Source: a phage | Length of the DNA: 64,000 nucleotides | Assembly (NCBI GenBank): GCA_025823825.1 | Contig: GCA_025823825.1_4720.1 | Direction: 5' to 3' (one strand) | Part shown: positions 1 through 64,000 of the stretch, piece after piece | Layout: the number at the start of each line of letters is the position of its first letter | Numbering within the stretch: position 1 is the first letter of the stretch | Notes under the pieces: model-generated | Database searches by the model: none | The model's input: only the letters and a program-made list of their open reading frames with translations | What the model was told of the DNA's origin: nothing | Program-made: the position numbers and the translations under genes

Positions 1-1025
1 TAGTTCAATACATTTCCTAACCCAACCTGAGCCTTGGTTACCCCATGTGGGTTATTGGTGTTGCCGGTATGGGTTGTCAACGTAGCGTTAACGTTATCGA
101 TACGCGTGCTTAAGCCATCGGTGATTGCTTTGATTGCGGCTCGTACGCCCGCTGGTGTTGTGTACAGATTTGTGGCCGTACCGGTAATGGTTGTATTACT
201 ATCAGCTACACCGTAGTTCTCAACGTTTCCGAGTCCCACCTGGGCTTTCGTTACCTTGTGTGGGTTGTTGTAGTTGCTGATGTGCGCAGCAGCACTATCA
301 CCACTCAGGTTAGCGATCATCTTACGCGTCATCGCCAACGTCATGTACAGATTTTCACCGATGGTTTCCAGATCGCTCTCGGTCGCCGTTGTGAAGTTCT
401 GAACATTCCCCAATCCAACTTGAGCCTTGGTTACCCCGTGGGGGTTATCGCGACGATTCTCGTGCTGCAGCAATGCGGTCATTGCTTTATTGAACCCTTC
501 TTCAAGCGGTTCTTTCAATGATTCGATTGCCGCCACCACATCGTCCCACGTCATTGTGTCGGTTTCGACATTATGTTGGTGGTTGATTGGTGGGAATACG
601 GAAGGAACGTCGGCAACCTTTTCCCAGAACGTAACGCGGGGATCGTAAAGGTTGTTGGCTAAAACGTTAAGAATTTGTTGTTGATCAAGTGTAAACTCAC
701 CCCCCAGTGAATAGTAGTTCAGTTGCAACTGTCCACTGAATGCGGTGTCCAACAGCATGATGGAACCGTATAATTCCAGGCCGGTCAGCGCAGCCATGGC
801 ACGGAAGGGGTGAGTGCATAAAAAGTCAACGCCTTCTTCCAGATACGCGTTTGTTTCATGGTTGTAGATCTTTAACCCATTACGGAAATATGGCGCGTAT
901 TTAGGAACGAGAAAGTTAAATCCGGTCCCCGTGGAAGGACGGACAGTGACGAGTTCTTCTGGAACCCATGCGCCATCCAAATTCCCCTGCGGGTTATACG
1001 GAAGGCGTTTAATTTCATCTGTCAT
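1..1025 (-). CDS. tail fibre protein, N-terminal ~340 aa (gene continues past window start)
   Basis: Manual translation from ATG at 1025-1023: MTDEIKRLPYNPQGNLDGAWVPEEL...; three copies of NPH[GK]VTKAQVGLGNV; absent from ORF track because the frame runs off the window edge. Confidence 0.6.
   Translation of the reverse strand, partial: MTDEIKRLPYNPQGNLDGAWVPEELVTVRPSTGTGFNFLVPKYAPYFRNGLKIYNHETNAYLEEGVDFLCTHPFRAMAALTGLELYGSIMLLDTAFSGQLQLNYYSLGGEFTLDQQQILNVLANNLYDPRVTFWEKVADVPSVFPPINHQHNVETDTMTWDDVVAAIESLKEPLEEGFNKAMTALLQHENRRDNPHGVTKAQVGLGNVQNFTTATESDLETIGENLYMTLAMTRKMIANLSGDSAAAHISNYNNPHKVTKAQVGLGNVENYGVADSNTTITGTATNLYTTPAGVRAAIKAITDGLSTRIDNVNATLTTHTGNTNNPHGVTKAQVGLGNVLN
21..450 (-). repeat. 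three ~45-nt in-frame coding repeats (approx 21-65, 211-275, 399-450) encoding the NPH-VTKAQVGLGNV fibre repeat
   Basis: Near-identical DNA segments ...gagccttggttacc(c/t)(c/t)(a/g)tgtgggtt... seen three times within the partial tail-fibre CDS. Confidence 0.7.
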
Positions 1026-1092
1026 GATGCGCCCTTTACAAGTTGTTAGTAAGTATGGGATACCCTGGGGTATCCTGTGTTAACAGCGGTAA

Positions 1093-1100
1093 AATATTAC
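1093..1100 (+). promoter_or_regulatory. AATATTAC motif about 30 nt upstream of the 1130 start (candidate phage promoter)
   Basis: aaaatattactgtaactataaaataagggggcctctccc then ATG. Confidence 0.3.
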
Positions 1101-1129
1101 TGTAACTATAAAATAAGGGGGCCTCTCCC

Positions 1130-2410
1130 ATGTATACATTGGTAAAAACTTACGGGTTACCCGTAGGTTCTGGCACGGCCTGGACAGCGCTTGAGGCGGG
1201 TGAAAGTGTCCTGAGTACGTTGTTCTCAACGTATCAAAAACTCAAGATCCAGGTCCACGAAAGCTATGCTGACCAGCAACAAGTTATTGATCTGTACACA
1301 TTTCAATCCGAGCTTCAAAACAGCAGCGATACGCTCAATGCGTGGTTGAAAGCGAAATCGGATGCGCATACCAACCTTCGTGGACAGCCCGGCGAGCTGT
1401 CGATTAAAACCCACAAGCTTTATTGTCACGACGCTATTACTGTAGGCTTTCTCCCTAAAGTCGGTAATAGTGGCTATCATCCGAGCAACGCGATCCCTGA
1501 GTCGGAACGCACTGATATCCTGTTGACGAAAGCGAATACGAATTACGAAAATATCGGCAAACACTGCTTGTTCACCGTAGGCGGTTATGTTCATCCTCAT
1601 GTTTACGGTAAAGACGTTGGTGTCTATATCCAGGGCGGGTTCAAGACGGCACAGCGCGGCCAAGAAAACGATATCGGCATGATTGATTTTAGCCGTATCG
1701 GGAGTTTGGAAATTCATGCTATCACAGAAGAGATGATTGCTGATTCCACGAAGCTCTTGCCGTATAAGGACGAGATGTATTTACGGCTACCGCGCAAGGT
1801 CGCCGAAGATGAAACCGTCGCGCTGGTGTTCGGGGGATATTTACATCTTCTTGACGATTGTTACACGATCGTTAGCGACACGACGGCGAAAATAAACTGC
1901 ATTAACATGTTTCTCTATGAACGATACTTCCGTTCCCGTAAATACCTTGATCTAACATCTCTTGGTATTCTGTTGAACGAAGAAGACCCACAGTCCGACA
2001 TTGTTGCCAATCGTTTATTGTCCGATAAAGCATTAAAAGCGTGGGTGACGCATCCTTGCAGTTTCTGGGTGTATATCAAAGCAACATCAATTCAGGTTAC
2101 GCAAGAACCTTTACCACGAAGTGGTGTACCAGGACAATATTTCTTAGGTAAGAAACCGGAAGGATTGATTCGAGCCGATCTTGGTGAGTTACCGGCTTAC
2201 GTGCAGACCTATGAAAAACCGTTATGGGTACTTCACTCGCGCTGGGGACTTCGTAAGAATATGTTGTTTGAAAATACGTTGTACAAACATACCCGCGTTA
2301 AGCGACTTAACGATACGCCTTATCTTCACCAGGTTTGGTTGGAAACGCATGCAACGTTGCAGACAGTACACAAGCTCGAATTGATCGATTCCAGTCAGAA
2401 AAACAAATAA
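1130..2410 (+). CDS. hypothetical protein (426 aa)
   Basis: Long ORF, ATG start, SD-like aaggggg upstream, AATATTAC motif about 30 nt upstream; ends at hairpin element. Confidence 0.7.
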   Translation: MYTLVKTYGLPVGSGTAWTALEAGESVLSTLFSTYQKLKIQVHESYADQQQVIDLYTFQSELQNSSDTLNAWLKAKSDAHTNLRGQPGELSIKTHKLYCHDAITVGFLPKVGNSGYHPSNAIPESERTDILLTKANTNYENIGKHCLFTVGGYVHPHVYGKDVGVYIQGGFKTAQRGQENDIGMIDFSRIGSLEIHAITEEMIADSTKLLPYKDEMYLRLPRKVAEDETVALVFGGYLHLLDDCYTIVSDTTAKINCINMFLYERYFRSRKYLDLTSLGILLNEEDPQSDIVANRLLSDKALKAWVTHPCSFWVYIKATSIQVTQEPLPRSGVPGQYFLGKKPEGLIRADLGELPAYVQTYEKPLWVLHSRWGLRKNMLFENTLYKHTRVKRLNDTPYLHQVWLETHATLQTVHKLELIDSSQKNK

Positions 2411-2415
2411 CCAAA

Positions 2416-2458
2416 CATAACCCTCCTCCAACCCATCAGGGAAGGAGGAGGGAATATG
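2416..2458. terminator. conserved palindromic hairpin element, copy 1 (between convergent genes)
   Basis: cata-aCCCTCCTCC-aaccc-atca-gggaa-GGAGGAGGG-aatatg. Confidence 0.6.
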
Positions 2459-2461
2459 CTG

Positions 2462-3367
2462 TTATGCTACATATAACGTTAGATAACCGTCGATGAGCGT
2501 ATTCATCACACTGAGTTGAAGTACGACAGCTTTACTAACATCCGTACGTACACCAAACGGGAGTGTTTTGAATTGCTCTGGATCGGCTATTACTTTCGCG
2601 TTCTGCAAGTTGAGTGGTCCAGGCATTGACGACAATACCCAGCGATCGTTGACCATAAGGCCGTCGATCTCTTCAGAGAGACCCAATTGCAGTGCGTTCA
2701 TTTCTGCGATTAGTGCCTCCGATTGCGTATCACCTGAGGTTAACGTATACCCATCGGTAAGTGACGCCAGAACACCAGCAGATACGAACCAGTTGTACGA
2801 AACAATAGCGCCTGGGAGTTTACTGCTATCTCGATCGATGATATAATTCAACCCAGCCAACATATTGTTGCGAACGAGGTTGTTGAGGTCGTTATGTCCT
2901 GAAGTTAACTCAACAAGTAATTGACCAACCCATACTTGGTTACCGGGTTTAGGTGTTATCGCAACCTGTATCGGTGACCTGGACTTATCCAGATCCGCGT
3001 CGACAATCTCGGTTTTGTTGAGAAGGATACCGTACGTCGATGCTAAGACAGGTAGGATCTCAGAGACCTTGGTTAATGCATCTAAGGTTTCGATCTCGAT
3101 GGGCCAGTGGTGCTGTCCGCCAGACCAAGTACCCAGTTTACCAAGATCGATGCGGTTATAATAGATGTCGACAGAGTTCACCAGCCCTGAACCAGGTTGG
3201 GGATGCACGGTTAACTTGCTGTTACGCTTGTACCCTGTGCTTTCAGAAGCTTCACCGATAACCAGTTTATCCAGCGTTACGCCTCGAGCATCGAAATCGC
3301 TATGCTTTCGAATCAGCCGAAAGAGGATTTCTTTCGATTCTAACCCCAGGATTTCACTGTACTCCAT
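2462..3367 (-). CDS. virion/fibre-associated protein, paralog family F member 1
   Basis: 301-aa ORF; shares YKRN..., YY(N/D)RI..., TDRWVL...NL(Q/Y)NAKV motifs with 4284-5135 and 5146-6081. Confidence 0.65.
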   Translation of the reverse strand: MEYSEILGLESKEILFRLIRKHSDFDARGVTLDKLVIGEASESTGYKRNSKLTVHPQPGSGLVNSVDIYYNRIDLGKLGTWSGGQHHWPIEIETLDALTKVSEILPVLASTYGILLNKTEIVDADLDKSRSPIQVAITPKPGNQVWVGQLLVELTSGHNDLNNLVRNNMLAGLNYIIDRDSSKLPGAIVSYNWFVSAGVLASLTDGYTLTSGDTQSEALIAEMNALQLGLSEEIDGLMVNDRWVLSSMPGPLNLQNAKVIADPEQFKTLPFGVRTDVSKAVVLQLSVMNTLIDGYLTLYVA

Positions 3368-3382
3368 TTAACACCTCTTAGG

Positions 3383-4267
3383 TTACGGTAGGATTTCTGC
3401 GCCCGTCGGGCCTGCCTTACGAGCTTCCAACGCACCAAGGTCGTATTTCAGTGTCAGCGTATCGTTGGTGGTATAAAGGTTGTGGTAAGTCGAAATCAGA
3501 TCGGTAACCTGCGCGCCGACGATTTCGTTCATGTCGAAGGTAGAACCTTGACCATCATCAGCACGAACGATTTTATCGCCAGCAGAGACCATCCCAATTT
3601 CAGAAATAACCGCGTACTCTTCACCACCTTCTGTGAGTTTAGCCACATTGAGATATTCGTTAATATCCCATGGCGTCCAAACCAAAGAGACTTTACAGCT
3701 GTAGTCGTAGTACTCCCCGGTCGCTACCAGAATTCCGGTTGTTGGAATATCCGGTCGGGCGGGGTTGAGGTTCGCGTCGGTTGGATGCCATTCGATGGTC
3801 TGAGCGACGCCGTCGACGTATTTGGTATAACGCATGGAGCGGACAACGTTATCGAAATCGATGCGACGACCGTAATAACAGATATACTTTTTACCGCTTT
3901 CCAGTGTCTCAATACGACGTAACCCAAATTTAGCGCGTTCGTCTGTGGTTAAGTCGTTACCAACCTCACGCATTACGAAAGGTTTGATTTTCCACGGTGA
4001 AAGATCGCTTGCTTCGTGAGCGATCGGCATCGAGGAAGGGATACCGTTAGCGTTGCGGATGAATTCGTGACCCTGGTTGCCGATACAGAAGTAACGTACA
4101 GCAGGATTACCCTCGGGGTAAACCTTTGATTGAATCTGAAGCTTTTCATTCAAGGTGCTGTGTTCTTCCCACGCATGAGGAAGACCGAGCGTAAGGTTAG
4201 TTTGTACTTGACCGCCGATAATCGTACGGACGATACGATCGGTAGCACGGATTTGTGTAGAAGCCAT
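3383..4267 (-). CDS. hypothetical protein (294 aa)
   Basis: Long ORF in tight tandem with neighbours. Confidence 0.65.
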   Translation of the reverse strand: MASTQIRATDRIVRTIIGGQVQTNLTLGLPHAWEEHSTLNEKLQIQSKVYPEGNPAVRYFCIGNQGHEFIRNANGIPSSMPIAHEASDLSPWKIKPFVMREVGNDLTTDERAKFGLRRIETLESGKKYICYYGRRIDFDNVVRSMRYTKYVDGVAQTIEWHPTDANLNPARPDIPTTGILVATGEYYDYSCKVSLVWTPWDINEYLNVAKLTEGGEEYAVISEIGMVSAGDKIVRADDGQGSTFDMNEIVGAQVTDLISTYHNLYTTNDTLTLKYDLGALEARKAGPTGAEILP

Positions 4268-4283
4268 GTCTTTTCCTATTTAA

Positions 4284-5135
4284 TCAGTTATATTGCATCA
4301 ACAGGATACCGCCGTAGTTCGTGCAGTAATCTTGGCTAAGCGTAACGATAACAGCGTTAGCGAACGCGGGGTTAACAGGATAACCCTGTGCGATAAGTTC
4401 TGTTGTTTTACCGGTTGCAAGCACGGTGGCTCCGTAAAGGTTGTTTTCGTCTTCACGGCCGTTATAAACCCACGGGGTTGGTGCAACGTTGTTGAATAAG
4501 CTAACCAATGCGCTTAAGTTACCACCAACTTTTAACCCAGCAAGATCGGAACGGATCGCTGTACAGTCTATAGCGTAACTGTAGACCAGTGCCTGGATAC
4601 GATTTGCGGTGTAGTACGGGAAATTGAGACCGGTCATCACCGTGGTCTTCATCATCCCCGCAATATCGTGGGCACTATCGAGAAGATAGAACGTAACGCT
4701 CCCCGTCCAAGCCAATCCGGTTGTTTTCAATTCTACGGTGTGTGGGAACGGATATTCATCGCCTCGTACAATCGGAGAATCGACGCAGCTATCCTGATCG
4801 ATAACGATACCGTACGTTGATTGAATCAGAGGGATAAGATCGTGTGTCGTTTTAACCCCGGCATCGATAGCAAGCTTCGGTTCCATCCCCAAGAAGAAGT
4901 CTTGAATAGGGATACGATCGTACCACACGTAGCTGCTTTCACGGTATTGTGCTGGTGTTACTGTTGCCGAAGGCGATACTTTCGCGCGGGTGTTCCGTTT
5001 ATACGCATGGTTTCCGTTTTCAGCAACATCCGTGATATCAAGTGCATCGAAGTTAAAGTCGAAGTCAGGATTGGCTGCCTGAATAAGTTCAGCGACCAGT
5101 ACTTTAGGACTTTTGTTTAACAATTTCTGACTCAT
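4284..5135 (-). CDS. virion/fibre-associated protein, paralog family F member 2
   Basis: 283-aa ORF; shares AYKRNT, LAWTGSV and C-terminal motifs with 2462-3367 and 5146-6081. Confidence 0.65.
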   Translation of the reverse strand: MSQKLLNKSPKVLVAELIQAANPDFDFNFDALDITDVAENGNHAYKRNTRAKVSPSATVTPAQYRESSYVWYDRIPIQDFFLGMEPKLAIDAGVKTTHDLIPLIQSTYGIVIDQDSCVDSPIVRGDEYPFPHTVELKTTGLAWTGSVTFYLLDSAHDIAGMMKTTVMTGLNFPYYTANRIQALVYSYAIDCTAIRSDLAGLKVGGNLSALVSLFNNVAPTPWVYNGREDENNLYGATVLATGKTTELIAQGYPVNPAFANAVIVTLSQDYCTNYGGILLMQYN

Positions 5136-5145
5136 TGTTTATTCC

Positions 5146-6081
5146 TTAGCCTTGTTCTTCTGGAGAACGACCCTGGAGGCTTGCGGTATGTCCGTCGACG
5201 TTGTAATAGAAAATCAATGGACCGCCAACGGCAGTACAGTAGTTTTCATCCAGACTGATCTCGATACCGTATTGGTAACCTGCTCTTGCTGGAATACGTC
5301 CGCCTAACTCACCGTTGAAAGCCACTTTAGCATTATACAGGTTATACGGTGCGACATTGTCGTCTAATACCCAACGATCGGTAGTCATTTCAGCCAGAAG
5401 ATCGGCAACCACCACATCGCTAATAACTGTACCTGTTACCAGCGAAGCCAGCAGTTCACCGTAATCAGAGGTATCACGACTGTAACTGTAAATCTCACCG
5501 CTAGCGCGTACGCCTTGACCAAAGAACTTAAGACCATCCAGCTCCTTGATCGCGATAATATCATCAAGATTCGGTACACGCGACTTCATCAAGATACGAA
5601 CGCTCCCCGTCCAAGCCAGGCAGTTAGATGCGACACGAAGCAATTGTCCGTTAACAGTATCCCAGTTAAGTTCGTCGTTGACGATTTCTTCCGCGGTAAG
5701 ACCAAGACCGAAACGTTCTTTGATGATAGGCCAGATATCACGCATCTTGGCGGCGTCTGGCGCATCGATAAGAATAGGAGCTACGTTACGCAGATACGCA
5801 CCGATGTTAATACGGTCGTAATACAGTGTCGTCGAACCTTCGTAATCGTCTAACTCGGTAAGCTTAGCGGTTGCTGTCGCCGTAATCTGGGTGTCGCGCT
5901 CATAGGCGCTTTGGTTGGTGGTTGGTGTTCCTAAAACCAATAATTCAGGGGTTAGGATATGCTCTCCGTTCTGAGGTGGGTTATCGTGGTTGATAAGACC
6001 ATACACGAGATCGGATGAGGGTAAAGAGACGTCGACCGGGTAAAGTTCGGTGTCGTCAATAGTTGTTACCGTATCACTCAC
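5146..6081 (-). CDS. virion/fibre-associated protein, paralog family F member 3
   Basis: 311-aa ORF; LYYDRINIG, LAWTGSV, TDRWVLDDNVAPYNLYNAKV shared with family. Confidence 0.65.
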   Translation of the reverse strand: MSDTVTTIDDTELYPVDVSLPSSDLVYGLINHDNPPQNGEHILTPELLVLGTPTTNQSAYERDTQITATATAKLTELDDYEGSTTLYYDRINIGAYLRNVAPILIDAPDAAKMRDIWPIIKERFGLGLTAEEIVNDELNWDTVNGQLLRVASNCLAWTGSVRILMKSRVPNLDDIIAIKELDGLKFFGQGVRASGEIYSYSRDTSDYGELLASLVTGTVISDVVVADLLAEMTTDRWVLDDNVAPYNLYNAKVAFNGELGGRIPARAGYQYGIEISLDENYCTAVGGPLIFYYNVDGHTASLQGRSPEEQG

Positions 6082-6140
6082 GGTGACCTCCTCGCCAGGA
6101 ATTAGATAAAAAAGACTTTACGATTTGCTGCGCTATCACG

Positions 6141-8621
6141 TTAAACGTCCTCGATAGGCAAAGGTTTAACAATCAAACGATTGAGCGGATTCGATAGACG
6201 CATACTGATAGGCTTATACGCAACATGATTCGTCTCACTTAGAGCCACTGATCTGAAACGACCGTTCAACCGTTTGTAAATCGGTTCTATCCAGAGACCT
6301 CGAAGATCACGTTTACGGAAACGTTGTTCGAACGGTTTGATTGGGGTTACGGTTAACCCACGCAACGACTCTGATGGCAGACGCTCACGAAGGTCGCGTG
6401 GTGCCCGACCTGGGAACGGTGCAAGCCACAAACCATCGAGCGGATTTTTACGGAAACGCAACGAGACAGGATCGCTAATGACTTGTGCCCAATATTGCGT
6501 ACTGAATCGAACGGTTTGGGTGTTCTCGTAACCACTACAATCACACCAGGTTGGTTTCGGAGGCGCTTCCAAACTTTCAACCGCCGATTCACGCCAGTTC
6601 GTCATCGGGTTGTTATCATGTACGAATTTGATAACTTCCGTAGCCTGGTTATCCGTATCATGAACGTTTGCCTGTGCCCAGTCTTCCCACAGTTCTTCAC
6701 TACCACTTACTAAACTCGAACCGAGACGAACGGCGATTTTATTTAGTGGTTTGATTGGGTCACTGTTGATTGTCTGGATAAAATGGATGGTGTAACTGCT
6801 CAATGTCTTAAGCAGCTGCAGCATTCCGTATTGAATATCCTTAAGACTGGTGACATCTTCCAAATCCTGGCCGGTGGCCTTTGTGAAGATATCGAGAGCC
6901 AGAATACCCGCCTCTTCTTGACTGATTGCGTCAAGCTCCCAATCCATCGATAAGAACCATTCCTTGTAAAGCTGTCCAATACCGAAGTCGACACCAACAT
7001 CCATGTAGAAGTTTTCAACGATTGCTTCAGCCATGCCTCGAGCTTGATAATGTTCTTGGAGCTGATACATGAACTGATGGCGACGCCAGCCCTGGTAAAT
7101 CTCGGTAACGGCGCTCAGAAACTCTTCAGTACTGACGACAGCACGCAGCGTCACTTGCTTATCCAAACACCACCAGATCAGTTTATCGGGAATGATAGCA
7201 GGATCGGTAATGCTACGGAGATGGTCGAATGTCGGTAGCGTTAACACCCTGACGTGGTTAGCATGGATCTTAGGTACTTCAATCAGCGTCATGCCCATCG
7301 AATAGTTCAGCAAATACAAGAACAGCTTGTATGCATCTTTCATCGACATCGTCATGGTATCACCCGTCACCGGGTTGGTTGTCGTTAACCGTGACTGATA
7401 CATGCCTATCGCGCTAAGATGAATCCATTCGTTCAGCAGGAAATCATACTTAGGATACAGTTCACTGTCTGTAAGGTCTTCGGCTTCACTTTCCAACACC
7501 TTGGTCGTTAAGGTATTGTTGTCATGCATCGACATCTTCTCTATCGTGCGGTTAAGCTCGGTATAATACTCCGCTTCGTTATCCCGCGCTAGAGGGAACT
7601 GTTGCTGCATCACGGTGGTGACCTTACGTCTTACCGTGCCATTACCGACGATCTCTTGAAGGTTAAGCGGTTTACGCTCCATGTAAACTGCGGGTTTTAA
7701 CGTCTGGGGTATCTCGGAAGCGTCTTGTTTGATCGAGAACGCACCGATTGGAATTCCACGATCGGTTAATACCTTTTGAATGAGCTTATCGTAGTTTTCC
7801 GTTCTGCCCATGTTTCTTTCAACGTAAGCGATGTTACGATAGAACCAGAGCATTTGGGATTCGGTCATGTATCGCTTGAATCGATCGAGACCTTGATGGC
7901 TTGCCAGATAACTCCAGATATGGAAGCTATGGGCATAATGGGTATGACAGTTTTCCCAACGAATACCTTTTATCATCTCAGGTATTTGTGTGAATAGGAT
8001 GGCGTATAGCGCAGGCCAATGAAGCATATCGACGCTCTCATATGCCGGATGTTCCCAGCGTCTGAAGTAATCGTCGATTTCTTGCTGTAAACGTGGAATA
8101 AGATTGGCCTCGCGTGACTCAACCTCTTGTGTATCGTACCAGAGAATCTCATGATTGCGTGCCGCAATTGCTTTCTCGATATCGATGGGGTTAAGGATAC
8201 CCAAGATCAACATACGTTGTTCCGGGTACCGCGCAATTAAACGATTGAAATAATCTCCACCATACGCGTATTCCCTTGCCGTCATGCGATGCCGTAACAT
8301 GTTTTCCTTGGTGAACTCGATCTCTTCGAGCGTATCCAGGGAATTTACGGTCATCATTGTCTGACAAGGATGATACTCGCCAGCGAGATTCATGTAGTAT
8401 AACCACGTGCGTGGGTCGTCCCCGACGGCCATCTGGTAGACTTCGGAAACCTTGAGGTTTAACCGTTCTGCCGTGATGTCGCTTTTAATAATCAGGGTGT
8501 CCGTTAGACGCTGCACGCTTTCCGAATAAAGCTGATAGTCAGTGTTGGACACGATCGGTCCTCCAAGGAGCCAGTGTAAATGAACGATATAAATAAAGGG
8601 CGCGTCGCCCTCGAACGTCAA
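6141..8621 (-). CDS. large hypothetical protein (~800 aa) with C-terminal triple R(F)RK-PLDGLW repeat
   Basis: Long ORF; track start overlaps the start of the divergent gene at 8580, so true start is probably GTG near 8552 (GGAGG 7 nt upstream). Confidence 0.7.
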   Translation of the reverse strand: MTFEGDAPFIYIVHLHWLLGGPIVSNTDYQLYSESVQRLTDTLIIKSDITAERLNLKVSEVYQMAVGDDPRTWLYYMNLAGEYHPCQTMMTVNSLDTLEEIEFTKENMLRHRMTAREYAYGGDYFNRLIARYPEQRMLILGILNPIDIEKAIAARNHEILWYDTQEVESREANLIPRLQQEIDDYFRRWEHPAYESVDMLHWPALYAILFTQIPEMIKGIRWENCHTHYAHSFHIWSYLASHQGLDRFKRYMTESQMLWFYRNIAYVERNMGRTENYDKLIQKVLTDRGIPIGAFSIKQDASEIPQTLKPAVYMERKPLNLQEIVGNGTVRRKVTTVMQQQFPLARDNEAEYYTELNRTIEKMSMHDNNTLTTKVLESEAEDLTDSELYPKYDFLLNEWIHLSAIGMYQSRLTTTNPVTGDTMTMSMKDAYKLFLYLLNYSMGMTLIEVPKIHANHVRVLTLPTFDHLRSITDPAIIPDKLIWWCLDKQVTLRAVVSTEEFLSAVTEIYQGWRRHQFMYQLQEHYQARGMAEAIVENFYMDVGVDFGIGQLYKEWFLSMDWELDAISQEEAGILALDIFTKATGQDLEDVTSLKDIQYGMLQLLKTLSSYTIHFIQTINSDPIKPLNKIAVRLGSSLVSGSEELWEDWAQANVHDTDNQATEVIKFVHDNNPMTNWRESAVESLEAPPKPTWCDCSGYENTQTVRFSTQYWAQVISDPVSLRFRKNPLDGLWLAPFPGRAPRDLRERLPSESLRGLTVTPIKPFEQRFRKRDLRGLWIEPIYKRLNGRFRSVALSETNHVAYKPISMRLSNPLNRLIVKPLPIEDV

Positions 8622-11489
8622 ATGAGCAATAATGACGTTGCGAAGGCACTCATGAACAAATTTGTCGCTCCTGCTCCGCAGTCACGTCTTTATAATACAC
8701 GTGATGCGGAAGGAGCGAACGGTCGTTTCGGGTTAGTTGTTCCCGACCAAATGACGATGAACACGGTTACGCGTGCGACCGCGACAAACATCGAGGATAA
8801 TAAAAACATCCTCGAGTTGTTCCCTGAACTTAAACGCGTGATGCAGATCTATGTTGCCGCGTTGACGAACCCTAACGATCTTAAGACGGTCGAGATGTTT
8901 ATCGACAGCGAAGATTTCCCCGGCAGAGTCGCAGAAATCGTTCAGCCGATGATCGATACCATCGACACGCATTTTAAGAATATCTATAAAATAAAGACGC
9001 TTATCCCTCGTATCATCGAAGACGTCTTCTTTATCAAGGGCAGTTATAACTTCGTTGTTCTGCCGGAAAGCACGCTCGACCGCGCCATTAATGGTAACGG
9101 TCAACTGAAACTTGAAGAATACGGATTTAAAGACAACCATTTTGCAAGTTGGGGGCTTCTAGGTAACGACAGTCGCAAACGCCACGAAAATCAATTACCT
9201 GCGACGGTTTCGATGGAAGATTATTTCTCGGGTGTTAATGAAACCATACCGTACGATCCTGTTGTTCGCATAGACAGCATCAAGTTTACCAATACCCTGC
9301 TTCGCGATAAGGACGGTAAATTCATTGAAGCGAAGATCGATATTCCGGATATGGTTACGGTTGTCGATAACCCAGACATCCTCCGCATGCCTATTCTGCA
9401 TCAACGTCGAGCAGCGACAGCAGTGCAGCGTGCGTTACGCGCAAACACGTTAGGAGGTAGTGGTTTGGTAACGCTGTCAGGCGATCCGACCCTAACCGCT
9501 AACCGACGTGAGCTGTCGCAAGAACAGGTTAACGAGATCTGGAATAAGCTCAACATCCAGCGCCACACCAAGGTATCGCCCGTTTACGCGCTGGCAACCC
9601 CAGATACGCTTGATCGTCAAAGCGTTGGCCATCCTGGCGTGATGCATGTACCACCTGAGGCATTAGAACCCGTACATGCGCCCGGTGATCCTGAGAACCA
9701 TATCGGGTATTTGGTTCAGTTGGATGAGTTTGGTTATCCAGTACGTTTGGTTGAAGATGCGGCGTATTACAAGCAGTTGGAAGGTCGGTTGTCGAAGATC
9801 ACCGCAGATATCGCAGGTACGTCAAGCAACGGCATGGCGAGCGAGATGATTGGTGCAGCCAAGAACATGATCCAAGGTACGTCATGTAATCAGGTAGACA
9901 TGTCGGCCTTCGTATCATCGTACGAATCGCTGATGCAACGTTACATTGTCGAACGTATCGTTAACGGTTATCTTGGCAGTGCGGTGGAGATCGGTGCGAC
10001 ATCGTCGTTTTATCTGTCGATGCTTGCTCGTAGCCTCGCTCACAAGCAGACCCGTGTTTTGTTTATTCCTCGAGAGATGGTGACTTACATCGCCTATGAA
10101 TACAACAAATACGGTATCGGTCGTTCGCTGCTTGAAAGTACGAAGATGATCTCATCGCAACGAGCCATGCTCATGGTTCAAGAACTGATGGCAAAAATCA
10201 AAAGTTCGTTGAACTATACGACGCTAAGCGTAATGCTTGAAGACACCGACAGAAACCCGGTCGATACCGTCGAACAAGCGCTGCATAGTTTCGCTCGTGT
10301 CTACCAGTCTGGTTTCCCGTTGGGTGAAACTAACCCGATGGATATCATCAACGCGTACGAACGAAGCTCGATTCGATTGAAGGTTGAGGGGAATAACCCA
10401 CGCTTCCCGAAATTGAATACAGACGTCAGTGTTGAGCAGCGTAACTATCAGTCTCCTGATAATGAGCTGATGGATCGTTACCGTCGTGACCATTTCATGG
10501 GCTTGGGTGTGTCTCCGGAGATTATCGATACTTCCTACCAATCTGAATTCGCAGCTTCTGTGATTACAGCTAACGCGATGCAAGAGAAACAGTTCACGGT
10601 TTGTCGTGAGGTGATCACGAATGGGTTATCGGACCACATCAAGAAATATACGGCATACAGTCCCGTGTTGTTGACGTCGTTACGAAACACGGTTCGTGCG
10701 AACATGTCTAAGCTTTCCCAGGCACAATTGAAGCAGCTTTTTGGTAGCGATTTCGAAAACGGTGTTATCCGTAACGTTAACGCCTATCAGGAGATTGACG
10801 ACCAATCAGCAACAATGGATCTGGATTACACTAAACCAGAAGTCCAGGAAGTTATTGCCGATGCTTATGTGTCCATGTTCTTAAACAGCCTGCGTGTGCG
10901 TTTACCGGATAGCAATGCTCGTCGCCTTGAAGATCAGGTACGTGAATATAATCAGTACAAGGAAGCGATTACTGCGCAACTTGATGATTATTTAACGCCC
11001 GATTACGTCATGGGTCTGGGTGGGGTTGATGAAACAACGCTGCAGATGATCCGCGCATGCATTATTGGTACCGCGATGCGTACGTGGGCAAAAGAGAACA
11101 ACTTCAATCAGGAGCTGGCTGATCTCTTCAGTCTTGACGATAAGAAGAATGCCGTGCAAGATTGGAAACGTATGTCCATGGAACATATTGAAGTCATGGG
11201 TAAATGCATGGGTGATTTTGCATTGTATATTCAGAATCTGACGAAGAAGATTGAAGAGAAGATGGGAGCTCAAGCACAGGACGGTAGCGTTTCATCTGAT
11301 GGTTCGTGGTCATCCGATTCAAGTAGCGATACCGGTTCTTCTGATGACTTCGGTGGCGGTGACGATTTCGGAGATACCGATTTCGATACCGAAACGATGG
11401 AGGAAACCTCAACAGAAGAAACAACCACATCTGAGGATACGACGACCGACACAACGTCAGAAGACGATACTTCAGGTGACATTGTCTAA
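8580..11489 (+). CDS. large hypothetical virion-type protein (969 aa) with acidic Ser/Thr/Asp-rich C-terminal tail
   Basis: Long ORF, AAGGAG 9 nt upstream of ATG; C-terminus SSDGSWSSDSSSDTGSSDDFGGGDDFGDTDFDTE... Confidence 0.75.
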   Translation: MNDINKGRVALERQMSNNDVAKALMNKFVAPAPQSRLYNTRDAEGANGRFGLVVPDQMTMNTVTRATATNIEDNKNILELFPELKRVMQIYVAALTNPNDLKTVEMFIDSEDFPGRVAEIVQPMIDTIDTHFKNIYKIKTLIPRIIEDVFFIKGSYNFVVLPESTLDRAINGNGQLKLEEYGFKDNHFASWGLLGNDSRKRHENQLPATVSMEDYFSGVNETIPYDPVVRIDSIKFTNTLLRDKDGKFIEAKIDIPDMVTVVDNPDILRMPILHQRRAATAVQRALRANTLGGSGLVTLSGDPTLTANRRELSQEQVNEIWNKLNIQRHTKVSPVYALATPDTLDRQSVGHPGVMHVPPEALEPVHAPGDPENHIGYLVQLDEFGYPVRLVEDAAYYKQLEGRLSKITADIAGTSSNGMASEMIGAAKNMIQGTSCNQVDMSAFVSSYESLMQRYIVERIVNGYLGSAVEIGATSSFYLSMLARSLAHKQTRVLFIPREMVTYIAYEYNKYGIGRSLLESTKMISSQRAMLMVQELMAKIKSSLNYTTLSVMLEDTDRNPVDTVEQALHSFARVYQSGFPLGETNPMDIINAYERSSIRLKVEGNNPRFPKLNTDVSVEQRNYQSPDNELMDRYRRDHFMGLGVSPEIIDTSYQSEFAASVITANAMQEKQFTVCREVITNGLSDHIKKYTAYSPVLLTSLRNTVRANMSKLSQAQLKQLFGSDFENGVIRNVNAYQEIDDQSATMDLDYTKPEVQEVIADAYVSMFLNSLRVRLPDSNARRLEDQVREYNQYKEAITAQLDDYLTPDYVMGLGGVDETTLQMIRACIIGTAMRTWAKENNFNQELADLFSLDDKKNAVQDWKRMSMEHIEVMGKCMGDFALYIQNLTKKIEEKMGAQAQDGSVSSDGSWSSDSSSDTGSSDDFGGGDDFGDTDFDTETMEETSTEETTTSEDTTTDTTSEDDTSGDIV

Positions 11490-11513
11490 ACGGATGTAAA
11501 AAAAAAAATAACA

Positions 11514-11563
11514 CATAGTTAACCTTCTCCCCAACCCGATGAGGGAAGGGGAGAAGGGCTATG
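11514..11563. terminator. conserved palindromic hairpin element, copy 2 (convergent); A10/T10 run adjacent
   Basis: cata-gttaaCCTTCTCCCC-aaccc-gatga-gggaa-GGGGAGAAGG-gctatg. Confidence 0.6.
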
Positions 11564-11574
11564 CGCTATTTAAT

Positions 11575-11850
11575 TTATTTCGAGGTTAACCACGATTCAA
11601 TTATGGTGAGTTTGCTTCTCAGTACGCGCCAACTAGGGTGTGGTGGGATCACAGCGCCATTGTCGATTACGGTTAGCTGAACCTGGTACTTCTGTTGCAT
11701 ACGCGCTACCGTGTCGCTTATCGAGAGGAAAAGCTGGTAACGTTCATATGCCGTCAGTTCACTGTCCTGTTGAACTGCGTTGGCTGCTAACGTAATTTCG
11801 CGTAAGTCCTTTGCATCCACAGAGACGGTAATGAGTTTATATTGACTCAT
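11575..11850 (-). CDS. small hypothetical protein (91 aa)
   Basis: ORF between hairpin element and the next gene; no recognisable motifs. Confidence 0.5.
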   Translation of the reverse strand: MSQYKLITVSVDAKDLREITLAANAVQQDSELTAYERYQLFLSISDTVARMQQKYQVQLTVIDNGAVIPPHPSWRVLRSKLTIIESWLTSK

Positions 11851-11911
11851 ACGGTTTCCTTATCAACTAGGGTATTGCAAATACAATACCCACCGTCGGA
11901 CGATAAGTTAA

Positions 11912-14470
11912 TTACTGCTCTTCACGTTCCAGCAGATACTCGGAAGCGGTAATACCGTTTACCGTACGTACTGCTTTCAGACGAGTATCATCGCTCAGAA
12001 TTACAGTAACAGATTGCAGACCTTTTACTTTGGTTTCGAAGGTCTTGAACACCTGATCCAGCATACGAGCAATGCTTGGGTTGGTTGCAGCCGATGCGTG
12101 AGTGTAACCGCTCTGATTCAGCTTCAGAATCTTGGCGTTGGTCGGTACGCGAACAACAACATGTGGGCGCATCGCGAATACGCTGTGATTGAACCAGTAA
12201 GCGTCGTTACTATCTTCGTCGGTAACGATGTCTGGATTAACACGCATATCCTCGACAGCCGCATCCGCCAAACGACGTTCGATTTCATCGGCGTCCAGAG
12301 AGCCATCTTTCTCCAGTTCTGCACGATACTCACTCATGGCAACCAGATGACGTTCACGATTCGCTGCAGATTTTTCGTGAGCGGCTTTCAGGTAGTCATG
12401 CATGTTGTACAGTTCAGCCATGGAAAGACGAATGTTCCACTGACCTTCGCCATCACGATTGCAGTAGAGACACTTCAGCATGTTGACCCAGGTGTAGTAG
12501 CAATTGGCGAATTCATCTTCAATGAACTTCTGGTCCATTTTAAGATCGTGAATCAGCCAACCGGACAGTTCTCCGATATCATCAACGAAGCTAGAGATGG
12601 TGGTTTCAGAGAAGTTCTTCGGTACGATACGTTTGATCAGCTTATTGACGTCTTTGGTCATGCTATCGTTCAGGAAATGCCAGATACGCAGAGGAATGAC
12701 ATCTCGATACTGTTGCATGATCTGACGATAAGCTTTGATATCGTCGCTACGACCTTTATCAATAGACAACGCATCCAGGAATTCATGGATTGCATCCAGC
12801 TCTTTGTCGGTATAGGTTCCCAGATAGGAATTGACGGTGGCCAGGAATGCTAATGCGTCGTTTTGGTTGACGTCGGTGTTGGTCTGCTGAATGATCGCCA
12901 CTGCAGCTTTAGTTTCAGCATCCTCAACGCTTGACGCTGCGATCGCGTCGGTGACGGTAAACAGTTTCATTTCGCGCTGTTCACCGACAACGATTGGCTC
13001 ACGCTGAACCGGCTTGTTAAGACTAACGCGAACAACTTCTGCTTGCGCGATACGATCCAGTTTTGCCATTTCCTGCTCTGCCATACGACGAGCGGTTGGA
13101 TCTGATTCAAGTTCGATGTATTCCACTTCTTCCTCCGTGAGGGATGTAATGTCAACAATGGTTTCATGAAGAATTCCGTTTTCGTCGATACGTGCCCGAC
13201 GAGCGAAGTGCCTGAAGTCATACAACGTCGGCCAACGACAATTAGGCGCATAGTCTTTGGCTTTCAGACGCATCTGCATAAATTCATCATGTTGAACAAC
13301 ACGACCGTAACGCTTAGCATCTTCGGTCGCATCAATTGGATTAACGGTCTTTGTTGCCGTAGCGGAACGAGCCGTACGAACCGGTTCCGGTTTCACCTGT
13401 GCCGGTTCAGGTTGAACGGGTTTCTGCTGTCCAGCCTTAACATGCCATTCTGGCTCTTCGTACTGTTCAGCAAATTGCTCAGCCGCTGCAAAGATATCGT
13501 TGATACCACCAATATCTCCTTCAGGATTTGTCGAGTAAATCCGTGGTTGCGGTGCCTCGTAACGCGGCGCTGTAGCAGCAGGTGCCTCATCAACGTTATG
13601 ATCGTCATCACCAACATCATACAAACGGTTGAACGCACAATCCTTCGAATCAATGTACGATGGTGTTTGTGGTTGGACAACCGTAGGCCGAGGTTGTGCG
13701 CCGTATCCTGGTGTTGTTGGAGCCATACCACGCATAACTGCCGGGTTAGGTTGGTATTGTGGTTGCGGGTAGGTTCCACCATACGTGGCGTACGCAGGCT
13801 GTTGCGGTTGACCGTATCCACCACCAACCATCGCACTTGCTTGCGGCCCACGATAAGTCATCCCCATCTGCATCACCTGCTGCTTCAAACCGCGTGACTT
13901 CTGAGCGATTTGCGCTAGGCTTCCGCTTTTATTCAGCTGCGTGTACTTATTCGCGGCTTCCGGGTTAATGCGTGATAATTCGATCGCGCGATAATATTCC
14001 GGGTACTGATTAGGTTCAAAGAGCCACGTTACAAGATGATACAGCGCAACTGTGCTCACAGCAGCAGAGACGATCTGGTCGTCGGACGCGTTCTGTGGCA
14101 TCGGGTTGATGTAAGAGAACACGTTCCAACAACAGTCTTCAACAAGCGATTCCATCATCATATCGTTATTGGTATAACGTGCGACGAACTCGGTTTGTAT
14201 TTTGTCTTGCTGAGCGAAGTCTTTCAGGACATTAAAGATGGCTTGACGGATTTTGACGATCGTCGCTTCTTGGGTGATGAAGTTATAGTTCTGCTGATAT
14301 GAGGGTTGTTGGTATTGTGGTGGTTGATAGGCGTTATTCGGGTATGCGCCGTACGGCGATTGCTGATACTGTTGCTGACGAACCTGTTCAGCCGCATGAT
14401 TAATCGTGCTCGTATAAGGGTTTTCGCTATAGCCCATTTGCTGATACATGTTGTTACTGCCATTATACAT
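11912..14470 (-). CDS. hypothetical protein (852 aa) with Q/Y/P/G-rich low-complexity regions
   Basis: Long ORF; N-terminus ...QQQYQQSPYGAYPNNAYQPPQYQQPSYQQNY... and internal GGGYGQPQQPAYATYGGTYPQPQYQPNP... Confidence 0.75.
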   Translation of the reverse strand: MYNGSNNMYQQMGYSENPYTSTINHAAEQVRQQQYQQSPYGAYPNNAYQPPQYQQPSYQQNYNFITQEATIVKIRQAIFNVLKDFAQQDKIQTEFVARYTNNDMMMESLVEDCCWNVFSYINPMPQNASDDQIVSAAVSTVALYHLVTWLFEPNQYPEYYRAIELSRINPEAANKYTQLNKSGSLAQIAQKSRGLKQQVMQMGMTYRGPQASAMVGGGYGQPQQPAYATYGGTYPQPQYQPNPAVMRGMAPTTPGYGAQPRPTVVQPQTPSYIDSKDCAFNRLYDVGDDDHNVDEAPAATAPRYEAPQPRIYSTNPEGDIGGINDIFAAAEQFAEQYEEPEWHVKAGQQKPVQPEPAQVKPEPVRTARSATATKTVNPIDATEDAKRYGRVVQHDEFMQMRLKAKDYAPNCRWPTLYDFRHFARRARIDENGILHETIVDITSLTEEEVEYIELESDPTARRMAEQEMAKLDRIAQAEVVRVSLNKPVQREPIVVGEQREMKLFTVTDAIAASSVEDAETKAAVAIIQQTNTDVNQNDALAFLATVNSYLGTYTDKELDAIHEFLDALSIDKGRSDDIKAYRQIMQQYRDVIPLRIWHFLNDSMTKDVNKLIKRIVPKNFSETTISSFVDDIGELSGWLIHDLKMDQKFIEDEFANCYYTWVNMLKCLYCNRDGEGQWNIRLSMAELYNMHDYLKAAHEKSAANRERHLVAMSEYRAELEKDGSLDADEIERRLADAAVEDMRVNPDIVTDEDSNDAYWFNHSVFAMRPHVVVRVPTNAKILKLNQSGYTHASAATNPSIARMLDQVFKTFETKVKGLQSVTVILSDDTRLKAVRTVNGITASEYLLEREEQ

Positions 14471-14504
14471 TTCTTACGATCCTTTTTATTTATTCGGTTA
14501 TGTG

Positions 14505-16304
14505 TCAATCGATTATGTCACGATCGTTAATTTCTACAATTTCTTCATCGAATCGACCGACGTCTTTCTTCAATCCTGCATTGGTTGCTGCAACGTCATT
14601 TGCAATTTGTGGGGTAATGATTAACCGACCACGTTCGTCGATAGGTGCGTACATACTGAACTTCTGACGTCCGGTTGGTTCGGAGTGTGGAAGATTCAGA
14701 TAGCTTGCACAGAACGGGATGGAACCACTAACCAAACGACTCTCGTCAGCCAATGCAGCACCGCCTGCGTTTTGGCTCTGGAGAACAACATGCGTGCTCA
14801 CTTTGAACAGCATGCAATCACCAGGTGACTGAATCGATGTTGCCACTTTCTCACGTTTATCACGATTGCTCTGGATATTGAGAATCGCTTCCGTTGCAAC
14901 TTGATTTCGCAACGCCTTCTGTACATCGCGATTGGTCATCTCTTTACGGTTGTTCTGTCGTTTACCACGTTCTGTGGTTTTAAGATGGAACCCCAGTTTA
15001 AAGATGCTCTTACGCACATCCTCCATGACATATTCCAACACCATCAATTCCTTACCGAACATCGTCGTGGTATCAACACGACTCATTTCGATAGTGACAT
15101 TGTCAATCAGATACGCCATAAATTCGTAGAAGTCGTCGCAAGGAATATTTTCCTGTTTGAACTTCTTCTGCTGAATCTCGTCAACGTAAAGATCGAGACT
15201 GTCGATGTGGTGGTTTACATCACGCAACAAACGTGCATCCGCGTTGTTGTTATTAAAGATAATCAAACCGAGTAATGTACGCCAATGGTCTGGCGCATTC
15301 GCGAACTCCTCAACCGGATAGTCTTCCGGAAAACGATCGTAATAACGGTCGATGAGATACAAGAATGCACCGACAAGGCCAAGAACAATACGTTCCGTGC
15401 CTCCACGTCTTACAGCAATTTGAATATCAGGATGTTTGTAACGTACAGCGCTAGCGCTACGGCTTTTACCGCTTTTGCTGATACTAAAACCTTTAGGAAT
15501 AACCCCCATGGTGCGATAGATTACCCATTGGTCACGCGGAAAATCACGTTCAGCAAGGTTCCGTCCGGTTACGGCTTCGACACCTGCAAAACGTCGGAAA
15601 CACTCACCCACACCGTACTTCGCAAAGAGATAGTGACCCAGTGTGGTTACGCTGGTGTGGTTGATGTTGTCACCGTTCACTTTACTTTGTTTGGTAAGAT
15701 GATAGATTTGTGACCAGGGTAATGACAGGTAATGACGATAATCGATACCGGTCGGTGTATCATTGCTCAGGAACTGATACGGCGTACGTTTAACCGTGAT
15801 TTTATCACGCGGAAGCATGATGAACGCCATGTCTTTCGTGTAACTGATTACGGGGTCAGCGAGTACCGCACTGAGAATGAAGTTCGCACCACGTAGACGC
15901 ATTTTACCACCCTGACCTACCGCGGGTAATAGGAGAGGATGTCGGATAATGCAGTAGTCCTTTCCTGGTTCACGACGGTCACCTGATTCCATCGCGCCGT
16001 ACCAGCGGAATTCCAGCATCACCATAAACACATCGGAAGGCGCAAGGTCGAAGGTCAGCTTACCGCTATCCTTCCCTTTGGTTTTCTTTCCTCCGCTTAA
16101 GTAGTGGAACTGTTCGCGGGCCATACAACGACGCAGGCCATGATACACCAGATCCTTAGGTAAACTATCTTTGCTGTTCCGCCAAAGACGATCAACATAG
16201 GACTCAACATCTTGCATCTTATCGACGACGATGTTGCGTGCTATCTTCTCGTTCATCTTCGGTGCAAGCTCAGCGACAGCTTTGCAGAATCTAGGATCCA
16301 TCAC
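14505..16304 (-). CDS. hypothetical protein (599 aa)
   Basis: Long ORF; no diagnostic catalytic motif recognised. Confidence 0.7.
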   Translation of the reverse strand: MMDPRFCKAVAELAPKMNEKIARNIVVDKMQDVESYVDRLWRNSKDSLPKDLVYHGLRRCMAREQFHYLSGGKKTKGKDSGKLTFDLAPSDVFMVMLEFRWYGAMESGDRREPGKDYCIIRHPLLLPAVGQGGKMRLRGANFILSAVLADPVISYTKDMAFIMLPRDKITVKRTPYQFLSNDTPTGIDYRHYLSLPWSQIYHLTKQSKVNGDNINHTSVTTLGHYLFAKYGVGECFRRFAGVEAVTGRNLAERDFPRDQWVIYRTMGVIPKGFSISKSGKSRSASAVRYKHPDIQIAVRRGGTERIVLGLVGAFLYLIDRYYDRFPEDYPVEEFANAPDHWRTLLGLIIFNNNNADARLLRDVNHHIDSLDLYVDEIQQKKFKQENIPCDDFYEFMAYLIDNVTIEMSRVDTTTMFGKELMVLEYVMEDVRKSIFKLGFHLKTTERGKRQNNRKEMTNRDVQKALRNQVATEAILNIQSNRDKREKVATSIQSPGDCMLFKVSTHVVLQSQNAGGAALADESRLVSGSIPFCASYLNLPHSEPTGRQKFSMYAPIDERGRLIITPQIANDVAATNAGLKKDVGRFDEEIVEINDRDIID

Positions 16305-16340
16305 ACACTCCTTTCAGAAAGTTGCTTAAGCAGATTAAAG

Positions 16341-17783
16341 TTACTTTTTCGATGACGCCTTCTCAAGAATCTTGAAAAAGGTCATACCTATACCGACAAC
16401 AGCCGCGGTTATGCTTGCAGCGGCTTTCCAAACATCGACGTTACGTTGACGTCGCGCTTCTTCCGCTTCACGTTGTCTTTTTGCCTCTTCATCACGTCGA
16501 CGTATCTCAGCAGCAAACTCGTCGTGCTTACGTTTGGATTCTTCGTCTCGACGACGAAGTTCAGCGACGAATTCTTCATGTTTGCGTTTAGCCTCGTCAT
16601 CACGACGTTTTAAATCAGCTTGATAATCTTCATGTATTTGTCTACGTAGATCATCTTGACGTTTCATTTCGGCTTGGTGTTGTTCCATCCTACGTTTTTG
16701 TTCGTCTTTAAGCTGATCGAGTTCGGCTTTATGTTGTTCATCACGCAGCTTTGCATCAGCGCGATGCGCCTCATGCATCTGTGCGATAACTGCCTTGTGT
16801 TCATCCGCCATACGTCGCATTTCAGCCATCACCCCTTTAAGGGTTTCTTCTGATGCCTTACGTTCGTAGCTACGCTGGTCGAAATCATTTTTGTAGGCTT
16901 CTTTTTGGATGGGGTCGCGCCAATGCAATGCCGACTCACGTGTCGGAAAAACATTGTACTTCCACATCTCTTTTTCCAAATCTTCGACCGGTACGAAGAT
17001 GGAGTCATTATTCCCGAAGGTAACCAACATACCTGGCGCGCCTGCTCCATTCGTTGGTTTTATTTCGAACGCTTTCCCCAACACGTTAACCCATAAGCTA
17101 TACGGATTATGAAAGTCGGGCGGCGTCCAATGGATAGTGAGTTGTGTTCCGAGAATCCGGAAACCCTCTGTTTTTCCCGTCAAGCTCCGCGCGCACGTTG
17201 CGATGTAGGGGTGATCAATCCCTTTCGTAACGTGGTCTGCGCTTTTGTATTCTCCTTTAACTTTTACGATTGCCACGTTGATTTGCGCGACATAAGCAGG
17301 TTGATTAAAGTTCAACGTGTTGAGGTCAATTTGACATATTTCATCCAGCGTATCGTACCAGTCTTGCTGGTCTAATAGACGCGGCATTTTCTCTGTGTTA
17401 ACAATACGACGGATATGCGGTTTCCTTATCGCATAACCTGTGCCGTTTTTAACACGGAGTATATCCCGACGTCTACCCGCGTAGACGAAGTTTCTGAATG
17501 CACCATTCGCATTAGATACGTCATGGCTGTCAACTATTACAGGACTACGAAATTTTGAACGTCGTACGATCCTGAATGTATTGCCGTCCTCAACCCTACC
17601 AGGAATGTACTGGAACATATTGTCGGAGGTGATAACCAACACGGTATGGCCAGATTCGTTAATACATGCCCATCCTAATTCCAGGTCATATAACGGTTCA
17701 GCATAACCGTCAATGCGATAAGCGTGCGTACCATCCCACGGTTCGAACGCGGTATCACATATTGGCATGGAGGGCATCGTCAA
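16341..17783 (-). CDS. hypothetical protein with E/R/K-rich charged helical repeats and C-terminal hydrophobic anchor
   Basis: ORF; probable ATG start at 17777 with GGAGG upstream; repeats RRRDEE(A/S)KRKH(E/D)EF(V/A)AE(L/I); C-terminal AAASITAAVVGIGMTFF. Confidence 0.7.
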   Translation of the reverse strand: MTMPSMPICDTAFEPWDGTHAYRIDGYAEPLYDLELGWACINESGHTVLVITSDNMFQYIPGRVEDGNTFRIVRRSKFRSPVIVDSHDVSNANGAFRNFVYAGRRRDILRVKNGTGYAIRKPHIRRIVNTEKMPRLLDQQDWYDTLDEICQIDLNTLNFNQPAYVAQINVAIVKVKGEYKSADHVTKGIDHPYIATCARSLTGKTEGFRILGTQLTIHWTPPDFHNPYSLWVNVLGKAFEIKPTNGAGAPGMLVTFGNNDSIFVPVEDLEKEMWKYNVFPTRESALHWRDPIQKEAYKNDFDQRSYERKASEETLKGVMAEMRRMADEHKAVIAQMHEAHRADAKLRDEQHKAELDQLKDEQKRRMEQHQAEMKRQDDLRRQIHEDYQADLKRRDDEAKRKHEEFVAELRRRDEESKRKHDEFAAEIRRRDEEAKRQREAEEARRQRNVDVWKAAASITAAVVGIGMTFFKILEKASSKK

Positions 17784-17978
17784 CCTCCATCAGATTGAAA
17801 ACTATCACGCATAATACATTTCCCTTTTTCTTGTTCTTATCAAGCCGACAGCCGACGGTTTCAGCATCGTTCCTAGCGCGAGAACGACCTTACGTGTTGT
17901 CTATGCCTTATTCATCGCAGGCGTCTGTCACCTAGGTAATGTAAGCGTCAAATTTTTTCTATTCGCAACGATAAACGG

Positions 17979-18026
17979 CATAGAAACCTCCCCCAACCCT
18001 TACGGGCTGAGGGAGGCTGACTTATG
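17979..18026. terminator. hairpin element, copy 3 (3' of the capsid-candidate gene)
   Basis: cata-gaaaCCTCCCcc-aaccc-ttac-ggg-ctga-GGGAGG-ctgacttatg; irregular inner loop. Confidence 0.5.
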
Positions 18027-18115
18027 TATCACGGTGCCGGATGAATGTCCGGTGCAATGAAACCATCCGCAACGTTGTCGTCAAGAATATCATCCAACGA
18101 AGCAGCTACGGTAGT

Positions 18116-20338
18116 TCAGTTAGTCTGAACCGGCAGCTTGATGTTTTCGGTGTAGACCTTACGCAGGTTCACAACGTTAATCAGACCCAGCAGCGGGCAG
18201 TTGTTAACGAAGCGGCAGCGCGGCTGAACCATGGTTTCTTTAGAAACCTGACCGTTACGGGTAACCTGAGCAACAGATACCAGTTCCGGTACATACAGGA
18301 ACATACCGAAGGTCAGCGGATCCGGAGAACCCTGGATACCACGAGACAGGGTCACGAAGATCTTATCGCGCAGCATGACGTTCGGGTTATCTACAACCAC
18401 GAAGTTGAAGCTTACACCAACGGTACGGAAATCGCCATCGGTCTGCAGGAACTGCGGGATGTAGTTGTCAGTTGCTACTACGCAACGCGGTTTCTCATCA
18501 GCGTTGGAAGACAGCAGCTGCAGAGCTGGCTGATAACCAGACTCGGAGTACATGCGGTATGCCATCTCACGAATCACGTTCATGATCGCAGCAGACACTT
18601 CAGCACGACGTTCTGCAGTGGTGGTACCCTGAACAGATTTCTCCAGGTCCAGATTGATTTCTTCGAACCACGGACGGATCAGGTAACGACCGAAACCTTC
18701 GATCTGGATGTCACCGAACTGACGGAAGCGAGAGGTCGCAACCGCTTTCAGTGCGTCTTTGTAGCTGAACAGTTTCTCAACCATCAGGTTGTCGAAACGT
18801 GCGTTAGCAGCTTGGATCAGAACGTCCAGGTCAGCAGCGTTTTCTTCCCAATCCAGCGGACGAGGAATGGAGAACGGAGCCAGCAGGCCGATTGCGTAAC
18901 GTTCTTGCTTCATGTTGAAGTCAAGGTGCTTACCGCGCTCACGACGGTTGCTGTTGTTACGGCGGATACGCAGTTCGTAACCAACCAGTTTGAAGCTCAG
19001 GTCTTCAGCCAGTTGTTTGAACTCTTCGCTCTTACGCGGTTGTTCGATGTTGTCCTGATCAACCAGGCGATACAGTTCAGCGTTAGCGCCGTTAACACGC
19101 AGACCCGCTTTCTCTACGTTGGAAGAACCGTAAACTTCGATCGCCAGCTGAGCAGCGGATTTCGCATCGATGATGTCCTGCAGCGCTTCAGCTTTCGCAC
19201 CTTTAACGTCTTTGGTGTTCTCATCAACGAAGATGGAGTGGGTGTCGAACGCCAGGGTCATTTTGCGGAAGTCGCCTTCCAGGGATTTCTGGAAACCGTT
19301 GGTGATCAGACCAGATACGTCGAACGGTACGTAAGAGGTTTTGCTGTGCTTGGTAGATTTGATTTCTACCAGGATTTTGGTCAGCGTGATCTGGGCGTCC
19401 AGCGCGTCGGTGTTGTCGCTGTAACCGTTAGCCAGAATGCTGTCGTCTTCAGCGATACCGATCATGTCGATCAGTTTATCAACAGCCAGGTAAGACGTTT
19501 TATAAGTTACGCCTTTAATTTCGATGTCGCGCGGAGCAACGATCGTTTTATCAACGAAGTACTGCGCGTTGGCATCGTCAGCACGATAGATCGGATGCAG
19601 ATCGGTCACGTCGTTGGACAGAACGTCGTTGTACATGAACGCATCCAGCAGCGGACGACGTACCCAATCAGCCGGAGTACCGTCAGCGTTACGACGCAGG
19701 TGGTTGAACACCAGCGGGCGACGGAAAGATACGTCGTAACCGATCTGGTTCGGAGCCAGAACGATGGTGTTATACAGTTCGTTACCCATGCGGCTCAGAC
19801 GAGAAGCCTTCACGTTGAACACAACGGAGTACGGCATCATGTCACGCAGTTCTTTCTGGTCGTAGGACAGCTGAACCAGTTCTTCAGATTCGCAACCGCA
19901 GGAATCAGCAGCCATCATGACGAAGTTAGAGCTGTCAACTTCACGACCTGACGGAGTGGTGCTGATGTTCATGGAACGTGCTTGTTTAGCATATTCTACC
20001 GGGTTACCATGAGCCAGCATGATCAGTGCTGCTGCACGAGCCTGCTGTGCGTTCATGGTGAACAGCTGTTCTTCAATACGCTGCTTCTCTTCCGGAGTGG
20101 TGGTTTCGAAGCCCAGCATGGACAGAACCGGTTCTTCGGCTTTACGGATGTCGCTGCTGAAGCTCTTAACATCCATTTCGTTAACCAGTTTGTCCATGGA
20201 TTTGAAATCAACCTTAGAAGCAGATTCCATAGACAGGAAGGTGTTCTCCAGACCTTTGTCTGCTGGTTTGCTACCATTAGCGGTCAGGAACTGGCGAGTG
20301 GCCGCGACCTGTTGGCTAAGAAGGGTTTTATCATTCAT
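18116..20338 (-). CDS. highly expressed virion protein, best guess major capsid protein (740 aa); tail sheath is the alternative
   Basis: ATG start with aagga RBS; strongest host-optimal codon bias in the window (CTG/CGT/GGT/AAC); size fits jumbo-phage capsid proteins; identity not verifiable without search. Confidence 0.6.
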   Translation of the reverse strand: MNDKTLLSQQVAATRQFLTANGSKPADKGLENTFLSMESASKVDFKSMDKLVNEMDVKSFSSDIRKAEEPVLSMLGFETTTPEEKQRIEEQLFTMNAQQARAAALIMLAHGNPVEYAKQARSMNISTTPSGREVDSSNFVMMAADSCGCESEELVQLSYDQKELRDMMPYSVVFNVKASRLSRMGNELYNTIVLAPNQIGYDVSFRRPLVFNHLRRNADGTPADWVRRPLLDAFMYNDVLSNDVTDLHPIYRADDANAQYFVDKTIVAPRDIEIKGVTYKTSYLAVDKLIDMIGIAEDDSILANGYSDNTDALDAQITLTKILVEIKSTKHSKTSYVPFDVSGLITNGFQKSLEGDFRKMTLAFDTHSIFVDENTKDVKGAKAEALQDIIDAKSAAQLAIEVYGSSNVEKAGLRVNGANAELYRLVDQDNIEQPRKSEEFKQLAEDLSFKLVGYELRIRRNNSNRRERGKHLDFNMKQERYAIGLLAPFSIPRPLDWEENAADLDVLIQAANARFDNLMVEKLFSYKDALKAVATSRFRQFGDIQIEGFGRYLIRPWFEEINLDLEKSVQGTTTAERRAEVSAAIMNVIREMAYRMYSESGYQPALQLLSSNADEKPRCVVATDNYIPQFLQTDGDFRTVGVSFNFVVVDNPNVMLRDKIFVTLSRGIQGSPDPLTFGMFLYVPELVSVAQVTRNGQVSKETMVQPRCRFVNNCPLLGLINVVNLRKVYTENIKLPVQTN

Positions 20339-20487
20339 TGAAAGTATCCTTTACAGAATTAACTTATATAAGTCGGTCGATAGACCATAGCGTACACGCG
20401 TGCATGCGCCACTATAGTATCAGTAAACACTTACCGTTATTGAGGTCGTGATACAACACTAAAAATGCCGCATAACTTTTCCCTACG

Positions 20488-21108
20488 TCATAAACGACGC
20501 AGGCGATAATGGATGGAACGATTGGTGCAATATGAACGGAACAGCGGCAATTGCGCAACTTCCGCAAGACTCATATTAATTCGCAGGTGTTCAATAACGG
20601 CGCTGTAGTTATCAGCAATACGATCGCTCAATAACTCTTCTGCCAATAAAGGAAGACAATCGACAACAATCGCGATCACATCCTCATTAACATAACGCAC
20701 CCGAACACTCAACGGACGTTTGTCTGGGCTGTAAGTTGGATCCGCCAAACGTCGTTCAATATCACGCGGATAGCTCGTCAGTAAATGGTAATAACCATTG
20801 TCATAACGATTGATGTACTCGCACAGCACATCAACATTCTTCTCTGGCGGCAAACCTGTTTCGTCATAGTGATACGCAAACATACCACCAAGCAGGTTGT
20901 TAAGATGAACTGCAGGGTTCGCTTGTTCGTGTTCTTTCGTGATGAAGAAAGGCACGTTTTGAGCTGCGAAATAAAAACCTACATCATTGGGCGATAGTAT
21001 GCCGAAAAGACTTTTAGGATCTAATAACACCTGTAAGTCATCACGCGCATTTCGAATGATCGCGTGTTCTACCCAATTCGGAACGACGAGATATCGGAGT
21101 TCCTTCAT
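20488..21108 (-). CDS. hypothetical protein (206 aa)
   Basis: ORF with ATG start and agagg RBS; divergent from the gene at 21148. Confidence 0.65.
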   Translation of the reverse strand: MKELRYLVVPNWVEHAIIRNARDDLQVLLDPKSLFGILSPNDVGFYFAAQNVPFFITKEHEQANPAVHLNNLLGGMFAYHYDETGLPPEKNVDVLCEYINRYDNGYYHLLTSYPRDIERRLADPTYSPDKRPLSVRVRYVNEDVIAIVVDCLPLLAEELLSDRIADNYSAVIEHLRINMSLAEVAQLPLFRSYCTNRSIHYRLRRL

Positions 21109-22758
21109 TATGATTACCTCTTTGCAAGTATCGAAAGGATTGAGTCGATGGACCCAAAACAGATAGCCATTAAGATTATTACGTTACTGTTTCGTAATGC
21201 ACAATTGAACCATCCCGATCCCAGTACGATCGAACATGTTAAATCCGTCTTAGATAAAGTCGAACCCCCGAAAAACCATCTCGCTACAGACGTAGATAGA
21301 GAGGTTTTCAGCAACCTGATGAACACCATTCATTGGATGCTGGAACAACCGTTATCGGAACCTTTCGATAAACAACAGTTGTTACAAAGGATACGTTTAG
21401 ATTGCCTTGAACAAAGCAATCTTTACGAGATTCTTGCCGACGGACTGTACGATATCGAAGACGACGCTCATATCAGTAAGGTCTGTTCGCTCTATTACAA
21501 TGAATTACGTAATCTGATTACTCGTCGTCGTGTTTTCGAAACCTTTAGAAACACGTACATGGATATCAGTAACGGGCGACTTGGGGATAAAGAATTTTTC
21601 GATGCGATGGCGAATTTGAAATTATCGCTAGACAGTATCGAAATGGATACCGAAAATCCCGAAGAGATGTCGTGTATGATTGACGGCTTTATCGCTGACA
21701 GCGAAGACGATATCGAGAAAGTTGAACGTATGTTCGTCAAAGCGATGGAACGTAACAGTCCTGAAGGTGGATTTGTAACCGGCTGGCAAGGCTTTAATAA
21801 AATGTTGGGGTCGGTCGGTGTTTTACGTCGCGGTACCTTAGGACTGATTGGTGCAATGCAGCACCGGAACAAGTCAGGTGTGTTGTTAAAACTGTTCACG
21901 CATCTGGCATTGTACAATAAACCCCATTTCTTTTTTCCGGAGCGAGCAAAGAAAGCACTACTGATTCACTTGTCAACAGAAAACGAAGTAGAAGAAAACA
22001 CGCTTCAGATATACAAGAACATGCGAGAACAGGAAACAGGCGAATATGTCGATATTCGTAAGATTGACCCTCGCGAGGCATCACGTTATGTGTTGAAGGT
22101 GTTCAACGATGCGGGTTTCTCTGTTTGTATGCGTCGTGTTGATGGGATGAGTTATAAACAACTCGCTAATCTCATCGACCATTTCGAACGCATGGGTTAT
22201 GAAGTCATGGCGTTGTTCATTGACTATCTGAAAATGTTCTCATCGGAAGGGTTGGATAGAAATGGACCGACCGGCGCATGGCTCCAAGAACTCTTCAACA
22301 AAGTACGTAACCTCTGCAGCGTTAAACGTATTTTAGGTATGACCGTACACCAGCTGTCATCTGATGCGAAGATGCGTGCGCGTGATGGCAACGATGAAGA
22401 GTTCGTTGACCAAGTCGCGGGTTTAAGTTACTGGGATGGTTGTAAAGGGATTGACCGTGAGATTGACCTCGAAGTGATTGTTGATATCGTTAAGGAACCG
22501 GGCAAACGTCAAAGCTGGCAAGTCTTTGCGTTAGGGAAAGACCGTCAACCGGATAACGGCTCAACGAAACCTGAAGACAAACACTTCGCGATGCCATTCC
22601 AAACCATCGGGATGCTTCCTGATGATTACGGTAAGAAAGCAGTGTATTGCCGCAAGGTTGGCGGACAACCTGTCTCCGAGGGAGGTAAAGGTCCGTGGAA
22701 CAAGTTCGATGAAAACGCAGCACCGAGTAATGAATTACAATTTGACTTAGAATTTTAA
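21064..22758 (+). CDS. hypothetical protein (~536-564 aa)
   Basis: Long ORF; track start is GTG and overlaps the divergent gene, likely true start is ATG at 21148 with aagga upstream. Confidence 0.7.
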   Translation: MFYPIRNDEISEFLHYDYLFASIERIESMDPKQIAIKIITLLFRNAQLNHPDPSTIEHVKSVLDKVEPPKNHLATDVDREVFSNLMNTIHWMLEQPLSEPFDKQQLLQRIRLDCLEQSNLYEILADGLYDIEDDAHISKVCSLYYNELRNLITRRRVFETFRNTYMDISNGRLGDKEFFDAMANLKLSLDSIEMDTENPEEMSCMIDGFIADSEDDIEKVERMFVKAMERNSPEGGFVTGWQGFNKMLGSVGVLRRGTLGLIGAMQHRNKSGVLLKLFTHLALYNKPHFFFPERAKKALLIHLSTENEVEENTLQIYKNMREQETGEYVDIRKIDPREASRYVLKVFNDAGFSVCMRRVDGMSYKQLANLIDHFERMGYEVMALFIDYLKMFSSEGLDRNGPTGAWLQELFNKVRNLCSVKRILGMTVHQLSSDAKMRARDGNDEEFVDQVAGLSYWDGCKGIDREIDLEVIVDIVKEPGKRQSWQVFALGKDRQPDNGSTKPEDKHFAMPFQTIGMLPDDYGKKAVYCRKVGGQPVSEGGKGPWNKFDENAAPSNELQFDLEF

Positions 22759-22781
22759 ACACAAAAAAAGATTGTACGGTT

Positions 22782-22819
22782 CCCTCCTCCAACCCGTAAG
22801 GGAAGGAGGAGGGGTTATG
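22782..22819. terminator. hairpin element, copy 4 (convergent)
   Basis: CCCTCCTCC-aaccc-gtaa-gggaa-GGAGGAGGGG-ttatg; A7/T7 run on left flank. Confidence 0.6.
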
Positions 22820-22829
22820 ACCGCTTTGA

Positions 22830-23156
22830 TTAACTTATTGTCGTGAATTCATTAGGTGAAAATTTCCAGCCGTTCTCAGTGAGAAGCGTGTTGAGTTTCG
22901 CTGCAACGATAAGCCATGCATGCATGGCCGTTACATCGTATTGGCGATTCACTCGACGTTGGTTTTCGATATTGATTTGCTCCTGTTCGGTGATGTTTGG
23001 ATAAAGTGCGATAGCGCTAGGTTTACCCAGCGCGCTAGTCATCACCGCCGTACATTCACTGATAATGTTGTTTAAGTGGTAGTTATACACCGTTCCACGC
23101 ATGACGCGATGACGGCATTCGATAATAGCGTCGTAAATGATTTCTCGAGTAATCAT
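22830..23156 (-). CDS. small hypothetical protein (108 aa)
   Basis: ORF immediately downstream of hairpin element; tight spacing with 23163-23564. Confidence 0.5.
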   Translation of the reverse strand: MITREIIYDAIIECRHRVMRGTVYNYHLNNIISECTAVMTSALGKPSAIALYPNITEQEQINIENQRRVNRQYDVTAMHAWLIVAAKLNTLLTENGWKFSPNEFTTIS

Positions 23157-23162
23157 GATAAT

Positions 23163-23564
23163 TTAAAACATACGGTCGTTTTTAGCACGGGCGTCCATTA
23201 CCAGATCGTAGATGCCTGCGGTTCGTAAGCACTCTTCGTAGTAACGATGTGTGCCTTCCTCAGCCATCCACGATAACCCTCGGCTATCCGCAACGATAAC
23301 CAGTTTGTTATTGTTGAACGCACACACCACACGGTAGGTCGCGTTGTTATTCGGATCGCGAGTGATAAGTTCGTAAACGCCGTTAACAGGTTTACTGAAT
23401 TCACCGTTTAACGGGATGAGTTCGGTAGTACCTTCAGCAAACGTTACGTTGATCGGTGATGGATCTTTGGCGATAACAGTATATTCCACATTGTGTTCTT
23501 TACTGGTCATGATACCGAAGTAAGAACTGACAGGGGAACGCGGTACACTAAGAATATTAAACAT
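23163..23564 (-). CDS. small hypothetical protein (133 aa)
   Basis: ORF with ATG start and aagagga RBS. Confidence 0.55.
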   Translation of the reverse strand: MFNILSVPRSPVSSYFGIMTSKEHNVEYTVIAKDPSPINVTFAEGTTELIPLNGEFSKPVNGVYELITRDPNNNATYRVVCAFNNNKLVIVADSRGLSWMAEEGTHRYYEECLRTAGIYDLVMDARAKNDRMF

Positions 23565-23633
23565 AAATGTTGTCCTCTTAATTGGATTTAGATTGTTGGG
23601 TATGTGATTGGAAATGAAAACGTTGTTTCGGTT

Positions 23634-24203
23634 TTAGACGATGAGCGACCAGGTGGTAAGCACCCCGCTTGCGAATTCGAGCTTAAGACGTTTACCGATA
23701 AGTTGTTGTTGGATCATCTTCTCGGTGATGCGTCGATCTTGCTGAACCGCTTTATCAAACGCTTCTTTTGCTTCAGCTTGGTAGAAGTTCGTTTCTTCGT
23801 TTTCGTCGATCTCTTCGAGCGTATCCTCGTCGATGTCGGCAAGTTTCACTCGACCGTTTTCATCAGGTTGTTCTGCAGGTTCATTGTCATACGGCGTGTC
23901 TTTTGTTGGTGCGACACGATGTTGCAACTCGACCTGTGTTAACATGATCTCCATCTCACCATCGATAGGAATGATTTCATCGGCGCTGCCGTTTTCGGTT
24001 AGCTCTCGACTTTCCAGTAATGTCGTGGTAACAGAGAACACCTCTTCAACAGGAACCTCGTCATCGTCGATGGTGTTAACCGTGTTGCTGGTAACTTCGG
24101 CAACGACCATCAAATCAAATGCGTGAGGGTCACCTGGCATTTTGATGCCTGGAAGTTTGTTGAGGTACCAAGGATCAAGAATCATGATTTCTGGATTAAA
24201 CAT
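23634..24203 (-). CDS. acidic hypothetical protein (189 aa)
   Basis: ORF; Asp/Glu-rich middle region. Confidence 0.55.
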   Translation of the reverse strand: MFNPEIMILDPWYLNKLPGIKMPGDPHAFDLMVVAEVTSNTVNTIDDDEVPVEEVFSVTTTLLESRELTENGSADEIIPIDGEMEIMLTQVELQHRVAPTKDTPYDNEPAEQPDENGRVKLADIDEDTLEEIDENEETNFYQAEAKEAFDKAVQQDRRITEKMIQQQLIGKRLKLEFASGVLTTWSLIV

Positions 24204-24272
24204 CGTATTTTACCTTTCTATGTTAGGTGGATTGCGGATAGAAGAATCAATGCATAGGTTGATCGTTCTTTG

Positions 24273-24719
24273 TTAGAAATTATTGCCGAACTGGTTATGG
24301 TTATATGGTTGGTAGTGTCCGTAATTACCTGGGAAGCCACCATACGGCACAGGCTCCGGTTTAGGGATTTCCATGGTCGGATTTTTGGAATTGATTGCCA
24401 TCACGTAAATTGTTACGGGTGATACCGCGCGATTCATTTCGACGGCCACACGACGGATGTAGCCAACGTATGCTGTTATTGCAGGCATTAGCTTGTCCCC
24501 TTCGGTAGTTATAACGGTACCATCAGAAAGAATCTCGCGAACCGCGCACCATTTACCAAGATGAACGCCTTGCTGCGGCTTTATTCCAGTAGCGATAGAG
24601 AGATAGGTATCGTACGTCGTTTGATGATTCGGATGGCTATAGATAGATTCTGCTTTGGTTTCGTCTTTTCCTAAGTATTCGCCTTGCATGGGGGTAGGAG
24701 TTGATGAAGAATGTGGCAT
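24273..24719 (-). CDS. paralog family C member (148 aa)
   Basis: AAGGAG RBS; shares (Y)xHPxxxTTYDxYL(S/T)I...G(K/E/A)W(C/R)(A/M/I)(V/I)REI...DG(T/R)(V/I)(I/V)T with 24831-25691 and 25745-26545. Confidence 0.65.
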   Translation of the reverse strand: MPHSSSTPTPMQGEYLGKDETKAESIYSHPNHQTTYDTYLSIATGIKPQQGVHLGKWCAVREILSDGTVITTEGDKLMPAITAYVGYIRRVAVEMNRAVSPVTIYVMAINSKNPTMEIPKPEPVPYGGFPGNYGHYQPYNHNQFGNNF

Positions 24720-24830
24720 GTTCGATTCTCCTTCGAGTTGTTTGATCGATTGTTCAACTGGTACTGATTACGATTGGTTGATAACAGTAGAGCTACCGCT
24801 TAAAAACTCTACCGTTGTTTAGATACCGTA

Positions 24831-25691
24831 TTAGGATATACGGTGCATCGTCGGTGCGATTGGTCGTTGACCAAGGTAGAATGTATATCTCGGACGATTC
24901 TTCGGTGCCTGGTTTGGTTGAGGATTCTTCGAATCGATAGCTAACACATAGTACTGAAGTGTGGGGTTGAGTGTCGTCAGATAGTTTCTGATGAACTCCT
25001 TGTTTAAACTTTCAGTCGGGGTTAATACATGTCCGTTGATTGTAACGACGGTGCCGTCGGAACGTATTTCACGAACAATGCACCAGGCCCCCGCACCAAC
25101 ATCGGTAGGGATAGTCGTGCTGGGTGTGATGGTTAGATATTTATCGAAGAATTCGCAGCAAAGAGGATGCTTATAGACCGTTACGGTATCATCTCCTGGC
25201 GAGGTTCTCTCTTTTGTTACAAGATCCATTGCTGGTACGAAAGTGTTGATTTTGGCAACCTTATCGGCATCTTCGTTCGCTTCGATATAAATCTCTGCTT
25301 TACCGTACACGCTCTGAACTAAACGACGTAACTGTTCGTATGTTTTCGGTGAGGTTAGCTGCACCCGACTGAGCAGTTCATCGTACCAAGCTTCGAAGGT
25401 GCTTGTTGGTATCTTAACGTATGCCTTATTCCCGGTTTCATTTTCATCCCGGAAGATAATCGCAACGGTATCAGGCTCGTCAAGAGAGTCCAGGTAAACG
25501 ATGTGCTCGACCAACGCAGAAAATGTCTTACGTCCAATTCCCCCATAGTACGGGATTGCTGAATGAACCAGCCGCCAGTTACATGAAGTTTGGATATGAT
25601 CGAAGGCGTTGATCATGTTTTTACTATAACGAAAAATTTCAGTAAAATATTCTTTACGTTCTTTACTAAGACGTTTGTATATCTTGGTCAT
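24831..25691 (-). CDS. paralog family C member (286 aa)
   Basis: gaggag RBS; conserved C-terminal domain GAWCIVREIRSDGTVVTINGHVLTP...YYVLAIDSKNP. Confidence 0.7.
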   Translation of the reverse strand: MTKIYKRLSKERKEYFTEIFRYSKNMINAFDHIQTSCNWRLVHSAIPYYGGIGRKTFSALVEHIVYLDSLDEPDTVAIIFRDENETGNKAYVKIPTSTFEAWYDELLSRVQLTSPKTYEQLRRLVQSVYGKAEIYIEANEDADKVAKINTFVPAMDLVTKERTSPGDDTVTVYKHPLCCEFFDKYLTITPSTTIPTDVGAGAWCIVREIRSDGTVVTINGHVLTPTESLNKEFIRNYLTTLNPTLQYYVLAIDSKNPQPNQAPKNRPRYTFYLGQRPIAPTMHRIS

Positions 25692-25744
25692 TTTTGTAGC
25701 TCCTCGATTAAAGTAAAGATGAACGCGATCATTTATTATCGCTT

Positions 25745-26545
25745 TTAGTTTTTACCATTCCCCCAGCTAGGTTCTTCGTAGAAATGATGCGGATAACCAG
25801 AGTAGGAACCCATGACACAAGAGGCCGTTTCTTTTCGTGAATCGATGACCAGCGCATAAAACTGTCTGAGGTTCGACAACATAGAGAAATAAGACGACAG
25901 CACTTTTTCGTTTAACGCATCGCACGGTAAGCAGGTGCGACCGCAAAACGTCACAATACGGCCATCAGGATAGATCTCACGAATCATTCGCCATTCACCG
26001 ATGTCGACCGGCGACGGTGTAGATGTACCGCCCGTTATTGTTAAATATCGGTCGTACGTAGTACGGCATTCAGGATGAACGTAAATCGGTTGGGCATCAA
26101 TACTATCGTTTTCTGTTTGATCTTTACTCACGTATACCTCAAGGTAGATTGTTGGTAACCCGGTTAGAACGCCAGTATCACGACGTTTTTTGGTAATCCG
26201 GGGACGGATATTATCGAGCACGCCTTCCAGTTTTTCTGCGACTTCGTCAGCCGGTAATATATACCCGTATGTTGGTTCTGGGTCATCATCGTGGCTAAAT
26301 AAGATACGACAGTCGTTTTTATTAAATTCTATATCTTCAGGTGGGAAGATGATGACGCGAACCGTATGGCGTTCTGCGATATAAAATCCTTCAGGCCCCT
26401 CAGTTTTGGTAAGTGTAAAGGACCAGGATGAATGATCTTCAAGTGACGTGCCTGCCAGGAAAAAGTCCGCCCGAATTGGTGCGTTCCATTTCGCGATCAT
26501 ATTGGCGTGACCAATAACGCCTAATTTTTGATAAATATCTGTCAT
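25745..26545 (-). CDS. paralog family C member (266 aa)
   Basis: gagga RBS; conserved C-terminal domain GEWRMIREIYPDGRIVTFCGRTCLP...FYALVIDSRKE; TATATTAC-containing element upstream. Confidence 0.7.
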   Translation of the reverse strand: MTDIYQKLGVIGHANMIAKWNAPIRADFFLAGTSLEDHSSWSFTLTKTEGPEGFYIAERHTVRVIIFPPEDIEFNKNDCRILFSHDDDPEPTYGYILPADEVAEKLEGVLDNIRPRITKKRRDTGVLTGLPTIYLEVYVSKDQTENDSIDAQPIYVHPECRTTYDRYLTITGGTSTPSPVDIGEWRMIREIYPDGRIVTFCGRTCLPCDALNEKVLSSYFSMLSNLRQFYALVIDSRKETASCVMGSYSGYPHHFYEEPSWGNGKN

Positions 26546-26608
26546 GATTGTATCCTCGGTTATTAAGAGAAATTTACAGTGATAACAGTAACCGTTGTCA
26601 TCACCTTA

Positions 26609-26632
26609 GTAATATAGCCATGAAATAAACTG
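26609..26632 (-). promoter_or_regulatory. conserved upstream element with TATATTAC (candidate phage early/middle promoter) for 25745-26545
   Basis: Minus strand reads CAGTTTATTTCATGGCTATATTAC; near-identical 24-nt element at 63139-63162. Confidence 0.45.
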
Positions 26633-26652
26633 GAGTAACGCGCTTAAGACAG

Positions 26653-26697
26653 CATAGAACCCTCTCCCAACCCATAAGGGAAGGGAGAGGGAATATT
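26653..26697. terminator. hairpin element, copy 5 (tandem minus-strand genes)
   Basis: cata-gaaCCCTCTCCC-aaccc-ataa-gggaa-GGGAGAGGG-aatatt; stop codon of 26696 gene in right flank. Confidence 0.6.
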
Positions 26698-28063
26698 AAA
26701 CGGTTGGACGAACGGTGTTGTCTTTTTCTGGTGCAAGCCATAACGTGACCGTACCATGACATGTCCACTGTGGTTCACGTACAGAAGAACCTGCCATTGT
26801 AACAGCGCAATCGGTACGCATGATAACCCCGTATGCTTCGCAGAGATTGTTATCCTGCATCCACACAACTTTAGCAGGCATGCCGGGATACAACATATCC
26901 ATGTTTGCGTACTCCCACACCAACTGCATTGTCCTGCCGCGTAATCCAGCAGTATTACTTAATTCACGCCATCGGTTATCGGTTACGCGTCCCATCCCTT
27001 TCGCCACCTTCACGTTATCGCTACGTTCTTCAGTTACGTACTCGCTAACGTTTACGGTACGACTGATTATTGTATCGCCCCCTTTTGATAATGTCATTCC
27101 CTGACTCATCTGACTTGCCGAAACAAAACGCCCACCCGCATTACCTAACAACGAAGCCGCGTTATTGATGTCGCTTACCGACGCCCCTCTCGTACAGGCG
27201 ATTTCCACGTATTTGTCACGATTGATCCAGGTCTTGTCCATACCCGGAAACATATCGGCAGGATAGTTGTAAAAGATAGCCGTACGGCGACCATCAGAGA
27301 AACGGGTTTCGTCGTAGAGAGGATAAATATACAGATACGGGGATTGATAATAACAACCGACGTCCGCTGAATAAATACCGACCTGGTTCTGGATTTTGTC
27401 TACGAGATCCATTGCGTTGGTGCCATGCGGAAGAATAAGCAACTTGAACAGGTTGTCGTTATTCGGTGCAACAATGTCTACACCCTGCATTTTGAATCCG
27501 GTGTCAGCTTCGACCGCAGAAAGTATCTTGCTGAATTCGAGTCGTAACACATCCAGAACTTTCGACCCAGTATAGTTTTCACCGGTTTCTGATTGCATGA
27601 AGCTTTCAAGAACAGGATCGAACAGTTGAAATTGAAGATCGACCATTTGTTCGTAGTCTTTCTTCGAAGAATCGGTTGCGGTACGTTCGTCGTTAGCAGA
27701 CATACGACTGTCTACGGTTGTTAAACAAACCGCTCGGTAGACGTAAGCTTGTGCAGCATCGTCTACGGTTTGGCGTTGTCCGCGCATCAGGCTGTACGCT
27801 TGCACGATGATGCGCATTTTAAGTTGTTGTTGGTACGGTAAGATGTATTTTCCGTAACTGCCTGGCGGGAACTTTACAGAGATATAAAGTTCATCTCCTG
27901 CGTTACGTTCATAGTCTCGATACGTGTGGACTTGAGTCACTAAAGGAACAGACACCGTCATTGACGGCGTGATTAATTCCGCGGTGACTTTATACGCAAC
28001 AGCAACTGCTTCCTGCGCAAATGTACCGATATACCGTCCTAACGGCGTCTGTTTGTAATCCAT
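26696..28063 (-). CDS. hypothetical virion-type protein (455 aa)
   Basis: Long ORF, first gene of a five-gene run with overlapping/abutting stops and starts (26696-31912). Confidence 0.75.
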   Translation of the reverse strand: MDYKQTPLGRYIGTFAQEAVAVAYKVTAELITPSMTVSVPLVTQVHTYRDYERNAGDELYISVKFPPGSYGKYILPYQQQLKMRIIVQAYSLMRGQRQTVDDAAQAYVYRAVCLTTVDSRMSANDERTATDSSKKDYEQMVDLQFQLFDPVLESFMQSETGENYTGSKVLDVLRLEFSKILSAVEADTGFKMQGVDIVAPNNDNLFKLLILPHGTNAMDLVDKIQNQVGIYSADVGCYYQSPYLYIYPLYDETRFSDGRRTAIFYNYPADMFPGMDKTWINRDKYVEIACTRGASVSDINNAASLLGNAGGRFVSASQMSQGMTLSKGGDTIISRTVNVSEYVTEERSDNVKVAKGMGRVTDNRWRELSNTAGLRGRTMQLVWEYANMDMLYPGMPAKVVWMQDNNLCEAYGVIMRTDCAVTMAGSSVREPQWTCHGTVTLWLAPEKDNTVRPTV

Positions 28064-28065
28064 GT

Positions 28066-28671
28066 TTAACGACCCCGTTGCTGTTGTTGAATAATGAATT
28101 CTTCGATCTTCGTACCACGGAATTCGCTGTGACGAACCGCCTGAAGTTGCTCTTCAACGGTTGGGCCTGCATTGAGACCGCCGCGACGTGCGCGGTTGAT
28201 ACCGATTTTACGGCGCTGGCCGATTTCACGTAAACGTGAAGATAATCCGCTCATTTCGGTTGGGTCTTTAATGCGACCGCGTGCAACGTTCCACAGACCA
28301 CCCATGAACTCTTCGAGAATACGGCTGGCTTCGAGAGACGGTACGCGCGCGTTGGGATCGTTTTCAAGATTGTATTTAACGTATTCCGTGTGTTCCAGAA
28401 GAAGCATGAACATCTTCATGGCGTTCACGTCGGGATTTGCAATACGCATAGGAACACCACGAGAATGTTTTTCAGCAGCCTGCGGTACGGTAAGCTGTGC
28501 GGGCACCTCTTCGTTCATGGCCATATCGTCGATTTCTGCAACCCCTGAAGAGTAGACGCCGCTGACCTCATTGGTGTAATTGTCCACCATGAATTTACGG
28601 GGGATCCAGAATTCGAATTTACGTTCAAATAGACGTTTGGTTGGGGTATCTTTAACGTGTTGTAGACTCAT
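28066..28671 (-). CDS. hypothetical protein (201 aa)
   Basis: ORF with start overlapping stop of upstream gene. Confidence 0.65.
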   Translation of the reverse strand: MSLQHVKDTPTKRLFERKFEFWIPRKFMVDNYTNEVSGVYSSGVAEIDDMAMNEEVPAQLTVPQAAEKHSRGVPMRIANPDVNAMKMFMLLLEHTEYVKYNLENDPNARVPSLEASRILEEFMGGLWNVARGRIKDPTEMSGLSSRLREIGQRRKIGINRARRGGLNAGPTVEEQLQAVRHSEFRGTKIEEFIIQQQQRGR

Positions 28672-29984
28672 GGTTCAATAGCTCCTGCTCGTAACAGCAT
28701 AATAACGAACGGTGTGAAATAATAACGATCTAGCGGAGAAAGCAATGGTAATGCGTCAACCATCTGTTTCAGTGCTGGATGGCTGATCGCTTTCTCATCG
28801 ACCATATCACGTACCATACTCTCAATGATTGTCATTGGGGCTTGATTGCGATAGAAAGCCTCTGTGAAAACATAGTACGGATCGTCCGCTACTGATGGAA
28901 ATAACGGAACGCCGTCATACTCCATCGATGTAAGGTTGGTCACCAACGGATTTGTCGGTGGTGTGTTTTCAGGTACAGCCAACTCTTTACCTACGTCTTC
29001 ACCGAGCGACGTGGTCGCAGGCCACATACAGAATCGCGCCCCGCTAAAACGAATCCCACCTGCAGCCGGGTACTGATAGAAACGCTTTGTTGACAACAGT
29101 GTGAATTTCACCGTCAACCGCGCCTCGTCTTCCCGACGTCCGTCCATGACCCATTCAAAGACAGAAATTGCGTTCGCTTCCTGGTTGTCGTCTACGTTAA
29201 GGCGTCCGAAGTTCCATGATGGTTTTCCTTCAAGCGACGACCATAATTTCGTAAACGCATTAACACACCAGGGATCGTAGGTTGCCGCATCCTGACCAGG
29301 AACAAGTAGTGTGTTTAGTTCACGACTGTAGAATTCATGGTAATACGCATGACAAAGTCCCAGTGCACGACGGAGATAATCATACTTACGATTGTATTTC
29401 TCCGTTGCCATTACAGGATGTTTTCCGTGCTTTAACTGGTCTTGGTCGTATAGCGTATCCTCAACGATTTTCGCTTCCAGTTCGATAAGCTGTTTTTCGT
29501 CAAGAATACGTTGGAAGGAAATGTCGCATTCGTAAGCAGGTGCTAAGCTGATGTTCTTCGGCGTGATTCGGGTGATCGTGTACACCGCGATACGATGATC
29601 GAGACCGGAGATTAACAGCATGTTACCTAAAAGAGGAACCGATACCGCCGGAAGTATACACGTACCCTCGGATTGAAAACGTGCGGTCCCGTTGTCGTAC
29701 GACGGCGTCAATGACGACATTAACTTGATAGGGTAATGTCTGATACGGCGGTACTGCTGTTCAGCGATATCGCGGTTAGCTTGAAAACTGCTTTGTTCAT
29801 CGTCGCGACCGAGAATCTGTTCGTAATAATCGCATTCTACGGAATAACCGGATGCGTAATTCACCAGTCCGATTTGACTATTGTATTGCTCATCCACCAC
29901 CGCAGAACGATAAACATCGTCGCGAGCCTTCGCGGGTTGTTGGGGGTTGATGATGGGTTTCGCGGGCTTCTTAGCGAGCGCCAT
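28668..29984 (-). CDS. hypothetical protein (438 aa)
   Basis: Long ORF; 4-nt overlap with downstream gene. Confidence 0.75.
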   Translation of the reverse strand: MALAKKPAKPIINPQQPAKARDDVYRSAVVDEQYNSQIGLVNYASGYSVECDYYEQILGRDDEQSSFQANRDIAEQQYRRIRHYPIKLMSSLTPSYDNGTARFQSEGTCILPAVSVPLLGNMLLISGLDHRIAVYTITRITPKNISLAPAYECDISFQRILDEKQLIELEAKIVEDTLYDQDQLKHGKHPVMATEKYNRKYDYLRRALGLCHAYYHEFYSRELNTLLVPGQDAATYDPWCVNAFTKLWSSLEGKPSWNFGRLNVDDNQEANAISVFEWVMDGRREDEARLTVKFTLLSTKRFYQYPAAGGIRFSGARFCMWPATTSLGEDVGKELAVPENTPPTNPLVTNLTSMEYDGVPLFPSVADDPYYVFTEAFYRNQAPMTIIESMVRDMVDEKAISHPALKQMVDALPLLSPLDRYYFTPFVIMLLRAGAIEP

Positions 29985-31563
29985 AGCGTTTCACTCCTAC
30001 GATGGTACCGACAAGAATTCTCGGTACGAATAAACTACGATGTTTGAACCATGAAGCGGTTGTTGGGATACGTTTGATGGCTTCGATAAGCCCGATTAGC
30101 GTATAGCATCCCCGACTGTTCTTCTTAGGCCAGTACTTTTTATCTAAACCTAATACCGCAAACAGTTCATCCACCAGATTGGGATAACAACACAATGCTT
30201 CAAGTGTTTCAACCTGTAACTGACTTAAATCTAACAGTATCGCCAGACGAACGTGGTAATCACTCCGTAGGTCTAATGGATCTTTCGCTTCAAGATCACC
30301 AACGTCGGTTAATGTCCACGCGTCTCTTGCGTAGCGGTATTTGCCCTTCCAAACCTCAAGGAAAAAAGGAGACTGGTAATGACATTTTGACCATTCCGGG
30401 TACTCACGGAACCACCGAACAAGATCGGGATGGAATTCACCTTCTTCGGCTAACGAGTCCAACGTCACCAACAGGTTAGGTTGTTCAGGATCGATGGCAA
30501 GCAGCGCGGTGAAAAGCGTGCTTGATGGAAGTTCGGTTTCCACACTTGATGGCGGTAGCCATTCATCCAAATCAGGATACCGATACGCTTGAATTGATGC
30601 ACCCTGTTCAGGCAAGAACGAATCACGAAGAATGTCCTGATACTGCACCACCATACCACCACGACGCGCACGGGATTTATCACGCACCGAAAGGCTCGGT
30701 TTGTAAAGGTACTCTTCGGGGAGTATCTGTTGGTGTACTTGAACAGGATACCGTGCTACGATATGTGTTGGTGTGTCGTATGTGTATCGGTAAGAGAAGG
30801 TTGCGTTGTACGAAGAACTGTTCTCATTCTTCTCGGGTTTCGGAGCGTCGGTGAAATCAAATTGACCAGAGATCTCTTCTTGCATTTCCCTGATAACCAA
30901 TTTAACGCTCTTACCGTCACCGGCAACTGTCGTCATGGTGGTTGCACGGTTGTCGAACCCGTCTCTAAGGTATTCGCTGAACTTATCCCCGTAACCCGCT
31001 ATTGCTTCTCGGTGTGTATGAATAACTTTTAACAACATGAGAAACTGTGTAGGGATCGCATAGCTGTATTCAGCACTAAGAAAGGCGGCGACATGCTGAC
31101 TTGTCAGCAAACGTTTCATGTCGTACCACCAACGTTCGGCAGTGACCTGATCTTCGAACCGTTTGGTGATCTGCATGGTTGCAACCATCGTACTGTAAAC
31201 AGGTACTAACGATACGCCAAGGTTACGGTCTTCAAATACGGGAAGACTGTTTCGTTTGTAAACGGTATCGTACATAGAGGCTTGTTCTTCGGGGACAATA
31301 TTAAGCTCAATTTGGATAAACCCATCAGCAGGCCCTTTTACATCCTGATCAACAACTTGCGGTGGTTGCTCGTTCGCAGCGCTCATTTTAGCGTGAAGCG
31401 CTTCCCCTCGAAAAAGAATGTTCTCCCGATTATAATCCCACCCGCAAAGCTCGCTGATCTGCCGTAACACCGCGATTGCAACCGGACGTGTTACCGTCGC
31501 GTATACGTCATTGATTTTTCGATCAAGTTTAGGCATCGGTGTCGTCCTCGCTAATTTCCTCAC
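29971..31563 (-). CDS. hypothetical protein (530 aa)
   Basis: Long ORF; overlaps neighbours at both ends. Confidence 0.75.
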   Translation of the reverse strand: MRKLARTTPMPKLDRKINDVYATVTRPVAIAVLRQISELCGWDYNRENILFRGEALHAKMSAANEQPPQVVDQDVKGPADGFIQIELNIVPEEQASMYDTVYKRNSLPVFEDRNLGVSLVPVYSTMVATMQITKRFEDQVTAERWWYDMKRLLTSQHVAAFLSAEYSYAIPTQFLMLLKVIHTHREAIAGYGDKFSEYLRDGFDNRATTMTTVAGDGKSVKLVIREMQEEISGQFDFTDAPKPEKNENSSSYNATFSYRYTYDTPTHIVARYPVQVHQQILPEEYLYKPSLSVRDKSRARRGGMVVQYQDILRDSFLPEQGASIQAYRYPDLDEWLPPSSVETELPSSTLFTALLAIDPEQPNLLVTLDSLAEEGEFHPDLVRWFREYPEWSKCHYQSPFFLEVWKGKYRYARDAWTLTDVGDLEAKDPLDLRSDYHVRLAILLDLSQLQVETLEALCCYPNLVDELFAVLGLDKKYWPKKNSRGCYTLIGLIEAIKRIPTTASWFKHRSLFVPRILVGTIVGVKRYGAR

Positions 31564-31912
31564 CTCCTTGTTGTCGATATCCGGTATAATGAATCAGACT
31601 GCTCTGTAGAAGCTCTTTAACGAGCCCTAGACGCGTTTTATCTGTTTCATTGGACGTTTCCATTAATGTTTCTATTTCGTTGTTTAAAACAGCGTATAGC
31701 GCTTCTAACGGCAATCCTTGGATGATTGGTTTGATGGTACCTTCCGGTAGTGCCGCAACAGGAATCTGCACGACGGTTTCGTGTGCGGTATGTGGGTTAA
31801 TACGGCAAATATACATACCGGGTACTGAATGTCGCGGGCACGCCGCTACCAAGCATGTCTGTTGCTGCGCACCGTTAAGTGCGAGTGAAAGAAATTTTGC
31901 TTCACGTGTCAT
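31529..31912 (-). CDS. small hypothetical protein (127 aa)
   Basis: ORF starting about 47 nt downstream of a hairpin element. Confidence 0.55.
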   Translation of the reverse strand: MTREAKFLSLALNGAQQQTCLVAACPRHSVPGMYICRINPHTAHETVVQIPVAALPEGTIKPIIQGLPLEALYAVLNNEIETLMETSNETDKTRLGLVKELLQSSLIHYTGYRQQGGEEISEDDTDA

Positions 31913-31958
31913 CGCAGATTCCTGTTTGAAAGATAAGATATCACATGATGGTCGACAG

Positions 31959-31992
31959 CATAAAGCCCACCCCGAAGGGCGGGCTGTTTATG
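31959..31992. terminator. hairpin element, copy 6 (shorter variant)
   Basis: cata-aAGCCCaCCCC-gaag-GGGCGGGCT-gtttatg. Confidence 0.5.
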
Positions 31993-32000
31993 CGTACGGA

Positions 32001-35000
32001 TTACTTGTAGGCACCGCAATGGGCTTTGATGAGGAAAAGCACCGCTTGCATCGGTTTATTGAACTGTTGCCATAACGTCAATGCCGGATGGAACAGCCAA
32101 TCTTCCAGGCCGAGAACAATACCGTAGTTAACGACATTATTAACATCGTTCTCAACGTTGAGTTCGCTGTCCAGGAATTTATCGATTGAACGCAGGGTCT
32201 GCATGGCGTTGTCAGCAATAAGCCAAGCTTCATGCGCTTCACGAGCCGCACGCAGCACTGCCTCCAGTTCGCTGATAGTAGCTACCGGTAATTCCTCGCT
32301 GGTGAGGTCGTCAGAAACCGTAAACTGGCGATTGATACCGGTGTAGATCCACTGCATCAGTTTCGCTGCTTCCTCGTTCGGGTTGTTACGCGTTGTCGCA
32401 TAAGTCGCGCTCACCTTCACGATGTGTGTTTCACCAAGATACGCTTTGGAACCAATGCCTTTACGATCGCTGTCTTTCCACGGTTGTACGGTAGCGACCA
32501 TGAGCTTATCCCATTTCTGAATAGGAATACGCTTCAGACCAACAACCGATCCGGCGGATGTTTCGGACTGGTTGCTCTTCCGCACGTCGCTGAGTTCACG
32601 ATCGATAGCAACGATTAATTCACGCGTCATGTTACCAAGCATTTTGATTTCACCCAACGCAGCGATGAGCTTCTTCACATCGGTAACAGGTTCACCATCG
32701 ATGGTAAGATGACGGATGAAACGTTTCAGAATAATCCGTTCTGCTGCTGGGTTACCGCGACGCGCTTTAGCCAATGCTTGCTGCGTTTCGGCGAACAGCT
32801 TATCCCATGGAGCCGTAGCGGCGGTATAGTAACGGTGGTTGGTTTCAATCCAGTTACCGATACGGTTGACCGCGCTCTTAACGGTATCCATGAATCCTTC
32901 CATCGCAATTTCGGTAGCTTCGACGTTACCCTGGAAGTTATCAGGACCGATCTCACGTGCCGCTACCAGAATACCTTCCACCGCGCTCACCGCATGACGA
33001 CCGATAGCCAGATTTCGCTGTGCTTCTTCAGCACGCTCAACGAATTCCACTACCGCAGGATCGTCGACGATTTCCGCCTCGGCAACAACACGAGTACCTG
33101 CATCGCCTTCCAGTGTTTCGATGGTGACAACCGGATCGTTTTCACCAGCAACATCCTGATACTCTTCCTGTTTGAGATCGCCATCATCGGCCGCTGCAAC
33201 AGCGGTGAGTATACGAACGGTAACATCGCCGAGTTCTTTTGCAGCGAATCCGTAAACAGTGCATGCGGTCGTTGCAAAGTTCATCAGAGTACGTGTGCGC
33301 TGCGTGACGTAGCGTGCGCCTGATTCGTTTTCCACTTTGTCTAGATCGCGGAGTAACTGCTCGGCCGTCTCCTGAAGTTGAGTAGCTGCTTTCAGGAGGT
33401 CTTCGTCAAACAGTTTCGTTGACGCATCGATCAGCATTTCAACGCTAACGTTGGACGGTACAGCATCATCCTGCTGTTTCATGGCGCTAAGTTCGTCACG
33501 GAACTCACGAATGCCGTTTAACGCATCGTCGATGGAATATCCGAACGCTTTCACGCCTGCCATTCCAAGAGCGGCTTTCATTTCACCTGGATGCTGAACT
33601 TGCTCGCCTTCCTTGCTGTTCTTTAACTCATCGAAATATTTCTTCGACGCGTCCGCAATACGTTTACTGTCTTTAACCGCATTTACGATCTTATCGACAG
33701 ATTTCGAGTCGTTTGCGAGCAGGGTATCCAGTTTATTCCACTCAACGTCAACCTTCTTGGTGTCGCTCGGCGGAGGAAGCAGTTTCATCACTGGTGCTGT
33801 GCGTTGTTCTTTGGTCAGCTTGTTGGCCTTCTCTTCGATTTTTTTCTTATTAACACCAAAGAGATTTTTCAAACGCGCCACGAGGGCTTTTAAGAACTTC
33901 GCGACCGCTTCGTAAACCGACTTCAGAATCTGTTTAAAGCGACCCGGCTGCTTTTCCCCGTCTTCCAGATTGAGATCGCTGTTCAGTGCGACATCAAGCT
34001 GTTTGTACGATTCCATGATGTATTCGTCTTTGATTTCAGGACGAATCTCGAAGCTTTCCATCGGACCTTCAGCCGGACGGAATTCCATTTTCAGTTCGCC
34101 TTGCAGGGTAGGGTCGACAATGGCGATCGCTTCACCCTGACCATCAGCGTTAAAGCGTTCAGCGTAACGAGTACGGCGAACAATAACACTCTTATCCCCA
34201 TCAAGACGACGTACTACCATGGTGCCAGGAATGTACGGTTGTTCTGTTTCAATGACGGTTACATCTGTTTCACCCTCACCGAGAATAACAGATGCACGCT
34301 GTTCAACAACAGGAACATCTAATACACCACGGGCTTCCAGCTCTTGATGAATTTCGAACGACTCTTGTTTCAGATCTTCATCTTCTTCGTTTTCGTCGCC
34401 TTCATCATCGTCACCTTTGGTGTTTTCATCACCCTTGGTGGTTGTGTCGTCGGTGGCACCAGCGTCAGCGTCGGTGTTAGCAGGTTCTTCGGACGCAGGT
34501 TCGGTGGTGTTGTCCTCCGTGGACGACCCGTCAATGTTATCGACATCAACATCACCTTGCAGTTCTGTTTCCTGAGCAACTGCTTCGGCTTTCTGCTCGC
34601 CGGTATTACCATCATTAGCGTCGACAACAGGTTGTTCGTCAGCGACGGTATCTTCAACCTTTTCTACTTTCTCTACGACATGTTTAATCACGGTGACTTT
34701 GATGGGTTCTTCCGTTGTTTTGGTTTCTGGCGTCACCTCGGCTGCCGCAGCAGCTGTTTCAGCAACAGGTTCTGCTTTTTCCGGTTCGACGACATTACCT
34801 TTAACGCCTTCGGTGGTTTCTGCAGGTTGCGCCGTCTGTTCGATTTGTGCCGGATTGGTCGGATCGATGGCGTTAGCCGCATCCTGAATCTTGTTCTTCA
34901 GGTTGTCACGGTCAGCGTTAACGGTCGGGTCATTGGTTACTTTCGGTGCCGGGGTTTCGGTCGGCGCGTTTGCTGGATATGGGTTCTTCGGCTCTTCGCC

Positions 35001-35378
35001 AGGTGCGGTTGGTACCGCGATCAGAACGAACGGTTGAACGTCGTTACCGTCTTCCATGGTTACGCCGCCGTTACTTGGCGTGAAACGAATTCGCAAACTA
35101 CCATCAATAGGACGGGTCACAATAACAGCGCGTACGACATCTTCACCGTTCTCATCCGTGCTACGAATCACACGAACGGCGTCATCAACAGTAGCCCCTT
35201 CCTCGAGCGTATCTGATTCGATCGTCGCTTCGATGCTGTCTGGCCGTGCCGCTGTAGGTAATGCGATCACCTGCTCTTCTTTATCAGTAGAAAGCGTCGC
35301 TTTGACTTCGATCGGTGTATCGCCGCTTTCCAGGTTAAGATGCGACTTACGCATCAGATCAGCTAACGATTTTTTCAT
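32001..35378 (-). CDS. large virion/head-type protein (1125 aa), paralog family D, acidic low-complexity N-terminal half
   Basis: Long ORF; central region (...SYKQLDVALN...KQILKSVYEAVAKFLKALVARLKNLF...) resembles other family D members. Confidence 0.8.
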   Translation of the reverse strand: MKKSLADLMRKSHLNLESGDTPIEVKATLSTDKEEQVIALPTAARPDSIEATIESDTLEEGATVDDAVRVIRSTDENGEDVVRAVIVTRPIDGSLRIRFTPSNGGVTMEDGNDVQPFVLIAVPTAPGEEPKNPYPANAPTETPAPKVTNDPTVNADRDNLKNKIQDAANAIDPTNPAQIEQTAQPAETTEGVKGNVVEPEKAEPVAETAAAAAEVTPETKTTEEPIKVTVIKHVVEKVEKVEDTVADEQPVVDANDGNTGEQKAEAVAQETELQGDVDVDNIDGSSTEDNTTEPASEEPANTDADAGATDDTTTKGDENTKGDDDEGDENEEDEDLKQESFEIHQELEARGVLDVPVVEQRASVILGEGETDVTVIETEQPYIPGTMVVRRLDGDKSVIVRRTRYAERFNADGQGEAIAIVDPTLQGELKMEFRPAEGPMESFEIRPEIKDEYIMESYKQLDVALNSDLNLEDGEKQPGRFKQILKSVYEAVAKFLKALVARLKNLFGVNKKKIEEKANKLTKEQRTAPVMKLLPPPSDTKKVDVEWNKLDTLLANDSKSVDKIVNAVKDSKRIADASKKYFDELKNSKEGEQVQHPGEMKAALGMAGVKAFGYSIDDALNGIREFRDELSAMKQQDDAVPSNVSVEMLIDASTKLFDEDLLKAATQLQETAEQLLRDLDKVENESGARYVTQRTRTLMNFATTACTVYGFAAKELGDVTVRILTAVAAADDGDLKQEEYQDVAGENDPVVTIETLEGDAGTRVVAEAEIVDDPAVVEFVERAEEAQRNLAIGRHAVSAVEGILVAAREIGPDNFQGNVEATEIAMEGFMDTVKSAVNRIGNWIETNHRYYTAATAPWDKLFAETQQALAKARRGNPAAERIILKRFIRHLTIDGEPVTDVKKLIAALGEIKMLGNMTRELIVAIDRELSDVRKSNQSETSAGSVVGLKRIPIQKWDKLMVATVQPWKDSDRKGIGSKAYLGETHIVKVSATYATTRNNPNEEAAKLMQWIYTGINRQFTVSDDLTSEELPVATISELEAVLRAAREAHEAWLIADNAMQTLRSIDKFLDSELNVENDVNNVVNYGIVLGLEDWLFHPALTLWQQFNKPMQAVLFLIKAHCGAYK

Positions 35379-35393
35379 AAAGCGTTATTCCTC

Positions 35394-36542
35394 TTAAAAG
35401 TAATATTTCAGCGCCTCGCGAGAGACATCAAGCATAGCCGCTGTTGAATTCGTAAAGAACTCGGCATAGCCCACAAGCGGCACCTTGATCCACGCGGTAT
35501 ACGCTGTAAGGTATCGAGAAAGGGCTACCATAGCATCATCAGAAGCAGTAGTAACTGACAACTGACCTTGTTGACGATAAACGTCGTTAAGTTTTGCTTG
35601 TAGATTCCCTGCGATTTCGAGTAACTCGTTGGCGTACTTTTTACGATGGTAACTAACCAGCAAATCAACACCCGTATTTACAGACTCGAGTAGCACACCA
35701 ACTTGTTCTAATGTTGGCGTTGTAACCACCATATCCAGTTCAACGGACGGTACATCCTGGACTTCAAACCGTGCAGATTGAATAGCGAGGGACTGTTGAA
35801 TTGAACCAGAACCTGAGGCGGTAACCTGATCGAGTCGTAGCGTACGGTTGCCCAGTAACGTTACGTTGACGAGTTTCGATTCGTTCAGCGTACTGTAGAC
35901 TTTATGCAATAACGTATACGCATCACGGTTAATCACATCGATTAATGCGGTATCCGTCTGTTTTAAGATAATGTCGAGCGCTCTATCTAACGTATTAGCG
36001 AACTGCTTGAAGTCATCACGGAACGACGAAGACAAGAGATATTCAGCGATTGCTAAATTCTGCTTGTATAACGTATTCCCGGTTGTGAAATCGAACCCAA
36101 AACTGTTCCCATACCGTAGGTGCGGAGCCAACGTCGACGAAGCTTCGAAGCTTTGCGCGATGGGTTTCCGACCAACGGCTTTTGTGTAATGACGGCGGAT
36201 GTTGCTGAGTTCGAGTTGTAGTGCGCGACTACGATCGATAAACCGTGCGATAAACGCGGTAATGTTCCGCAACGTTGTCCAGATCGCATCGATGATGGCT
36301 TTGATGATTTTCATCGCAAGCTGATTGTACGATTCCATCGTGAGGAGATCAGCACTTTCTGTGGTATAACCGGTTGCCGGAATACCGCCTGCTTGCTGAT
36401 AAATAAGCTGGTGAATTTGTCGTTGCGTTGCTGTCTCTGGCACAGGTAATGTTTTTAACAAGCTTAACGCTTGAATCTGTCCGTCATAGGTCTGCAGCAT
36501 TGCTGGTTTCCTCAAGTTCGAGATGCGCGTCAAGATAATCAT
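35394..36542 (-). CDS. virion/head-type protein, paralog family D (~370 aa)
   Basis: ORF; likely start at the second Met (about 36500); central helical region similar to family D. Confidence 0.7.
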   Translation of the reverse strand: MIILTRISNLRKPAMLQTYDGQIQALSLLKTLPVPETATQRQIHQLIYQQAGGIPATGYTTESADLLTMESYNQLAMKIIKAIIDAIWTTLRNITAFIARFIDRSRALQLELSNIRRHYTKAVGRKPIAQSFEASSTLAPHLRYGNSFGFDFTTGNTLYKQNLAIAEYLLSSSFRDDFKQFANTLDRALDIILKQTDTALIDVINRDAYTLLHKVYSTLNESKLVNVTLLGNRTLRLDQVTASGSGSIQQSLAIQSARFEVQDVPSVELDMVVTTPTLEQVGVLLESVNTGVDLLVSYHRKKYANELLEIAGNLQAKLNDVYRQQGQLSVTTASDDAMVALSRYLTAYTAWIKVPLVGYAEFFTNSTAAMLDVSREALKYYF

Positions 36543-37785
36543 TAAGACCGTCGATGACGTCGCAGACAGTTAACAGGAATCGGGCAAAAGCAACCGCCTG
36601 GAAGCCGACGACGTTACGCGCGATACCCACACGTTGAACGATAGCGGATGCGGTGGTATCGTCGTTGTCCATCTGTTGTAGCAAACGCTCGTAAGGTTGA
36701 ATCCATTCGTCCTGGTCGGCAAGGCTTGCTTCAAGACAACGTTTAAATTCCAACTGTCGTAGCGTAGACCATAACGTACTTAATGCGTTGATGATCGCGT
36801 TGGTTCCGTCGATAACATCGTTTAACGGTAAGAAACGGAATCCGTCTTTTGCTGATTGGAAAGATACGGCTTCCCACACAACACTGAACTGCGTTCCTGA
36901 TGCGTCTTCGATGTTGTGTAATTTAAGGTAGGAAGCACCAACAGGAACGTCAACGGCCAGATCGTCTGTTCCGGTAGGTGTTAACGGCTTCTCGCATAAC
37001 GCCTCGTTGATGGCCTCGAGAATATTCTCCCAATAGGCTTCGTTTTCCGCAGCGATACCTTCTTTGTTATCCGCTGATGGTGCTTTTAGTAGCTGCATTA
37101 ATAACGGATCAAGTTGACGGTGCCATGCTGCGAGGATTCCTGTGTTCGTTACGATGTTTTCTGCGGTTTGTCGTAAATCAGCAATACTGCTTACCGCACC
37201 GCCTTTCGGATGGAGATATCGCCAGTTGTAGGGAAAGTTCTCCCAGAATGCGTTATCTTCATCGACGTCGTATTCGGAAATATTTTTCAACGCAGCCGCT
37301 TTCTTTAATAACGGCTTCACCTGACGAACGAATCGACGATAACAACGATTACAGGTATCGATCGCGTAGCGGTATAACTCGTTCATGTAAAGCCATAACG
37401 CTCGGGTTGCTTCTTTTGCGGTCTTGTCAAAACTTTCCATGTTCAGACTCATCCCGCTGGAAGTTTCCTCTTCCAGACCCTCGATGATGTGGTTTGGATC
37501 CATCCCCATCCCGGCTGCTGCGGTCGATGCGATATGTTTGATGGTGTTGATATCGCGTTCCTCGACTTCAGCCATGTTTGGGATAATGTCCAGTCTGAGT
37601 TTATTTAATGTTTGAAGGTGTTGTTCACCTTCTTTCATCACCGTGTTTGTTTCGTCGATTGAGTGAAACTGATTCTCAATATTACCGGCATCGAGAATGT
37701 TGCCAGCGATACCGAACGATTCTACAGGTTCATCATCAATCCCTTGAAACAACGATGTCATGGGTTGTTGTAACACGTTTTCCAT
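36484..37785 (-). CDS. virion/head-type protein, paralog family D (433 aa)
   Basis: ORF; INTIKHIASTAAAGMGMD... and downstream helical segment align with 37935-39224 and 39234-40574. Confidence 0.75.
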   Translation of the reverse strand: MENVLQQPMTSLFQGIDDEPVESFGIAGNILDAGNIENQFHSIDETNTVMKEGEQHLQTLNKLRLDIIPNMAEVEERDINTIKHIASTAAAGMGMDPNHIIEGLEEETSSGMSLNMESFDKTAKEATRALWLYMNELYRYAIDTCNRCYRRFVRQVKPLLKKAAALKNISEYDVDEDNAFWENFPYNWRYLHPKGGAVSSIADLRQTAENIVTNTGILAAWHRQLDPLLMQLLKAPSADNKEGIAAENEAYWENILEAINEALCEKPLTPTGTDDLAVDVPVGASYLKLHNIEDASGTQFSVVWEAVSFQSAKDGFRFLPLNDVIDGTNAIINALSTLWSTLRQLEFKRCLEASLADQDEWIQPYERLLQQMDNDDTTASAIVQRVGIARNVVGFQAVAFARFLLTVCDVIDGLNDYLDAHLELEETSNAADL

Positions 37786-37885
37786 TTGGGACTCCTACGT
37801 AGGAAAATCTTGGCGGGTGATCATGTCCGCCATTTACCTTCTGAACCGTTGATTCAGAAGTCAAAAGATAACCGGATACCAATGC

Positions 37886-37939
37886 CATAAAACCTTCCTC
37901 CAACCCAACAGGGAAGGAGGAAGGGATATAGTGGTTATG
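37886..37939. terminator. hairpin element, copy 7 (tandem minus-strand genes)
   Basis: cata-aaaCCTTCCTCC-aaccc-aaca-gggaa-GGAGGAAGG-gatatagtggttatg. Confidence 0.6.
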
Positions 37940-39224
37940 CTTTTTCGGTCGCTGCGTTGAAGTATTTCGCTGCAGCAAATACAGCATCCGCATATTGGCG
38001 TATCGAAGCGCGAAGAATCTTGGTTGACAATACCGTACTTAAACGTGCCATTTCAGAAACCGCGCCTACATAAGGACGGATGGTTTCACGATCGGCTTCA
38101 GGCAGCTTGTCAAGCATGTCGCCCCACTTCGTTTTGATTTTCATACCGTTGAGTTTAGCGGTACGCTCCACAGAACCAGCCAAAGCTTCAACCATGTGGA
38201 AATAAGAGGGGTCGATCGTACGGAACACGTTAAGATAGGAAGTCAACGCACCTTTCAGTTCGTTATCGTCTTTGAAAATGTTTGCGTTCTCTATCTCACC
38301 GGTCACCGTCGTCTCGGCTTCAACCCGAATATTTTTCACCAACGTATAGGCTTTAATCGCGTCACGTTCGTTTTCGACGGCGTCGAGACCTTGAATAACG
38401 AAACGTTTCCCACCACTTTCTGGAAAAACAACTTTATTCAGAGCGGATTTGATAGCCAGCAGGTATTTGTCTAAGATAGACGGAAGCAGAGTTAGGTCGG
38501 TGAGGTCTGCGACCTTTTTATTGATATCGGCTACTTGCTTAAACAATGAATCCATCCCGCTTGCGCTTGCAGCGAGTTGTTCGATATGCTTGCTTGCAAA
38601 CATGGCATTCGCTGATTTCGCATTAGGGAACATATTGACCATATTTTCAGTGGGCTTATCCAGTTGTTTGATATGGCGTTCACCTTTATTCACGGCGGTT
38701 GCGATGCCGACAATTTTGTTGTATGCGACGACCAGGTTCTTGAACAGCATCTGGAGCAGTTTGAACAGTTGTTCAGCGATATTTGCAATGATTACCCAGA
38801 CGGCATATAACGCTTGCGCTGCGCGCTCTTTAAAGCCTTCCAGTACAATAGCTTGCCCTTCCACCAAACGATCGTCAGCTTGGAACATGTCTTCATCAGA
38901 CATCCCCAGGTTTGCTGCTGATGTCGAAGCAATCTGACGGATAAAGGCGACGTCGCTTGCACGTGCTTCAGGGATCGTGGGTGCGATCATATACGCTGTA
39001 TCTTCCAGTGTCGCTGATGTACGCACTGCAATCTCAGCCAGTTCGCTGGATTCATCGATTGCCTCGTCGGTACGTTGAATTACCAACTCAACTTCACCCT
39101 CTTCAATTTCTGCGTTAGGATCGTTCTGCTCCGCCGGAATCGTTGCGAGGAGATCTTCAGCACTCAGTAGAGAGAGTTCGAATGCGTTTTTATTGACGTT
39201 GTCAAAAAGAGAAATGCGGGCCAT
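37935..39224 (-). CDS. virion/head-type protein, paralog family D (429 aa)
   Basis: ORF; SDVAFIRQIASTSAANLGMS...VEGQAIVLEGFKERAAQALYAVW aligns with 39234-40574. Confidence 0.75.
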   Translation of the reverse strand: MARISLFDNVNKNAFELSLLSAEDLLATIPAEQNDPNAEIEEGEVELVIQRTDEAIDESSELAEIAVRTSATLEDTAYMIAPTIPEARASDVAFIRQIASTSAANLGMSDEDMFQADDRLVEGQAIVLEGFKERAAQALYAVWVIIANIAEQLFKLLQMLFKNLVVAYNKIVGIATAVNKGERHIKQLDKPTENMVNMFPNAKSANAMFASKHIEQLAASASGMDSLFKQVADINKKVADLTDLTLLPSILDKYLLAIKSALNKVVFPESGGKRFVIQGLDAVENERDAIKAYTLVKNIRVEAETTVTGEIENANIFKDDNELKGALTSYLNVFRTIDPSYFHMVEALAGSVERTAKLNGMKIKTKWGDMLDKLPEADRETIRPYVGAVSEMARLSTVLSTKILRASIRQYADAVFAAAKYFNAATEKA

Positions 39225-39233
39225 GTTAGTTCC

Positions 39234-40574
39234 TTAACCTTTGGTATAAGCGTTAACGAGAGTATTGATAAATGAAGTCAGTGCGCGAAGATATTGGTAA
39301 GCGAATTGGTTTTCAATGCGGTTCTCTTTACCACAAAGCAGAATCGCGCGCTTAACGAGCTTAGGATAGATCTCGACATACGGTTGGTAGCTTGCGTCAA
39401 AATTCTGCTCGTTGAAGCGTTTCATGGTGATTTCCTGGATACGCTCCATGGTGCGAATTTTATTGCGAGAGAATATCTCAGAGAAAGCACGTCCGCGTTT
39501 TGTTACCATCAACAAATCTTTCGCGAACGTAAGTTGTCGAACGCTACGCAAATCGTCAGGTGTTGGTAGGACGTACGTTTCTGGATCGTTATCCCATTCA
39601 ACATCTTCAACGACAATATCCAAGTCGAGGTAACGTTTAACAGCATCGATGATATTGTCTTTTGACGCATCGAATTCTTTCAAGAAGACTGCACCGTTGA
39701 CGTAGCGGATGCGTTTCCCGGAAACCGTTGGGGTGATAACATCAGCACCTTCCACGGAACCGCGATTTTCCAGTGTCGATTTGACAGCGTGCAAGAAAGA
39801 CAGATAATCAACAGGAAGTTTTTCAACCTTATCTAAATGGAAGTCGATGATGTTTAACCCTAAACCATCAATAACTGAATAACCGTCCGATTTAAGGAAC
39901 ATCTGATTGAAGGTATCAATGTTGCTTTTCAGCGCGTCTACACCACCAACGTTGTTACGGTTAGGGAAAAGCGTCCGCCACTCCGCTTTAAACGCAACTT
40001 CTTTATTTTCCTCGTATTTGCCTTTGGGCATCTGTTCGAGGGCTGCAACGGCTTTCTGAAAATTACGTGTCTCGTCGTAAACAAGACGGGTAAGCTTCTC
40101 GAAAGCTGCTGCCAGTGTCAGGGCAATATCAACAATGATATCCCAGATCTTTTTCATGGCTTTTACAACGGTGTCCTTAAACCCTTCAACAACCAAAGCT
40201 TCTCCAACTTCAACACGATCGGTTGGAGCTAACAATGTTTCAGAGGGTAGACCCAAAGCAATCGATGCGGATTCTTGAACGTTACGAACCAATGCAACGT
40301 CGCTGTAATTAGCCGATTCGATAGTCGGGGCAACATCAAAACTGATTTCCCGTAATGCTTCAACAGCAGGGAAAGCACGATCAAGTGCATCTTCATGTTC
40401 GTCGATTGTTGCCAAACGTAATTCAACACCGTCCGCGTCGATGACCTCAGCTGTCGGTTCCGCAGCAAGCGCCTCAGCAACAATAGGATATTTTTCAAAC
40501 GCCTCAAGGCTGATATCGCCTTGCGACCCAAATAGCGGTATGTGTACCATGTGTTGTCTCCAGTAATGATTCAA
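39234..40574 (-). CDS. virion/head-type protein, paralog family D (~438 aa)
   Basis: ORF; track start is TTG, likely ATG near 40550 (MVHIPLFG...) with ggag RBS; SDVALVRNVQESASIALGL...VEVGEALVVEGFKDTVVKAMKKIW. Confidence 0.75.
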   Translation of the reverse strand: MNHYWRQHMVHIPLFGSQGDISLEAFEKYPIVAEALAAEPTAEVIDADGVELRLATIDEHEDALDRAFPAVEALREISFDVAPTIESANYSDVALVRNVQESASIALGLPSETLLAPTDRVEVGEALVVEGFKDTVVKAMKKIWDIIVDIALTLAAAFEKLTRLVYDETRNFQKAVAALEQMPKGKYEENKEVAFKAEWRTLFPNRNNVGGVDALKSNIDTFNQMFLKSDGYSVIDGLGLNIIDFHLDKVEKLPVDYLSFLHAVKSTLENRGSVEGADVITPTVSGKRIRYVNGAVFLKEFDASKDNIIDAVKRYLDLDIVVEDVEWDNDPETYVLPTPDDLRSVRQLTFAKDLLMVTKRGRAFSEIFSRNKIRTMERIQEITMKRFNEQNFDASYQPYVEIYPKLVKRAILLCGKENRIENQFAYQYLRALTSFINTLVNAYTKG

Positions 40575-40591
40575 AAGATAAACCTGAGCGG

Positions 40592-40636
40592 CATAGAACC
40601 CTCTCCCAACCCGTGAGGGAAGGGAGAGGGAATATG
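40592..40636. terminator. hairpin element, copy 8 (tandem minus-strand genes)
   Basis: cata-gaaCCCTCTCCC-aaccc-gtga-gggaa-GGGAGAGGG-aatatg. Confidence 0.6.
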
Positions 40637-40652
40637 TCAGTTTATTAACTGA

Positions 40653-41984
40653 TTATTTCTGTTCTGCGTCAGCCGGTTTCTCAGCCGTCTGGCCGCCGTA
40701 CTCTTTCAGCATTTTAGCAACGCCATCCAGAACAGCATTACCTGCCTGAACACCGTACTTCATCAGGCTAACCTGCGGGTTGATGTAGCAAGAACGTGCG
40801 TCTTTCAGTGCAGACAGCACGGTTTTAACACGCTGTTTTTCCTGAGCAGAAACTTCGCCTTTCTTAGACAGTTCAGCTTCCATATCGTCGCCGAATTTAA
40901 CGGCGTCTTTGAAGCCCTGGGATTTCTTACCGATGTTACCTTTCGCAGCCAGCAGTTTATCAGCCAGTGCTTCAACACTGTTGATCACCGCAGCCAACTG
41001 GTTCGGGGACAGTACATCAGCTTCCTGTTCCATCGCGGTGATTGCGTTATTACCGCGTTCCCAGGTAACTTTACCGTCGGTGGTTTTGAATCCCCAACCG
41101 TTCGGACCTTTCACATCAGCGATCGCAGGTGCGTTCAGTTTGTCGGTGTACTCAGTATGTGATTTAGACTTAACGAGTTCAACGAATTTATCCGCACGAT
41201 CGTCAGCCGCCTTCATTGCTTTCTCGAAGGTATCTGCGATTTTGCTTGATGCGCCAGCGATATCGGTATCGCCAATGTAACCGGTAACAGTGGTGCCCAG
41301 TTTAACTTTCGCGTTCTTCGGAGAGCCTTTACGTTTGGCGATCATTTCTTTCAGTTTAGCCGCACGCGCTTTCAGTTTGGTTGCACCGTCGAAGATACGA
41401 TCGATGAACTTCACGAAGTTGTCCCAGGTGGATTTCAGGAAGTTCTTAATTGCGGTCCACAGTTTCTGCCACCATTTTTGTTCTTCCAGGAAGATCATGT
41501 TGGTTGCATCGTAACGGGAAGCGGAACCGCCGAAGCTTTCGAAGGACGGCATGGTTTCCGGCAGTTTGAAACCGATAGTACCACACAGACGTTTCAGATT
41601 ACGCATGTGTTCCTGAGCGGTTTGTGCAGACATACCGCCGTCTTTCAGGTAGCTTTCGGTCGCAACAACGGTTTCCGTCAGTTCATCCATGGCTTCGTCC
41701 ATGGCTTCTGCGGTTTCGTCGTCTTTTGCAATTTCGATAACAACGGCATCAACCTGCTCGATATCACCACGAACTTCGATAGCCAGTTCGGTTTCAGCTG
41801 CGGTATCTTCAGCAATTTCAGCACGTTCGGTCAGTTCAGCGACAACGGTTTCATCCGCTGCTGCAGCATCAGCTGCCGGTTCTGCTTCAACGGTTGCCGC
41901 TGCATCCGGATCGATTTCAGCAGCAAGTTGAACCAGCTGTGCGTTAGATGGATTTGCGACAAGACGATCAAAAATAGAAGGCAT
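40653..41984 (-). CDS. abundant virion/head-type protein, paralog family D (443 aa), A/E-rich acidic N-terminal region
   Basis: ORF with host-optimal codon bias like the 18116-20338 gene; N-terminal propeptide-like region with many A-x-E motifs. Confidence 0.8.
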   Translation of the reverse strand: MPSIFDRLVANPSNAQLVQLAAEIDPDAAATVEAEPAADAAAADETVVAELTERAEIAEDTAAETELAIEVRGDIEQVDAVVIEIAKDDETAEAMDEAMDELTETVVATESYLKDGGMSAQTAQEHMRNLKRLCGTIGFKLPETMPSFESFGGSASRYDATNMIFLEEQKWWQKLWTAIKNFLKSTWDNFVKFIDRIFDGATKLKARAAKLKEMIAKRKGSPKNAKVKLGTTVTGYIGDTDIAGASSKIADTFEKAMKAADDRADKFVELVKSKSHTEYTDKLNAPAIADVKGPNGWGFKTTDGKVTWERGNNAITAMEQEADVLSPNQLAAVINSVEALADKLLAAKGNIGKKSQGFKDAVKFGDDMEAELSKKGEVSAQEKQRVKTVLSALKDARSCYINPQVSLMKYGVQAGNAVLDGVAKMLKEYGGQTAEKPADAEQK

Positions 41985-42049
41985 AATTTTGTTTCCTTTA
42001 CAATAAATTGCACATTAGCTAATGCGGCTTAAGTGAACCGTCAGTTCAC

Positions 42050-42712
42050 TTAAAAGCCCTTAAAACCCGGTGCCATAGGTTGCCCAAACACCGCATTCAA
42101 AGTACATATGATGTCCTGGATACCATTGTCCCAATGGAGCCAAGTACGCACCATCTCTTCGTCTGACAACGCGATATAACTCATAAGTTTACCGCTGCTT
42201 TCCAGACGTTGGTGTGAACTTAACGATTGACGATCTGACCAGTTATCAATCAGTTGTCCAGCAATCTGAACGTTTGTGTCTCGTCTACCCGTGTGAATGA
42301 ATCGTAGCGTATCACGGATAAACTCCAGACTGGTGAAGTTCAGATTTGGGTTATGGCTGTTCATTTCCACCCAATCGGTGATGGGGTACATCAAACGATA
42401 AAGGGTAGAAAGAACCTGACGCTCATATTTCCAATCATCGAGAGGAGTACCGTCGACCAAACGCTGATACAAACTAACAACGTCACGATCGTAGTTCTCC
42501 TGGCGTTTTACGCCGTTAACCGGAAATCCAAAGAACCCGGTACCGTATAACGTTAAAGGGACGTCACGAAGTGCACTCATACAGCCGCCTCTTCTTTTCG
42601 TTTGATGTCGTAACGAAGTTTCTTCAGCCTGTCTTCGTGATATTCGATCTGCTGCTGGATTTTTGGATCGTTGCCCGCATTCTGTTGCTTTTGCTTCAGT
42701 GACAAAATCCAA
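42050..42712 (-). CDS. hypothetical protein (~175-220 aa)
   Basis: ORF; track start overlaps upstream gene, probable start at internal Met near 42580. Confidence 0.6.
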   Translation of the reverse strand: MDFVTEAKATECGQRSKNPAADRISRRQAEETSLRHQTKRRGGCMSALRDVPLTLYGTGFFGFPVNGVKRQENYDRDVVSLYQRLVDGTPLDDWKYERQVLSTLYRLMYPITDWVEMNSHNPNLNFTSLEFIRDTLRFIHTGRRDTNVQIAGQLIDNWSDRQSLSSHQRLESSGKLMSYIALSDEEMVRTWLHWDNGIQDIICTLNAVFGQPMAPGFKGF

Positions 42713-43479
42713 TACTCCAGCGCTTGGGCTTCTTCTTTGGCTGCTTGTAATGATGCTTCTTCACGTTCGCTGCGCCAGATACGGAAACGGTAAACAAGCG
42801 TGTCGGTTACATCGCCGTTAGCCCACGAACCCATACGCATCGGGTCAGTATTACCCGCATTGTACAATCCGTTACCAACACCGTCTTCATCAGAAACCAC
42901 GACATCCGGGATTTTATCCAATCCAGCAAGGATCTGTTGTTTCTGTCCACATAGCACCTCGGTGGCAACGGCGAAACCGTACATATTGGCGGTCAGGTAA
43001 GCAATCTCGTTTTTGGTGAAGAACTCACCAAGTGCTTTATCACCACCCGGCATGCTTTCGCAGATGACCGTCGCACGAAGCAGCGTACGAGCGTAGCTAA
43101 CGTAGAAGCCCAGAGACTCAACAAGACGTACCAGAGCGGCTTCTTTGAAACTCAGACCGTCAGCAGCAACATCGATTTCCAGGTTTTTGTTAACGCGTTT
43201 AACAATTTCTGGAATCAGATCAACAGCATTACGTAGCGCTAAGTGAACGTTTTCTACCCAGCTTCCAGAGCGAACGCGGGTTAAACGCTGGTGCAGATCC
43301 TTATCAGCAAGTTTCCATAGGGCGCTTTCACCCTTTTGGAGAAGCGAAGCGGATGTCTCGTAGTAAGGAATCGCGGTGTTGTTGATTTCGTCACGGATTG
43401 ATTCGAGTGCGTCAGCAACACCTGTGCGTTTAAAAAGCGGCTTCAAACCGCGAATGAATTCTTTAAAATCAATTGCCAT
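42577..43479 (-). CDS. hypothetical protein (300 aa)
   Basis: ORF, ATG start. Confidence 0.7.
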   Translation of the reverse strand: MAIDFKEFIRGLKPLFKRTGVADALESIRDEINNTAIPYYETSASLLQKGESALWKLADKDLHQRLTRVRSGSWVENVHLALRNAVDLIPEIVKRVNKNLEIDVAADGLSFKEAALVRLVESLGFYVSYARTLLRATVICESMPGGDKALGEFFTKNEIAYLTANMYGFAVATEVLCGQKQQILAGLDKIPDVVVSDEDGVGNGLYNAGNTDPMRMGSWANGDVTDTLVYRFRIWRSEREEASLQAAKEEAQALEYWILSLKQKQQNAGNDPKIQQQIEYHEDRLKKLRYDIKRKEEAAV

Positions 43480-43518
43480 GAGTGAGCACCTATGCTATTT
43501 CGAAACAGGTTGCGAGTG

Positions 43519-44625
43519 TTAACGAATCTGTGGGACGTTTCCGGTACGGAGCGCCTGGAGGATCGTCAGGAGATCGGAACCCGAGGTTGACGAACTGTTG
43601 GATTTTTCCAGTTGCTTGAAGCTTACGGTGGTCCCTTGATCCAAGCTGTGGAAATAGAAGGTCACCATCTCTTCAGCTTCGTCGATGATGATCAACTGCA
43701 TTGCGAGGGCTTCAGCCATGACTTTCTGACGTGTGTTATAGTCAGATAAACGACGTCCGATCTTACGCTCGATGGCTTCCTGGTTAGCCTTAGAGATGAT
43801 ATAGGTGGAGGCGATTGCTCCAGAAGAAGGGATCTTTGTGCTCGCTGCAGCTTTTGCGGCATTGATGCGCGCAGCATTAACAGCCTTGCGGATACCCTCT
43901 TTATCCATACGTGAGATTCGTTTATGCTCACGAACCAGATCGCTAAGCAGGATCATATCGCTCCAGAAAGACAGCTCACCAGCCATCATGCGATGCCAAC
44001 GTGCTCGCCAGGTGTTCTGTGGGCCACCGATCGCTAAAATCGCTGCAAGCACTTCCGCCGGTGAACTCGCGATACGCATGCTGATGTTCAATGGCATTTT
44101 CATCGTTGCCTGACCATCGGTCAGCGTCACGGTTAAGAACTTGCCGGTGACCGCGTTCGCATCTTTGTTCAGCAATTCGATCGCTGCGTCGCTGGCTCCA
44201 ACATCGGTGCTATTTTTTTGTTTCCCCAGCAGGTTGAATCCTTTGTCATCAAGGAAAACAAGGCTTTTGCTATCCGCACTTTCCAGTGCTAATTTGACAG
44301 CCTTATCCATCAGATTAGCGTTACGATTTGGGTTCACACGACCCAGCGTTTTATCGACACTGATATTACCCACCTGCATGATGGTGTTCAACGCCAGTAA
44401 ATAGAACCCGGTATACATGTTTTCAGCGGTGCGCATGCAGTTGCCTAACGCATTGCGTGCGTCGCTATAATACAACTCACGTTCAAAGATCAGCGGTGCG
44501 ATAACGCGTGAAGGTTGTGAGAGTTCAACCAGCGAACCTGGCTGGATAAGTTTATTAACTTCGTAGACTTTAGCGATACCGGACGCAACAACGTTAACAG
44601 CGTCGGCAATTTCTGATGCTACCAT
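43519..44625 (-). CDS. hypothetical virion-type protein (368 aa)
   Basis: ORF, ATG start; divergent from the plus-strand gene pair at 44660. Confidence 0.7.
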   Translation of the reverse strand: MVASEIADAVNVVASGIAKVYEVNKLIQPGSLVELSQPSRVIAPLIFERELYYSDARNALGNCMRTAENMYTGFYLLALNTIMQVGNISVDKTLGRVNPNRNANLMDKAVKLALESADSKSLVFLDDKGFNLLGKQKNSTDVGASDAAIELLNKDANAVTGKFLTVTLTDGQATMKMPLNISMRIASSPAEVLAAILAIGGPQNTWRARWHRMMAGELSFWSDMILLSDLVREHKRISRMDKEGIRKAVNAARINAAKAAASTKIPSSGAIASTYIISKANQEAIERKIGRRLSDYNTRQKVMAEALAMQLIIIDEAEEMVTFYFHSLDQGTTVSFKQLEKSNSSSTSGSDLLTILQALRTGNVPQIR

Positions 44626-44626
44626 A

Positions 44627-45865
44627 TTGAAATCCTTATTTACAAATAAAGGAAAGAAAATGTCTAATTACTACGACCAAGCTATTCAAACCATTCAGGA
44701 GAATAATGCGTCGTTAACACCCGAAGCTGTGGAGGCAGCGGGCAATGCGGTGTTATTCACTGATTCGGATTGGGCAATAGCGCGGAAGAATATTCGTACC
44801 AGTGTCGGTCAAGGGACATACGAGGACAGTATCGCCAGACGGTATCGGAATGTGTCACCTATTCCAGGGAACAGCCCGATTCCGATTAACCGCGATCATG
44901 CCGGTATTACCTTCTTTACACGACCTAATTTACATCTTACCGACGCGAACTTAAAACGAGATCGACGTTTGTGGTCGTTACGCACGGATAACCCTAACAG
45001 TATTCAGGCTGTTGTCCGCGACTACTTGGACCCTGTGGGTGCCAGAAAGCGGAACCATCGAGGACGTGCCATCGTCGATGAGCGCAATCCATTCATAAGT
45101 ATACTGACGGACAACCTGACGGATATCAGCGGTTTCAATGACATGGAAATGCAGGTCTATCAGGGCAAACCGGGATTACGCCAAGAAACCGTTGTGATGG
45201 CTGACGGTTCAGTGGATATGTTTCAACCCTATAACCTGAACGCGACGTTCAAGAACATCATGGGTAACCCCATCATGTTCCTTCATTATATTTGGTTGAT
45301 TTACATCGCTGGTGTGCATAATGGCGAACTGACGCCAAGCCCTCAGGCCATCATTGATAATGAGATGGATTACTGGACAAGATGTTATCGTATCATCTTG
45401 GATCCGACTGGGATGTATGTTCGTTATATCTTCGCACCGACCGCGATGTTTCCTGTCGGACTACCGATTGGTAATATGGCCAACTACAGCATCGATAAAC
45501 CCTTCACGCAAGATAACGAACGTATCACTATTCCATACCAAGCGGTTGGTAACAACGCATTTGATGAGATTCTGAAGGATGAATTCAATCGACTTGTCCT
45601 GATGTTCTATTACGGTGAGAACGATACCCGTACGTTCCTTGAAGATGAGGAGTTGGTACCTATCTCACCCTACGAGCGTCGAATCATGTCGTATCGTGTC
45701 GATATGTATCCATTTATTCATCCGTTGACCTCAGAGCTTCTTTGGTTCGTACCCGCTGATGATTACAACGAATTCTATCTGGATCTTGAGCCGTCGGCGT
45801 TACCACCGGATACGTTCAGTCGCGATCTTGTCCGTACCACCATTCCGCAAAATTACGAGGGATAA
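44627..45865 (+). CDS. hypothetical protein (~400 aa)
   Basis: ORF; probable start ATG at 44660 (MSNYYDQ...) with aaaggaaag RBS. Confidence 0.7.
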   Translation: MKSLFTNKGKKMSNYYDQAIQTIQENNASLTPEAVEAAGNAVLFTDSDWAIARKNIRTSVGQGTYEDSIARRYRNVSPIPGNSPIPINRDHAGITFFTRPNLHLTDANLKRDRRLWSLRTDNPNSIQAVVRDYLDPVGARKRNHRGRAIVDERNPFISILTDNLTDISGFNDMEMQVYQGKPGLRQETVVMADGSVDMFQPYNLNATFKNIMGNPIMFLHYIWLIYIAGVHNGELTPSPQAIIDNEMDYWTRCYRIILDPTGMYVRYIFAPTAMFPVGLPIGNMANYSIDKPFTQDNERITIPYQAVGNNAFDEILKDEFNRLVLMFYYGENDTRTFLEDEELVPISPYERRIMSYRVDMYPFIHPLTSELLWFVPADDYNEFYLDLEPSALPPDTFSRDLVRTTIPQNYEG

Positions 45866-45868
45866 TAA

Positions 45869-48862
45869 ATGAGCGTAACCAACAAAGATCTTGCTGAACA
45901 GCTCAATCGCTATATGCTTTCACCTATTGAAATGCAGGCTGTTGCAAGCGATATGATCCGTTTGGCTTCTGATGGTGAATTAACCCTGGTTGATCCCAGC
46001 TGTCCGTTTGTTTATCTGCTGGAGGTTGCAACGGCGACGGCGGCGAACCAGAACGCGCGGGATGAGTCCCGTGTTCGCGAACTGTATCCAAAACTTGCGA
46101 CCAACTGGAGCCAGCTTTATCGTTGGATGTATGATGAGTCGTACGTTGGACGTTTCGCAATGCCGGGTAAAACGGAAATCATCTATTCGTTAGGGTATCA
46201 GGAAATCCTCGATCGTGCTGTAGAGATTCCCAACACCATCGCCTCCGATGATTTAAGCCGTTCTTACAGCCGTAAGTTAGTGATACCACGTACGACGGCG
46301 TTTACGGTGGCTGGGATGGATTTCGGGTTGCATTATCCCATCGAAATCCAAGTACAAGCGCACGACCAGATACGTGTCGTTTATAACACTGATAACATCA
46401 GCCCATTGCAAACCTTGGAGAGTAACCAAGTTGAGTATGGGGTTGTTCGTGTAAAAGCGGGTAAAGTGTTGGTGATGCGTATCCCGCTGTTCCAGTTTAA
46501 AACGCTGGTAAAAGATGTGCCGTTTAACAGCGTTCACGGGATGAACAGCAGCATTACCTTCGAAGATCAGTTTTACCATTGTCGTGCGTACATGTCGTCG
46601 GATAACGATACCTGGACGGAGATAGCGACAACACACAGTCAGCAGATCTACGATCCGTTAACACCAACTATCGCGTTACAAGTAGAAGGGAACAAACTTA
46701 ACTGGCGTGTTCCTGAAATTTATTTGTCTCAAGGTACGATGGATAAAAGCACCATTCGACTTGAGGTGTTGACGACGAAAGGGAAAATCAGCGTCGACCC
46801 GTCTGATTACGACGTGACCGATTGGAAAGATAACTACATCGATTTGTCACCAAAAGCTGAACAGAAATACAGTGCGCCGCTAAGTGCGTTCAACATTAAA
46901 GGGATTTATAGCGAAGGGGCATTGTCGGGTGGGCGATCTGCGTTAACGTTCGAGGAACAACGTGAACGTGTTATGGCGGGCGTGAACAAAACCAAGGTAC
47001 CGATCACGGGAACGCAGGTAGAGCTGGTGCTTCAAGATGCGGGCTATGGGATGGTGACCACCATCGACAACGTAACCAATCGTTCGTTCCTGGCAACCCG
47101 AGATTTACCGCAATTGAGCGACAGCGTGCCGCAAGCCGGTTCGTTGATGGGGTCTTTCTATACGTCAGCTGCAGCATTGGTGAAAAGTAAGTTTGTCGCT
47201 GATAACGGCGATCGTATTACGATTAAACCTGACTGCCTGTATCGTGACAGTAACGGAAGTATCACACTGTTGTCAGACGATGAAATTGACCGTATTAATG
47301 CAGGCAACTCCGATGCGAAGTTGAACGCGGTAAACAACGCCATGTTGTTTTACAGTCCGTTTCATTACGTATTAGACGCAACAAGCGATTTCGACATACA
47401 TGCTTATTACCTGGATGCCCCTAAGATCGGCACGCAAGCATTCCTCGACGCGAACGAGACAATCCCGTTAACCGCTATGGTGACCGGATACCGTCTGGAT
47501 CGTATCGCCGAAGGATATCGTCTAAGCCTCATTGTAGAAGGTAACGACGCATGGAAAGCGCTCGACGATAAAAACGTGCACATCCAGCTGGGGTTCAATC
47601 CGCGTGGTGAGGGTGATTACGCAACGATGTTAGCATCGCCTACAACCGATGAACAAGGTCGTCGTTTGTTCACTTTCGATATCACCACGAATTATGATTT
47701 TACACGAATCCTGGCCGATGATTCCACGGCGTATGAACCATATATCGCATTGACTTCGTTCTCGATGTATGAATCGACACCGCGGGATTATTGGGCATCA
47801 CTGCAGCAGTATTTGGAAATATTCCATGTGGTGACGGATTACGCGCCGGAAGATGTCGACGGTATCTTACACAGCGCTTCCGATAATTACCTGGTTAAGA
47901 AACTCACGCTTCAAAATGGGTATTGTTTCTACCGTGAACGTCTCACCGCAACCTTTGGTTATGATCTGGATGGTCTTTGGATGCGCTCACGTACGGTGGC
48001 CTCGGAGATTACGTATAAACGTTACACCGAGAACATTCCGTGGGTGTATGATGAAGATATCCCAGCGACGGATGAGACCGGTTCTGTTATCATCGAGCAG
48101 GGTGACGATGGTACGTTGTCGGTTAAATATCTGCATCGTAAAGGTGACCCGAAATTAAACAGTGATGGAAGCCAAGCCTATCGTTACTTGAAAGGCGACA
48201 TCATGAAAGATAATTACGGTAATCCGATCCCCGTCGATGAACGTGAGGTTCTGCGTAACCTGGACATGTTCTTTATTGATGCGTCGTATCTGTTAGCGAA
48301 CGATACAGACGTGATTGAGTATCGTAACGCGATTCCTACGCAGCTTATCGAATGGATCCAGAACGATATCGACACGTTCAGGAATTTCTGTTACGAAGAA
48401 ACAGAGATTTCATTGTATCCTAAGCAATCGCTGGGGTATGTGGATGTTATTGTGGAAAACGGATTGGAAACGACGCTTCCTGCCGCCCTCTCGTTCAACG
48501 TGACACTGTACTTACCAGCTAAGCAATACGCTGACCTGGATTTACGTCAAGTCCTTCAAGCGATGGTATCGAAAGTCATCAATGAATGCTTGACATCCCG
48601 TACAGTAGCTAAAGCAGAAATGATCGCGATGATTCGTGAGGAAGGAGGTGACGACATCCTGAACGTTGAAATCGATGATTTTGGACCAGGTAAGAACCTC
48701 AGTGTTTATACCGCGAAGAACGACGGTGTTCGTTGTGCGGTGAAGAAAGAGCTTTATGTGAAAGCGGATGGTATCTTGTCCGTACGTGAAGCGATCGATG
48801 TAAGTTTTGTGAAACATGCACAAAGCAACAGCACAGCGTTAGCGCAAGGCCTTCGTGTTTAA
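45869..48862 (+). CDS. large hypothetical virion-type protein (997 aa)
   Basis: Long ORF starting 4 nt after the previous stop; ends at a hairpin element. Confidence 0.8.
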   Translation: MSVTNKDLAEQLNRYMLSPIEMQAVASDMIRLASDGELTLVDPSCPFVYLLEVATATAANQNARDESRVRELYPKLATNWSQLYRWMYDESYVGRFAMPGKTEIIYSLGYQEILDRAVEIPNTIASDDLSRSYSRKLVIPRTTAFTVAGMDFGLHYPIEIQVQAHDQIRVVYNTDNISPLQTLESNQVEYGVVRVKAGKVLVMRIPLFQFKTLVKDVPFNSVHGMNSSITFEDQFYHCRAYMSSDNDTWTEIATTHSQQIYDPLTPTIALQVEGNKLNWRVPEIYLSQGTMDKSTIRLEVLTTKGKISVDPSDYDVTDWKDNYIDLSPKAEQKYSAPLSAFNIKGIYSEGALSGGRSALTFEEQRERVMAGVNKTKVPITGTQVELVLQDAGYGMVTTIDNVTNRSFLATRDLPQLSDSVPQAGSLMGSFYTSAAALVKSKFVADNGDRITIKPDCLYRDSNGSITLLSDDEIDRINAGNSDAKLNAVNNAMLFYSPFHYVLDATSDFDIHAYYLDAPKIGTQAFLDANETIPLTAMVTGYRLDRIAEGYRLSLIVEGNDAWKALDDKNVHIQLGFNPRGEGDYATMLASPTTDEQGRRLFTFDITTNYDFTRILADDSTAYEPYIALTSFSMYESTPRDYWASLQQYLEIFHVVTDYAPEDVDGILHSASDNYLVKKLTLQNGYCFYRERLTATFGYDLDGLWMRSRTVASEITYKRYTENIPWVYDEDIPATDETGSVIIEQGDDGTLSVKYLHRKGDPKLNSDGSQAYRYLKGDIMKDNYGNPIPVDEREVLRNLDMFFIDASYLLANDTDVIEYRNAIPTQLIEWIQNDIDTFRNFCYEETEISLYPKQSLGYVDVIVENGLETTLPAALSFNVTLYLPAKQYADLDLRQVLQAMVSKVINECLTSRTVAKAEMIAMIREEGGDDILNVEIDDFGPGKNLSVYTAKNDGVRCAVKKELYVKADGILSVREAIDVSFVKHAQSNSTALAQGLRV

Positions 48863-48878
48863 AACAAAATAGCGTGAG

Positions 48879-48921
48879 CATAACCCTCCTCCAACCCGTA
48901 AGGGAAGGAGGAGGGAATATG
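48879..48921. terminator. hairpin element, copy 9 (convergent)
   Basis: cata-aCCCTCCTCC-aaccc-gtaa-gggaa-GGAGGAGGG-aatatg; right flank aatatgctgttat identical to copy 1. Confidence 0.6.
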
Positions 48922-48924
48922 CTG

Positions 48925-51717
48925 TTATCTTACGTTATTGCTATTCTGTTGTTCACTGAACCAACCATACACCTTGAGATCGGTACCGTATTTCAATGCG
49001 ATATACGCATTCAGCGCAGCACAGAACAAAGACGCGAATGCCCATATCAGCGAAGGATCAACATCTTCCGTTACCACTGGGAGAGTATTATCCGGTTCCC
49101 ATGATGGTGAACTGTCCATGAACGTCGCGTACCATCCCCGCCGTTGTTCTTCGGTGGTAAAGTCGCTGTGGGGTTCCAATGCTTCTTTTGCCAGACGTCG
49201 ATATTCGAACATATGCGTTGCTAAAGCCGACGAGTTACCAGATTCGCCTTCATAGTTCGGATCCACCGCATAACAGAGTTCTGTTGAATCTAACAAAGCA
49301 ACCGCCTGTGTGATGCTGTCGGCAGTGCCTGCACCATAGAGCTCGATAGACCGCGAAAGCTTCTCACAGAACGCATTTAACGCGGAAGGATTGGACACCT
49401 GAAGGTCAAGGCCTAATGTCCACGGATAGTTACTGAATACACCCGTAAACCGTGGCATAACACCCAACAGATGCTGTCCGATTACAGCGCGGTTATAAAC
49501 AGCCCTGTTATAGACTTGAAACGCAGCCTCCAAGGCTTGGTTATAATGACGACGAAGTTCGTCACGCGAGTTGCGGAATCTGTTTGCCGCGAGACTCGTG
49601 GCTGCGACGCTACAAACATCGTAATTGGTGGACGAGAGCACAACCTCGTTAAGATCGAACGCTTCCTGTTTCAATGTTCCGCTAACAGCCACCGCTTCGC
49701 TGTTCGCTTTATCGACAACAGTACTCAAAGCGTTGATGTAACGCTTAGCCCGGACTTCCAGCCATTGTGCGATGCCGAGAATATCCACCGCAGCTTTAGC
49801 AAGATCGCGAGCATTCACGATTTCGTTCTTCAACGCCCCTAAATCTTTATTTTCAGGCGATGAGGCTTGTTGACGAATCATGCTGTTCAACATGGTAAGC
49901 AGATTATCCAACTCATGTCCACTGACCTTGTTACGTGCATCGGTAATCGGCCCTTGCAGGAATTTACGGCAACCATCGTTGTATCGAATCAGTTTATCCA
50001 CATCGATAGATTCGTTCGTGGATTCCTTGAACTGATTCTTCAATTCTTCACGGTAATCATGGATTTCACTTGCGAGATTATCGATAGTGATACCGTTATG
50101 TCCAAGAAGAACTTTATTGAAGTTACCTTTCTCGAATGCCAGAGCAAGACCTTCACGAATCTTAGCGAGTTTATCCTGATCGAGTTCACGACCGTTCGAT
50201 AGCTCTTTCACTTCCGAGCTGATTAATGCCGAAACGTTACCCAGATTGTCGGTAACCCCTTTGAACGCTCCCGACCAAATCGTTCCTGCTTCAGCGTATT
50301 TCGCAATGGTCTGAATACCGACGGTGTGCAGCGACGCTAAACGTTTCTTCGTGCCTTCGGTAAGCAGAGCGTCTTTAGCTCGCGTAAGCTGACTGTTATT
50401 AGCTTCTGCCTGCTGAATCGCTGCTTTCGCACTTCCATTACGCCAGCTCTTAACCAGCCAATCAACCAAACGTTTTAGGATATTGACGGTGTATTCCATT
50501 GTCCGCCGTAACGTTTCCCACGCGCTTTCTGCGGTATAGATGCCGTACCCTTCCATCTTCGTTGGGTCAAAGAAACCTTCCTGCATGAGATCAATACGGG
50601 TGTAGCCATCAGCAGCTTCTACTTCCGCCTGGGTTTTATCCCAGAAGTCGTCGCTCTTTGCAGCAACCGCTGTATCTTTAACGTCCAGGATGATCTGACC
50701 AACCGTTTGTGCAAACAGCAAGGCCGCACGTACCGATTGTGCGAACATCCGCTGATATTTGATTCGAACGCATTGCATCTGGGTTAGCAGATTCAGTTGT
50801 GCGATCCCATCCAAGGTGCTATCCTGAGCAAGCCCTTCGGCTTTAGCGATAACCTGTTTTACACGTTCAGCGACATCACCATACTGCTGGCAAACATCCC
50901 GCAGAATACGTGCCGCGAAGACCCCGGTACCGATATAGTTCAATAGGTCTTTTAACGACCATTCGGTCGGACAATCGGTCGGCGCAATAGGGAGTAAGCA
51001 ACCATCACCGTCCATGAATCTCTCTAATGCGCTAATATCCTGATTTTCTACGCTCATGGGGATATCGACATCAGCCGCTTGCAGATCCAGCATCTGTTGT
51101 AGGATGTTGGTATCGGCTTGTACAAGCGTCGCAAGCGCTTGGCTGTGTGCGATTATTGGTAACGCAGGTGACCATACTGCAGCAAGCTTGTCGGCGTGAC
51201 GTTGAATGGCATACCCCATATCCTCGATCACATCGGGATGCTCGATAACCCCCTGAAGCGTTTGATGTAGCTCACCGAGTTGCTGAGACAGATCGACCAT
51301 CATGGTGTTGAAGGTTTCGCCATCCTCTTTGTGGTTGTCCAGACGCTCGAGTTCATGTCGAAGCAATGTGACGAGCTGTCCGTTGCCTTCTTGCTTCAGC
51401 TTGCTTTCCATTAACGTAATGGCTTTATCGACGATCTGACACGCTTCACGAAAACCGGTTGTGGAAGGAAGCTCTGTCCATAACGCCAGCGGTTTACCGT
51501 CAAGGGCTTCCGGCATCGATAACGAAAGCATAGACAGTTGTTGACGTGATACTTGCTGTTCACGGTGTAGTGTTTCTTTTAACGCCAAGAGATCGTCAAG
51601 AAACGCGCCGTTAAGGGTGGTCGTACGCGGTGTTGAATTAATACCGTCAGTTAACGATTCAAGCACCAGGAGACCGTTATCAGCTGAAGAGAGTCCCGCG
51701 GCAAGATATTTGTTCAT
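48925..51717 (-). CDS. large virion/head-type protein (930 aa), probable paralog family D
   Basis: Long ORF; ATG lies in TTTATG right after hairpin with ggag RBS; helical central region resembles family D. Confidence 0.8.
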   Translation of the reverse strand: MNKYLAAGLSSADNGLLVLESLTDGINSTPRTTTLNGAFLDDLLALKETLHREQQVSRQQLSMLSLSMPEALDGKPLALWTELPSTTGFREACQIVDKAITLMESKLKQEGNGQLVTLLRHELERLDNHKEDGETFNTMMVDLSQQLGELHQTLQGVIEHPDVIEDMGYAIQRHADKLAAVWSPALPIIAHSQALATLVQADTNILQQMLDLQAADVDIPMSVENQDISALERFMDGDGCLLPIAPTDCPTEWSLKDLLNYIGTGVFAARILRDVCQQYGDVAERVKQVIAKAEGLAQDSTLDGIAQLNLLTQMQCVRIKYQRMFAQSVRAALLFAQTVGQIILDVKDTAVAAKSDDFWDKTQAEVEAADGYTRIDLMQEGFFDPTKMEGYGIYTAESAWETLRRTMEYTVNILKRLVDWLVKSWRNGSAKAAIQQAEANNSQLTRAKDALLTEGTKKRLASLHTVGIQTIAKYAEAGTIWSGAFKGVTDNLGNVSALISSEVKELSNGRELDQDKLAKIREGLALAFEKGNFNKVLLGHNGITIDNLASEIHDYREELKNQFKESTNESIDVDKLIRYNDGCRKFLQGPITDARNKVSGHELDNLLTMLNSMIRQQASSPENKDLGALKNEIVNARDLAKAAVDILGIAQWLEVRAKRYINALSTVVDKANSEAVAVSGTLKQEAFDLNEVVLSSTNYDVCSVAATSLAANRFRNSRDELRRHYNQALEAAFQVYNRAVYNRAVIGQHLLGVMPRFTGVFSNYPWTLGLDLQVSNPSALNAFCEKLSRSIELYGAGTADSITQAVALLDSTELCYAVDPNYEGESGNSSALATHMFEYRRLAKEALEPHSDFTTEEQRRGWYATFMDSSPSWEPDNTLPVVTEDVDPSLIWAFASLFCAALNAYIALKYGTDLKVYGWFSEQQNSNNVR

Positions 51718-51732
51718 AAAACACTCCGTTGG

Positions 51733-51764
51733 CCCAGGGGAAGGTTTTCAGCCTTCCCCTAGGG
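51733..51764. terminator. hairpin element, copy 10 (variant, directly upstream of RBS of 48925-51717)
   Basis: cccAGGGGAAGG-ttttcag-CCTTCCCCTaggg; about 13 nt from the ggag RBS of the next gene. Confidence 0.45.
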
Positions 51765-51776
51765 TTATAAACACAA

Positions 51777-54581
51777 TTAAGCTAATTTACCGAAACCGGC
51801 TTTCTGCAGTTTCTCGTTGATCAGTTTTGCTTCCGCGAAAACATAATCACGATACGCAGTCACTAACGCATCCACACGTGAACGCAAGGCTTCTTCGAAG
51901 CTATACCACGCAGCGATTTCACGAATCTGTGCGTTGATATAATCAACGGTTGAGCGAAGCTCGGTTGCGTTTTCTTGCGGGATGGCTTTCACCTGGCGAG
52001 CAACGTCATTTAAACGACGGAACTGCGTTTCGATTTCTTTAAACTTACTGTCGGCAAGTTTGCTGAATTCGTCACCGGAACGTGTAAATAACAGATAGCT
52101 GTTGCCGTCAAGTGCGGTCGCTAACTGCTGAAGTACGTTGGTGTCCGGATACACAGGAGTACCGCTTTGCAATACTTTCTCACCGAATTCCGCGAAGTCC
52201 TTCGGCGGTAAGTGCGCAGACGTTGTCAACTCGTTGAAACGGAAAGTCAGCGAATTGTCATACAGCATCCGGTACGCTTCCATGCCCTGTTTCATGGTAC
52301 CAGCCAGGTTGGCCAGACGCGGAGCAATCTCACCCTCTTTAGCGCGTTTCTGGTCTTCTAACGCCCCTTCCAGTTCTTTACACTGGTCATTCAGATACAC
52401 GATACGATCGGGACGCAGACGACGCATCTCACGAAGAATAGTATCCAGCTTACCTTCCTGGAAATAACCCAACGTTAAAGACGTACACGCTTGCTGAAGA
52501 CGATCGAAGACCGGTAAGGTCACCATCTCCTTACGGATACCATCAACAATCGCAGAAACAGCCGAAAGTTTCTGTTCTGTCGTTAATGGAACATCAGAGA
52601 CCGACTTGCTGGGCGCACCAACAACGTTACGCATTGCGTCGGTATCCTCGGTTTTATCAACCTCTTTACGAACATGCTCATCAGGAACATAAACGTTCGC
52701 ATTACGTTTCGCCTGCTTGATGGCATCGTTGGCCGCTTTTTCGGTGGCTGCTACGCTATCGGCACGTTTCTTCAAGAGTTCAATAATCCAGAGCACCAGA
52801 CGACGAATCGCAGTGTAGGCTGTCGTGATGATGACACCGATAACCGCCATCTTCATGATACCGAACGATTCCATGGTCGGCTCTAACGCCTGGTCGGGCA
52901 TATACCGTTCACGCAGCTCCAGATAGATCTGCTCATCCGGTTTGCTGATCTCGCCACGATGCGAAGTCCGATAGATGGCTTCGTCAATCTCAACAAGATC
53001 TTTGCGTGCCTGACGGTCTGTTTCGGTCAAATAAGCGCAGCCGGATACGTCGTCTTCAAAACTTTCGAACTTAAAGAAATCGACAACCATCTTGGCAAGC
53101 GCCTCTTTCTTAGCAGGATCGAGTGTCTTCGCATCTTCTTTTTGCTTATCCATTTTTTCCTTGAATTTCTCTTTGTAGTCATTCAAGGGTTTTACCGCTC
53201 TTGCTTTCAACGCGTTATAGATAGCTTTCCACTCATCGTTACGTTCGAGGACAATGAAATGGTTTTTGAGTTCGAAAGCGCGATAGCGTGCAACGAGCTG
53301 TTCTACCTGAATATGAGCGAGTTGGATATCCATTAACCAACGCGACATCGCCGAGATCAAACGGCTATAAGCGAACAACGTTTGGTAGGTTAACTTCATG
53401 TATGTTTCATACAGCTCAATATCGCCGCTCTGAATATTGGCTGTTGGATTCATTTCCTTTGTTGCCTTGAAGACCTGTTCTGCTTCTCTCAGCGTCTTTT
53501 CGAACTTAACGTCATTAAACGCAGTGAATGGTTCAGCCAACTCATGCATTTTATCGTGGAGTTCGCGGATCCAAGCTTCCTTGCTGTCGCGGATGGTGTT
53601 TTCATCATGGAGCACGGTTTGATGTTTTCGTACCCATTCTTCCACGATATCAGCAGCGGAAACAATCGGAACGCGATCTGAAATGAGCGGGACGATCGTG
53701 TGAAGCGCCCCGACACATTCTGGCGTGTCCCAGTGTTTCTGGAGTTCATCACGGAAACGGTTAATGTTTTCTAAGGTGGTACCTAAATCAAGGAAAGTGC
53801 CGCCATTATGACTCATCTGTGCAACCAGATCGGCAAATACCTTTTGTTTTTCGATGACAAAAGGAACCATCCGCATAAGCCATTCAGCAGTTGCTTTAGC
53901 CTTTTCTTTCAGGTTCTTATCAGCGATTTCCTTAAGGTTAATCGCGCTACCGTATCCAGCAAGTTCGTTGTAGACGTCGTTAAGCGTCATTTGTTTATCC
54001 AACATTTCTTTGAAACGTGGATAATCTGCACCTAACGCGTCGATGACTTCTTGGATGATGTCGTCTGTGGTAGCGATAAATTTATTTGTGCCGCCGTAAT
54101 GCTTCCAGATTTTCTGCAGCGTCTTCTTAAAGAATTCGAAGACGAATGTCCAGATACGTTTGATGAGTTCCCAGACTTTCTTCGCACCATCGACAAACAG
54201 TTTAGAGACCTTGGCAACGAATCCTTCCTGCACTAACTCAACGCCGTTACGTGATGGGATTTCCGTGAAGAAAGCATCTGGCAGTTGTTTCGGGAACGCA
54301 TCACCAAGACGCATACGCAATTCGGGTACATCGGCACGAGAAATACCACGCGTCGTTAGCTGCTCGTGAAGACGAACGTTTTCTTCACCAGAGGCTACGA
54401 ATTCGTTAACGTCAAATGAAACCAGTTCTTGATCTTCGGTGGTAACGACGCTTGAACCATCGCTGGTTTGGATGTCTTCGTCAGGGAACGCCATGAGCAT
54501 ACCGTGACGCATTTCAACCACTCCGTAATCGGTTGCTAAACCGAATTCGTTGTGATCGGGGGTAATAACTGGGATACTCAT
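51777..54581 (-). CDS. large virion/head-type protein (934 aa), paralog family D
   Basis: Long ORF; ...VELVQEGFVAKVSKLFVDGAKKVWELIKRIWTFVFEFF... aligns with the family D core. Confidence 0.8.
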   Translation of the reverse strand: MSIPVITPDHNEFGLATDYGVVEMRHGMLMAFPDEDIQTSDGSSVVTTEDQELVSFDVNEFVASGEENVRLHEQLTTRGISRADVPELRMRLGDAFPKQLPDAFFTEIPSRNGVELVQEGFVAKVSKLFVDGAKKVWELIKRIWTFVFEFFKKTLQKIWKHYGGTNKFIATTDDIIQEVIDALGADYPRFKEMLDKQMTLNDVYNELAGYGSAINLKEIADKNLKEKAKATAEWLMRMVPFVIEKQKVFADLVAQMSHNGGTFLDLGTTLENINRFRDELQKHWDTPECVGALHTIVPLISDRVPIVSAADIVEEWVRKHQTVLHDENTIRDSKEAWIRELHDKMHELAEPFTAFNDVKFEKTLREAEQVFKATKEMNPTANIQSGDIELYETYMKLTYQTLFAYSRLISAMSRWLMDIQLAHIQVEQLVARYRAFELKNHFIVLERNDEWKAIYNALKARAVKPLNDYKEKFKEKMDKQKEDAKTLDPAKKEALAKMVVDFFKFESFEDDVSGCAYLTETDRQARKDLVEIDEAIYRTSHRGEISKPDEQIYLELRERYMPDQALEPTMESFGIMKMAVIGVIITTAYTAIRRLVLWIIELLKKRADSVAATEKAANDAIKQAKRNANVYVPDEHVRKEVDKTEDTDAMRNVVGAPSKSVSDVPLTTEQKLSAVSAIVDGIRKEMVTLPVFDRLQQACTSLTLGYFQEGKLDTILREMRRLRPDRIVYLNDQCKELEGALEDQKRAKEGEIAPRLANLAGTMKQGMEAYRMLYDNSLTFRFNELTTSAHLPPKDFAEFGEKVLQSGTPVYPDTNVLQQLATALDGNSYLLFTRSGDEFSKLADSKFKEIETQFRRLNDVARQVKAIPQENATELRSTVDYINAQIREIAAWYSFEEALRSRVDALVTAYRDYVFAEAKLINEKLQKAGFGKLA

Positions 54582-55069
54582 GCATTCTCTCCTTGCAGTG
54601 CGTTAGCGAAAGCCGTTGCAAGTTGCGCAACCAGTTTCGGATCAACGCCTTCGATAACGTCAGGCAGCCCTGCGGTTTCTTGGTCACGAACAGCGGAGGC
54701 TAATAACAGCATGGTTTCAGGTGCGGTCGGCTCATGCACCATGCGGTAACGCAGGCACCAGAAGTAGCGAGCAACGTCTAACGCATCAGCCAGCCCGATA
54801 ACCAGTACCTTGTTCAGCTTATCCAGCCCTTCACGGATTTTAGGGAGATGTTCGCGAACGAAAATGCTATCTGCGGTCAGATCTTCTTTTTCAGCGAATA
54901 CCGGCATGCTGTAACCGGCGATGTAACCAGCGGCAATACTTAACGCGCGGGTCTGTTGTTCGGCTGGGAAGTCACGTACCAGGTCTTTCAGCTGAACGGC
55001 GAAATCAGAAATATTCATGTTAAATTCCTTTATAGTAAAATAGAAGAGATTAAGCGATAATGGAATCAA
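54578..55069 (-). CDS. small hypothetical protein (~145-163 aa)
   Basis: ORF; track start overlaps upstream gene, probable ATG near 55019 (MNISDFAVQ...). Confidence 0.55.
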   Translation of the reverse strand: MIPLSLNLFYFTIKEFNMNISDFAVQLKDLVRDFPAEQQTRALSIAAGYIAGYSMPVFAEKEDLTADSIFVREHLPKIREGLDKLNKVLVIGLADALDVARYFWCLRYRMVHEPTAPETMLLLASAVRDQETAGLPDVIEGVDPKLVAQLATAFANALQGENA

Positions 55070-56360
55070 GAGTCGCTGCGGTTTTGAACAGATCGCTGTT
55101 CATTGTAGAAGAAAGGACTTGCTGAATTTCTTCCTGTTTAACGGCTTTACGAACTCCAGGACGAAGGATAAGCGTAACAATCTGCATAAATGTACGGTTG
55201 TTGTTCATCGCGCTTAACGTTTCATCAATTGTTTTGATGGTATCTAACGTAGTGGAGCGTATGTCGCTAGGGAGGTCACGATCTTTCAGACGTATAATCA
55301 AATCTTGTTTGATTTTTCTGAATCGTTCCATATCGTTGTCATAGATGCTGTATGTCGGATCTAACCAAACTGCAAGCGCCATAGCAGCAACAAATATTGC
55401 CATACCAAGAATATTAACCGAGGTGAAGCTGATCGCTATCAAAATTGTCACGGCTGCATCTTTAATGAAGGAGAGCCAGAACATCGTTTTTGACTTCATG
55501 GAGTTGGTGCCATAAAGTCGAAACATTTTAGCAAGCCCGCTAACGAGATACTCCCCACTGCCGTGACGCGTAGCGAACTGATCGGCCATGAATTCGGAAG
55601 CAACGTCGGTATATCGTCCAGCGTTGTTTACATTTCTTAACTGCATCGCTTTGTTAGACACGTAAACCGTGTACCAGACACTACCGTCGTCTGAATCACT
55701 GATTTTGTCTACGTCGACGTTGGTATCCAACGTTTTGTTTAACGCTTTCGCCAGTTCGATACGTTTTACCTTATCGGTTGTTCCCAACAGTTCGCGCTGC
55801 ACGGTCATGATTGAGGCTTCGACACGAACCGTTTCCGACAATGTTTCAAGGAAGGTAAATGCGTGCCCGATTTCATGCAGCATTATGGCTGCTTTTTCTT
55901 CCGGAAGAAAGGGTTCTGTTGCTGTTAGCAATTCATACGTGATGGCAGAACGAATCTTCAATTCTTCAAAGATACCGTAAACACGACCTTTTTCTAAATC
56001 GACGTAACCGACAGGTGTATCTTTAATCTTCTTAAGGAGCGTAACACCATCAGCACCACGCATCCATAACCGGTGATAGTCTGCCAGGATTGTGTTGTTT
56101 GTCGAAATATCCGGCGGGTATACGTAGGCATTCATCTGACCCATTTTCACGTCGACCGAGAATTCGATGTTCAACCCCGTATAGCGTTTGACCATCTTGG
56201 TTAAATGACCGTCCTTGAAAACGTTTAAAACATCTTTTTTATCCAGTCCCTGTTTGCTTCTGAAGAACTCGGTCATTTCCTTGAACAAGGAACCATCCTG
56301 AAACTTGATGGCCTCCATCGTTAATTCGTCATGACCATACACGCGTTGTAGTAATGACAT
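55050..56360 (-). CDS. putative membrane zinc metalloprotease (HExxH, M48/M56-like)
   Basis: 436-aa ORF; IMLHEIGHAF motif; downstream acidic ...EFMADQFATRHG; two hydrophobic segments (...VTILIAISFTSVNILGMAIFVAAMALAVWL). Confidence 0.65.
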   Translation of the reverse strand: MSLLQRVYGHDELTMEAIKFQDGSLFKEMTEFFRSKQGLDKKDVLNVFKDGHLTKMVKRYTGLNIEFSVDVKMGQMNAYVYPPDISTNNTILADYHRLWMRGADGVTLLKKIKDTPVGYVDLEKGRVYGIFEELKIRSAITYELLTATEPFLPEEKAAIMLHEIGHAFTFLETLSETVRVEASIMTVQRELLGTTDKVKRIELAKALNKTLDTNVDVDKISDSDDGSVWYTVYVSNKAMQLRNVNNAGRYTDVASEFMADQFATRHGSGEYLVSGLAKMFRLYGTNSMKSKTMFWLSFIKDAAVTILIAISFTSVNILGMAIFVAAMALAVWLDPTYSIYDNDMERFRKIKQDLIIRLKDRDLPSDIRSTTLDTIKTIDETLSAMNNNRTFMQIVTLILRPGVRKAVKQEEIQQVLSSTMNSDLFKTAATLDSIIA

Positions 56361-56581
56361 TGTACACTCTCTAAATTTACGTAAATTTAAGGGCTAATGG
56401 ATCGGCTGGCCGCACCAATCACAATGTGTTCGTTGCTATGCAACGGCATTCATAGAAATACCTTTTGACGGTAACATCACCCATCACACCCCAAGCAATA
56501 AGAGTGGTCGGTTAAAAACAACAGAACGTGAGGATGATATAGAAATTCACCTTTTAACACCTATTACGAGTTTAGCAAGCC

Positions 56582-58333
56582 ATGAGCGAACAAGAACGAA
56601 AACCTAAGAAGAAACTGCTCGGTATTCAATGTCGACACATCAGTTATAACGAAGCGAACGATGGCAGCAAGAACGACCTCATGATCGCAAAAGAGATCAT
56701 GTTCTTTGATGACAATACGCAAGCGACGAACCTTCGCTTCTTTGAGAATTACAAACGTCCGTTTTGGGTGACGGTAGAGAGTAAACGTAAGAACAAATAT
56801 AAAAAGGAAAGCGAGAAGCTCTCGCATGTGCGTCGCTACGATGTCCGCCAAAGCGAACTGGTTGAAAAGATCAGCTCGGTACTTTATAAAAGACGTGCTG
56901 ACGATAACACCCGTTTACAGCAGCTTGCACGGAGTCCATACCTCTATGGAACGGACGTTAGCGCCAGCTGTTATTTAAAAACCCAGTACAACACAAAATG
57001 GCCGGAATACGTCGATAAATTACCCGCTTCCATTGCCTGTTTCGATATCGAAACCGACGTTGTCCACGGACACGGTAAGATCGTTTGTATGTCTATTACA
57101 ATGGGATACAATGCGATACTTTGCTATACCAAGGACTTCGTTGGTCATATTCCGAATGCCATTGAGAAAACCCATGAGAAGATTCGATATTACCTGGCCG
57201 AACGTCTGAATACCAAAGAAGATCCCCACGCATTCGAAAAATATCAGTACGATGTTCGAATCGTAGAAAGCCCGGCACAAGCGGTCATCCAATGCATGCA
57301 GAAGGTTCACGAATGGCAGCCGGATTATCTCCTTGGCTGGAATATCGCGTTCGATATTCCGCGTATGCTCCAGGCACTGAACGAGGAAGGGTATCGTCCC
57401 GAGGATGTTTTCTCCGATCCTCGCGTACCACCTAAGTATCGTATTGCTCGCTGGGTGCCACCGAAGACCGACAAGGTATCTGCTTCAGGTCGTAAAACCA
57501 ACCTTACCCTCGAGCAAACCTGGCCGATGTTTTATACGATGGCTACGTATCAGGTTATGGATGCGATGTGTGGTTATAAGTTCGTTCGTTTAGGAAGACC
57601 GGATGAAGGACGCTATTCACTCGATGCGGTATTAGAGCGAAATAAATGCCATACGAAATTAAAAGCAATTCCTGGTACAGAAGGGTTCACGGAGCTCGCC
57701 TGGCACGAAGAGATGCAAACGAACCATCAAATCGACTACGGCGTATATAACCTTTGGGATAACCAGGGTATTGAGGCGTTGGACCAGAAAACAAAAGACT
57801 ATTCGATGACCATCCCTATCCGTTTAGCGGCGTCGGATTTGAAAGATTTCAGTTCTAACCCTAAACGTATCTGCGATAAACTTTTCTTCGTTTATCTTAA
57901 CCGTGGGGAAGTCATGGGATGTACCGCTGACGACATGACCCAGGAAGAAGATAAGTGGGTTATCTCACGAGCTGGACATATCGTCACATTACCATGCGAT
58001 CTCATGGCTGACAACGGCATTCATCTCTTCTGGGATATGCCGAACCTGAGAAGTTATATCCGTCTATTCGTTGCAGACCTTGACATTAGCAGTTCATACC
58101 CAAATGGGCAGATCCTGTTGAATCTATCCAGAGCATGTGTTTTTCGTGAGCTCTCGCGCATTGAGGGCGTCTCTGACTATCAATTCAGGAAGTTAGGTAT
58201 CAACTTTATTACCGGAGGTAAAACGAACGCTGTAGACTTCTGTAGAATCGTTTATAAAGCACCGTCGATGTTTGAACTTTTAGAACATTTCGATGCGACG
58301 CGTCCAAAAGAGGAAGCGCGGACCATCGAATGA
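56582..58333 (+). CDS. family B DNA polymerase, N-terminal part (3'-5' exonuclease domain plus polymerase motif A)
   Basis: 583-aa ORF; Exo I CFDIETD, Exo II GWNIAFDIP, Exo III YNLWD, motif A-like DISSSYPNG; no motif B/C before stop. Confidence 0.7.
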   Translation: MSEQERKPKKKLLGIQCRHISYNEANDGSKNDLMIAKEIMFFDDNTQATNLRFFENYKRPFWVTVESKRKNKYKKESEKLSHVRRYDVRQSELVEKISSVLYKRRADDNTRLQQLARSPYLYGTDVSASCYLKTQYNTKWPEYVDKLPASIACFDIETDVVHGHGKIVCMSITMGYNAILCYTKDFVGHIPNAIEKTHEKIRYYLAERLNTKEDPHAFEKYQYDVRIVESPAQAVIQCMQKVHEWQPDYLLGWNIAFDIPRMLQALNEEGYRPEDVFSDPRVPPKYRIARWVPPKTDKVSASGRKTNLTLEQTWPMFYTMATYQVMDAMCGYKFVRLGRPDEGRYSLDAVLERNKCHTKLKAIPGTEGFTELAWHEEMQTNHQIDYGVYNLWDNQGIEALDQKTKDYSMTIPIRLAASDLKDFSSNPKRICDKLFFVYLNRGEVMGCTADDMTQEEDKWVISRAGHIVTLPCDLMADNGIHLFWDMPNLRSYIRLFVADLDISSSYPNGQILLNLSRACVFRELSRIEGVSDYQFRKLGINFITGGKTNAVDFCRIVYKAPSMFELLEHFDATRPKEEARTIE

Positions 58334-58382
58334 ATCAAGTATGTTGATCCTCGTTTAACAAAAAAAGAAAACGCATGCGAAG

Positions 58383-58435
58383 CCCCTCCCCCTGGCGGAA
58401 GCCGGAGGGAGGGGTGGAGGTTTTATGCGTTTTTA
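58383..58435. terminator. hairpin element, copy 11, with T-run on plus strand (terminator of DNA polymerase fragment gene)
   Basis: CCCCTCCCCC-tggcggaagccgg-AGGGAGGGG-tggaggttttatgcgttttt. Confidence 0.6.
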
Positions 58436-58879
58436 ATTATTGCTGCTGGGGTTATCGCCCGGATTATATTCGATGCTGTAGGCGACGTCGCGGTCTGTCG
58501 TATGAACGACAAGCGTGACGGGGAAATCATAATGCGCGGTTTTGTCTCGAACGAACGGGGTAAAGAGATCCGTATAACGTATTAAGTCTTCCCTGGTGTA
58601 ATCGGAAGGGAAGAAGGCATCGATGGTTATTGAATCTTCATAGAGGCGTATGATCAGCTTATCCAGAAGGTTGCTATATTGGTTAGCTGGGGTGACGTTC
58701 AGGTGACAGAAGTCACCGTCTTCTGCTTCTCGCAATACCCATACCGTGGTATCCTGTAACGTATTTTCAAGGATCTCGAAAATGCAGTTTGCTGTAAGTC
58801 TTAGTTTATTTGTTACTTCATGGTTAGGGGAATAATGCTCACGAATGTTTTTCACTGCGTCTTTGATAGAGAAAGTCAT
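58433..58879 (-). CDS. small protein, paralog family A (C-terminal DFPVTLVVH...EYNPGD motif)
   Basis: Track ORF 58433-59110 trimmed to internal ATG at 58879 (MTFSIKD...) because a separate-frame ORF occupies 58893-59186. Confidence 0.55.
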   Translation of the reverse strand: MTFSIKDAVKNIREHYSPNHEVTNKLRLTANCIFEILENTLQDTTVWVLREAEDGDFCHLNVTPANQYSNLLDKLIIRLYEDSITIDAFFPSDYTREDLIRYTDLFTPFVRDKTAHYDFPVTLVVHTTDRDVAYSIEYNPGDNPSSNN

Positions 58880-58892
58880 TGCTGCTGCTCCT

Positions 58893-59186
58893 TTAAAAGA
58901 TATCAAGCCATGAGGATGGAGGAACCAGTTCGCTGGTAAAGTAATCGCCACTGATACCACTATCATCAAAGTGACGTTCGTTGTAACACTGGACGAGCTT
59001 ACCTCCACGTTCTTTCTGATACCATCCAAGGATACTATTAAGACCTCTGTCCACGCATTCGAATGCTTGAGTAATAACATCCTCAACGACGGAGGCTGCC
59101 GTGGGACCATTGAATAGACGATCTAAGCGCTTTTTCATCGATTTGGTTTTCTCGTTCATGATTTCTTTTCCTGTTATAATCGGCAT
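58893..59186 (-). CDS. small hypothetical protein (88-97 aa)
   Basis: ORF; first ATG coincides with hairpin-flank TATG; an alternative start 27 nt in has agga upstream. Confidence 0.45.
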   Translation of the reverse strand: MPIITGKEIMNEKTKSMKKRLDRLFNGPTAASVVEDVITQAFECVDRGLNSILGWYQKERGGKLVQCYNERHFDDSGISGDYFTSELVPPSSWLDIF

Positions 59187-59227
59187 ACAACCCTTCCCCG
59201 GCCTTGACGGCTAGGGAAGGGGCTATG
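59184..59227. terminator. hairpin element, copy 12
   Basis: cata-caaCCCTTCCCC-ggccttgacggcta-GGGAAGGGG-ctatg. Confidence 0.5.
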
Positions 59228-59235
59228 CTACGTTG

Positions 59236-59664
59236 TTATGCTTCGCAATCAGCTGAAGGCGTCGCGCCTTTCTTACCAGCGATACGCCAAATCCGACACG
59301 CTGGGTAATGGTTAACCTCTAGAGAGCAAGGAATGTTATATTTCTCTTCCAGCGCATAAAGACATTTCGTTAGCTGCTCCAGCGCGTTCTCGTCGTGTCG
59401 TAACGCGTGGTGACCTAATCGATGTTGGTCGTTCTTTATATACGCCTCGAAGAGAACATGTTGGCGATGTACGCTGACGTTTACAGCCTCGAGTATAGCT
59501 TGGTCGAGCATACGACTAAAGCACATCAACGAGTCAGATACGTTTTCTCGCTTAACCAGATCGATCATGGCGGGAATATACGAATGGTCGATGTTATCGA
59601 TGACCGCTTTAGCGACGGAATCAGCAACGTTCATCTTTTTAATCCCTAGTTTGTTATTGATCAC
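59236..59664 (-). CDS. small protein, paralog family B member 1 (142 aa)
   Basis: Shares V(A/V)KAV(I/N)DNIDH...MIDL(V/I)K...EEKYNIP(C/F)SLEVN with 59671-60066. Confidence 0.6.
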   Translation of the reverse strand: MINNKLGIKKMNVADSVAKAVIDNIDHSYIPAMIDLVKRENVSDSLMCFSRMLDQAILEAVNVSVHRQHVLFEAYIKNDQHRLGHHALRHDENALEQLTKCLYALEEKYNIPCSLEVNHYPACRIWRIAGKKGATPSADCEA

Positions 59665-59670
59665 GTATAT

Positions 59671-60066
59671 TTACTCTTTGACGTCAGTTGTCGTTTCGAC
59701 ATGCTTCTCACTACTGACGTACCAGAGCAGGTACGTTGGGAAAAGATTGACCTCTAAGCTAAATGGGATATTGTATTTCTCTTCCATTTTGCAGAGATGT
59801 TCTTTAAGTAAATTTCTCGCGTCTCTGTCACCACGAACAGAGTGCCAGTCTAGTTCTTTGTTCTCCTTTACCAGGATCTCTACGATGATACGTTGCTCGT
59901 GAACCTCGGTTTTCACAGCGGCAAGTAAATCGCTGCTATCAAAACGGGTAAAACGAATGTATGAACCAGGTGTTTTTTCTTGTTTAATAATATCGATCAT
60001 GGTAGAAATGCGCGGATGATCGATGTTGTCGTTAACAGCTTTAACGATGGATTCTACAATGCTCAT
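59671..60066 (-). CDS. small protein, paralog family B member 2 (131 aa)
   Basis: Tandem duplicate of 59236-59664 by protein similarity. Confidence 0.6.
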   Translation of the reverse strand: MSIVESIVKAVNDNIDHPRISTMIDIIKQEKTPGSYIRFTRFDSSDLLAAVKTEVHEQRIIVEILVKENKELDWHSVRGDRDARNLLKEHLCKMEEKYNIPFSLEVNLFPTYLLWYVSSEKHVETTTDVKE

Positions 60067-60098
60067 TTTTTATCCTTAATGTTATCGATTTGGAAATA

Positions 60099-60866
60099 TT
60101 ACTTATTTTTGCTTTCTTTATAGACAGTTGTTACCCACGATGGGAAAGCCGGATGGAAACAGAGCGTGAACGTAACTGTCGTATCGTATTTAAACGCACA
60201 GTTCACTAACCGGGTATCTAACGTTTTCCTTAATCCGTCATCATCGTTATCGATGATGGTCATATCTCTTAATATCCCAAGCACGTTAACGCCATCGGGT
60301 GTCTGGGTTACGACAAGTCGTCGTAATGGCCCGCATGTATAGTCACGTACAAATCCTTTCTTCGGGTCCGATACCCTGTTTAACGCATCGTGATTTTTGA
60401 TGAATTCATCGGCGATACAATAGGTTTGTTCCCTTGCTTTATCGGGATCGTATTCTGCTAATAGTTCCTTCGTGTCGAACGTTATCATGTTATTATCATT
60501 CGATTCAGAAGGGAAACATAAAACTAAACGAACAGGGTATTCGTATTGATCTGTTCTTGTTTCGAAAGCATTAGCTAGACACGGCTTGTATGCCTTTGCG
60601 TCGACATTGTCCAAACATGGATGCAATAATGCATGAATAACGGCACCATCGTCAGTTAAACCGAATTCCAGAAATTGTACCCTATCAGTATCCGCTACGG
60701 TTTTCTGAAGGTACGCTTTACCGTTAACAATATCGGTATCCCACATATCGTCGTTTAACGATTCTTCAAACTTATCGAATATATGGTTTACGAGATTGAC
60801 GAGTTCATCAATACGGCACTGTTGGTTGAATTCGATTAATCGTTGAACTTTATCTTTGATAGACAT
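60099..60866 (-). CDS. small protein (255 aa), probable paralog family A
   Basis: ORF; YEYPVRLVLCFPSESNDNNMITFD resembles the family A C-terminal motif. Confidence 0.65.
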   Translation of the reverse strand: MSIKDKVQRLIEFNQQCRIDELVNLVNHIFDKFEESLNDDMWDTDIVNGKAYLQKTVADTDRVQFLEFGLTDDGAVIHALLHPCLDNVDAKAYKPCLANAFETRTDQYEYPVRLVLCFPSESNDNNMITFDTKELLAEYDPDKAREQTYCIADEFIKNHDALNRVSDPKKGFVRDYTCGPLRRLVVTQTPDGVNVLGILRDMTIIDNDDDGLRKTLDTRLVNCAFKYDTTVTFTLCFHPAFPSWVTTVYKESKNK

Positions 60867-60868
60867 GA

Positions 60869-61327
60869 TTACCCATTAGCTCCTTCTTCGTCTGGAGAGT
60901 ATTCCATCGTGTAGAATTCATAACCATCGGAAAACTTGAGTGTTAATGTAATAGGGAAATCGCACGGCATAGCTGATTTCGTAAATGCGTTATTAGCAAC
61001 ATCGGCCAACCGACGTATAGCATCAGTCCCGCTGACGCTGAACGGTAGTTGTATGTTGATAAGGATGCGGTGCTTGTAAACATGGAAAACAACGGTACTG
61101 TCAAGATAAACGCTATGGAACGGTATTGTTGGGATGCGTTCCACGATGGTAAAATACGTCCCGTCATTATCGCTATGTCCCACCGACCAAATATCGGATT
61201 TGCGTAGATTTTGTTTGAGAGATTCGATGCTTCGAGTGACGGTCTCATCAACAGGCGTGACGTAAGTGTCTTTATGCGAGTCGAAAAGTTCGTTGACGTT
61301 AGATTCGAATGAATACATTGTTGCCAT
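60869..61327 (-). CDS. small protein, paralog family A (152 aa)
   Basis: C-terminal CDFPITLTLKFSDGYEFYTMEYSPDEE. Confidence 0.6.
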   Translation of the reverse strand: MATMYSFESNVNELFDSHKDTYVTPVDETVTRSIESLKQNLRKSDIWSVGHSDNDGTYFTIVERIPTIPFHSVYLDSTVVFHVYKHRILINIQLPFSVSGTDAIRRLADVANNAFTKSAMPCDFPITLTLKFSDGYEFYTMEYSPDEEGANG

Positions 61328-61393
61328 TATTCTACCTCAATGGTTTAACCGATACGTGCCCCACCTAACAAGGGACACGTTATCGTTGATTAA

Positions 61394-61894
61394 TTACTCT
61401 TCTGTGTTTTCATTATCGGGATCGTAGTGGAATTCGAACAGCCCTGAACCGTCGTGTCCGTTGATTGTTAGTATAACGGGCATATCGAATCCTCGGACGC
61501 GCGAATGAAAACATTGTGCTAATTTTAGTTTGGCGTATGCCGCTATTTCATTGACGGCAATACACGACTCACCTGTTATACTCAGTATAACGTCGATACT
61601 AACAACGTTGTCGTGCAACGCAAAACGCCAGCGATCGATACGATTATTATCTTTATCGGTTGTCTCGTTTACGAGATAGACTTTATCGTCAACCGACAAA
61701 GCGGGACTCCAGCAACGATCGTTTATTAAATTCGCCTGGAGTTTTAGTATCGTCTGATCGATAATATCCCAACACGTAACCAGCGTGGTGTCAGGCACTG
61801 AGTAGAGAAGGGCGTGCACTTTATCCTTTATTTTAAGTGCTTCCGCAGGACGTCCGCAAATACCATGCATTTCAACTTTCTTATTCATATTCAC
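61394..61894 (-). CDS. small protein, paralog family A (166 aa)
   Basis: C-terminal FDMPVILTINGHDGSGLFEFHYDPDNE. Confidence 0.6.
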   Translation of the reverse strand: MNMNKKVEMHGICGRPAEALKIKDKVHALLYSVPDTTLVTCWDIIDQTILKLQANLINDRCWSPALSVDDKVYLVNETTDKDNNRIDRWRFALHDNVVSIDVILSITGESCIAVNEIAAYAKLKLAQCFHSRVRGFDMPVILTINGHDGSGLFEFHYDPDNENTEE

Positions 61895-61931
61895 TTCTTT
61901 CTTAATCTAAATGTTAGTTGGGGTGGGATGC

Positions 61932-62564
61932 TTACATGCTTTCTAGCATATTGACGATCATGGAACCCATACCGAAACTCGGTCTTTCACCGATGTACTC
62001 AGCAAGCTGGCGATGGACGTCTTTTGGATTTCCTTCTTCACCATCGGCATCGATGTAAACCGAAAAAGAAACCGAATCGGAATCCACGCTGATAACCAGA
62101 CGACGTTCATTGCGTTCCTTGAGCGTGTCGACGATAGATGCTTTCAGTACCGGGATCGCATTCATCGCGTGCAAGATATCTCCATCGGGTTTCGGCAGAT
62201 CGATCTTTTCTTTCAGGTCGATATTGATGTTGGTTACAATTGGGTTGAGGTCGACCTTGACGTAATCGTTAGGGTACATGCGAATAATCGCACGATCGAT
62301 ATCTGAACCGTAAAAGTCAACACGTGGCTTTAACACTTCTTTGTTTGGATCCATGTTTTCATCCATACCCGCCCGCAAGAAACGTTCTACGTTATCCAGT
62401 TCACGATAAACTGACGCTTCGATTTCTTTCAGATAGTTGGCTGCGGTTTCATGTTCTTTACGCAGCTCGTCTTTAAGGAGCTGTACGGTGGTTTCACTGG
62501 AACGAATGCTGTTCGCGAATTGGGTAATTGACATATCGAATTCCTTAAATTCTCTTGAGTTCAA
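61932..62564 (-). CDS. small hypothetical protein (~200 aa)
   Basis: ORF; probable start at internal ATG near 62534 (MSITQFANS...) with aagga RBS. Confidence 0.6.
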   Translation of the reverse strand: MNSREFKEFDMSITQFANSIRSSETTVQLLKDELRKEHETAANYLKEIEASVYRELDNVERFLRAGMDENMDPNKEVLKPRVDFYGSDIDRAIIRMYPNDYVKVDLNPIVTNINIDLKEKIDLPKPDGDILHAMNAIPVLKASIVDTLKERNERRLVISVDSDSVSFSVYIDADGEEGNPKDVHRQLAEYIGERPSFGMGSMIVNMLESM

Positions 62565-62582
62565 TTAATGATGAAAAGCTGT

Positions 62583-62612
62583 AAAAAAAAAAAAGGTGGG
62601 GCGAACCCCACC
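62583..62612 (-). terminator. canonical intrinsic terminator for the minus-strand gene 62638-63063
   Basis: ggtgggg-cgaa-ccccacc hairpin preceded on plus strand by A12, so the minus-strand RNA ends hairpin + U12. Confidence 0.75.
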
Positions 62613-62637
62613 AAAACGTCAGACACACGCGGGAAAA

Positions 62638-63063
62638 TTAATTCAGTGATGCATATAAGGCATAACGACTGTAGATCTCAACCGCCGGTCCGTTATGCGT
62701 TAACAGACCGTCTCGGCTGTAATACTGGAAAAATGAATAACGTTTGTCGAAGTGATAAACAAAAGCAATGTCTTTGCCGTCAAAACCTGTGATGCGTGGT
62801 CTGTTTTTATCTAGCAATGCTTTGACTTTTAACAGTGTTGCCGCACGTGCTTTAACGTTAGGGATCAAGCCATCACAATCGATATAAACAGTGTAACCTG
62901 TTTCAGATGTTGCGACGGTCGTATTGCGATTGACGCGGAAGATTTTTGTTTCGTATGTACTATCTTCAAGAATTGGGTTTTGTTTTTCGTATTTTCGTTT
63001 ACGCAGAAATTCTACAACGGTGATATAGTTAGCGGTAATATGCCCGGTTATAGCTTGTATCAT
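62638..63063 (-). CDS. small hypothetical protein (141 aa)
   Basis: ORF followed on its 3' side by a canonical hairpin plus T-run terminator; conserved upstream element shared with 25745-26545. Confidence 0.6.
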   Translation of the reverse strand: MIQAITGHITANYITVVEFLRKRKYEKQNPILEDSTYETKIFRVNRNTTVATSETGYTVYIDCDGLIPNVKARAATLLKVKALLDKNRPRITGFDGKDIAFVYHFDKRYSFFQYYSRDGLLTHNGPAVEIYSRYALYASLN

Positions 63064-63138
63064 CTTGACATCCTCTTATATCGGATTGGTTGCAATTGTC
63101 TTAAATAGATGATAAGATATTTTGCTCTTATCACTAAG

Positions 63139-63162
63139 GTAATGTAGTCGTGAAATAAACTG
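63139..63162 (-). promoter_or_regulatory. second copy of conserved upstream element (CATTAC variant) for 62638-63063
   Basis: Plus strand gtaatgtagtcgtgaaataaactg versus gtaatatagccatgaaataaactg at 26609-26632. Confidence 0.45.
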
Positions 63163-63184
63163 CGTTAACAAGAAATAAAAAACA

Positions 63185-63240
63185 GCATAGAAACCTCCTC
63201 CCCCATCCTTCAAGAGGACGGTGGGAAGAGGGAGAGATTA
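63185..63240. terminator. hairpin element, copy 13 (degenerate)
   Basis: cata-gaaaCCTCCTCCCCC-atccttcaagaggacggt-GGGAAGAGGGAGAG-attaaatg; imperfect stem. Confidence 0.4.
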
Positions 63241-63639
63241 AATGTCGTGGACGGCAATGCCGTTTAACCAGCAATACAGCTTAACGCGACACGGATACCG
63301 CTTCGTTGCAGCAACCATTTCATCACGTAAACGCTGGTAGATTTCATCCTGGTGTTCACGTTCAATGGGGTAATCAGCCCAACATTCGATCATGACGTCA
63401 CCATTCGTCAGAATCGTCGTACGCATCCTGTCCTGGATACGGCGGTCTTTCCCGGCGTTAGGGAAATACATTCCTTCAGTACGAATAAGGTCGCCGCAGG
63501 GCATGACTAACCATTCGTTCGTTTTGCCGGTATTCTTATAATCCATTACAGCTTGCATTGCGGTGTCAACGCTAAAAGAAACATAATTCCAAACGGATGT
63601 CCAACGATAGATTGCGGGTTGTTCGAGTGTTTCGTTCAT
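63238..63639 (-). CDS. small hypothetical protein (133 aa)
   Basis: ORF flanked by hairpin elements on both sides. Confidence 0.6.
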   Translation of the reverse strand: MNETLEQPAIYRWTSVWNYVSFSVDTAMQAVMDYKNTGKTNEWLVMPCGDLIRTEGMYFPNAGKDRRIQDRMRTTILTNGDVMIECWADYPIEREHQDEIYQRLRDEMVAATKRYPCRVKLYCWLNGIAVHDI

Positions 63640-63686
63640 GGAGTGCTTTTCCTATTTTTATTTTCTGCACAGGATAAATTCAACGG

Positions 63687-63731
63687 CATAAAGCCCTTCC
63701 CTGCCCTTATATGGGGCGGGAAGAGTTTATG
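63687..63731. terminator. hairpin element, copy 14
   Basis: cata-aaGCCCTTCCCtGCCC-ttatat-GGGGCGGGAAGAG-tttatg. Confidence 0.5.
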
Positions 63732-63858
63732 ACCGCAGTGAGAATCTCTCACGACAAGCTCACGACGATTATCGCATCACCCCGCGAGTGAGGGAGATCA
63801 GGATCACCTCCTACGTCGTAATGACAGCAATCCTGTTACGTCGCCTTAGACGTTATGC

Positions 63859-64000
63859 AAAGCGACGCATGTAACCTGCCAGATAGTTACGCGTATCGAA
63901 GTAGGCAATTTCAGGAATTGCGATATTAAGGTCGATAGCACGGATTTCAACTTGGCGACGGCTTTCATCATAGATCGCATCCATCAGACGCAGTACTGTC
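63859..64000 (-). CDS. C-terminal end of a gene entering from the right window edge
   Basis: Manual translation gives open frame ending ...NYLAGYMRRFA then TAA (plus-strand tta near 63859-63861, inside a TTATGC context). Confidence 0.4.

Follow-up and report, generated by a model that had tools for sequence, protein, structure and literature searches.

The window, the whole 64,000-nt stretch of phage DNA that was analysed, is 97.5% identical at the nucleotide level to Escherichia phage Goslar, a chimallivirus and jumbo phage of E. coli. Judged by its sequence, its source is a close relative of Goslar, a nucleus-forming jumbo phage and chimallivirus. The locus described here is fully collinear with Goslar 25326-37323 and holds the following features (window coordinates):

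1..1025, minus: tail-fibre gene, 5' part (N-terminal 341 aa); Goslar gp029 ortholog (717 aa), phiKZ gp131 homolog
9..53, minus: fibre repeat core copy 3, NPHGVTKAQVGLGNV, aa 325-339
222..266, minus: fibre repeat core copy 2, NPHKVTKAQVGLGNV, aa 254-268
402..446, minus: fibre repeat core copy 1, NPHGVTKAQVGLGNV, aa 194-208
456..548, minus: fibre long alpha-helix, aa 160-190 (AF2 helix)
645..968, minus: fibre beta-rich N-terminal domain, aa 20-127 (AF2 pLDDT >90)
1026..1129: intergenic region between the divergent fibre and gp30 genes
1130..2410, plus: gp30 ortholog, 426 aa; phiKZ gp130 homolog
2421..2452: hairpin (9-bp G+C stem, CCCTCCTCC...GGAGGAGGG) at the junction of the convergent gp30 and gp31 genes
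2462..3367, minus: DUF7941 paralog, 301 aa, Goslar gp31 ortholog (Pfam PF25613, E 9e-56, aa 6-299; 96.9% nt identity to Goslar)
3383..4267, minus: DUF7208 baseplate spoke protein, 294 aa, Goslar gp32 ortholog; phiKZ gp139 homolog
4284..5135, minus: DUF7941 paralog, 283 aa, Goslar gp33 ortholog (PF25613, E 5e-48, aa 4-283; 95.9% nt identity to Goslar)
5146..6081, minus: DUF7941 paralog, 311 aa, GTG start, Goslar gp34 ortholog
6141..8552, minus: baseplate upper-wedge protein, Goslar gp35 ortholog; phiKZ gp128 homolog (context)
8580..11489, plus: gp36 ortholog, portal, divergent from the wedge gene; homolog of phiKZ gp129 (BLASTP E 6e-75), the portal in the phiKZ structure (PMC13250141) (context)

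The fibre reading frame runs off the left edge of the window, with its ATG at 1025 and 341 codons inside. It is 97.4% identical to Goslar gp029 at the nucleotide level (21 synonymous and 5 non-synonymous changes) and matches phiKZ gp131 with 30% identity across 332 aa (E 9e-46), a match that spans both the N-domain and the repeats. In the cryo-EM structure of the phiKZ virion gp131 was placed as a baseplate fibre, and each of the 12 fibres is docked via six gp131-like N-domains (PMC13250141). The Goslar virion mass spectrometry lists gp29 under the label 'Tail fiber' and puts it at ~75 copies per virion, an estimate that appears to match the 12 x 6 N-domains of phiKZ. Relatives of the fibre family bear the known fibre C-termini Peptidase_S74 and Collar, and transposon sequencing (Tn-seq) recorded zero insertions in phiKZ gp131-135. 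Thus, the gp131 homology, the virion label and the presence of the repeat in annotated fibres bear out the preliminary description, which had called the left-edge gene a tail-fibre gene. The Pfam tail-fibre repeat models suggested there as a check gave a negative result: no Pfam or NCBIfam model matched the gene or its repeat, which is without a solved structure, and an AF2 monomer model of the fibre fragment had no significant structural neighbour. The window stops short of the part of the fibre that binds the receptor.

The three copies of NPH[GK]VTKAQVGLGNV reported earlier in this gene were all located, and no further copy was found in six frames across the 64 kb. Full-length Goslar gp29 has six repeat units of ~61 aa, three of which fall in the window. 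Because the DNA copies are just 68-72% identical over 71 nt and lie 213 and 180 nt apart, they are best read as old, selectively maintained protein repeats, and recent duplication or chance was ruled out as their origin. The repeat region was found by tblastn in 469 phage records, many annotated as tail fibre or YomR, and PHROG tail-fibre families match the gene via its repeats. The N-domain was found by the same method in 285 phage records, mostly of jumbo phages (the complete genomes among the matches listed are all >210 kb), with one copy in Goslar. This domain would correspond to the gp131-like N-terminal domain and serve in docking to the baseplate, and the modelled helix at aa 160-190 would form a helical-bundle stalk; a six-helix bundle is present in the fibre bases of phiKZ (PMC13250141). 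By analogy with phiKZ, the N-domain and the long helix that follows it may dock under gp30, with the shaft of ~61-aa NPHxVTKAQVGLGNVxN units projecting outward from the docking site.

The gp30 gene is 98.2% identical to Goslar gp030 at the nucleotide level, and its product matches phiKZ gp130 by BLASTP (E 1e-27) and in the PDB (9xqd_L PHIKZ130, E 3.7e-24). phiKZ gp130 is an outer-baseplate protein, present in 12 copies, beneath which the fibres dock (PMC13250141); mass spectrometry gives ~18 copies of gp30 per Goslar virion. By the same analogy, gp30 would help to build the platform of the outer baseplate. The intergenic region at 1026-1129 presumably carries the promoters of both the fibre and the gp30 genes; sigma-70 promoter scans are uninformative in this phage. 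The hairpin at 2421-2452, whose Goslar equivalent is annotated as a terminator, is a predicted terminator of the gp35-to-gp31 transcription unit. Together, the opposite-strand gp30 gene and this convergent terminator hairpin split the fibre gene from the DUF7941 paralogs. Neither the gp30 gene (1130-2410) nor the gp32 gene (3383-4267) figures in the preliminary description.

On the other side of the hairpin, two of the genes encode recognizable baseplate proteins. The gp32 ortholog matches Pfam PF23838 (E 1e-97), the Goslar structures 11lx, 11pb and 36za (E 1e-200) and phiKZ gp139 (9xpg, E 1.6e-42), and its family is found once in each of 259 phage records. Dimers of this protein polymerise into six spokes that join the inner and outer baseplate, as seen by cryo-EM in Goslar (bioRxiv 10.64898/2026.04.21.720040) and phiKZ (PMC13250141). 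The gp35 ortholog matches 11lx_Bh (E 0) and phiKZ gp128 (9xqs_C, E 1.8e-110). The Goslar virion preprint likewise assigns gp32 as the spoke, gp35 as the upper wedge and gp29 as the likely tail fibre (bioRxiv 10.64898/2026.04.21.720040). gp32 is no paralog of the DUF7941 proteins encoded on either side of it, so that gp31 and gp33 are separated by an unrelated gene.

The genes at 2462-3367, 4284-5135 and 5146-6081 are indeed mutual paralogs, as first proposed, with BLASTP identities of 24-26% (E 2e-10 to 2e-20). The C-terminal motif said to unite them, [TN]DRWVL...NL[QY]NAKV, is present in the first and third; in 4284-5135 it is degenerate (TPWVY...NLYGATV). In all three products the DUF7941 match spans the whole protein (E 5e-48 to 3e-63), with no extra domain. 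The AF2 model of DUF7941 (pLDDT 91) consists of two globular alpha/beta domains, and its only match in a structure search was phiKZ gp127; no fibre, spike or receptor-binding structure was matched. Additionally, a profile built from 110 relatives matches PDB 9xqd_0 PHIKZ127 (E 1e-37), despite identities of just 18-23% between gp31, gp33 or gp34 and gp127. By sequence the candidate equivalent of gp127 is gp33, the closest of the three (BLASTP E 5e-9); by gene position it is gp34. In Goslar virions, mass spectrometry gives ~8.5 copies of gp31, ~112 of gp33 and ~27 of gp34. Thus, the paralogs are tail-associated as supposed, given that gp127 occupies the outer baseplate and that each of the Goslar orthologs was detected in virions, and the label 'fibre-type proteins' is not supported for products that consist of DUF7941 only, in two predicted globular domains and with no fibre fold.

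We read positions 1-8552 as a cluster of outer (peripheral) baseplate and tail-fibre genes in two transcription units, and give this reading, its interpretation of the parts included, a probability of roughly 0.75. The cluster comprises one true tail-fibre gene, a docking protein, a baseplate spoke protein and three old copies of DUF7941, a module specific to jumbo phages; it has already been described, in that the 2026 Goslar preprint lists gp31, gp33 and gp34 as DUF7941 proteins. Unit 1 would be the divergent fibre and gp30 pair, and unit 2 would run on the minus strand from 6141-8552 down to 2462, with the wedge gene gp35 first, followed by gp34, gp33, gp32, gp31 and the hairpin. In phiKZ, gp127 lies in the outer baseplate, one per star lobe, and the gp139 spoke band ends at gp127 (PMC13250141). 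The 7.9 A map of the Goslar outer baseplate does not resolve density for any DUF7941 protein (bioRxiv 10.64898/2026.04.21.720040), so the position of gp31, gp33 and gp34 is extrapolated from gp127. On that analogy they are most likely outer-baseplate subunits of low copy number, situated at the ends of the spokes or close to them. Each would be a two-domain globular subunit, of N-domain, linker and C-domain and nothing more, probably joined head-to-tail with other DUF7941 proteins and so linking the rigid baseplate to flexible DUF7941 filaments. The Goslar preprint fitted gp126-gp127 into outer baseplate density and proposed DUF7941 proteins as baseplate-anchored filaments; its authors call the 'fibre cloud' speculative, and the sole demonstration of a DUF7941 filament is that of gp22, in vitro by negative stain (bioRxiv 10.64898/2026.04.21.720040). 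Homology, fold, gene order and virion presence of the Goslar orthologs are observed, as are the phiKZ positions of gp127, gp130, gp139 and the gp131 N-domain; from these we infer the exact position, partners and filament formation of gp31, gp33 and gp34. In the best explanation their part in adsorption and structure is an accessory one, and they are no receptor-binding fibres.

In the rival reading that follows from the preliminary description, the paralogs are alternative receptor-binding fibres that, with the left-edge fibre, would form a multi-receptor apparatus and mark a hotspot of host-range variation. They are virion proteins encoded beside a real fibre gene, and other Goslar DUF7941 proteins (gp86, gp92 and gp161) do bear carbohydrate-binding, glycosidase or LRR domains (bioRxiv 10.64898/2026.04.21.720040). 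However, gp31, gp33 and gp34 contain the DUF7941 module alone, and their predicted fold of two small globular alpha/beta domains is unlike fibre, spike or receptor-binding structures. Cluster genes differ from Goslar by 21-35 synonymous and 4-7 non-synonymous codon changes, and towards more distant relatives, of 65% and 33% identity, the paralogs have diverged in step with portal, wedge and polymerase, with gene order kept. This pattern does not support the supposed hotspot; the real divergence hotspot of the window is the PF12699 block gp53-gp58. Furthermore, in our own reading of the raw phiKZ Tn-seq table, the DUF7941 genes tolerate insertions (8 sites in gp126, 21 in gp127 and 5 in gp143) whereas gp128, 129, 131-133 and 139, the true fibre genes among them, carry none. 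Taken together, we consider the receptor-binding role improbable.

It is also conceivable, if rather unlikely, that gp31, gp33 and gp34 are static bricks of the star lobe, held at fixed positions in the outer baseplate with no extended filaments, filament formation in vitro being a trait of gp22 alone. phiKZ gp127 is such a fixed subunit, the low and unequal copy numbers (~8.5, 27 and 112) resemble defined stoichiometries, and the triplication, being ancient and conserved in position, suggests three slots in the structure that are not interchangeable. Yet tolerated insertions would be odd for load-bearing baseplate parts, ~112 copies of gp33 exceed what six-fold slots readily explain, and it is through the N-domain, linker and C-domain layout common to these proteins that subunits are predicted to join head to tail. 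A head or internal (packaged and injected) location, already disfavoured, appears very improbable. PHROG places its families 1037, 2935 and 3589 in the category 'head and packaging: virion structural protein', and many of the Goslar virion proteins of high copy number are internal; but that label is a generic transfer, the sole family member placed by experiment, phiKZ gp127, belongs to the outer baseplate, and the paralog genes share an operon with wedge and spoke genes.

Compared with known systems, the outer-baseplate and fibre cluster is closest to Goslar (vB_EcoM_Goslar) gp29-gp36 (NC_048170 24197-36814), with an identical gene set and order and 95.3-98.3% nt identity. The window nevertheless comes from a distinct isolate or assembly: each DUF7941 gene has 4-7 amino-acid changes, 2.2 kb is extra at 24305-26541, the DNA polymerase gene is without the HNH insertion and the gp53-gp58 block is far more divergent. 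A relative at 33% identity retains the order wedge-DUF7941-DUF7941-DUF7208-DUF7941 and has a gp30-like gene pointing away from three fibre genes, and CR5 has an N-domain-only DUF7941 gene between its wedge and spoke genes. In phiKZ, gp126, gp127 and gp143 comprise one full-length DUF7941 protein, gp127 being modelled in PDB 9xqd (outer peripheral baseplate), and two of the N-domain only, whereas all three are full-length here; its spoke gene gp139 is encoded apart from the DUF7941 genes that here flank it. Felixounavirus tail fibres and SPbeta YomR-like proteins share the NPHxVTKxQVGLGNVxN repeat without the chimallivirus N-terminal docking domain. Goslar gp29 lacks an equivalent of the seven-bladed propeller at the C-terminus of phiKZ gp131 (PDB 4gbf) and ends after its six repeats in a short, unlike C-terminus, and the Goslar lineage has one gene with the fibre N-domain, against four or five paralogs in phiKZ. 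The phiKZ gp131 family (gp131, 133, 134 and 135), essential in Tn-seq, has an N-terminal docking domain, helix and NPHxVTKAQVGL repeats homologous to the fibre described here, and similar to that family with its docking protein gp130 (PMC13250141), this fibre gene has a gp130 homolog as its divergent partner.

Across its entire length the window is collinear with Goslar (Escherichia phage vB_EcoM_Goslar, a nucleus-forming jumbo phage) 25326-87560. Window 1-12000 is 97.5% identical to Goslar 25326-37323, and its matches in the phage collection were Goslar records only. Genes were assigned from the Goslar annotation together with per-gene mapping.

Genes at the left end of the window by Goslar mapping (gp029-gp036, written gp29-gp36 in the text)
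1-1025, minus strand: gp029 (717 aa; N-terminal part in the window), tail fibre
1130-2410, plus strand: gp030, docking protein
2462-3367, minus strand: gp031, DUF7941 protein
3383-4267, minus strand: gp032, spoke protein
4284-5135, minus strand: gp033, DUF7941 protein
5146-6081, minus strand: gp034, DUF7941 protein
6141-8552, minus strand: gp035, wedge protein
8580-11489, plus strand: gp036, portal

Two non-paralogous genes had been overlooked in the preliminary description: 1130-2410 (+), which is divergent from the fibre gene, and 3383-4267 (-), which lies between two of the paralogs and for which no similarity to any of the three was found. The product of 3383-4267 is a DUF7208 protein that shares 99% identity with chains in the Goslar structures 11lx/11pb/36za and is a homolog of gp139 from the Pseudomonas phage phiKZ. 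This gene is single-copy in 259 phage records, and its product, gp32, is the spoke protein (Goslar preprint bioRxiv 10.64898/2026.04.21.720040). The upper-wedge protein is encoded at 6141-8552 (matches to Goslar chains 11lx_Bh/36za_sR and to phiKZ gp128), and 8580-11489 encodes the portal, a homolog of phiKZ gp129. Thus, the left end consists of an outer-baseplate operon (wedge, DUF7941, DUF7941, spoke, DUF7941) and a fibre/docking-protein gene pair. A mechanical call extends the wedge ORF to a TTG at 8621 and so into the portal gene, which starts at 8580; the start in both the Goslar annotation and the solved chain (803 residues) is the ATG equivalent to window 8552. Between the convergent genes 1130-2410 and 2462-3367 lies a hairpin (2421-2452, 9-bp G+C) annotated in Goslar as a terminator. 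It was missed by our terminator scan because of its long loop; that scan (10 terminator-like sites versus 8.6 expected) and a sigma-70 promoter scan (6 promoter-like sites versus 13.3 expected) were uninformative.

The left-edge gene is a genuine gp131-family tail fibre, of which the window holds the baseplate-proximal half. The tail-fibre assignment of the preliminary description is therefore borne out, by homology to gp131, by the pairing with a gp130 gene and by virion mass spectrometry. Window 1-1025 (-) encodes the first 341 residues, from an ATG at 1025, of a protein that runs past the left edge. This fragment is 30% identical to phiKZ gp131 over 332 aa (BLASTP, E 9e-46), in an alignment that begins at aa 4 against gp131 aa 5 and covers the N-domain and the repeats (phiKZ sequence there, NPHRVTKAQVGL). 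By this alignment, the window fibre has a gp131-like N-terminal docking domain. The N-terminal 189 aa occur in 285 phage records, mostly jumbo phages (the listed complete genomes are all >210 kb), and in one place only in Goslar. The divergent neighbour 1130-2410 is a homolog of gp130 (phiKZ gp130, BLASTP E 1e-27; PDB 9xqd_L, E 3.7e-24), and gp130 and gp131 form the same kind of pair in phiKZ. The 2026 virion atlas of phiKZ places the anchor points of its twelve baseplate fibres under gp130 (PMC13250141). In mass spectrometry of the Goslar virion, gp29 carries the label 'Tail fiber' and is estimated at ~75 copies per virion (range 50-118; Table S4, bioRxiv 10.64898/2026.04.21.720040), with gp30 at ~18 (same preprint). 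Because gp29 is the sole Goslar gene with this N-domain, twelve fibres with six N-domains each (72), plus 12 gp130, would fit these copy numbers.

In an AlphaFold2 monomer model of the fibre fragment (105-sequence alignment, mean pLDDT 82), aa 20-127 form a beta-rich domain and aa 160-190 a long helix, a candidate for the multi-helix bundle that follows the N-domain in gp131-type fibres; helix-loop repeat units come after it. Foldseek found nothing in the PDB for this model at E<=0.001; weak matches to T4 gp12/gp34 and phage neck proteins (probability 0.3-0.95, TM<0.35) were unusable. The fibre C-terminus lies beyond the window; full-length Goslar gp29 gave no match to the seven-bladed propeller of the gp131 C-terminus (PDB 4gbf). 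The distal domain differs, making this a gp131-family member with a different tip. A large protein database holds 2158 fibre relatives at E<=1e-5, some of which have a Peptidase_S74 or Collar domain at the C-terminus, as is classical for fibres. Left of the window and downstream of the fibre gene, Goslar carries gp25-gp28 (1-4814 of the Goslar locus). There gp25 has NPH...GLGNV repeats and an annotated Peptidase_S74 and is without a gp131-like N-domain, gp26 is 867 aa long, and gp27 has a weak Lyase_8 super-sandwich match (E 9e-4). These four genes likely encode distal fibre parts and are the likely place to seek host-range variation.

The three copies of the repeat NPH[GK]VTKAQVGLGNV noted earlier in the left-edge gene were located precisely, and a search of all six frames across the 64 kb found no further copy.

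Copies of NPH[GK]VTKAQVGLGNV in the fibre gene
402-446, minus strand: copy 1, aa 194-208
222-266, minus strand: copy 2, aa 254-268
9-53, minus strand: copy 3, aa 325-339

DNA identity among the three copies is just 68-72% over 71 nt, indicating an old repeat that is maintained at the protein level. Full-length Goslar gp29 has six units of ~61 aa with the consensus h..N..NPHxVTKAQVGLGNVxNY.vAt..EA..G....YMTP......AI. In tblastn, the repeat region matched 469 phage records, including Felixounavirus tail fibres, SPbeta YomR-like proteins and phiKZ-like phages, and the ~61-aa NPHxVTKAQVGLGNVxN unit is present in >2000 protein clusters and 469 phage genomes. Pfam tail-fibre repeat models, proposed earlier as a check, proved negative, with no relevant Pfam at E<=1 for either the fragment or full-length gp29. 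An NCBIfam scan of the same two sequences also gave no match. Only PHROG families match: many labelled 'tail fiber' or 'tail protein' match the fibre gene, several of them via the repeats. YfdX, FKBP_N_2 and Blr_divisome were rejected as sub-threshold chance matches in the Pfam/NCBIfam scans. Ribosomal L18e/S13, from a PDB sequence search with gp29 (E 0.007-0.6), were likewise rejected as chance because they aligned to the low-complexity repeat region and have no biological link. A profile of the 61-aa repeat found no PDB chain, and a literature search on 'GLGNV' gave unrelated papers only. The repeat is very widespread, yet without a curated family or solved structure. Separately, cluster P0157, named at NCBI as a partial hypothetical protein from a Salmonella enterica serovar Montevideo assembly, is 100% identical over fibre aa 1-226 (window 348-1025), and the cluster of the gp34 ortholog (P0001) has 361 member sequences from public read-set assemblies; this or a near-identical phage therefore recurs in enterobacterial sequencing data.

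The genes 2462-3367, 4284-5135 and 5146-6081 (-) are indeed mutual paralogs, with 24-26% identity and E values of 2e-10 to 2e-20. The C-terminal motif ascribed to all three is literal in 2462-3367 and 5146-6081 and degenerate in 4284-5135 (TPWVY...NLYGATV). All three match DUF7941 (Pfam PF25613) over their full length (E 5e-48 to 3e-63), leaving no space for another domain; against a Pfam cut-off of 27 bits, the matches score 189.7 bits (2462-3367, aa 6-299/301), 164.4 bits (4284-5135, aa 4-283/283) and 214.2 bits (5146-6081, aa 17-294/311). An HMM built from 110 relatives found exactly these three DUF7941 genes in the window. The family comprises 1741 50%-identity clusters at E<=0.001, in N-domain-only (~170 aa), tandem and long-fusion forms. 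The AlphaFold2 model of 5146-6081 (mean pLDDT 91, pTM 0.62) has two globular alpha/beta domains, an N-domain at ~aa 15-166 and a C-domain at ~193-295, joined by a lower-confidence linker (~167-192). The C-terminal motif sits in the C-domain and includes the nearly invariant Trp237. No fibre, spike or receptor-binding fold was present among structural neighbours of the model. The description of these proteins as fibre-type is therefore not supported: they consist of the DUF7941 module only and show neither a fibrous nor a beta-helical fold, nor any known receptor-binding domain.

Against the PDB, the DUF7941 HMM hit one sequence, PHIKZ127 of 9xqd (E 1.2e-37), an entry titled 'outer peripheral region in the phage phiKZ baseplate complex'. 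The predicted paralog fold is shared by phiKZ gp127, the experimentally modelled member. A single-sequence PDB search with the gp34 ortholog found nothing, so the link to gp127 needed profile and fold comparison. In BLASTP against gp127, gp33 scored E 5e-9 and gp34 E 8e-5, and gp31 gave no match. As counterpart of gp127, BLASTP thus favours gp33 over gp34, whereas gene position favours gp34. One-to-one orthology of gp31/33/34 to phiKZ gp126/127/143 was dropped, the pairwise scores being ambiguous. Additionally, phiKZ gp158 (27469-28419 of the phiKZ locus) shows a weak DUF7941 N-domain match (E 6e-7, profile positions 63-146); as the Goslar preprint lists three DUF7941 proteins for phiKZ and gp158 is not one of them, it is a possible fourth, divergent member.

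The module had also been taken for a likely hotspot of host-range variation. Within the window this is unsupported, as the changes relative to Goslar are mostly synonymous, indicating purifying selection, and the paralogs diverge like core structural genes.

Nucleotide identity and codon changes relative to Goslar
gp29 (N-terminal part): 97.4%; 21 synonymous, 5 non-synonymous
gp31: 96.9%; 23 synonymous, 5 non-synonymous
gp33: 95.9%; 30 synonymous, 4 non-synonymous
gp34: 95.3%; 35 synonymous, 7 non-synonymous

Amino-acid identity with two metagenomic relatives, L008 and L009
gp34: 65% (L008), 33% (L009)
gp33: 58% (L008), 25% (L009)
gp31: beyond the L008 contig, which ends in the spoke gene; 23% (L009)
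Wedge: 63% (L008), 34% (L009)
Portal: 68% (L008), 29% (L009)
Polymerase subunit: 69% (L008), 31% (L009)

The DUF7941 genes of this chimallivirus (Goslar-like) genome lie in one operon with those for the wedge and the spoke, and the order is the same in the distant L009: portal(-), wedge(+), DUF7941, DUF7941, DUF7208, DUF7941. The triplication is thus an ancient one with conserved positions, and the three paralogs evolve in the manner of core structural genes. L009 continues with a gp30-like gene and, divergent from it, three fibre genes that have the gp131-like N-domain in common; where relatives have several fibre paralogs, these are gp131-type genes, not DUF7941 genes. The verdict on the hotspot covers what the window contains; gp29's receptor-binding end lies beyond it. 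Overall, the earlier observation is confirmed and part of its interpretation stands, namely the fibre assignment; the paralogs as fibre-type receptor binders and the hotspot do not.

The most divergent block relative to Goslar is gp53-gp58 (nucleotide identity 76% for gp56, 88% for gp58 and 93% for gp53, with indels). Its equivalents in the window (32001-41984) form the PF12699 'inner body'/injected-protein block, whose variability far exceeds that of the fibre/baseplate cluster; gp54, gp55 and gp57 have comparatively many non-synonymous changes. Between the gp046 and gp048 equivalents, ~2.2 kb (24305-26541) have no Goslar counterpart and carry two paralogous ORFs (-), 24831-25691 (286 aa) and 25745-26545 (266 aa), whose C-terminal halves resemble the neighbour 24273-24719 (148 aa; 'W..VREI..DGT...' and 'AIDSKNP' motifs). 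The window's DNA polymerase gene (56582-58333) is a single uninterrupted 583-aa ORF, whereas in Goslar gp068 (500 aa) is followed by the NUMOD1/HNH homing-endonuclease gene gp069 (Goslar 81279-82469), absent from the window; this looks like presence or absence of a mobile intron or endonuclease insertion. Window 58433-60883 is poorly conserved (short 78-96% matches only) and has a run of small minus-strand ORFs, among them apparent paralog pairs (59236-59664 and 59671-60066; 60099-60866 and 60869-61327).

Homology to solved structures shows that gp35 builds the wedge, that gp32 dimers polymerise into six spokes, and that gp30 is part of the outer platform, below which the gp29 fibres dock via their N-domains. 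In phiKZ, the spoke is a band of five gp139 dimers that 'terminates at gp127', the only DUF7941 member with a known baseplate position (PMC13250141). The Goslar preprint (bioRxiv 10.64898/2026.04.21.720040) counts ten Goslar DUF7941 proteins, gp31, gp33 and gp34 among them, reports that purified gp22 forms filaments in negative stain, and for members other than gp22 predicts head-to-tail joining with AlphaFold 3. It also places a gp126-gp127 dimer, by fitting, in phiKZ outer-baseplate density that had been left unassigned, and proposes a baseplate-anchored 'DUF7941 fiber cloud' that its authors call speculative. Copies per Goslar virion are ~8.5 for gp31, 112 for gp33 and 27 for gp34 (Table S4 of that preprint).

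From these data, gp31, gp33 and gp34 most likely sit at or close to the spoke ends as low-copy DUF7941 subunits, which would join head to tail and bridge the baseplate and DUF7941 filaments. The filaments would be mainly gp22/gp23, with other members bearing the sugar-binding, glycosidase or LRR domains. We give a probability of roughly one in four to the specific proposal that gp31/33/34 form a hetero-oligomeric adaptor at each gp32 spoke tip, seeding the growth of gp22/gp23 into micrometre-long filaments. Were it true, the adaptor would serve specifically to nucleate a phage adsorption organelle of a new kind, the ~8.5, 27 and 112 copies per virion would be its successive layers, and gp22/gp23, which are very abundant DUF7941 proteins, would be the filament material.

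Whether such proteins are essential can be gauged from raw TraDIS data of a transposon study in phiKZ (Table S2, bioRxiv 10.1101/2025.11.23.690004). The DUF7941 genes tolerated insertions: 8 sites and 3351 reads in gp126, 21 sites and 2802 reads in gp127, and 5 sites and 332 reads in gp143. The genes gp128, gp129, gp131, gp132, gp133 and gp139 had 0 sites and 0 reads, and gp130 had 1 site with 3 reads (same table); phiKZ Tn-seq gave zero insertions in gp131-135. Insertion indices of gp126 and gp127 are close to that of the insertion-tolerant gene PHIKZ001. In our own reading, DUF7941 proteins would be dispensable for growth on the laboratory host, and the spoke, wedge, docking protein and fibres would not. 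Extrapolated from phiKZ, this tolerance fits an accessory adsorption or decoration role. A second Tn-seq paper was set aside, its 'gp139' being that of another phage.

Of all parts of the virion in nucleus-forming jumbo phages, the one encoded here, the outer baseplate with its host-recognition appendages, is the least understood, and both the Goslar and the phiKZ cryo-EM studies resolve it incompletely. The DUF7941 modules around the spoke gene focus two questions: how a rigid baseplate is linked to the proposed filament cloud, and whether that cloud really widens the phage capture radius. The locus itself is not new: it is described in the annotated Goslar genome and in the Goslar and phiKZ structure papers of April 2026. 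The identities of the genes, their family and the function proposed for them all appeared in print in 2026, and the window is a slightly divergent Goslar relative, nothing further.

Follow-up and report, generated by a model that had tools for sequence, protein, structure and literature searches.

The closest described counterparts of the hairpins analysed here are the transcription terminators of phages phiKZ and 201phi2-1. For phiKZ, the consensus BCCYCCCCHWWDGGGRRGGBYTTATKYYGT was derived from 61 RNA 3' ends mapped by ONT-cappable-seq (Putzeys et al. 2024, PMC10914365). In these phiKZ data, termination is not fully separable from 3' trimming to a stable hairpin. The motif of 201phi2-1 is similar, and its elongated hairpins (A and A+B) are the stronger terminators in a reporter assay (PMC11512511). 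Mapped RNA 3' ends coincide with such elements in both phages, and eight copies were validated in vivo (PMC10914365, PMC11512511). Late promoters of phiKZ also require the word TATG, with G at +1, as their core, which GP123 reads in the non-template strand (PMC4666361, PMC12809450).

The DNA analysed (the window) is a stretch of 64,000 nucleotides of contig GCA_025823825.1_4720.1. Its identity to Escherichia phage Goslar and two Goslar-like contigs was 92-98%. It comes from a phiKZ-like, nucleus-forming chimallivirus and represents a fourth jumbo phage genome of the Goslar type in E. coli. RNA polymerase subunit genes are annotated in Goslar, and a homologue of GP123 is encoded in the window at 14505-16304 (E 2e-57, 24% overall identity to phiKZ GP123), with 7 of 14 pocket residues identical and 2 aromatic swaps. 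The genome is thereby assigned, on homology, to the phiKZ-like phages with virion and non-virion multisubunit RNA polymerases. Gene-content differences between the window and Goslar fell near hairpins.

Members and structure of the hairpin family

The 14 hairpins of the original prediction, made from the letters of the window, were all present (Table 1). A 50-nt folding scan of the window found every hairpin at -24 kcal/mol or better among these 14, and folding z-scores of representative copies ranged from -4.8 to -7.0. The core string AACCCNNNNGGGAA occurred 7 times in the window against 0.09 expected; six of the matches belonged to + strand copies of the family. The remaining one (982-995, minus strand) was inside a coding region, had no arms and was set aside as chance. 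A covariance model trained on 10 copies recovered 12 of the 14 at E<0.05, all but 51733 and 58383, and its search of the window yielded no copies beyond the 14. The single family of about 14 that had been proposed is thus one of 12, with 58383 a marginal relative. The hairpin at 51733 was rejected as a member because its arms are reversed, with the purine arm leading, and a TATG tail and a model match are both missing; it is probably an unrelated terminator. Rfam 15 gave no matches in the window at gathering score.

Table 1. Hairpins of the window, with gene context, tails and covariance-model scores
Element	Position	Strand	Context	Tail and flanks	Score
Two-tier hairpin	2416..2458	.	Between convergent genes 1130-2410 + and 2462-3367 -	TATG tails both sides; + tail TATGCTGT	62.9 bits on -, 32.6 on +
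Two-tier hairpin	11514..11563	.	Between convergent genes 8580-11489 + and 11575-11850 -	Minus tail TATG, then T-run	37.5 / 19.3 bits
Hairpin	17979..18026	-	89 nt past major head protein gene 18116-20338 -	UUUCUAUGCCGU	56 bits on -, 22.8 on +
Two-tier hairpin	22776..22819 (predicted as 22782)	.	Between DnaB-like helicase gene (+) and 22830-23156 -	TTATG only on + side; T-run on minus side	
Two-tier hairpin	26653..26697	-	Overlaps stop codon of 26696-28063 -	UUCUAUGCUGU, then early-type promoter	67.2 bits (highest of the window copies)
Short single-stem copy	31959..31992	-		GCCCGCCC-UUCG-GGGUGGGC-UUUAUGCUGU (whole copy)	17.5 bits; z -4.8
Two-tier hairpin	37886..37931	-	3 nt past 37935-39224 -	UUUUAUGG	60.3 bits
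Two-tier hairpin	40592..40636	-	16 nt past 40653-41975 -	UUCUAUGCCG	64.1 bits
Two-tier hairpin	48879..48921	.	Between convergent genes 45869-48862 + and 48925-51717 -	Tails both sides	60.3 / 34 bits
Strong non-family hairpin	51733..51768	-	After 51777-54581 -		No match
Marginal relative, pyrimidine-then-purine hairpin	58383..58430	+	After DNA polymerase gene (+)	TTTTATGCG about 10 nt past stem	14.1 bits, E 0.46
Variant hairpin, inner stem GCC/GGC	59184..59227	-	8 nt past 59236-59664 -	UUGUAUGCCG	50.8 bits
Longer variant hairpin	63186..63236 (predicted as 63185)	-	1 nt past 63238-63639 -	UUUCUAUGCUGU, then early-type promoter	23.4 bits
Variant hairpin, sense-strand U-G wobble	63687..63731	-		CUUUAUGCCGU	51.9 bits

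The copies are GC-rich hairpins with a pyrimidine-rich 5' arm, a loop of about 4 nt and a purine-rich 3' arm. On the strand of the preceding gene, the layout is (CATA), pyrimidine arm, UU, CCC, 4-nt loop, GGG, UU, purine arm and UU(Y)UAUGCYGU, and the usual stem in the Goslar lineage has two tiers, with 9-10 bp, a UU/UU internal loop and 3 bp below the 4-nt loop. The CATA...TATG frame ascribed to all copies applied in general, with the exceptions of 22782 (no CATA on the + strand), 26653 (ending in TATT) and 37886 (ending in TATAG).

That the two arms change together was borne out by an alignment of 51 distinct sequences, in which 98.5% of cells were paired and 6 of 12 pairs had both-sided changes; the observed covariation score was reached in none of 500 shuffles. 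Stem changes were almost exclusively between CG and UA, so that the 5' arm remained pyrimidine and the 3' arm purine. Between related genomes the stems are conserved and the loops free, with substitutions per site, among four genomes, of 1.2% in stems, 4.6% in flanks and 20% in apical loops. An orthologue was found at the identical Goslar position for 12 of 12 window copies, and likewise in two further contigs where covered. The orientation of the UU/AA internal loop was not fixed, the centre being flipped in two orthologues (of 22776..22819 and of 40592, each in one related contig); the strand asymmetry seen by the covariance model is therefore partly not under selection.

Placement, tail orientation and two alternative roles

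All 14 hairpins were intergenic, in a window of which intergenic DNA makes up 5.0%; as originally described, they lay at the 3' ends of genes in convergent or tandem minus-strand contexts. Distances from the minus-strand stop codon were 0-16 nt and, once, 89 nt. In the whole Goslar genome, about 37 of 37 covariance-model matches lay at gene 3' ends, bidirectional copies being found between convergent genes, and several such hairpins had earlier been tagged as putative terminators by the Goslar annotators.

A tail of the form YTTATKYYGT was observed directly 3' of the stem, and its orientation followed the genes. At 20 tandem sites, TATG stood on the sense tail in 19 and on the antisense tail in 7 (background 5%), and TATGYYG in 15 and 0, respectively; the mirror tail of bidirectional copies is CATA. 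The G of TATG was 5-7 nt past the stem in 31 of 38 cases. The sense RNA folded more stably than the antisense at 16 of the 20 tandem sites. In copy 17979, G-U wobbles occurred in the minus-strand RNA only, and its Goslar orthologue had folding E- of -32.2 against E+ of -21.4.

These observations bear on a role of the hairpins as DNA, either as a palindrome or cruciform bound by a dimeric phage protein of replication, packaging or recombination, or as a selfish repeat like REP/MITE elements or the promoter-early stem-loops (PeSLs) of T4-type phages, in which a stem-loop terminator is followed by a nearby early promoter. Such a role would fit the extended perfect CATA...TATG palindromes, the near identity, flanks included, of the distant copies 2416 and 48879, the flipped centres, which are expected from arm-arm recombination, and the gene-content differences from Goslar nearby. 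It is nevertheless very improbable, already disfavoured by the placement of each copy just past a stop codon and of none in a coding region, by tails that track the direction of transcription, by wobbles that favour the sense RNA, and by the positional orthologues. A mobile palindromic repeat of the REP/MITE kind was rejected because no presence/absence polymorphism was seen in Goslar or, where covered, in the two contigs.

The tails also bear on the suggestion that each site is a stop-start module, in which the hairpin stops the upstream transcript and the adjoining TATG serves the non-virion polymerase as a late promoter (G = +1) from which transcription of the next gene starts anew. In addition to the phiKZ promoter core and the GP123 homologue, this reading can draw on the tandem sites, where 16-200 nt separate the sense TATG from the start codon downstream, and on intergenic TATGs without hairpins (e.g. 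upstream of the major head gene) that likewise have C next. It is unlikely, however. TATG was on both tails at 9 of 16 convergent sites, where no sense gene follows and only antisense RNA would be driven, which speaks against the class of non-virion polymerase late promoters. The CYG(T) extension after TATG was found only with hairpins, and fits the phiKZ terminator consensus rather than the promoter, in which nothing is conserved beyond TATG. The late promoter p119L, which serves as a model, lacks an upstream hairpin, and three window copies (17979, 26653, 63185) have an early-type promoter of its own kind after them, separate from the hairpin and 36 nt beyond it at 17979. At tandem sites TATG marks the side where transcription arrives, which makes it part of the terminator and not the next gene's promoter. 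The late-promoter coupling offered in the original prediction is not supported as the main role of TATG.

Probable termination by the phage transcription system

The hairpins are likely to act in the nascent RNA as terminators that serve the transcription machinery of the phage itself. The leading idea of the original prediction was phage-specific terminators, many of them working in both directions, in a phiKZ-like phage with its own RNA polymerase, and the identity with Goslar, the design shared with the phiKZ motif and the genome-wide copies support this. Because the design is homologous to that of the mapped phiKZ terminators, we infer that the copies of the Goslar lineage terminate transcription and that one of the two phage polymerases responds to them. 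The terminator unit would consist of the GC-rich hairpin (all-pyrimidine 5' arm, all-purine 3' arm) and the UU(Y)UAUGCYGU tail. As the spacing of the UAUG G from the stem is that of the usual release point of RNA by multisubunit polymerases, the UUYUAU stretch may replace the U-tract. Between convergent genes, or where antisense transcription is to be blocked, addition of the mirror tail CATA would give an extended palindrome working both ways, and the 5' CAUA could pair with UAUG, like A-tract with U-tract in canonical bidirectional terminators.

The motif was not confined to the window, as it should not be if the prediction were right. About 37-45 copies were found in the Goslar genome, all at gene 3' ends, and tail plus hairpin occurred in about 24 other jumbo-phage contigs. 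TATGCYG in Goslar was in excess by about 27 over about 58 (uniform-composition estimate), approximately the number of hairpin-preceded copies. All 34 matches of GGAGGGNTTTATGYYGT in IMG/VR contigs of at least 170 kb were preceded by a complementary arm. The tail is common to Pseudomonas phages, E. coli phages and jumbo contigs of unknown host, and the retention of hairpin plus TTATGYYGT across distant jumbo phages points to recognition by a conserved phage polymerase and not by a host enzyme.

This same retention of the tail could be claimed for a post-transcriptional element, serving 3'-end stability or processing or binding a phage RNA-binding protein (e.g. to handle mRNA or export it from the phage nucleus), with the mapped 3' ends arising by trimming. 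The strict pyrimidine/purine polarity of the arms exceeds what pairing needs, two-tier stems with internal loops resemble substrates of the RNase III type, and chimalliviruses, which have to export their mRNA, encode RNA-binding proteins, ChmC among them (PMC11077065). As the main role this is quite unlikely, since the 201phi2-1 elements lowered downstream reporter expression in uninfected cells, so that no phage protein is needed (PMC11512511), and ChmC eCLIP peaks lie near start codons, with no binding motif found (PMC11077065). The tail spacing of 5-7 nt suits the geometry of termination, and the apical loops, a usual site of protein contact, are the most variable part.

If the hairpins are terminators, the terminator tail and the late-promoter core might be one recognition element of the phage polymerase, a doubtful proposal at present. 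The pocket of the beta-like subunit (GP123 in phiKZ, its homologue here) would bind non-template TATG and set the start site; as the elongating polymerase arrives with a fresh hairpin behind it, the same pocket would re-engage TATG, leading to a sequence-specific pause and then to release, possibly with immediate restart. Such shared recognition would account for three features: the tail being a fixed word and not a U-run, its conservation in phages of Pseudomonas and of E. coli along with its presence in jumbo contigs whose host is unknown, and the status of TATG by itself as 'necessary but not sufficient' for a promoter. The question is sharpened to how these polymerases terminate and why the terminator tail holds their TATG promoter core. 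For Goslar, the main E. coli model of nucleus-forming phages, the hairpins provide a predicted map of transcription-unit ends, with 12-13 in the window and about 40 genome-wide, and the covariance model can now be used to find such terminators.

Comparison with known elements

Like canonical bidirectional intrinsic terminators, which combine an A-tract, a GC hairpin and a U-tract (LUZ7 T50, PMC10204088), the family has a GC-rich hairpin, pairable mirror flanks, sites between convergent genes and an expected release point 5-9 nt past the stem. It differs in that the flanks are the words CATA and TATGCYGT instead of A/U runs, and in the strict order of its arms, pyrimidine before purine. A scan for canonical terminators (uninterrupted stem and U-tract, >=5 T in 8) called none of the 4 family copies between 30 and 50 kb of the window, where it found 20 sites against 21.3 by chance; in family tails, 4-5 of 8 positions are typically T, with A and G in between. 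The canonical intrinsic (rho-independent) class was rejected on the silent scan and the lack of a canonical U-tract. The T4 PeSLs are matched by the three window copies with a following early promoter, at borders of variable cassettes, but belong to another phage family with another polymerase, whereas the hairpins here are genome-wide and mostly have no adjoining early promoter.

The phiKZ late-promoter core shares the TATG in the non-template strand, with G where the RNA end (5' or 3') would fall. Late promoters of phiKZ need no hairpin and show no conservation past TATG, whereas the TATG of the window hairpins carries CYGT, also where no gene follows.

The phiKZ terminator motif agrees in the pyrimidine arm, 4-nt loop and purine arm, in the YTTATKYYGT tail directly past the stem, in placement at gene 3' ends with bidirectional copies at convergent genes, and in the setting of a chimallivirus with its own polymerases. 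A search of 50 kb of phiKZ with the consensus gave 9 sites at <=5 substitutions, among them CATA...TATG palindromes that follow the major head gene or separate convergent genes; 2 matches were antisense to neighbouring genes. The phiKZ motif is backed by mapped 3' ends and the window family is known here from its sequence. The phiKZ stem is single and of 7 bp, whereas most window copies have the longer two-tier stem (9-10 bp + UU/UU + 3 bp) and need an insertion to align with the 30-nt consensus, from which the short copy 31959 differs by 3 substitutions. The K of the phiKZ tail is almost always G in the window family, followed by C (TATGCYG). The A and A+B hairpins of 201phi2-1, compared by description only, are alike in having a phiKZ-like core lengthened into a longer stem. 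The hairpins of the window are most probably the Goslar-like version, an elongated two-tier variant, of terminators already mapped in phiKZ and 201phi2-1, and as such largely known and no new kind of element.

Hairpin family and host phage genome

The hairpin family is real and non-random. Hairpins were found at all of the originally predicted positions (copies are named by their start), every window hairpin of -24 kcal/mol or better was among these copies, and the fold z-scores of representative copies were -4.8 to -7.0. The core string AACCCNNNNGGGAA had 7 occurrences in the window against 0.09 expected; a match at 982-995, inside a coding region and without arms, was rejected as chance. No Rfam matches were obtained in the window. 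A covariance model was built from ten copies, and membership in a single family held for 12 of the 14 copies (E<0.05), with 58383 marginal and 51733, a hairpin with the purine arm first, not found by the model. Coordinated change of the two arms was borne out, with changes on both sides in 6 of 12 pairs and 98.5% of stem cells paired, and the observed covariation score for 51 distinct sequences from four genomes was reached by none of 500 shuffles. Arm changes were almost only CG<->UA, so that the 5' arm remains pyrimidine and the 3' arm purine, a constraint beyond pairing. Most window genes are on the minus strand and 5.0% of the window is intergenic; as predicted for gene 3' ends, all 14 copies are intergenic, 0-16 nt (once 89 nt) past a minus-strand stop codon, and five also come after a plus-strand gene.

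An 8-kb test piece of the window was 97.9% identical to Escherichia phage vB_EcoM_Goslar, the full window matched Goslar 25.3-87.6 kb (92-98% identity, a few insertions and deletions), and two more Goslar-like IMG/VR contigs were 92-98% identical to the window, which is thus a fourth member of the Goslar lineage. Goslar is a 237-kb, nucleus-forming, phiKZ-like jumbo phage of the Chimalliviridae. Its complete annotated genome was used for genomic context, and several family copies are already tagged as putative terminators in its GenBank annotation. The window DNA polymerase ORF (56582-58333; compared with Goslar 79690-83295) is uninterrupted at 583 aa, whereas the Goslar locus carries a 1.78-kb insertion with a NUMOD1/HNH homing-endonuclease gene that truncates the annotated polymerase gene. 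About 40 bp of Goslar (49616-49657) are replaced in the window by 2.2 kb (24305-26541) that hold three minus-strand ORFs, just downstream of a hairpin-plus-early-promoter module at 26600-26697.

Anatomy and strand of the TATG tail

In the minus sense, the transcribed-strand consensus reads CAUA, UU, CCCUCYYCC, UU and CCC in the 5' half, a 4-nt loop, and GGG, UU, GGRRGAGGG, then UU(Y)UAUGCYGUUU in the 3' half. The tail, the TATG-containing word 3' of the stem, is the best-conserved part genome-wide. In Goslar, TATGCYG(T) also follows hairpins that are shorter or of other sequence, and TATGCYG exceeds the uniform-composition estimate of ~58 by ~27, an excess close to the number of hairpin-preceded copies. 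The distance from the last stem pair to the G of TATG is 5-7 nt in 31 of 38 cases; at intrinsic terminators, multisubunit polymerases release RNA 5-7 nt past the stem.

Among the four related genomes, substitutions per site were 1.2% in stems, 4.6% in flanks and 20% in apical loops. The hairpin centre is exactly inverted in two orthologues, with arms and flanks unchanged (see the table); the change is a minor flip-flop of the centre between inverted arms, and it indicates that the UU/AA orientation itself is without strong selection. The identity of the internal loops (UU or AA) thereby lost weight as a marker of strand, and the tail was relied on instead.

Flipped hairpin centres and early-type promoter-like motifs
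Feature	Position	Genome	Detail
Flipped centre	Orthologue of window 22776-22819	One related contig	TT-CCC-TTAC-GGG-TT -> AA-CCC-GTAA-GGG-AA
Flipped centre	Orthologue of window 40592-40636	Another related contig	TT-CCC-TTAC-GGG-TT -> AA-CCC-GTAA-GGG-AA
Early (virion-polymerase type) promoter-like motif TTTCAYGRCTAYATTACYTWNGTGA	Window 17928-17943 (minus strand)		35-60 nt downstream of family hairpin
Early (virion-polymerase type) promoter-like motif TTTCAYGRCTAYATTACYTWNGTGA	Window 26601-26616 (minus strand)		35-60 nt downstream of family hairpin
Early (virion-polymerase type) promoter-like motif TTTCAYGRCTAYATTACYTWNGTGA	Window 63131-63146 (minus strand)		35-60 nt downstream of family hairpin

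At the Goslar tandem minus-strand sites (n=20), the sense tail has TATG in 19 and TATGYYG in 15, and the antisense tail has TATG in 7 and TATGYYG in 0. Goslar convergent sites have TATG on both tails in 9 of 16 (background, 5%). TATG therefore follows the side of polymerase arrival, even without a downstream gene, which agrees with a terminator tail but not with a promoter for the following gene. The CATA upstream corresponds, as reverse complement, to the tail of the opposite direction, and convergent sites show the complete mirror ACAGCATA...TATGCTGT. The G-U wobbles lie on the sense strand and make the sense RNA stabler than the antisense RNA at 16 of the 20 tandem sites.

A reading of the purine arm as a ribosome-binding site, with ATG as its start codon, was rejected, as the following open frames run for 3-17 codons without a common peptide. 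Nor does the conserved YYG behave as a codon, the third position being fixed and the first two variable, the reverse of the pattern that coding conservation gives. Small non-jumbo contigs differ: there the string of purine arm plus tail is mostly a genuine SD and ATG start.

Promoter signals and the GP123 pocket

The original prediction also allowed that TATG after the hairpin is a coupled late promoter. The phiKZ non-virion polymerase does require TATG, with G at +1 (PMC4666361), and the pocket of its beta-like subunit GP123 holds the four non-template TATG bases (PMC12809450). Coupling is nevertheless not favoured and is left as a minority possibility, since the model phiKZ late promoter p119L has no hairpin, the CYGT extension is specific to hairpin-associated TATG, TATG is kept at sites where only antisense RNA could be driven, and three window copies have a separate early-promoter-like motif, TTTCAYGRCTAYATTACYTWNGTGA, 35-60 nt further on. 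This motif has ~14 copies in Goslar, among them a copy that precedes the nuclear shell gene, and matches the published early-promoter consensus of phiKZ (TATATTAC), 201phi2-1, OBP and N1M2 (PMC7058600).

A GP123 homologue is encoded at window 14505-16304 on the minus strand (E 2e-57, 24% overall identity). In its 14-residue pocket, seven residues are identical (S144, F151, K158, K190, H331, S334 and Q466, phiKZ numbering) and two are aromatic swaps; it differs from phiKZ around T-1 (N398, Y399, S402). Terminator tail and promoter core do coincide; a pause at terminators caused by the same GP123-type pocket is an improbable explanation.

Other transcription signals were seen in the window. A canonical poly-T intrinsic terminator at ~62575-62610 (minus sense, GGTGGGGTTCGCCCCACC then 12 T) closes a short gene driven from the early-type promoter at 63131, a hint that early units may use a terminator type other than the TATG-tail family; support is only anecdotal for a polymerase-dependent division in which poly-T ends early units and the TATG tail late ones. 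Sigma-70-type promoter-like sites numbered 13 in window 30001-50000 against 25.4 +/- 5.1 in shuffled sequence, about half, a shortfall compatible with phage transcription that does not rely on the host polymerase.

Relation to mapped terminators

A generic terminator scan of window 30-50 kb did not call three two-tier copies (9-10 bp stem, internal loop, 3 bp) or the short single-stem copy 31959. The two-tier copies were probably missed through their interrupted stems, and the miss is not taken as evidence against termination.

By ONT-cappable-seq, 61 phiKZ terminators share 5'-BCCYCCCCHWWDGGGRRGGBYTTATKYYGT-3', and six of the 61 are bidirectional (PMC10914365). Applied to 50 kb of phiKZ, this consensus picked out nine sites, some of them CATA...TATG palindromes, located behind the major head gene and where genes converge; copy 31959 fits it with three substitutions. 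The original reading as phage-specific terminators is judged right in the main. Two phiKZ consensus terminators lie antisense to neighbour genes, at 15947 (+) and 42943 (-) within the phiKZ 100-150 kb piece, in agreement with the roughly 9% antisense share reported for these phages.

The string of purine arm plus TTTATGYYGT was met in ~24 different contigs, 226-325 kb long; of its 34 matches in contigs of 170 kb or more, all have the complementary arm before them and ~24 have CATA before them as well. Besides the window, the two-tier form was found only in Goslar and the two Goslar-like IMG/VR contigs, and the elongated two-tier stem is a feature of this lineage. For 201phi2-1, 132 terminators were mapped, with a main motif like that of phiKZ and a second motif that lengthens the hairpin; eight copies were validated by reporter assay, elongated stems being stronger (PMC11512511). 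By analogy, the copies in the window phage are putative terminators, and the family, as judged from sequence, is the form that a class of terminator known and mapped from phiKZ and 201phi2-1 takes in the Goslar lineage.

Follow-up and report, generated by a model that had tools for sequence, protein, structure and literature searches.

JADA and related early proteins of nucleus-forming phages

The closest described system is JADA, the PhiKZ gp124 protein. The paper that describes it (PMC12931631) reports an essential, early, and abundant protein that gathers in foci at the vesicles of early infection (EPI vesicles) and is the trigger of Avs5 immunity; its C-terminal domain alone suffices for Avs5 activation. 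EPI localization, activation of the Avs5 Sir2 NADase, and essentiality are established only for the Pa36 and PhiKZ proteins. JADA-mScarlet is diffuse without infection, and in infected cells the vesicle recruits it from the surrounding cytoplasm. Mass photometry and cryo-EM show the purified protein as a discrete, well-behaved dimer. Because the protein is diffuse in uninfected cells and a discrete dimer when purified, spontaneous condensation of JADA does not take place under these conditions. The JADA authors describe the linker region as "disordered or flexible" only, and no mention of its composition was found in the text searched.

The EPI vesicle is the site of first transcription of the injected genome, and when PhiKZ124 is knocked down, ChmA goes down and phage transcription is disturbed. 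Van den Bossche 2014 (as cited in PMC11849849) reportedly found PhiKZ gp124 to co-purify with complexes of host DnaX or FtsZ, a result that could be non-specific for a sticky, abundant protein.

A second point of comparison is ChmC (PhiPA3 gp61 / Goslar gp176), a Whirly-domain RNA-binding early protein of chimalliviruses whose N/G-rich disordered tail is required for the formation of condensates with RNA and for localization to the phage compartment. ChmC resembles JADA in that it is an early protein of the same phage family and contains a low-complexity disordered region. However, its fold is unrelated, its disordered region is confined to a short tail at the C-terminus, part of which is acidic (S/D/E), and its site of action is the nuclear shell, whereas that of JADA is the EPI vesicle. 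In eukaryotic RNA granules, domains of the FUS/hnRNP type are uncharged and rich in Gln, Gly, Ser, and Pro with regularly spaced tyrosines, or they consist of Arg-Gly repeats.

The locus and its identification as a JADA ortholog

The window (the whole 64,000-nucleotide stretch of DNA that was analyzed) is 98.7% identical to the jumbo, nucleus-forming phage Goslar, so the large-phage source proposed in the initial annotation was correct. The target ORF corresponds to Goslar gp038, which is located between the capsid and portal genes. The two proteins are 98.8% identical, and 8 of their 10 differences fall within disordered parts. The features of the locus are as follows:

11575..11850, minus strand: gp037, a 91-aa downstream ORF and the last gene of the early island; its RNA-seq behavior is like that of gp038
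11912..14470, minus strand: whole gene, ortholog of Goslar gp038, JADA family (PhiKZ gp124 / Pa36 gp316); 852 aa, from the ORF listing
11915..13285, minus strand: C-terminal domain, residues 396-852, homologous by hhalign to the JADA dimer domain of PDB 9RP3
12191..12424, minus strand: charged helical insertion of the Goslar clade in the C-domain, ~80 aa, residues ~683-760, from hhalign and MAFFT
13286..13654, minus strand: rest of the disordered linker, residues 273-395, acidic and Pro-rich, with pLDDT <50
13655..13864, minus strand: LC2, first part of the linker, residues 203-272, rich in Pro, Gly, Gln, and Tyr by composition, with pLDDT 22-30
13865..14281, minus strand: helical N-terminal domain, residues ~64-202, from AlphaFold2 helices and an N-domain profile match
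14282..14470, minus strand: LC1, N-terminal tail, residues 1-63, rich in Gln, Tyr, Asn, and Pro, from composition, Tyr spacing, and pLDDT
14480..14484, minus strand: ribosome-binding site AAGGA, 9 nt 5' of the ATG start, read from the sequence
14505..16304, minus strand: gp039, nvRNAP beta-like subunit, ortholog of PhiKZ gp123, ending 34 nt upstream of the target on the same strand
16341..17783, minus strand: gp040, ortholog of PhiKZ gp122, which opens the early island and is co-regulated with gp038 in Goslar RNA-seq

Translation of the LC1 tail is supported by the AAGGA motif at this distance from the start codon. A sigma-70 promoter scan returned fewer sites than shuffled sequence, which is irrelevant here because the phage uses its own RNA polymerases. 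The neighboring gp039 matched phrog_2943 ("polymerase") with an E value of 7e-120, is listed in the core-genome table, and was recovered by tblastn in 235 phage records; gp040 has a charged repeat and, after it, a hydrophobic helix at the C-terminus.

Searches with the target itself reached very few proteins. Pfam and PHROGs contained no family for it, tblastn against 50,697 phage records recovered Goslar alone, and a word-indexed protein search gave 4 close relatives. The C-domain profile found only 2 Serratia phage proteins, and an exhaustive HMMER search added one further relative with 35% identity (P0005). The sole Pfam or PHROGs match was a sub-threshold hit to Cas9_C_2 (residues 731-791; 18.6 bits against a cutoff of 27), which was judged spurious because it is located in the charged helical insertion.

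Profile-profile comparisons nevertheless indicate, with little room for doubt, that the gene is the Goslar-lineage ortholog of JADA (PhiKZ gp124, PDB 9RP3). In hhalign, the C-domain of the Goslar-clade profile A4 aligned with profile A5, whose first sequence is PhiKZ gp124, at a probability of 98.6% (E 5e-16), pairing target residues 408-849 with PhiKZ gp124 residues 371-720; the Goslar clade was excluded from the opposing profile in these tests. PhiKZ gp124 in turn matches chain 9rp3_A across residues 1-721 (1666 bits). The N-domain matched an N-terminal profile of about 80 non-Goslar orthologs at 93.1% (E 3.2e-7), and with a profile of only 9 sequences the probability was 8.5%. An hmmsearch of the PDB with the Goslar-clade profile A3 did not reach 9rp3, and a PDB match to 9rp3 from a profile containing PhiKZ gp124 was considered circular and was not counted. 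In Foldseek, 9rp3_A and 9rp3_B ranked 3rd and 4th of 350,542 chains with non-significant E values of 0.5-0.6, a ranking that is only suggestive because the AlphaFold2 query model is poor.

That model has an overall pLDDT of 45 and a pTM of 0.26, and was built from a shallow alignment of 8 sequences. Within these limits it has the JADA-type layout of a small N-domain, a long disordered linker (~190 aa in all, residues 203-395), and a large C-domain. Helices span residues 57-207 with pLDDT values of 60-75, and the C-terminal region is predicted at low confidence to be mixed alpha/beta. Linker residues 273-395 contain one predicted short helix (321-336) followed by EEPEW; alignment A3, with two Serratia phage orthologs among its sequences, shows no variation at E331, P340, or W342. 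The charged insertion in the C-domain was left unaligned in hhalign, appears as an insertion in the MAFFT alignment A1, and is modeled as a long helix (676-744).

Gene order and expression are also those of JADA. The target lies directly downstream of the nvRNAP subunit gene gp039, in the same direction, and the same order recurs in 12 annotated phages and at 70 of the 72 IMG/VR loci that were retrieved with the nvRNAP gene as the anchor. In published Goslar RNA-seq data, arrest at the EPI-vesicle stage changed gp037-gp040 by +0.7 to +1.2 log2 units, while the flanking portal and capsid genes went down by 4-7 log2 units. ChmA knock-down changed gp038 by +0.8 to +1.2 log2 units, and the read count of gp038 was the highest among gp001-050. 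Early, high expression at the EPI-vesicle stage is thus seen in data from Goslar, the phage to which the window is 98.7% identical.

The target and PhiKZ gp124 also differ. The two proteins are only about 14-16% identical, and plain HMM searches do not connect them. The Goslar clade adds the 63-aa Tyr/Gln-rich N-terminal tail and the ~80-aa charged helical insertion, its linker is rich in Q/Y/P/G whereas that of PhiKZ gp124 is rich in G/Q/M/P, and Goslar gp038 has been detected in virions. EPI localization, dimerization, and Avs5 activation of the target are putative properties, taken by analogy from the Pa36 and PhiKZ proteins.

Composition and conservation of the low-complexity stretches

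The initial annotation described Q/Y/P/G-rich stretches at the N-terminus and inside the protein, and both were confirmed, as residues 1-63 (Gln/Tyr/Asn) and 203-272 (Pro/Gly/Gln/Tyr). LC1 contains 14 Gln, 11 Tyr, 9 Asn, and 6 Pro in 63 residues, and LC2 contains 13 Pro, 11 Gly, 10 Gln, and 8 Tyr in 70 residues; each has 3 charged residues. In 40-aa windows, the Q+Y+P+G+N fraction was 0.68-0.75 in LC1 and LC2 compared to 0.07-0.4 elsewhere in the protein. The window has 47 ORFs of 150 aa or more; the maximum of the target was the highest of all (0.75), and the runner-up reached 0.50. A stricter test called for 65% or more QNGPYMSW and no more than 10% charged residues, and of 41 window ORFs with 200 aa or more the target alone passed it. 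The composition is out of the ordinary for this phage, as had been proposed more broadly for phage proteins, and the other long ORFs of the window are far from it.

The tyrosines of LC1 are mostly spaced 5 residues apart, and both stretches have the composition of the prion-like class, in which uncharged polar residues are combined with spaced aromatics. Tandem Repeats Finder detected no DNA-level tandem repeat beneath the low-complexity regions. The AlphaFold2 prediction is compatible with disorder in both, with pLDDT values under 50 at residues 1-56 and 202-380. LC1 is 10% and LC2 19% proline; glycine is 16% of LC2, and Gln plus Asn account for 37% of LC1 but only 16% of LC2. In prion domains, proline strongly disfavors amyloid, and the two stretches do not have the Q/N-rich, Pro-poor composition that is compatible with it.

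The stretches are a real feature with a known family behind them and do not amount to a new kind of system. Sequence comparison adds one point that appears to be new: in 46 of 51 ortholog clusters the linker belongs to one of two types, prion-like (with uncharged, polar, and aromatic residues) or RG/RS-rich. The linkers were classed as prion-like in 35 clusters and as RG/RS-rich in 11, and 5 clusters were below the thresholds. The corresponding numbers for 412 neighboring ORFs of at least 300 aa were 3 and 2, a comparison in which the enrichment may partly reflect disorder in general because the background was any protein and not long disordered regions. The 3 prion-like neighboring ORFs appear to be JADA orthologs that were missed by ORF-calling. 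The RG-type linkers fall in at least 4 separate clades on the nvRNAP tree, and the two linker types alternate across the tree.

Both types of FUS/hnRNP-type composition are found at the same position in JADA orthologs, joined to an oligomerizing folded domain. The likeness is an analogy of composition only: there is no homology, LC2 is much richer in proline, and no RNA-binding domain was identified in the JADA family protein, unlike the FUS/hnRNP-type proteins.

Poor conservation or absence of the stretches in orthologs would have spoken against the initial proposal, and here the result was divided. The sequence of the linker evolves fast and is poorly conserved, its length varies by insertions and deletions, and no family-wide short linear motif was found in it beyond conservation at the clade level. 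Its composition changes among clades from Q/Y/P to Q/M/P, G/N/W, or RGG, the last in PCH45 and KpLz-2_45, for example. The N-terminal tail is clade-specific, being absent in the 35%-identical P0005 and 11 aa longer in P0003 and P0004. In contrast, a linker of the sticker type was kept in 46 of 51 clusters, and the best conserved linker residues are the tyrosines. Aromatic residues in LC1 and LC2 were conserved at 18 of 19 positions, and those classed as "other" at 29 of 47 (Fisher p = 0.007), all 8 aromatic residues of LC2 are invariant among 5 close relatives, and the 11 extra residues in P0003 and P0004 consist of more Tyr-containing units.

Possible roles of the stretches during infection

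Our tentative preference is for a reading in which the low-complexity stretches are multivalent sticky tethers that would help to concentrate the JADA dimer at an early transcription-translation hub. The regularly spaced tyrosines in a Gln/Pro/Gly/Asn background would act as weak "stickers", and the dimer formed through the C-domain would carry four such segments and hence be multivalent. Multivalency could help clustering at the surface of the EPI vesicle, probably with nascent phage mRNA and other early factors, and such clustering may sustain early transcription and translation up to the time when the phage nucleus has been built. RNA is a likely partner of the linker because other clades hold an RGG/RS-type linker at the same position. 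A precedent is ChmC, whose disordered tail is needed for its condensates with RNA. Against the sticky tether stand the sufficiency of the C-domain for Avs5 activation, the fast evolution of the linker, the absence of LC1 in P0005, and the 5 clusters below the thresholds. The role in condensates or compartments that was raised in the initial annotation finds partial support: a family member forms foci at the EPI vesicle, whereas phase separation itself is not supported, the fluorescence being diffuse in uninfected cells and the purified protein a clean dimer.

A passive flexible linker remains a strong rival to the sticky tether. The stretches may possibly serve as an entropic tether whose length and flexibility let the N-domain and the dimeric C-domain reach different partners, and the extreme composition would then be a side effect of slippage and drift where constraint is absent; we hold this account in some doubt. 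The poor sequence conservation of the linker, its variable length, the wide differences in composition among clades, and the restriction of LC1 to one clade are all expected from it. It also agrees with the behavior of JADA without infection and in vitro, and with the plain wording used for the region by the JADA authors. However, drift alone should not keep 46 of 51 clusters within two classes of sticker grammar, and almost no acidic or A/E/K-rich linkers were found among the clusters. The tyrosines are significantly better conserved than the residues around them, and the 11-aa expansion in P0003 and P0004 is not random sequence.

The presence of the protein in virions must also be considered. 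LC-MS/MS of CsCl-purified Goslar virions detected 26 peptides of gp038, with an estimated 17-39 copies per virion. The estimates were 11-26 for the 12-copy portal and 0.09-0.22 for the nvRNAP subunit gp039, so that gp038 was more than 100-fold above this co-transcribed non-virion neighbor. If the protein were packaged and injected, disorder would permit its storage in the capsid and its threading through the tail with the DNA, and it could act at the EPI vesicle from the first minute; its copy number, which is above that of the portal, and the capsid and portal genes on either side would fit. We nevertheless consider this unlikely. The gene is transcribed early, at the vesicle stage, unlike all flanking structural genes, and this timing does not fit the virion-assembly role that had been suggested for the stretches, even though the protein was detected in Goslar virions. 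The records of PhiKZ gp124 and 201phi2-1 gp204 have no virion flag, unlike those of their neighbors, and the Churi ortholog is listed as non-structural. The tagged JADA protein comes to the vesicle from the cytoplasm, and a sticky, very abundant protein could merely co-purify with virions.

Amyloid or prion-like self-templating assembly, which would be the initial suggestion taken to its limit and toward which the Gln and Asn content and the few charged residues of LC1 might point, is very improbable, because the low-complexity regions are proline-rich (10-19%, with 16% glycine in LC2), many orthologs carry RG/RS-rich linkers that do not form Q/N amyloid, and JADA is diffuse in uninfected cells and soluble and dimeric when purified.

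The sticky-tether reading can be extended to a bolder form that we regard as improbable, in which the JADA linkers make up a selective phase, like that of nucleoporins or of RNA granules, on the cytoplasmic side of the EPI vesicle. In some clades the linkers are polar repeats studded with Tyr, Trp, or Phe and in others RGG repeats, and JADA could be anchored at the vesicle by gp040/gp122, a co-transcribed protein with a tail-anchor-like helix. Through this phase phage mRNA would exit, ribosomes would be recruited to it, and host nucleases or sensors would be excluded. If true, a bacterium would harbor a condensate layer that couples translation to a viral membrane compartment, and this would explain why Avs5 immunity watches JADA.

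With this assignment, Goslar gp038, which is annotated as hypothetical, gains a functional name in a host system, E. coli, that is genetically tractable. JADA, the trigger of Avs5, is essential and ranks with the earliest and most abundant proteins of chimalliviruses. The near-universal prion-like or RGG-like linker offers a concrete and testable idea for its function, namely multivalent clustering at the EPI vesicle, possibly with RNA.

Identity of the gp038 ORF

The region shares 98.7% identity with the nucleus-forming jumbo phage Escherichia phage vB_EcoM_Goslar (237 kb). The features discussed here are as follows:

8580-11489, + strand: portal gene gp036, with a low-complexity stretch in the last ~70 residues
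11575-17783, - strand: early island of four co-directional genes (gp040, gp039, gp038, gp037) with gaps of 34-61 nt
11912..14470, - strand: 852-aa ORF under study (from the ORF listing)
12191-12424, - strand: insertion in this ORF (residues ~683-760)
16341-17783, - strand: gp040 (PhiKZ gp122 ortholog), with a distinctive C-terminus (residues ~355-480)

The 852-aa ORF starts with ATG, is preceded by AAGGA at a spacing of 9 nt, and corresponds to Goslar gp038, annotated as 'hypothetical protein', from which it differs at 10 residues, 8 of them in disordered parts. No significant match was found in Pfam or PHROGs, and direct sequence searches reached no further than close relatives and a single protein of 35% identity. 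The lead to its identity was synteny. The gene gp039, which encodes the beta-like subunit of the phage RNA polymerase nvRNAP (PhiKZ gp123 ortholog), is located 34 nt upstream on the same strand, the block has the portal gene gp036 (PhiKZ gp129 ortholog) on one side and the major capsid gene gp041 on the other, and 12 annotated chimalliviruses have an ORF of 687-981 aa in the same position (for example PhiKZ gp124, RAY gp004, Eowyn gp146 and 201phi2-1 gp204).

A profile of the C-terminal region matched PDB 9RP3, 'Gp316/JADA'. Because this profile included PhiKZ gp124, which itself matches the 9RP3 chain across all 721 residues, non-circular re-tests were performed. Using hhalign, the Goslar-clade profile matched a profile of nine other orthologs (probability 98.6%, E 5e-16), with residues 408-849 aligned to PhiKZ gp124 371-720, and the N-domain matched a profile of ~80 non-Goslar orthologs (93.1%, E 3.2e-7). 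A plain HMM search gave no bridge between the Goslar clade and 9RP3. The AlphaFold2 model was poor (pLDDT 45), and Foldseek with this model placed the 9rp3 chains 3rd and 4th of 350,542, with non-significant E-values. The ORF product is very probably the Goslar-lineage JADA, which places it in a family described only recently and not in a new kind of system.

Muralidharan et al. (Mol Cell 2026; PMC12931631) described JADA. According to that paper, the gene is always downstream of an nvRNAP subunit gene, the C-domain is a rigid homodimer with a novel fold that suffices alone for activation of the Avs5 Sir2 NADase, and a role in early transcription is suggested. JADA-mScarlet shows a diffuse signal until infection, after which it gathers in foci at early-infection (EPI) vesicles; a text search of the paper found no mention of low-complexity, phase separation or condensates. 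Antisense knock-down of PhiKZ124 resulted in fewer plaques, lower ChmA and strongly perturbed phage transcription (PMC12571901).

The C-domain of the Goslar clade also carries a charged helical insertion of ~80 aa (residues ~683-760) that is absent from PhiKZ-type JADA; its weak, sub-threshold match to Cas9_C_2 was regarded as spurious. The closest database cluster (P0001, 98% identical) has 496 ENA member sequences, with only 2 contigs recorded, and its size suggests that Goslar-like phages recur often in public assemblies.

Low-complexity stretches and linker composition

The initial annotation had described prion-like, Q/Y/P/G-rich stretches in this ORF, and composition counts together with a window-wide ORF comparison bear this out. 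The N-terminal tail (LC1, residues 1-63) contains 14 Q, 11 Y, 9 N, 6 P and 3 charged residues, and the first part of the inter-domain linker (LC2, residues 203-272) contains 13 P, 11 G, 10 Q, 8 Y and 3 charged residues; in sliding-window composition both are distinct from the remainder of the protein. The best 40-aa window of the protein reached 75% Q/Y/P/G/N, compared to 50% for the runner-up when all 47 window ORFs of ≥150 aa were ranked. When a stricter cut-off (≥65% QNGPYMSW and ≤10% charged) was applied to the 41 ORFs of ≥200 aa, this ORF alone passed. The feature is genuine and clearly exceeds chance, and the disorder of both regions is counted among the established points. The LC1 tyrosines are mostly spaced by 5 residues, and no DNA tandem repeats were found under LC1 or LC2.

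With the nvRNAP gene as anchor, 80 IMG/VR loci were retrieved, of which 72 carried an ORF of ≥400 aa whose start lay 13-503 nt downstream; 70 of these 72 matched the C-domain HMM. Adding the annotated phages brought the set to 87 orthologs, which form 51 clusters at 50% identity. A prion-like 40-aa window (same composition cut-off) was present in 35/51 clusters and an RG/RS-rich window (R ≥20%, R+G+S ≥55%) in 11/51, compared to 3/412 and 2/412 of the other ORFs of at least 300 aa in the same loci, a background not matched for disorder; the remaining five clusters fell under both thresholds, with weaker versions visible. The three prion-like background ORFs appear to be JADA orthologs missed by the ORF-calling rule. 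A sticker-type linker composition is retained family-wide, and this pattern appears to be the new part.

The linkers are rich in Q/Y/P/G in Goslar and Eowyn, Q/M/P in RAY, G/Q/M/P in PhiKZ and G/N/W in RTH11, while some uncultivated phages have GW- or GF-studded Q/N/G repeats, and PCH45, FLC6, KpLz-2_45 and Haymo have classic RGG/RS repeats. When the adjacent nvRNAP subunit was placed in a rough neighbour-joining tree, linkers of the RG type were spread over four or more separate clades, interspersed with prion-like ones. Two IMG/VR linkers (loci L038 and L019), one with GW repeats (…GWGQQQVQQNNGWGNQQQNGWNNQSSGWGQ…) and the other with GF/GY repeats (…GGFNQGGFNQGGGYNQGGYGYNQGG…), are reminiscent of the GW- and FG-type repeats of eukaryotic proteins.

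In an alignment of the five nearest relatives (79% identity or more), LC1 and LC2 aromatics were conserved at 18/19 positions versus 29/47 for 'other' residues (Fisher p = 0.007; p = 0.04 versus all non-aromatic residues), and an 11-aa expansion of LC1 in two relatives consists of extra Tyr-containing units. LC1 is clade-specific, being absent from the 35%-identical relative and from PhiKZ; RAY-like phages and several further clades have analogous tails at the N-terminus.

The early gene island

In published Goslar RNA-seq, ChmA knock-down that arrests infection at the EPI vesicle left gp037-gp040 transcripts in place (log2FC +0.7 to +1.2), while the portal gene was down 5.6-6.8 and the capsid gene 4.0-4.4 log2 units; both genes flanking the island dropped about 16- to 100-fold. 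The gp038 gene is therefore located in a small early-gene island within a late structural block, and its read count was the highest among gp001-050.

Near its C-terminus, gp040 carries three copies of a charged repeat (RRRDEE.KRKH.EF.AE) and then, at the extreme end, a hydrophobic helix of ~20 aa that, from its sequence, looks like a tail anchor. Most of 12 other-genus orthologs have a moderately hydrophobic end segment, usually C-terminal (Kyte-Doolittle 19-aa mean 1.2-2.0). Knock-down of PhiKZ122 perturbed transcription as did that of PhiKZ124 (PMC12571901), and one possible role of gp040 is to hold JADA or nvRNAP at the lipid EPI vesicle. The portal tail, strongly acidic and composed of Ser/Thr/Asp/Glu (…SSDGSWSSDSSSDTGSSDDFGGGDDFGDTDFDTETMEETSTEETTTSEDTTTDTTSEDDTSGDIV), adds another low-complexity region to this neighbourhood, electronegative and thus of the opposite type.

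Possible roles of the tail and linker

We tentatively propose that the Tyr-rich tail and linker contribute to JADA clustering. They would provide four weakly adhesive segments per JADA dimer, and these would help JADA to concentrate at the EPI vesicle and early mRNA hub. Since other clades have RGG linkers instead, RNA is a candidate partner, and ChmC, from the same phage family, offers a precedent, as its N/G-rich disordered tail is needed for RNA condensates. Against adhesion, JADA forms no foci in uninfected cells and is a clean dimer in vitro (PMC12931631), the linker evolves fast, and the 412-ORF background was not controlled for disorder as such. Because of these counterpoints the adhesive mechanism is only the leading one of the possible readings, closely followed by a passive tether, in which the linker has no adhesive role.

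It is improbable that gp038 is a packaged virion protein, although LC-MS/MS of CsCl-purified Goslar virions (bioRxiv 10.64898/2026.04.21.720040, Table S4) detected it with 26 peptides, at an estimated 17-39 copies per virion, a detection that is unexpected for an early, 'non-structural' protein. The estimate is higher than that for the portal (11-26 copies, true number 12; same table) and more than 100-fold above that for co-transcribed nvRNAP gp039 (0.09-0.22 copies; same preprint). In the respective genome records, the PhiKZ and 201phi2-1 orthologs carry no virion-protein flag, and the signal may reflect either true packaging or a co-purified sticky protein.

With proline at 10-19% of LC1 and LC2, and with RG-type linkers possible at the same position, amyloid assembly is unlikely. 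The idea in the initial annotation finds partial, indirect support in analogy and in the comparison of compositions. For the function of JADA, the conservation of the linker grammar offers a modest new lead.
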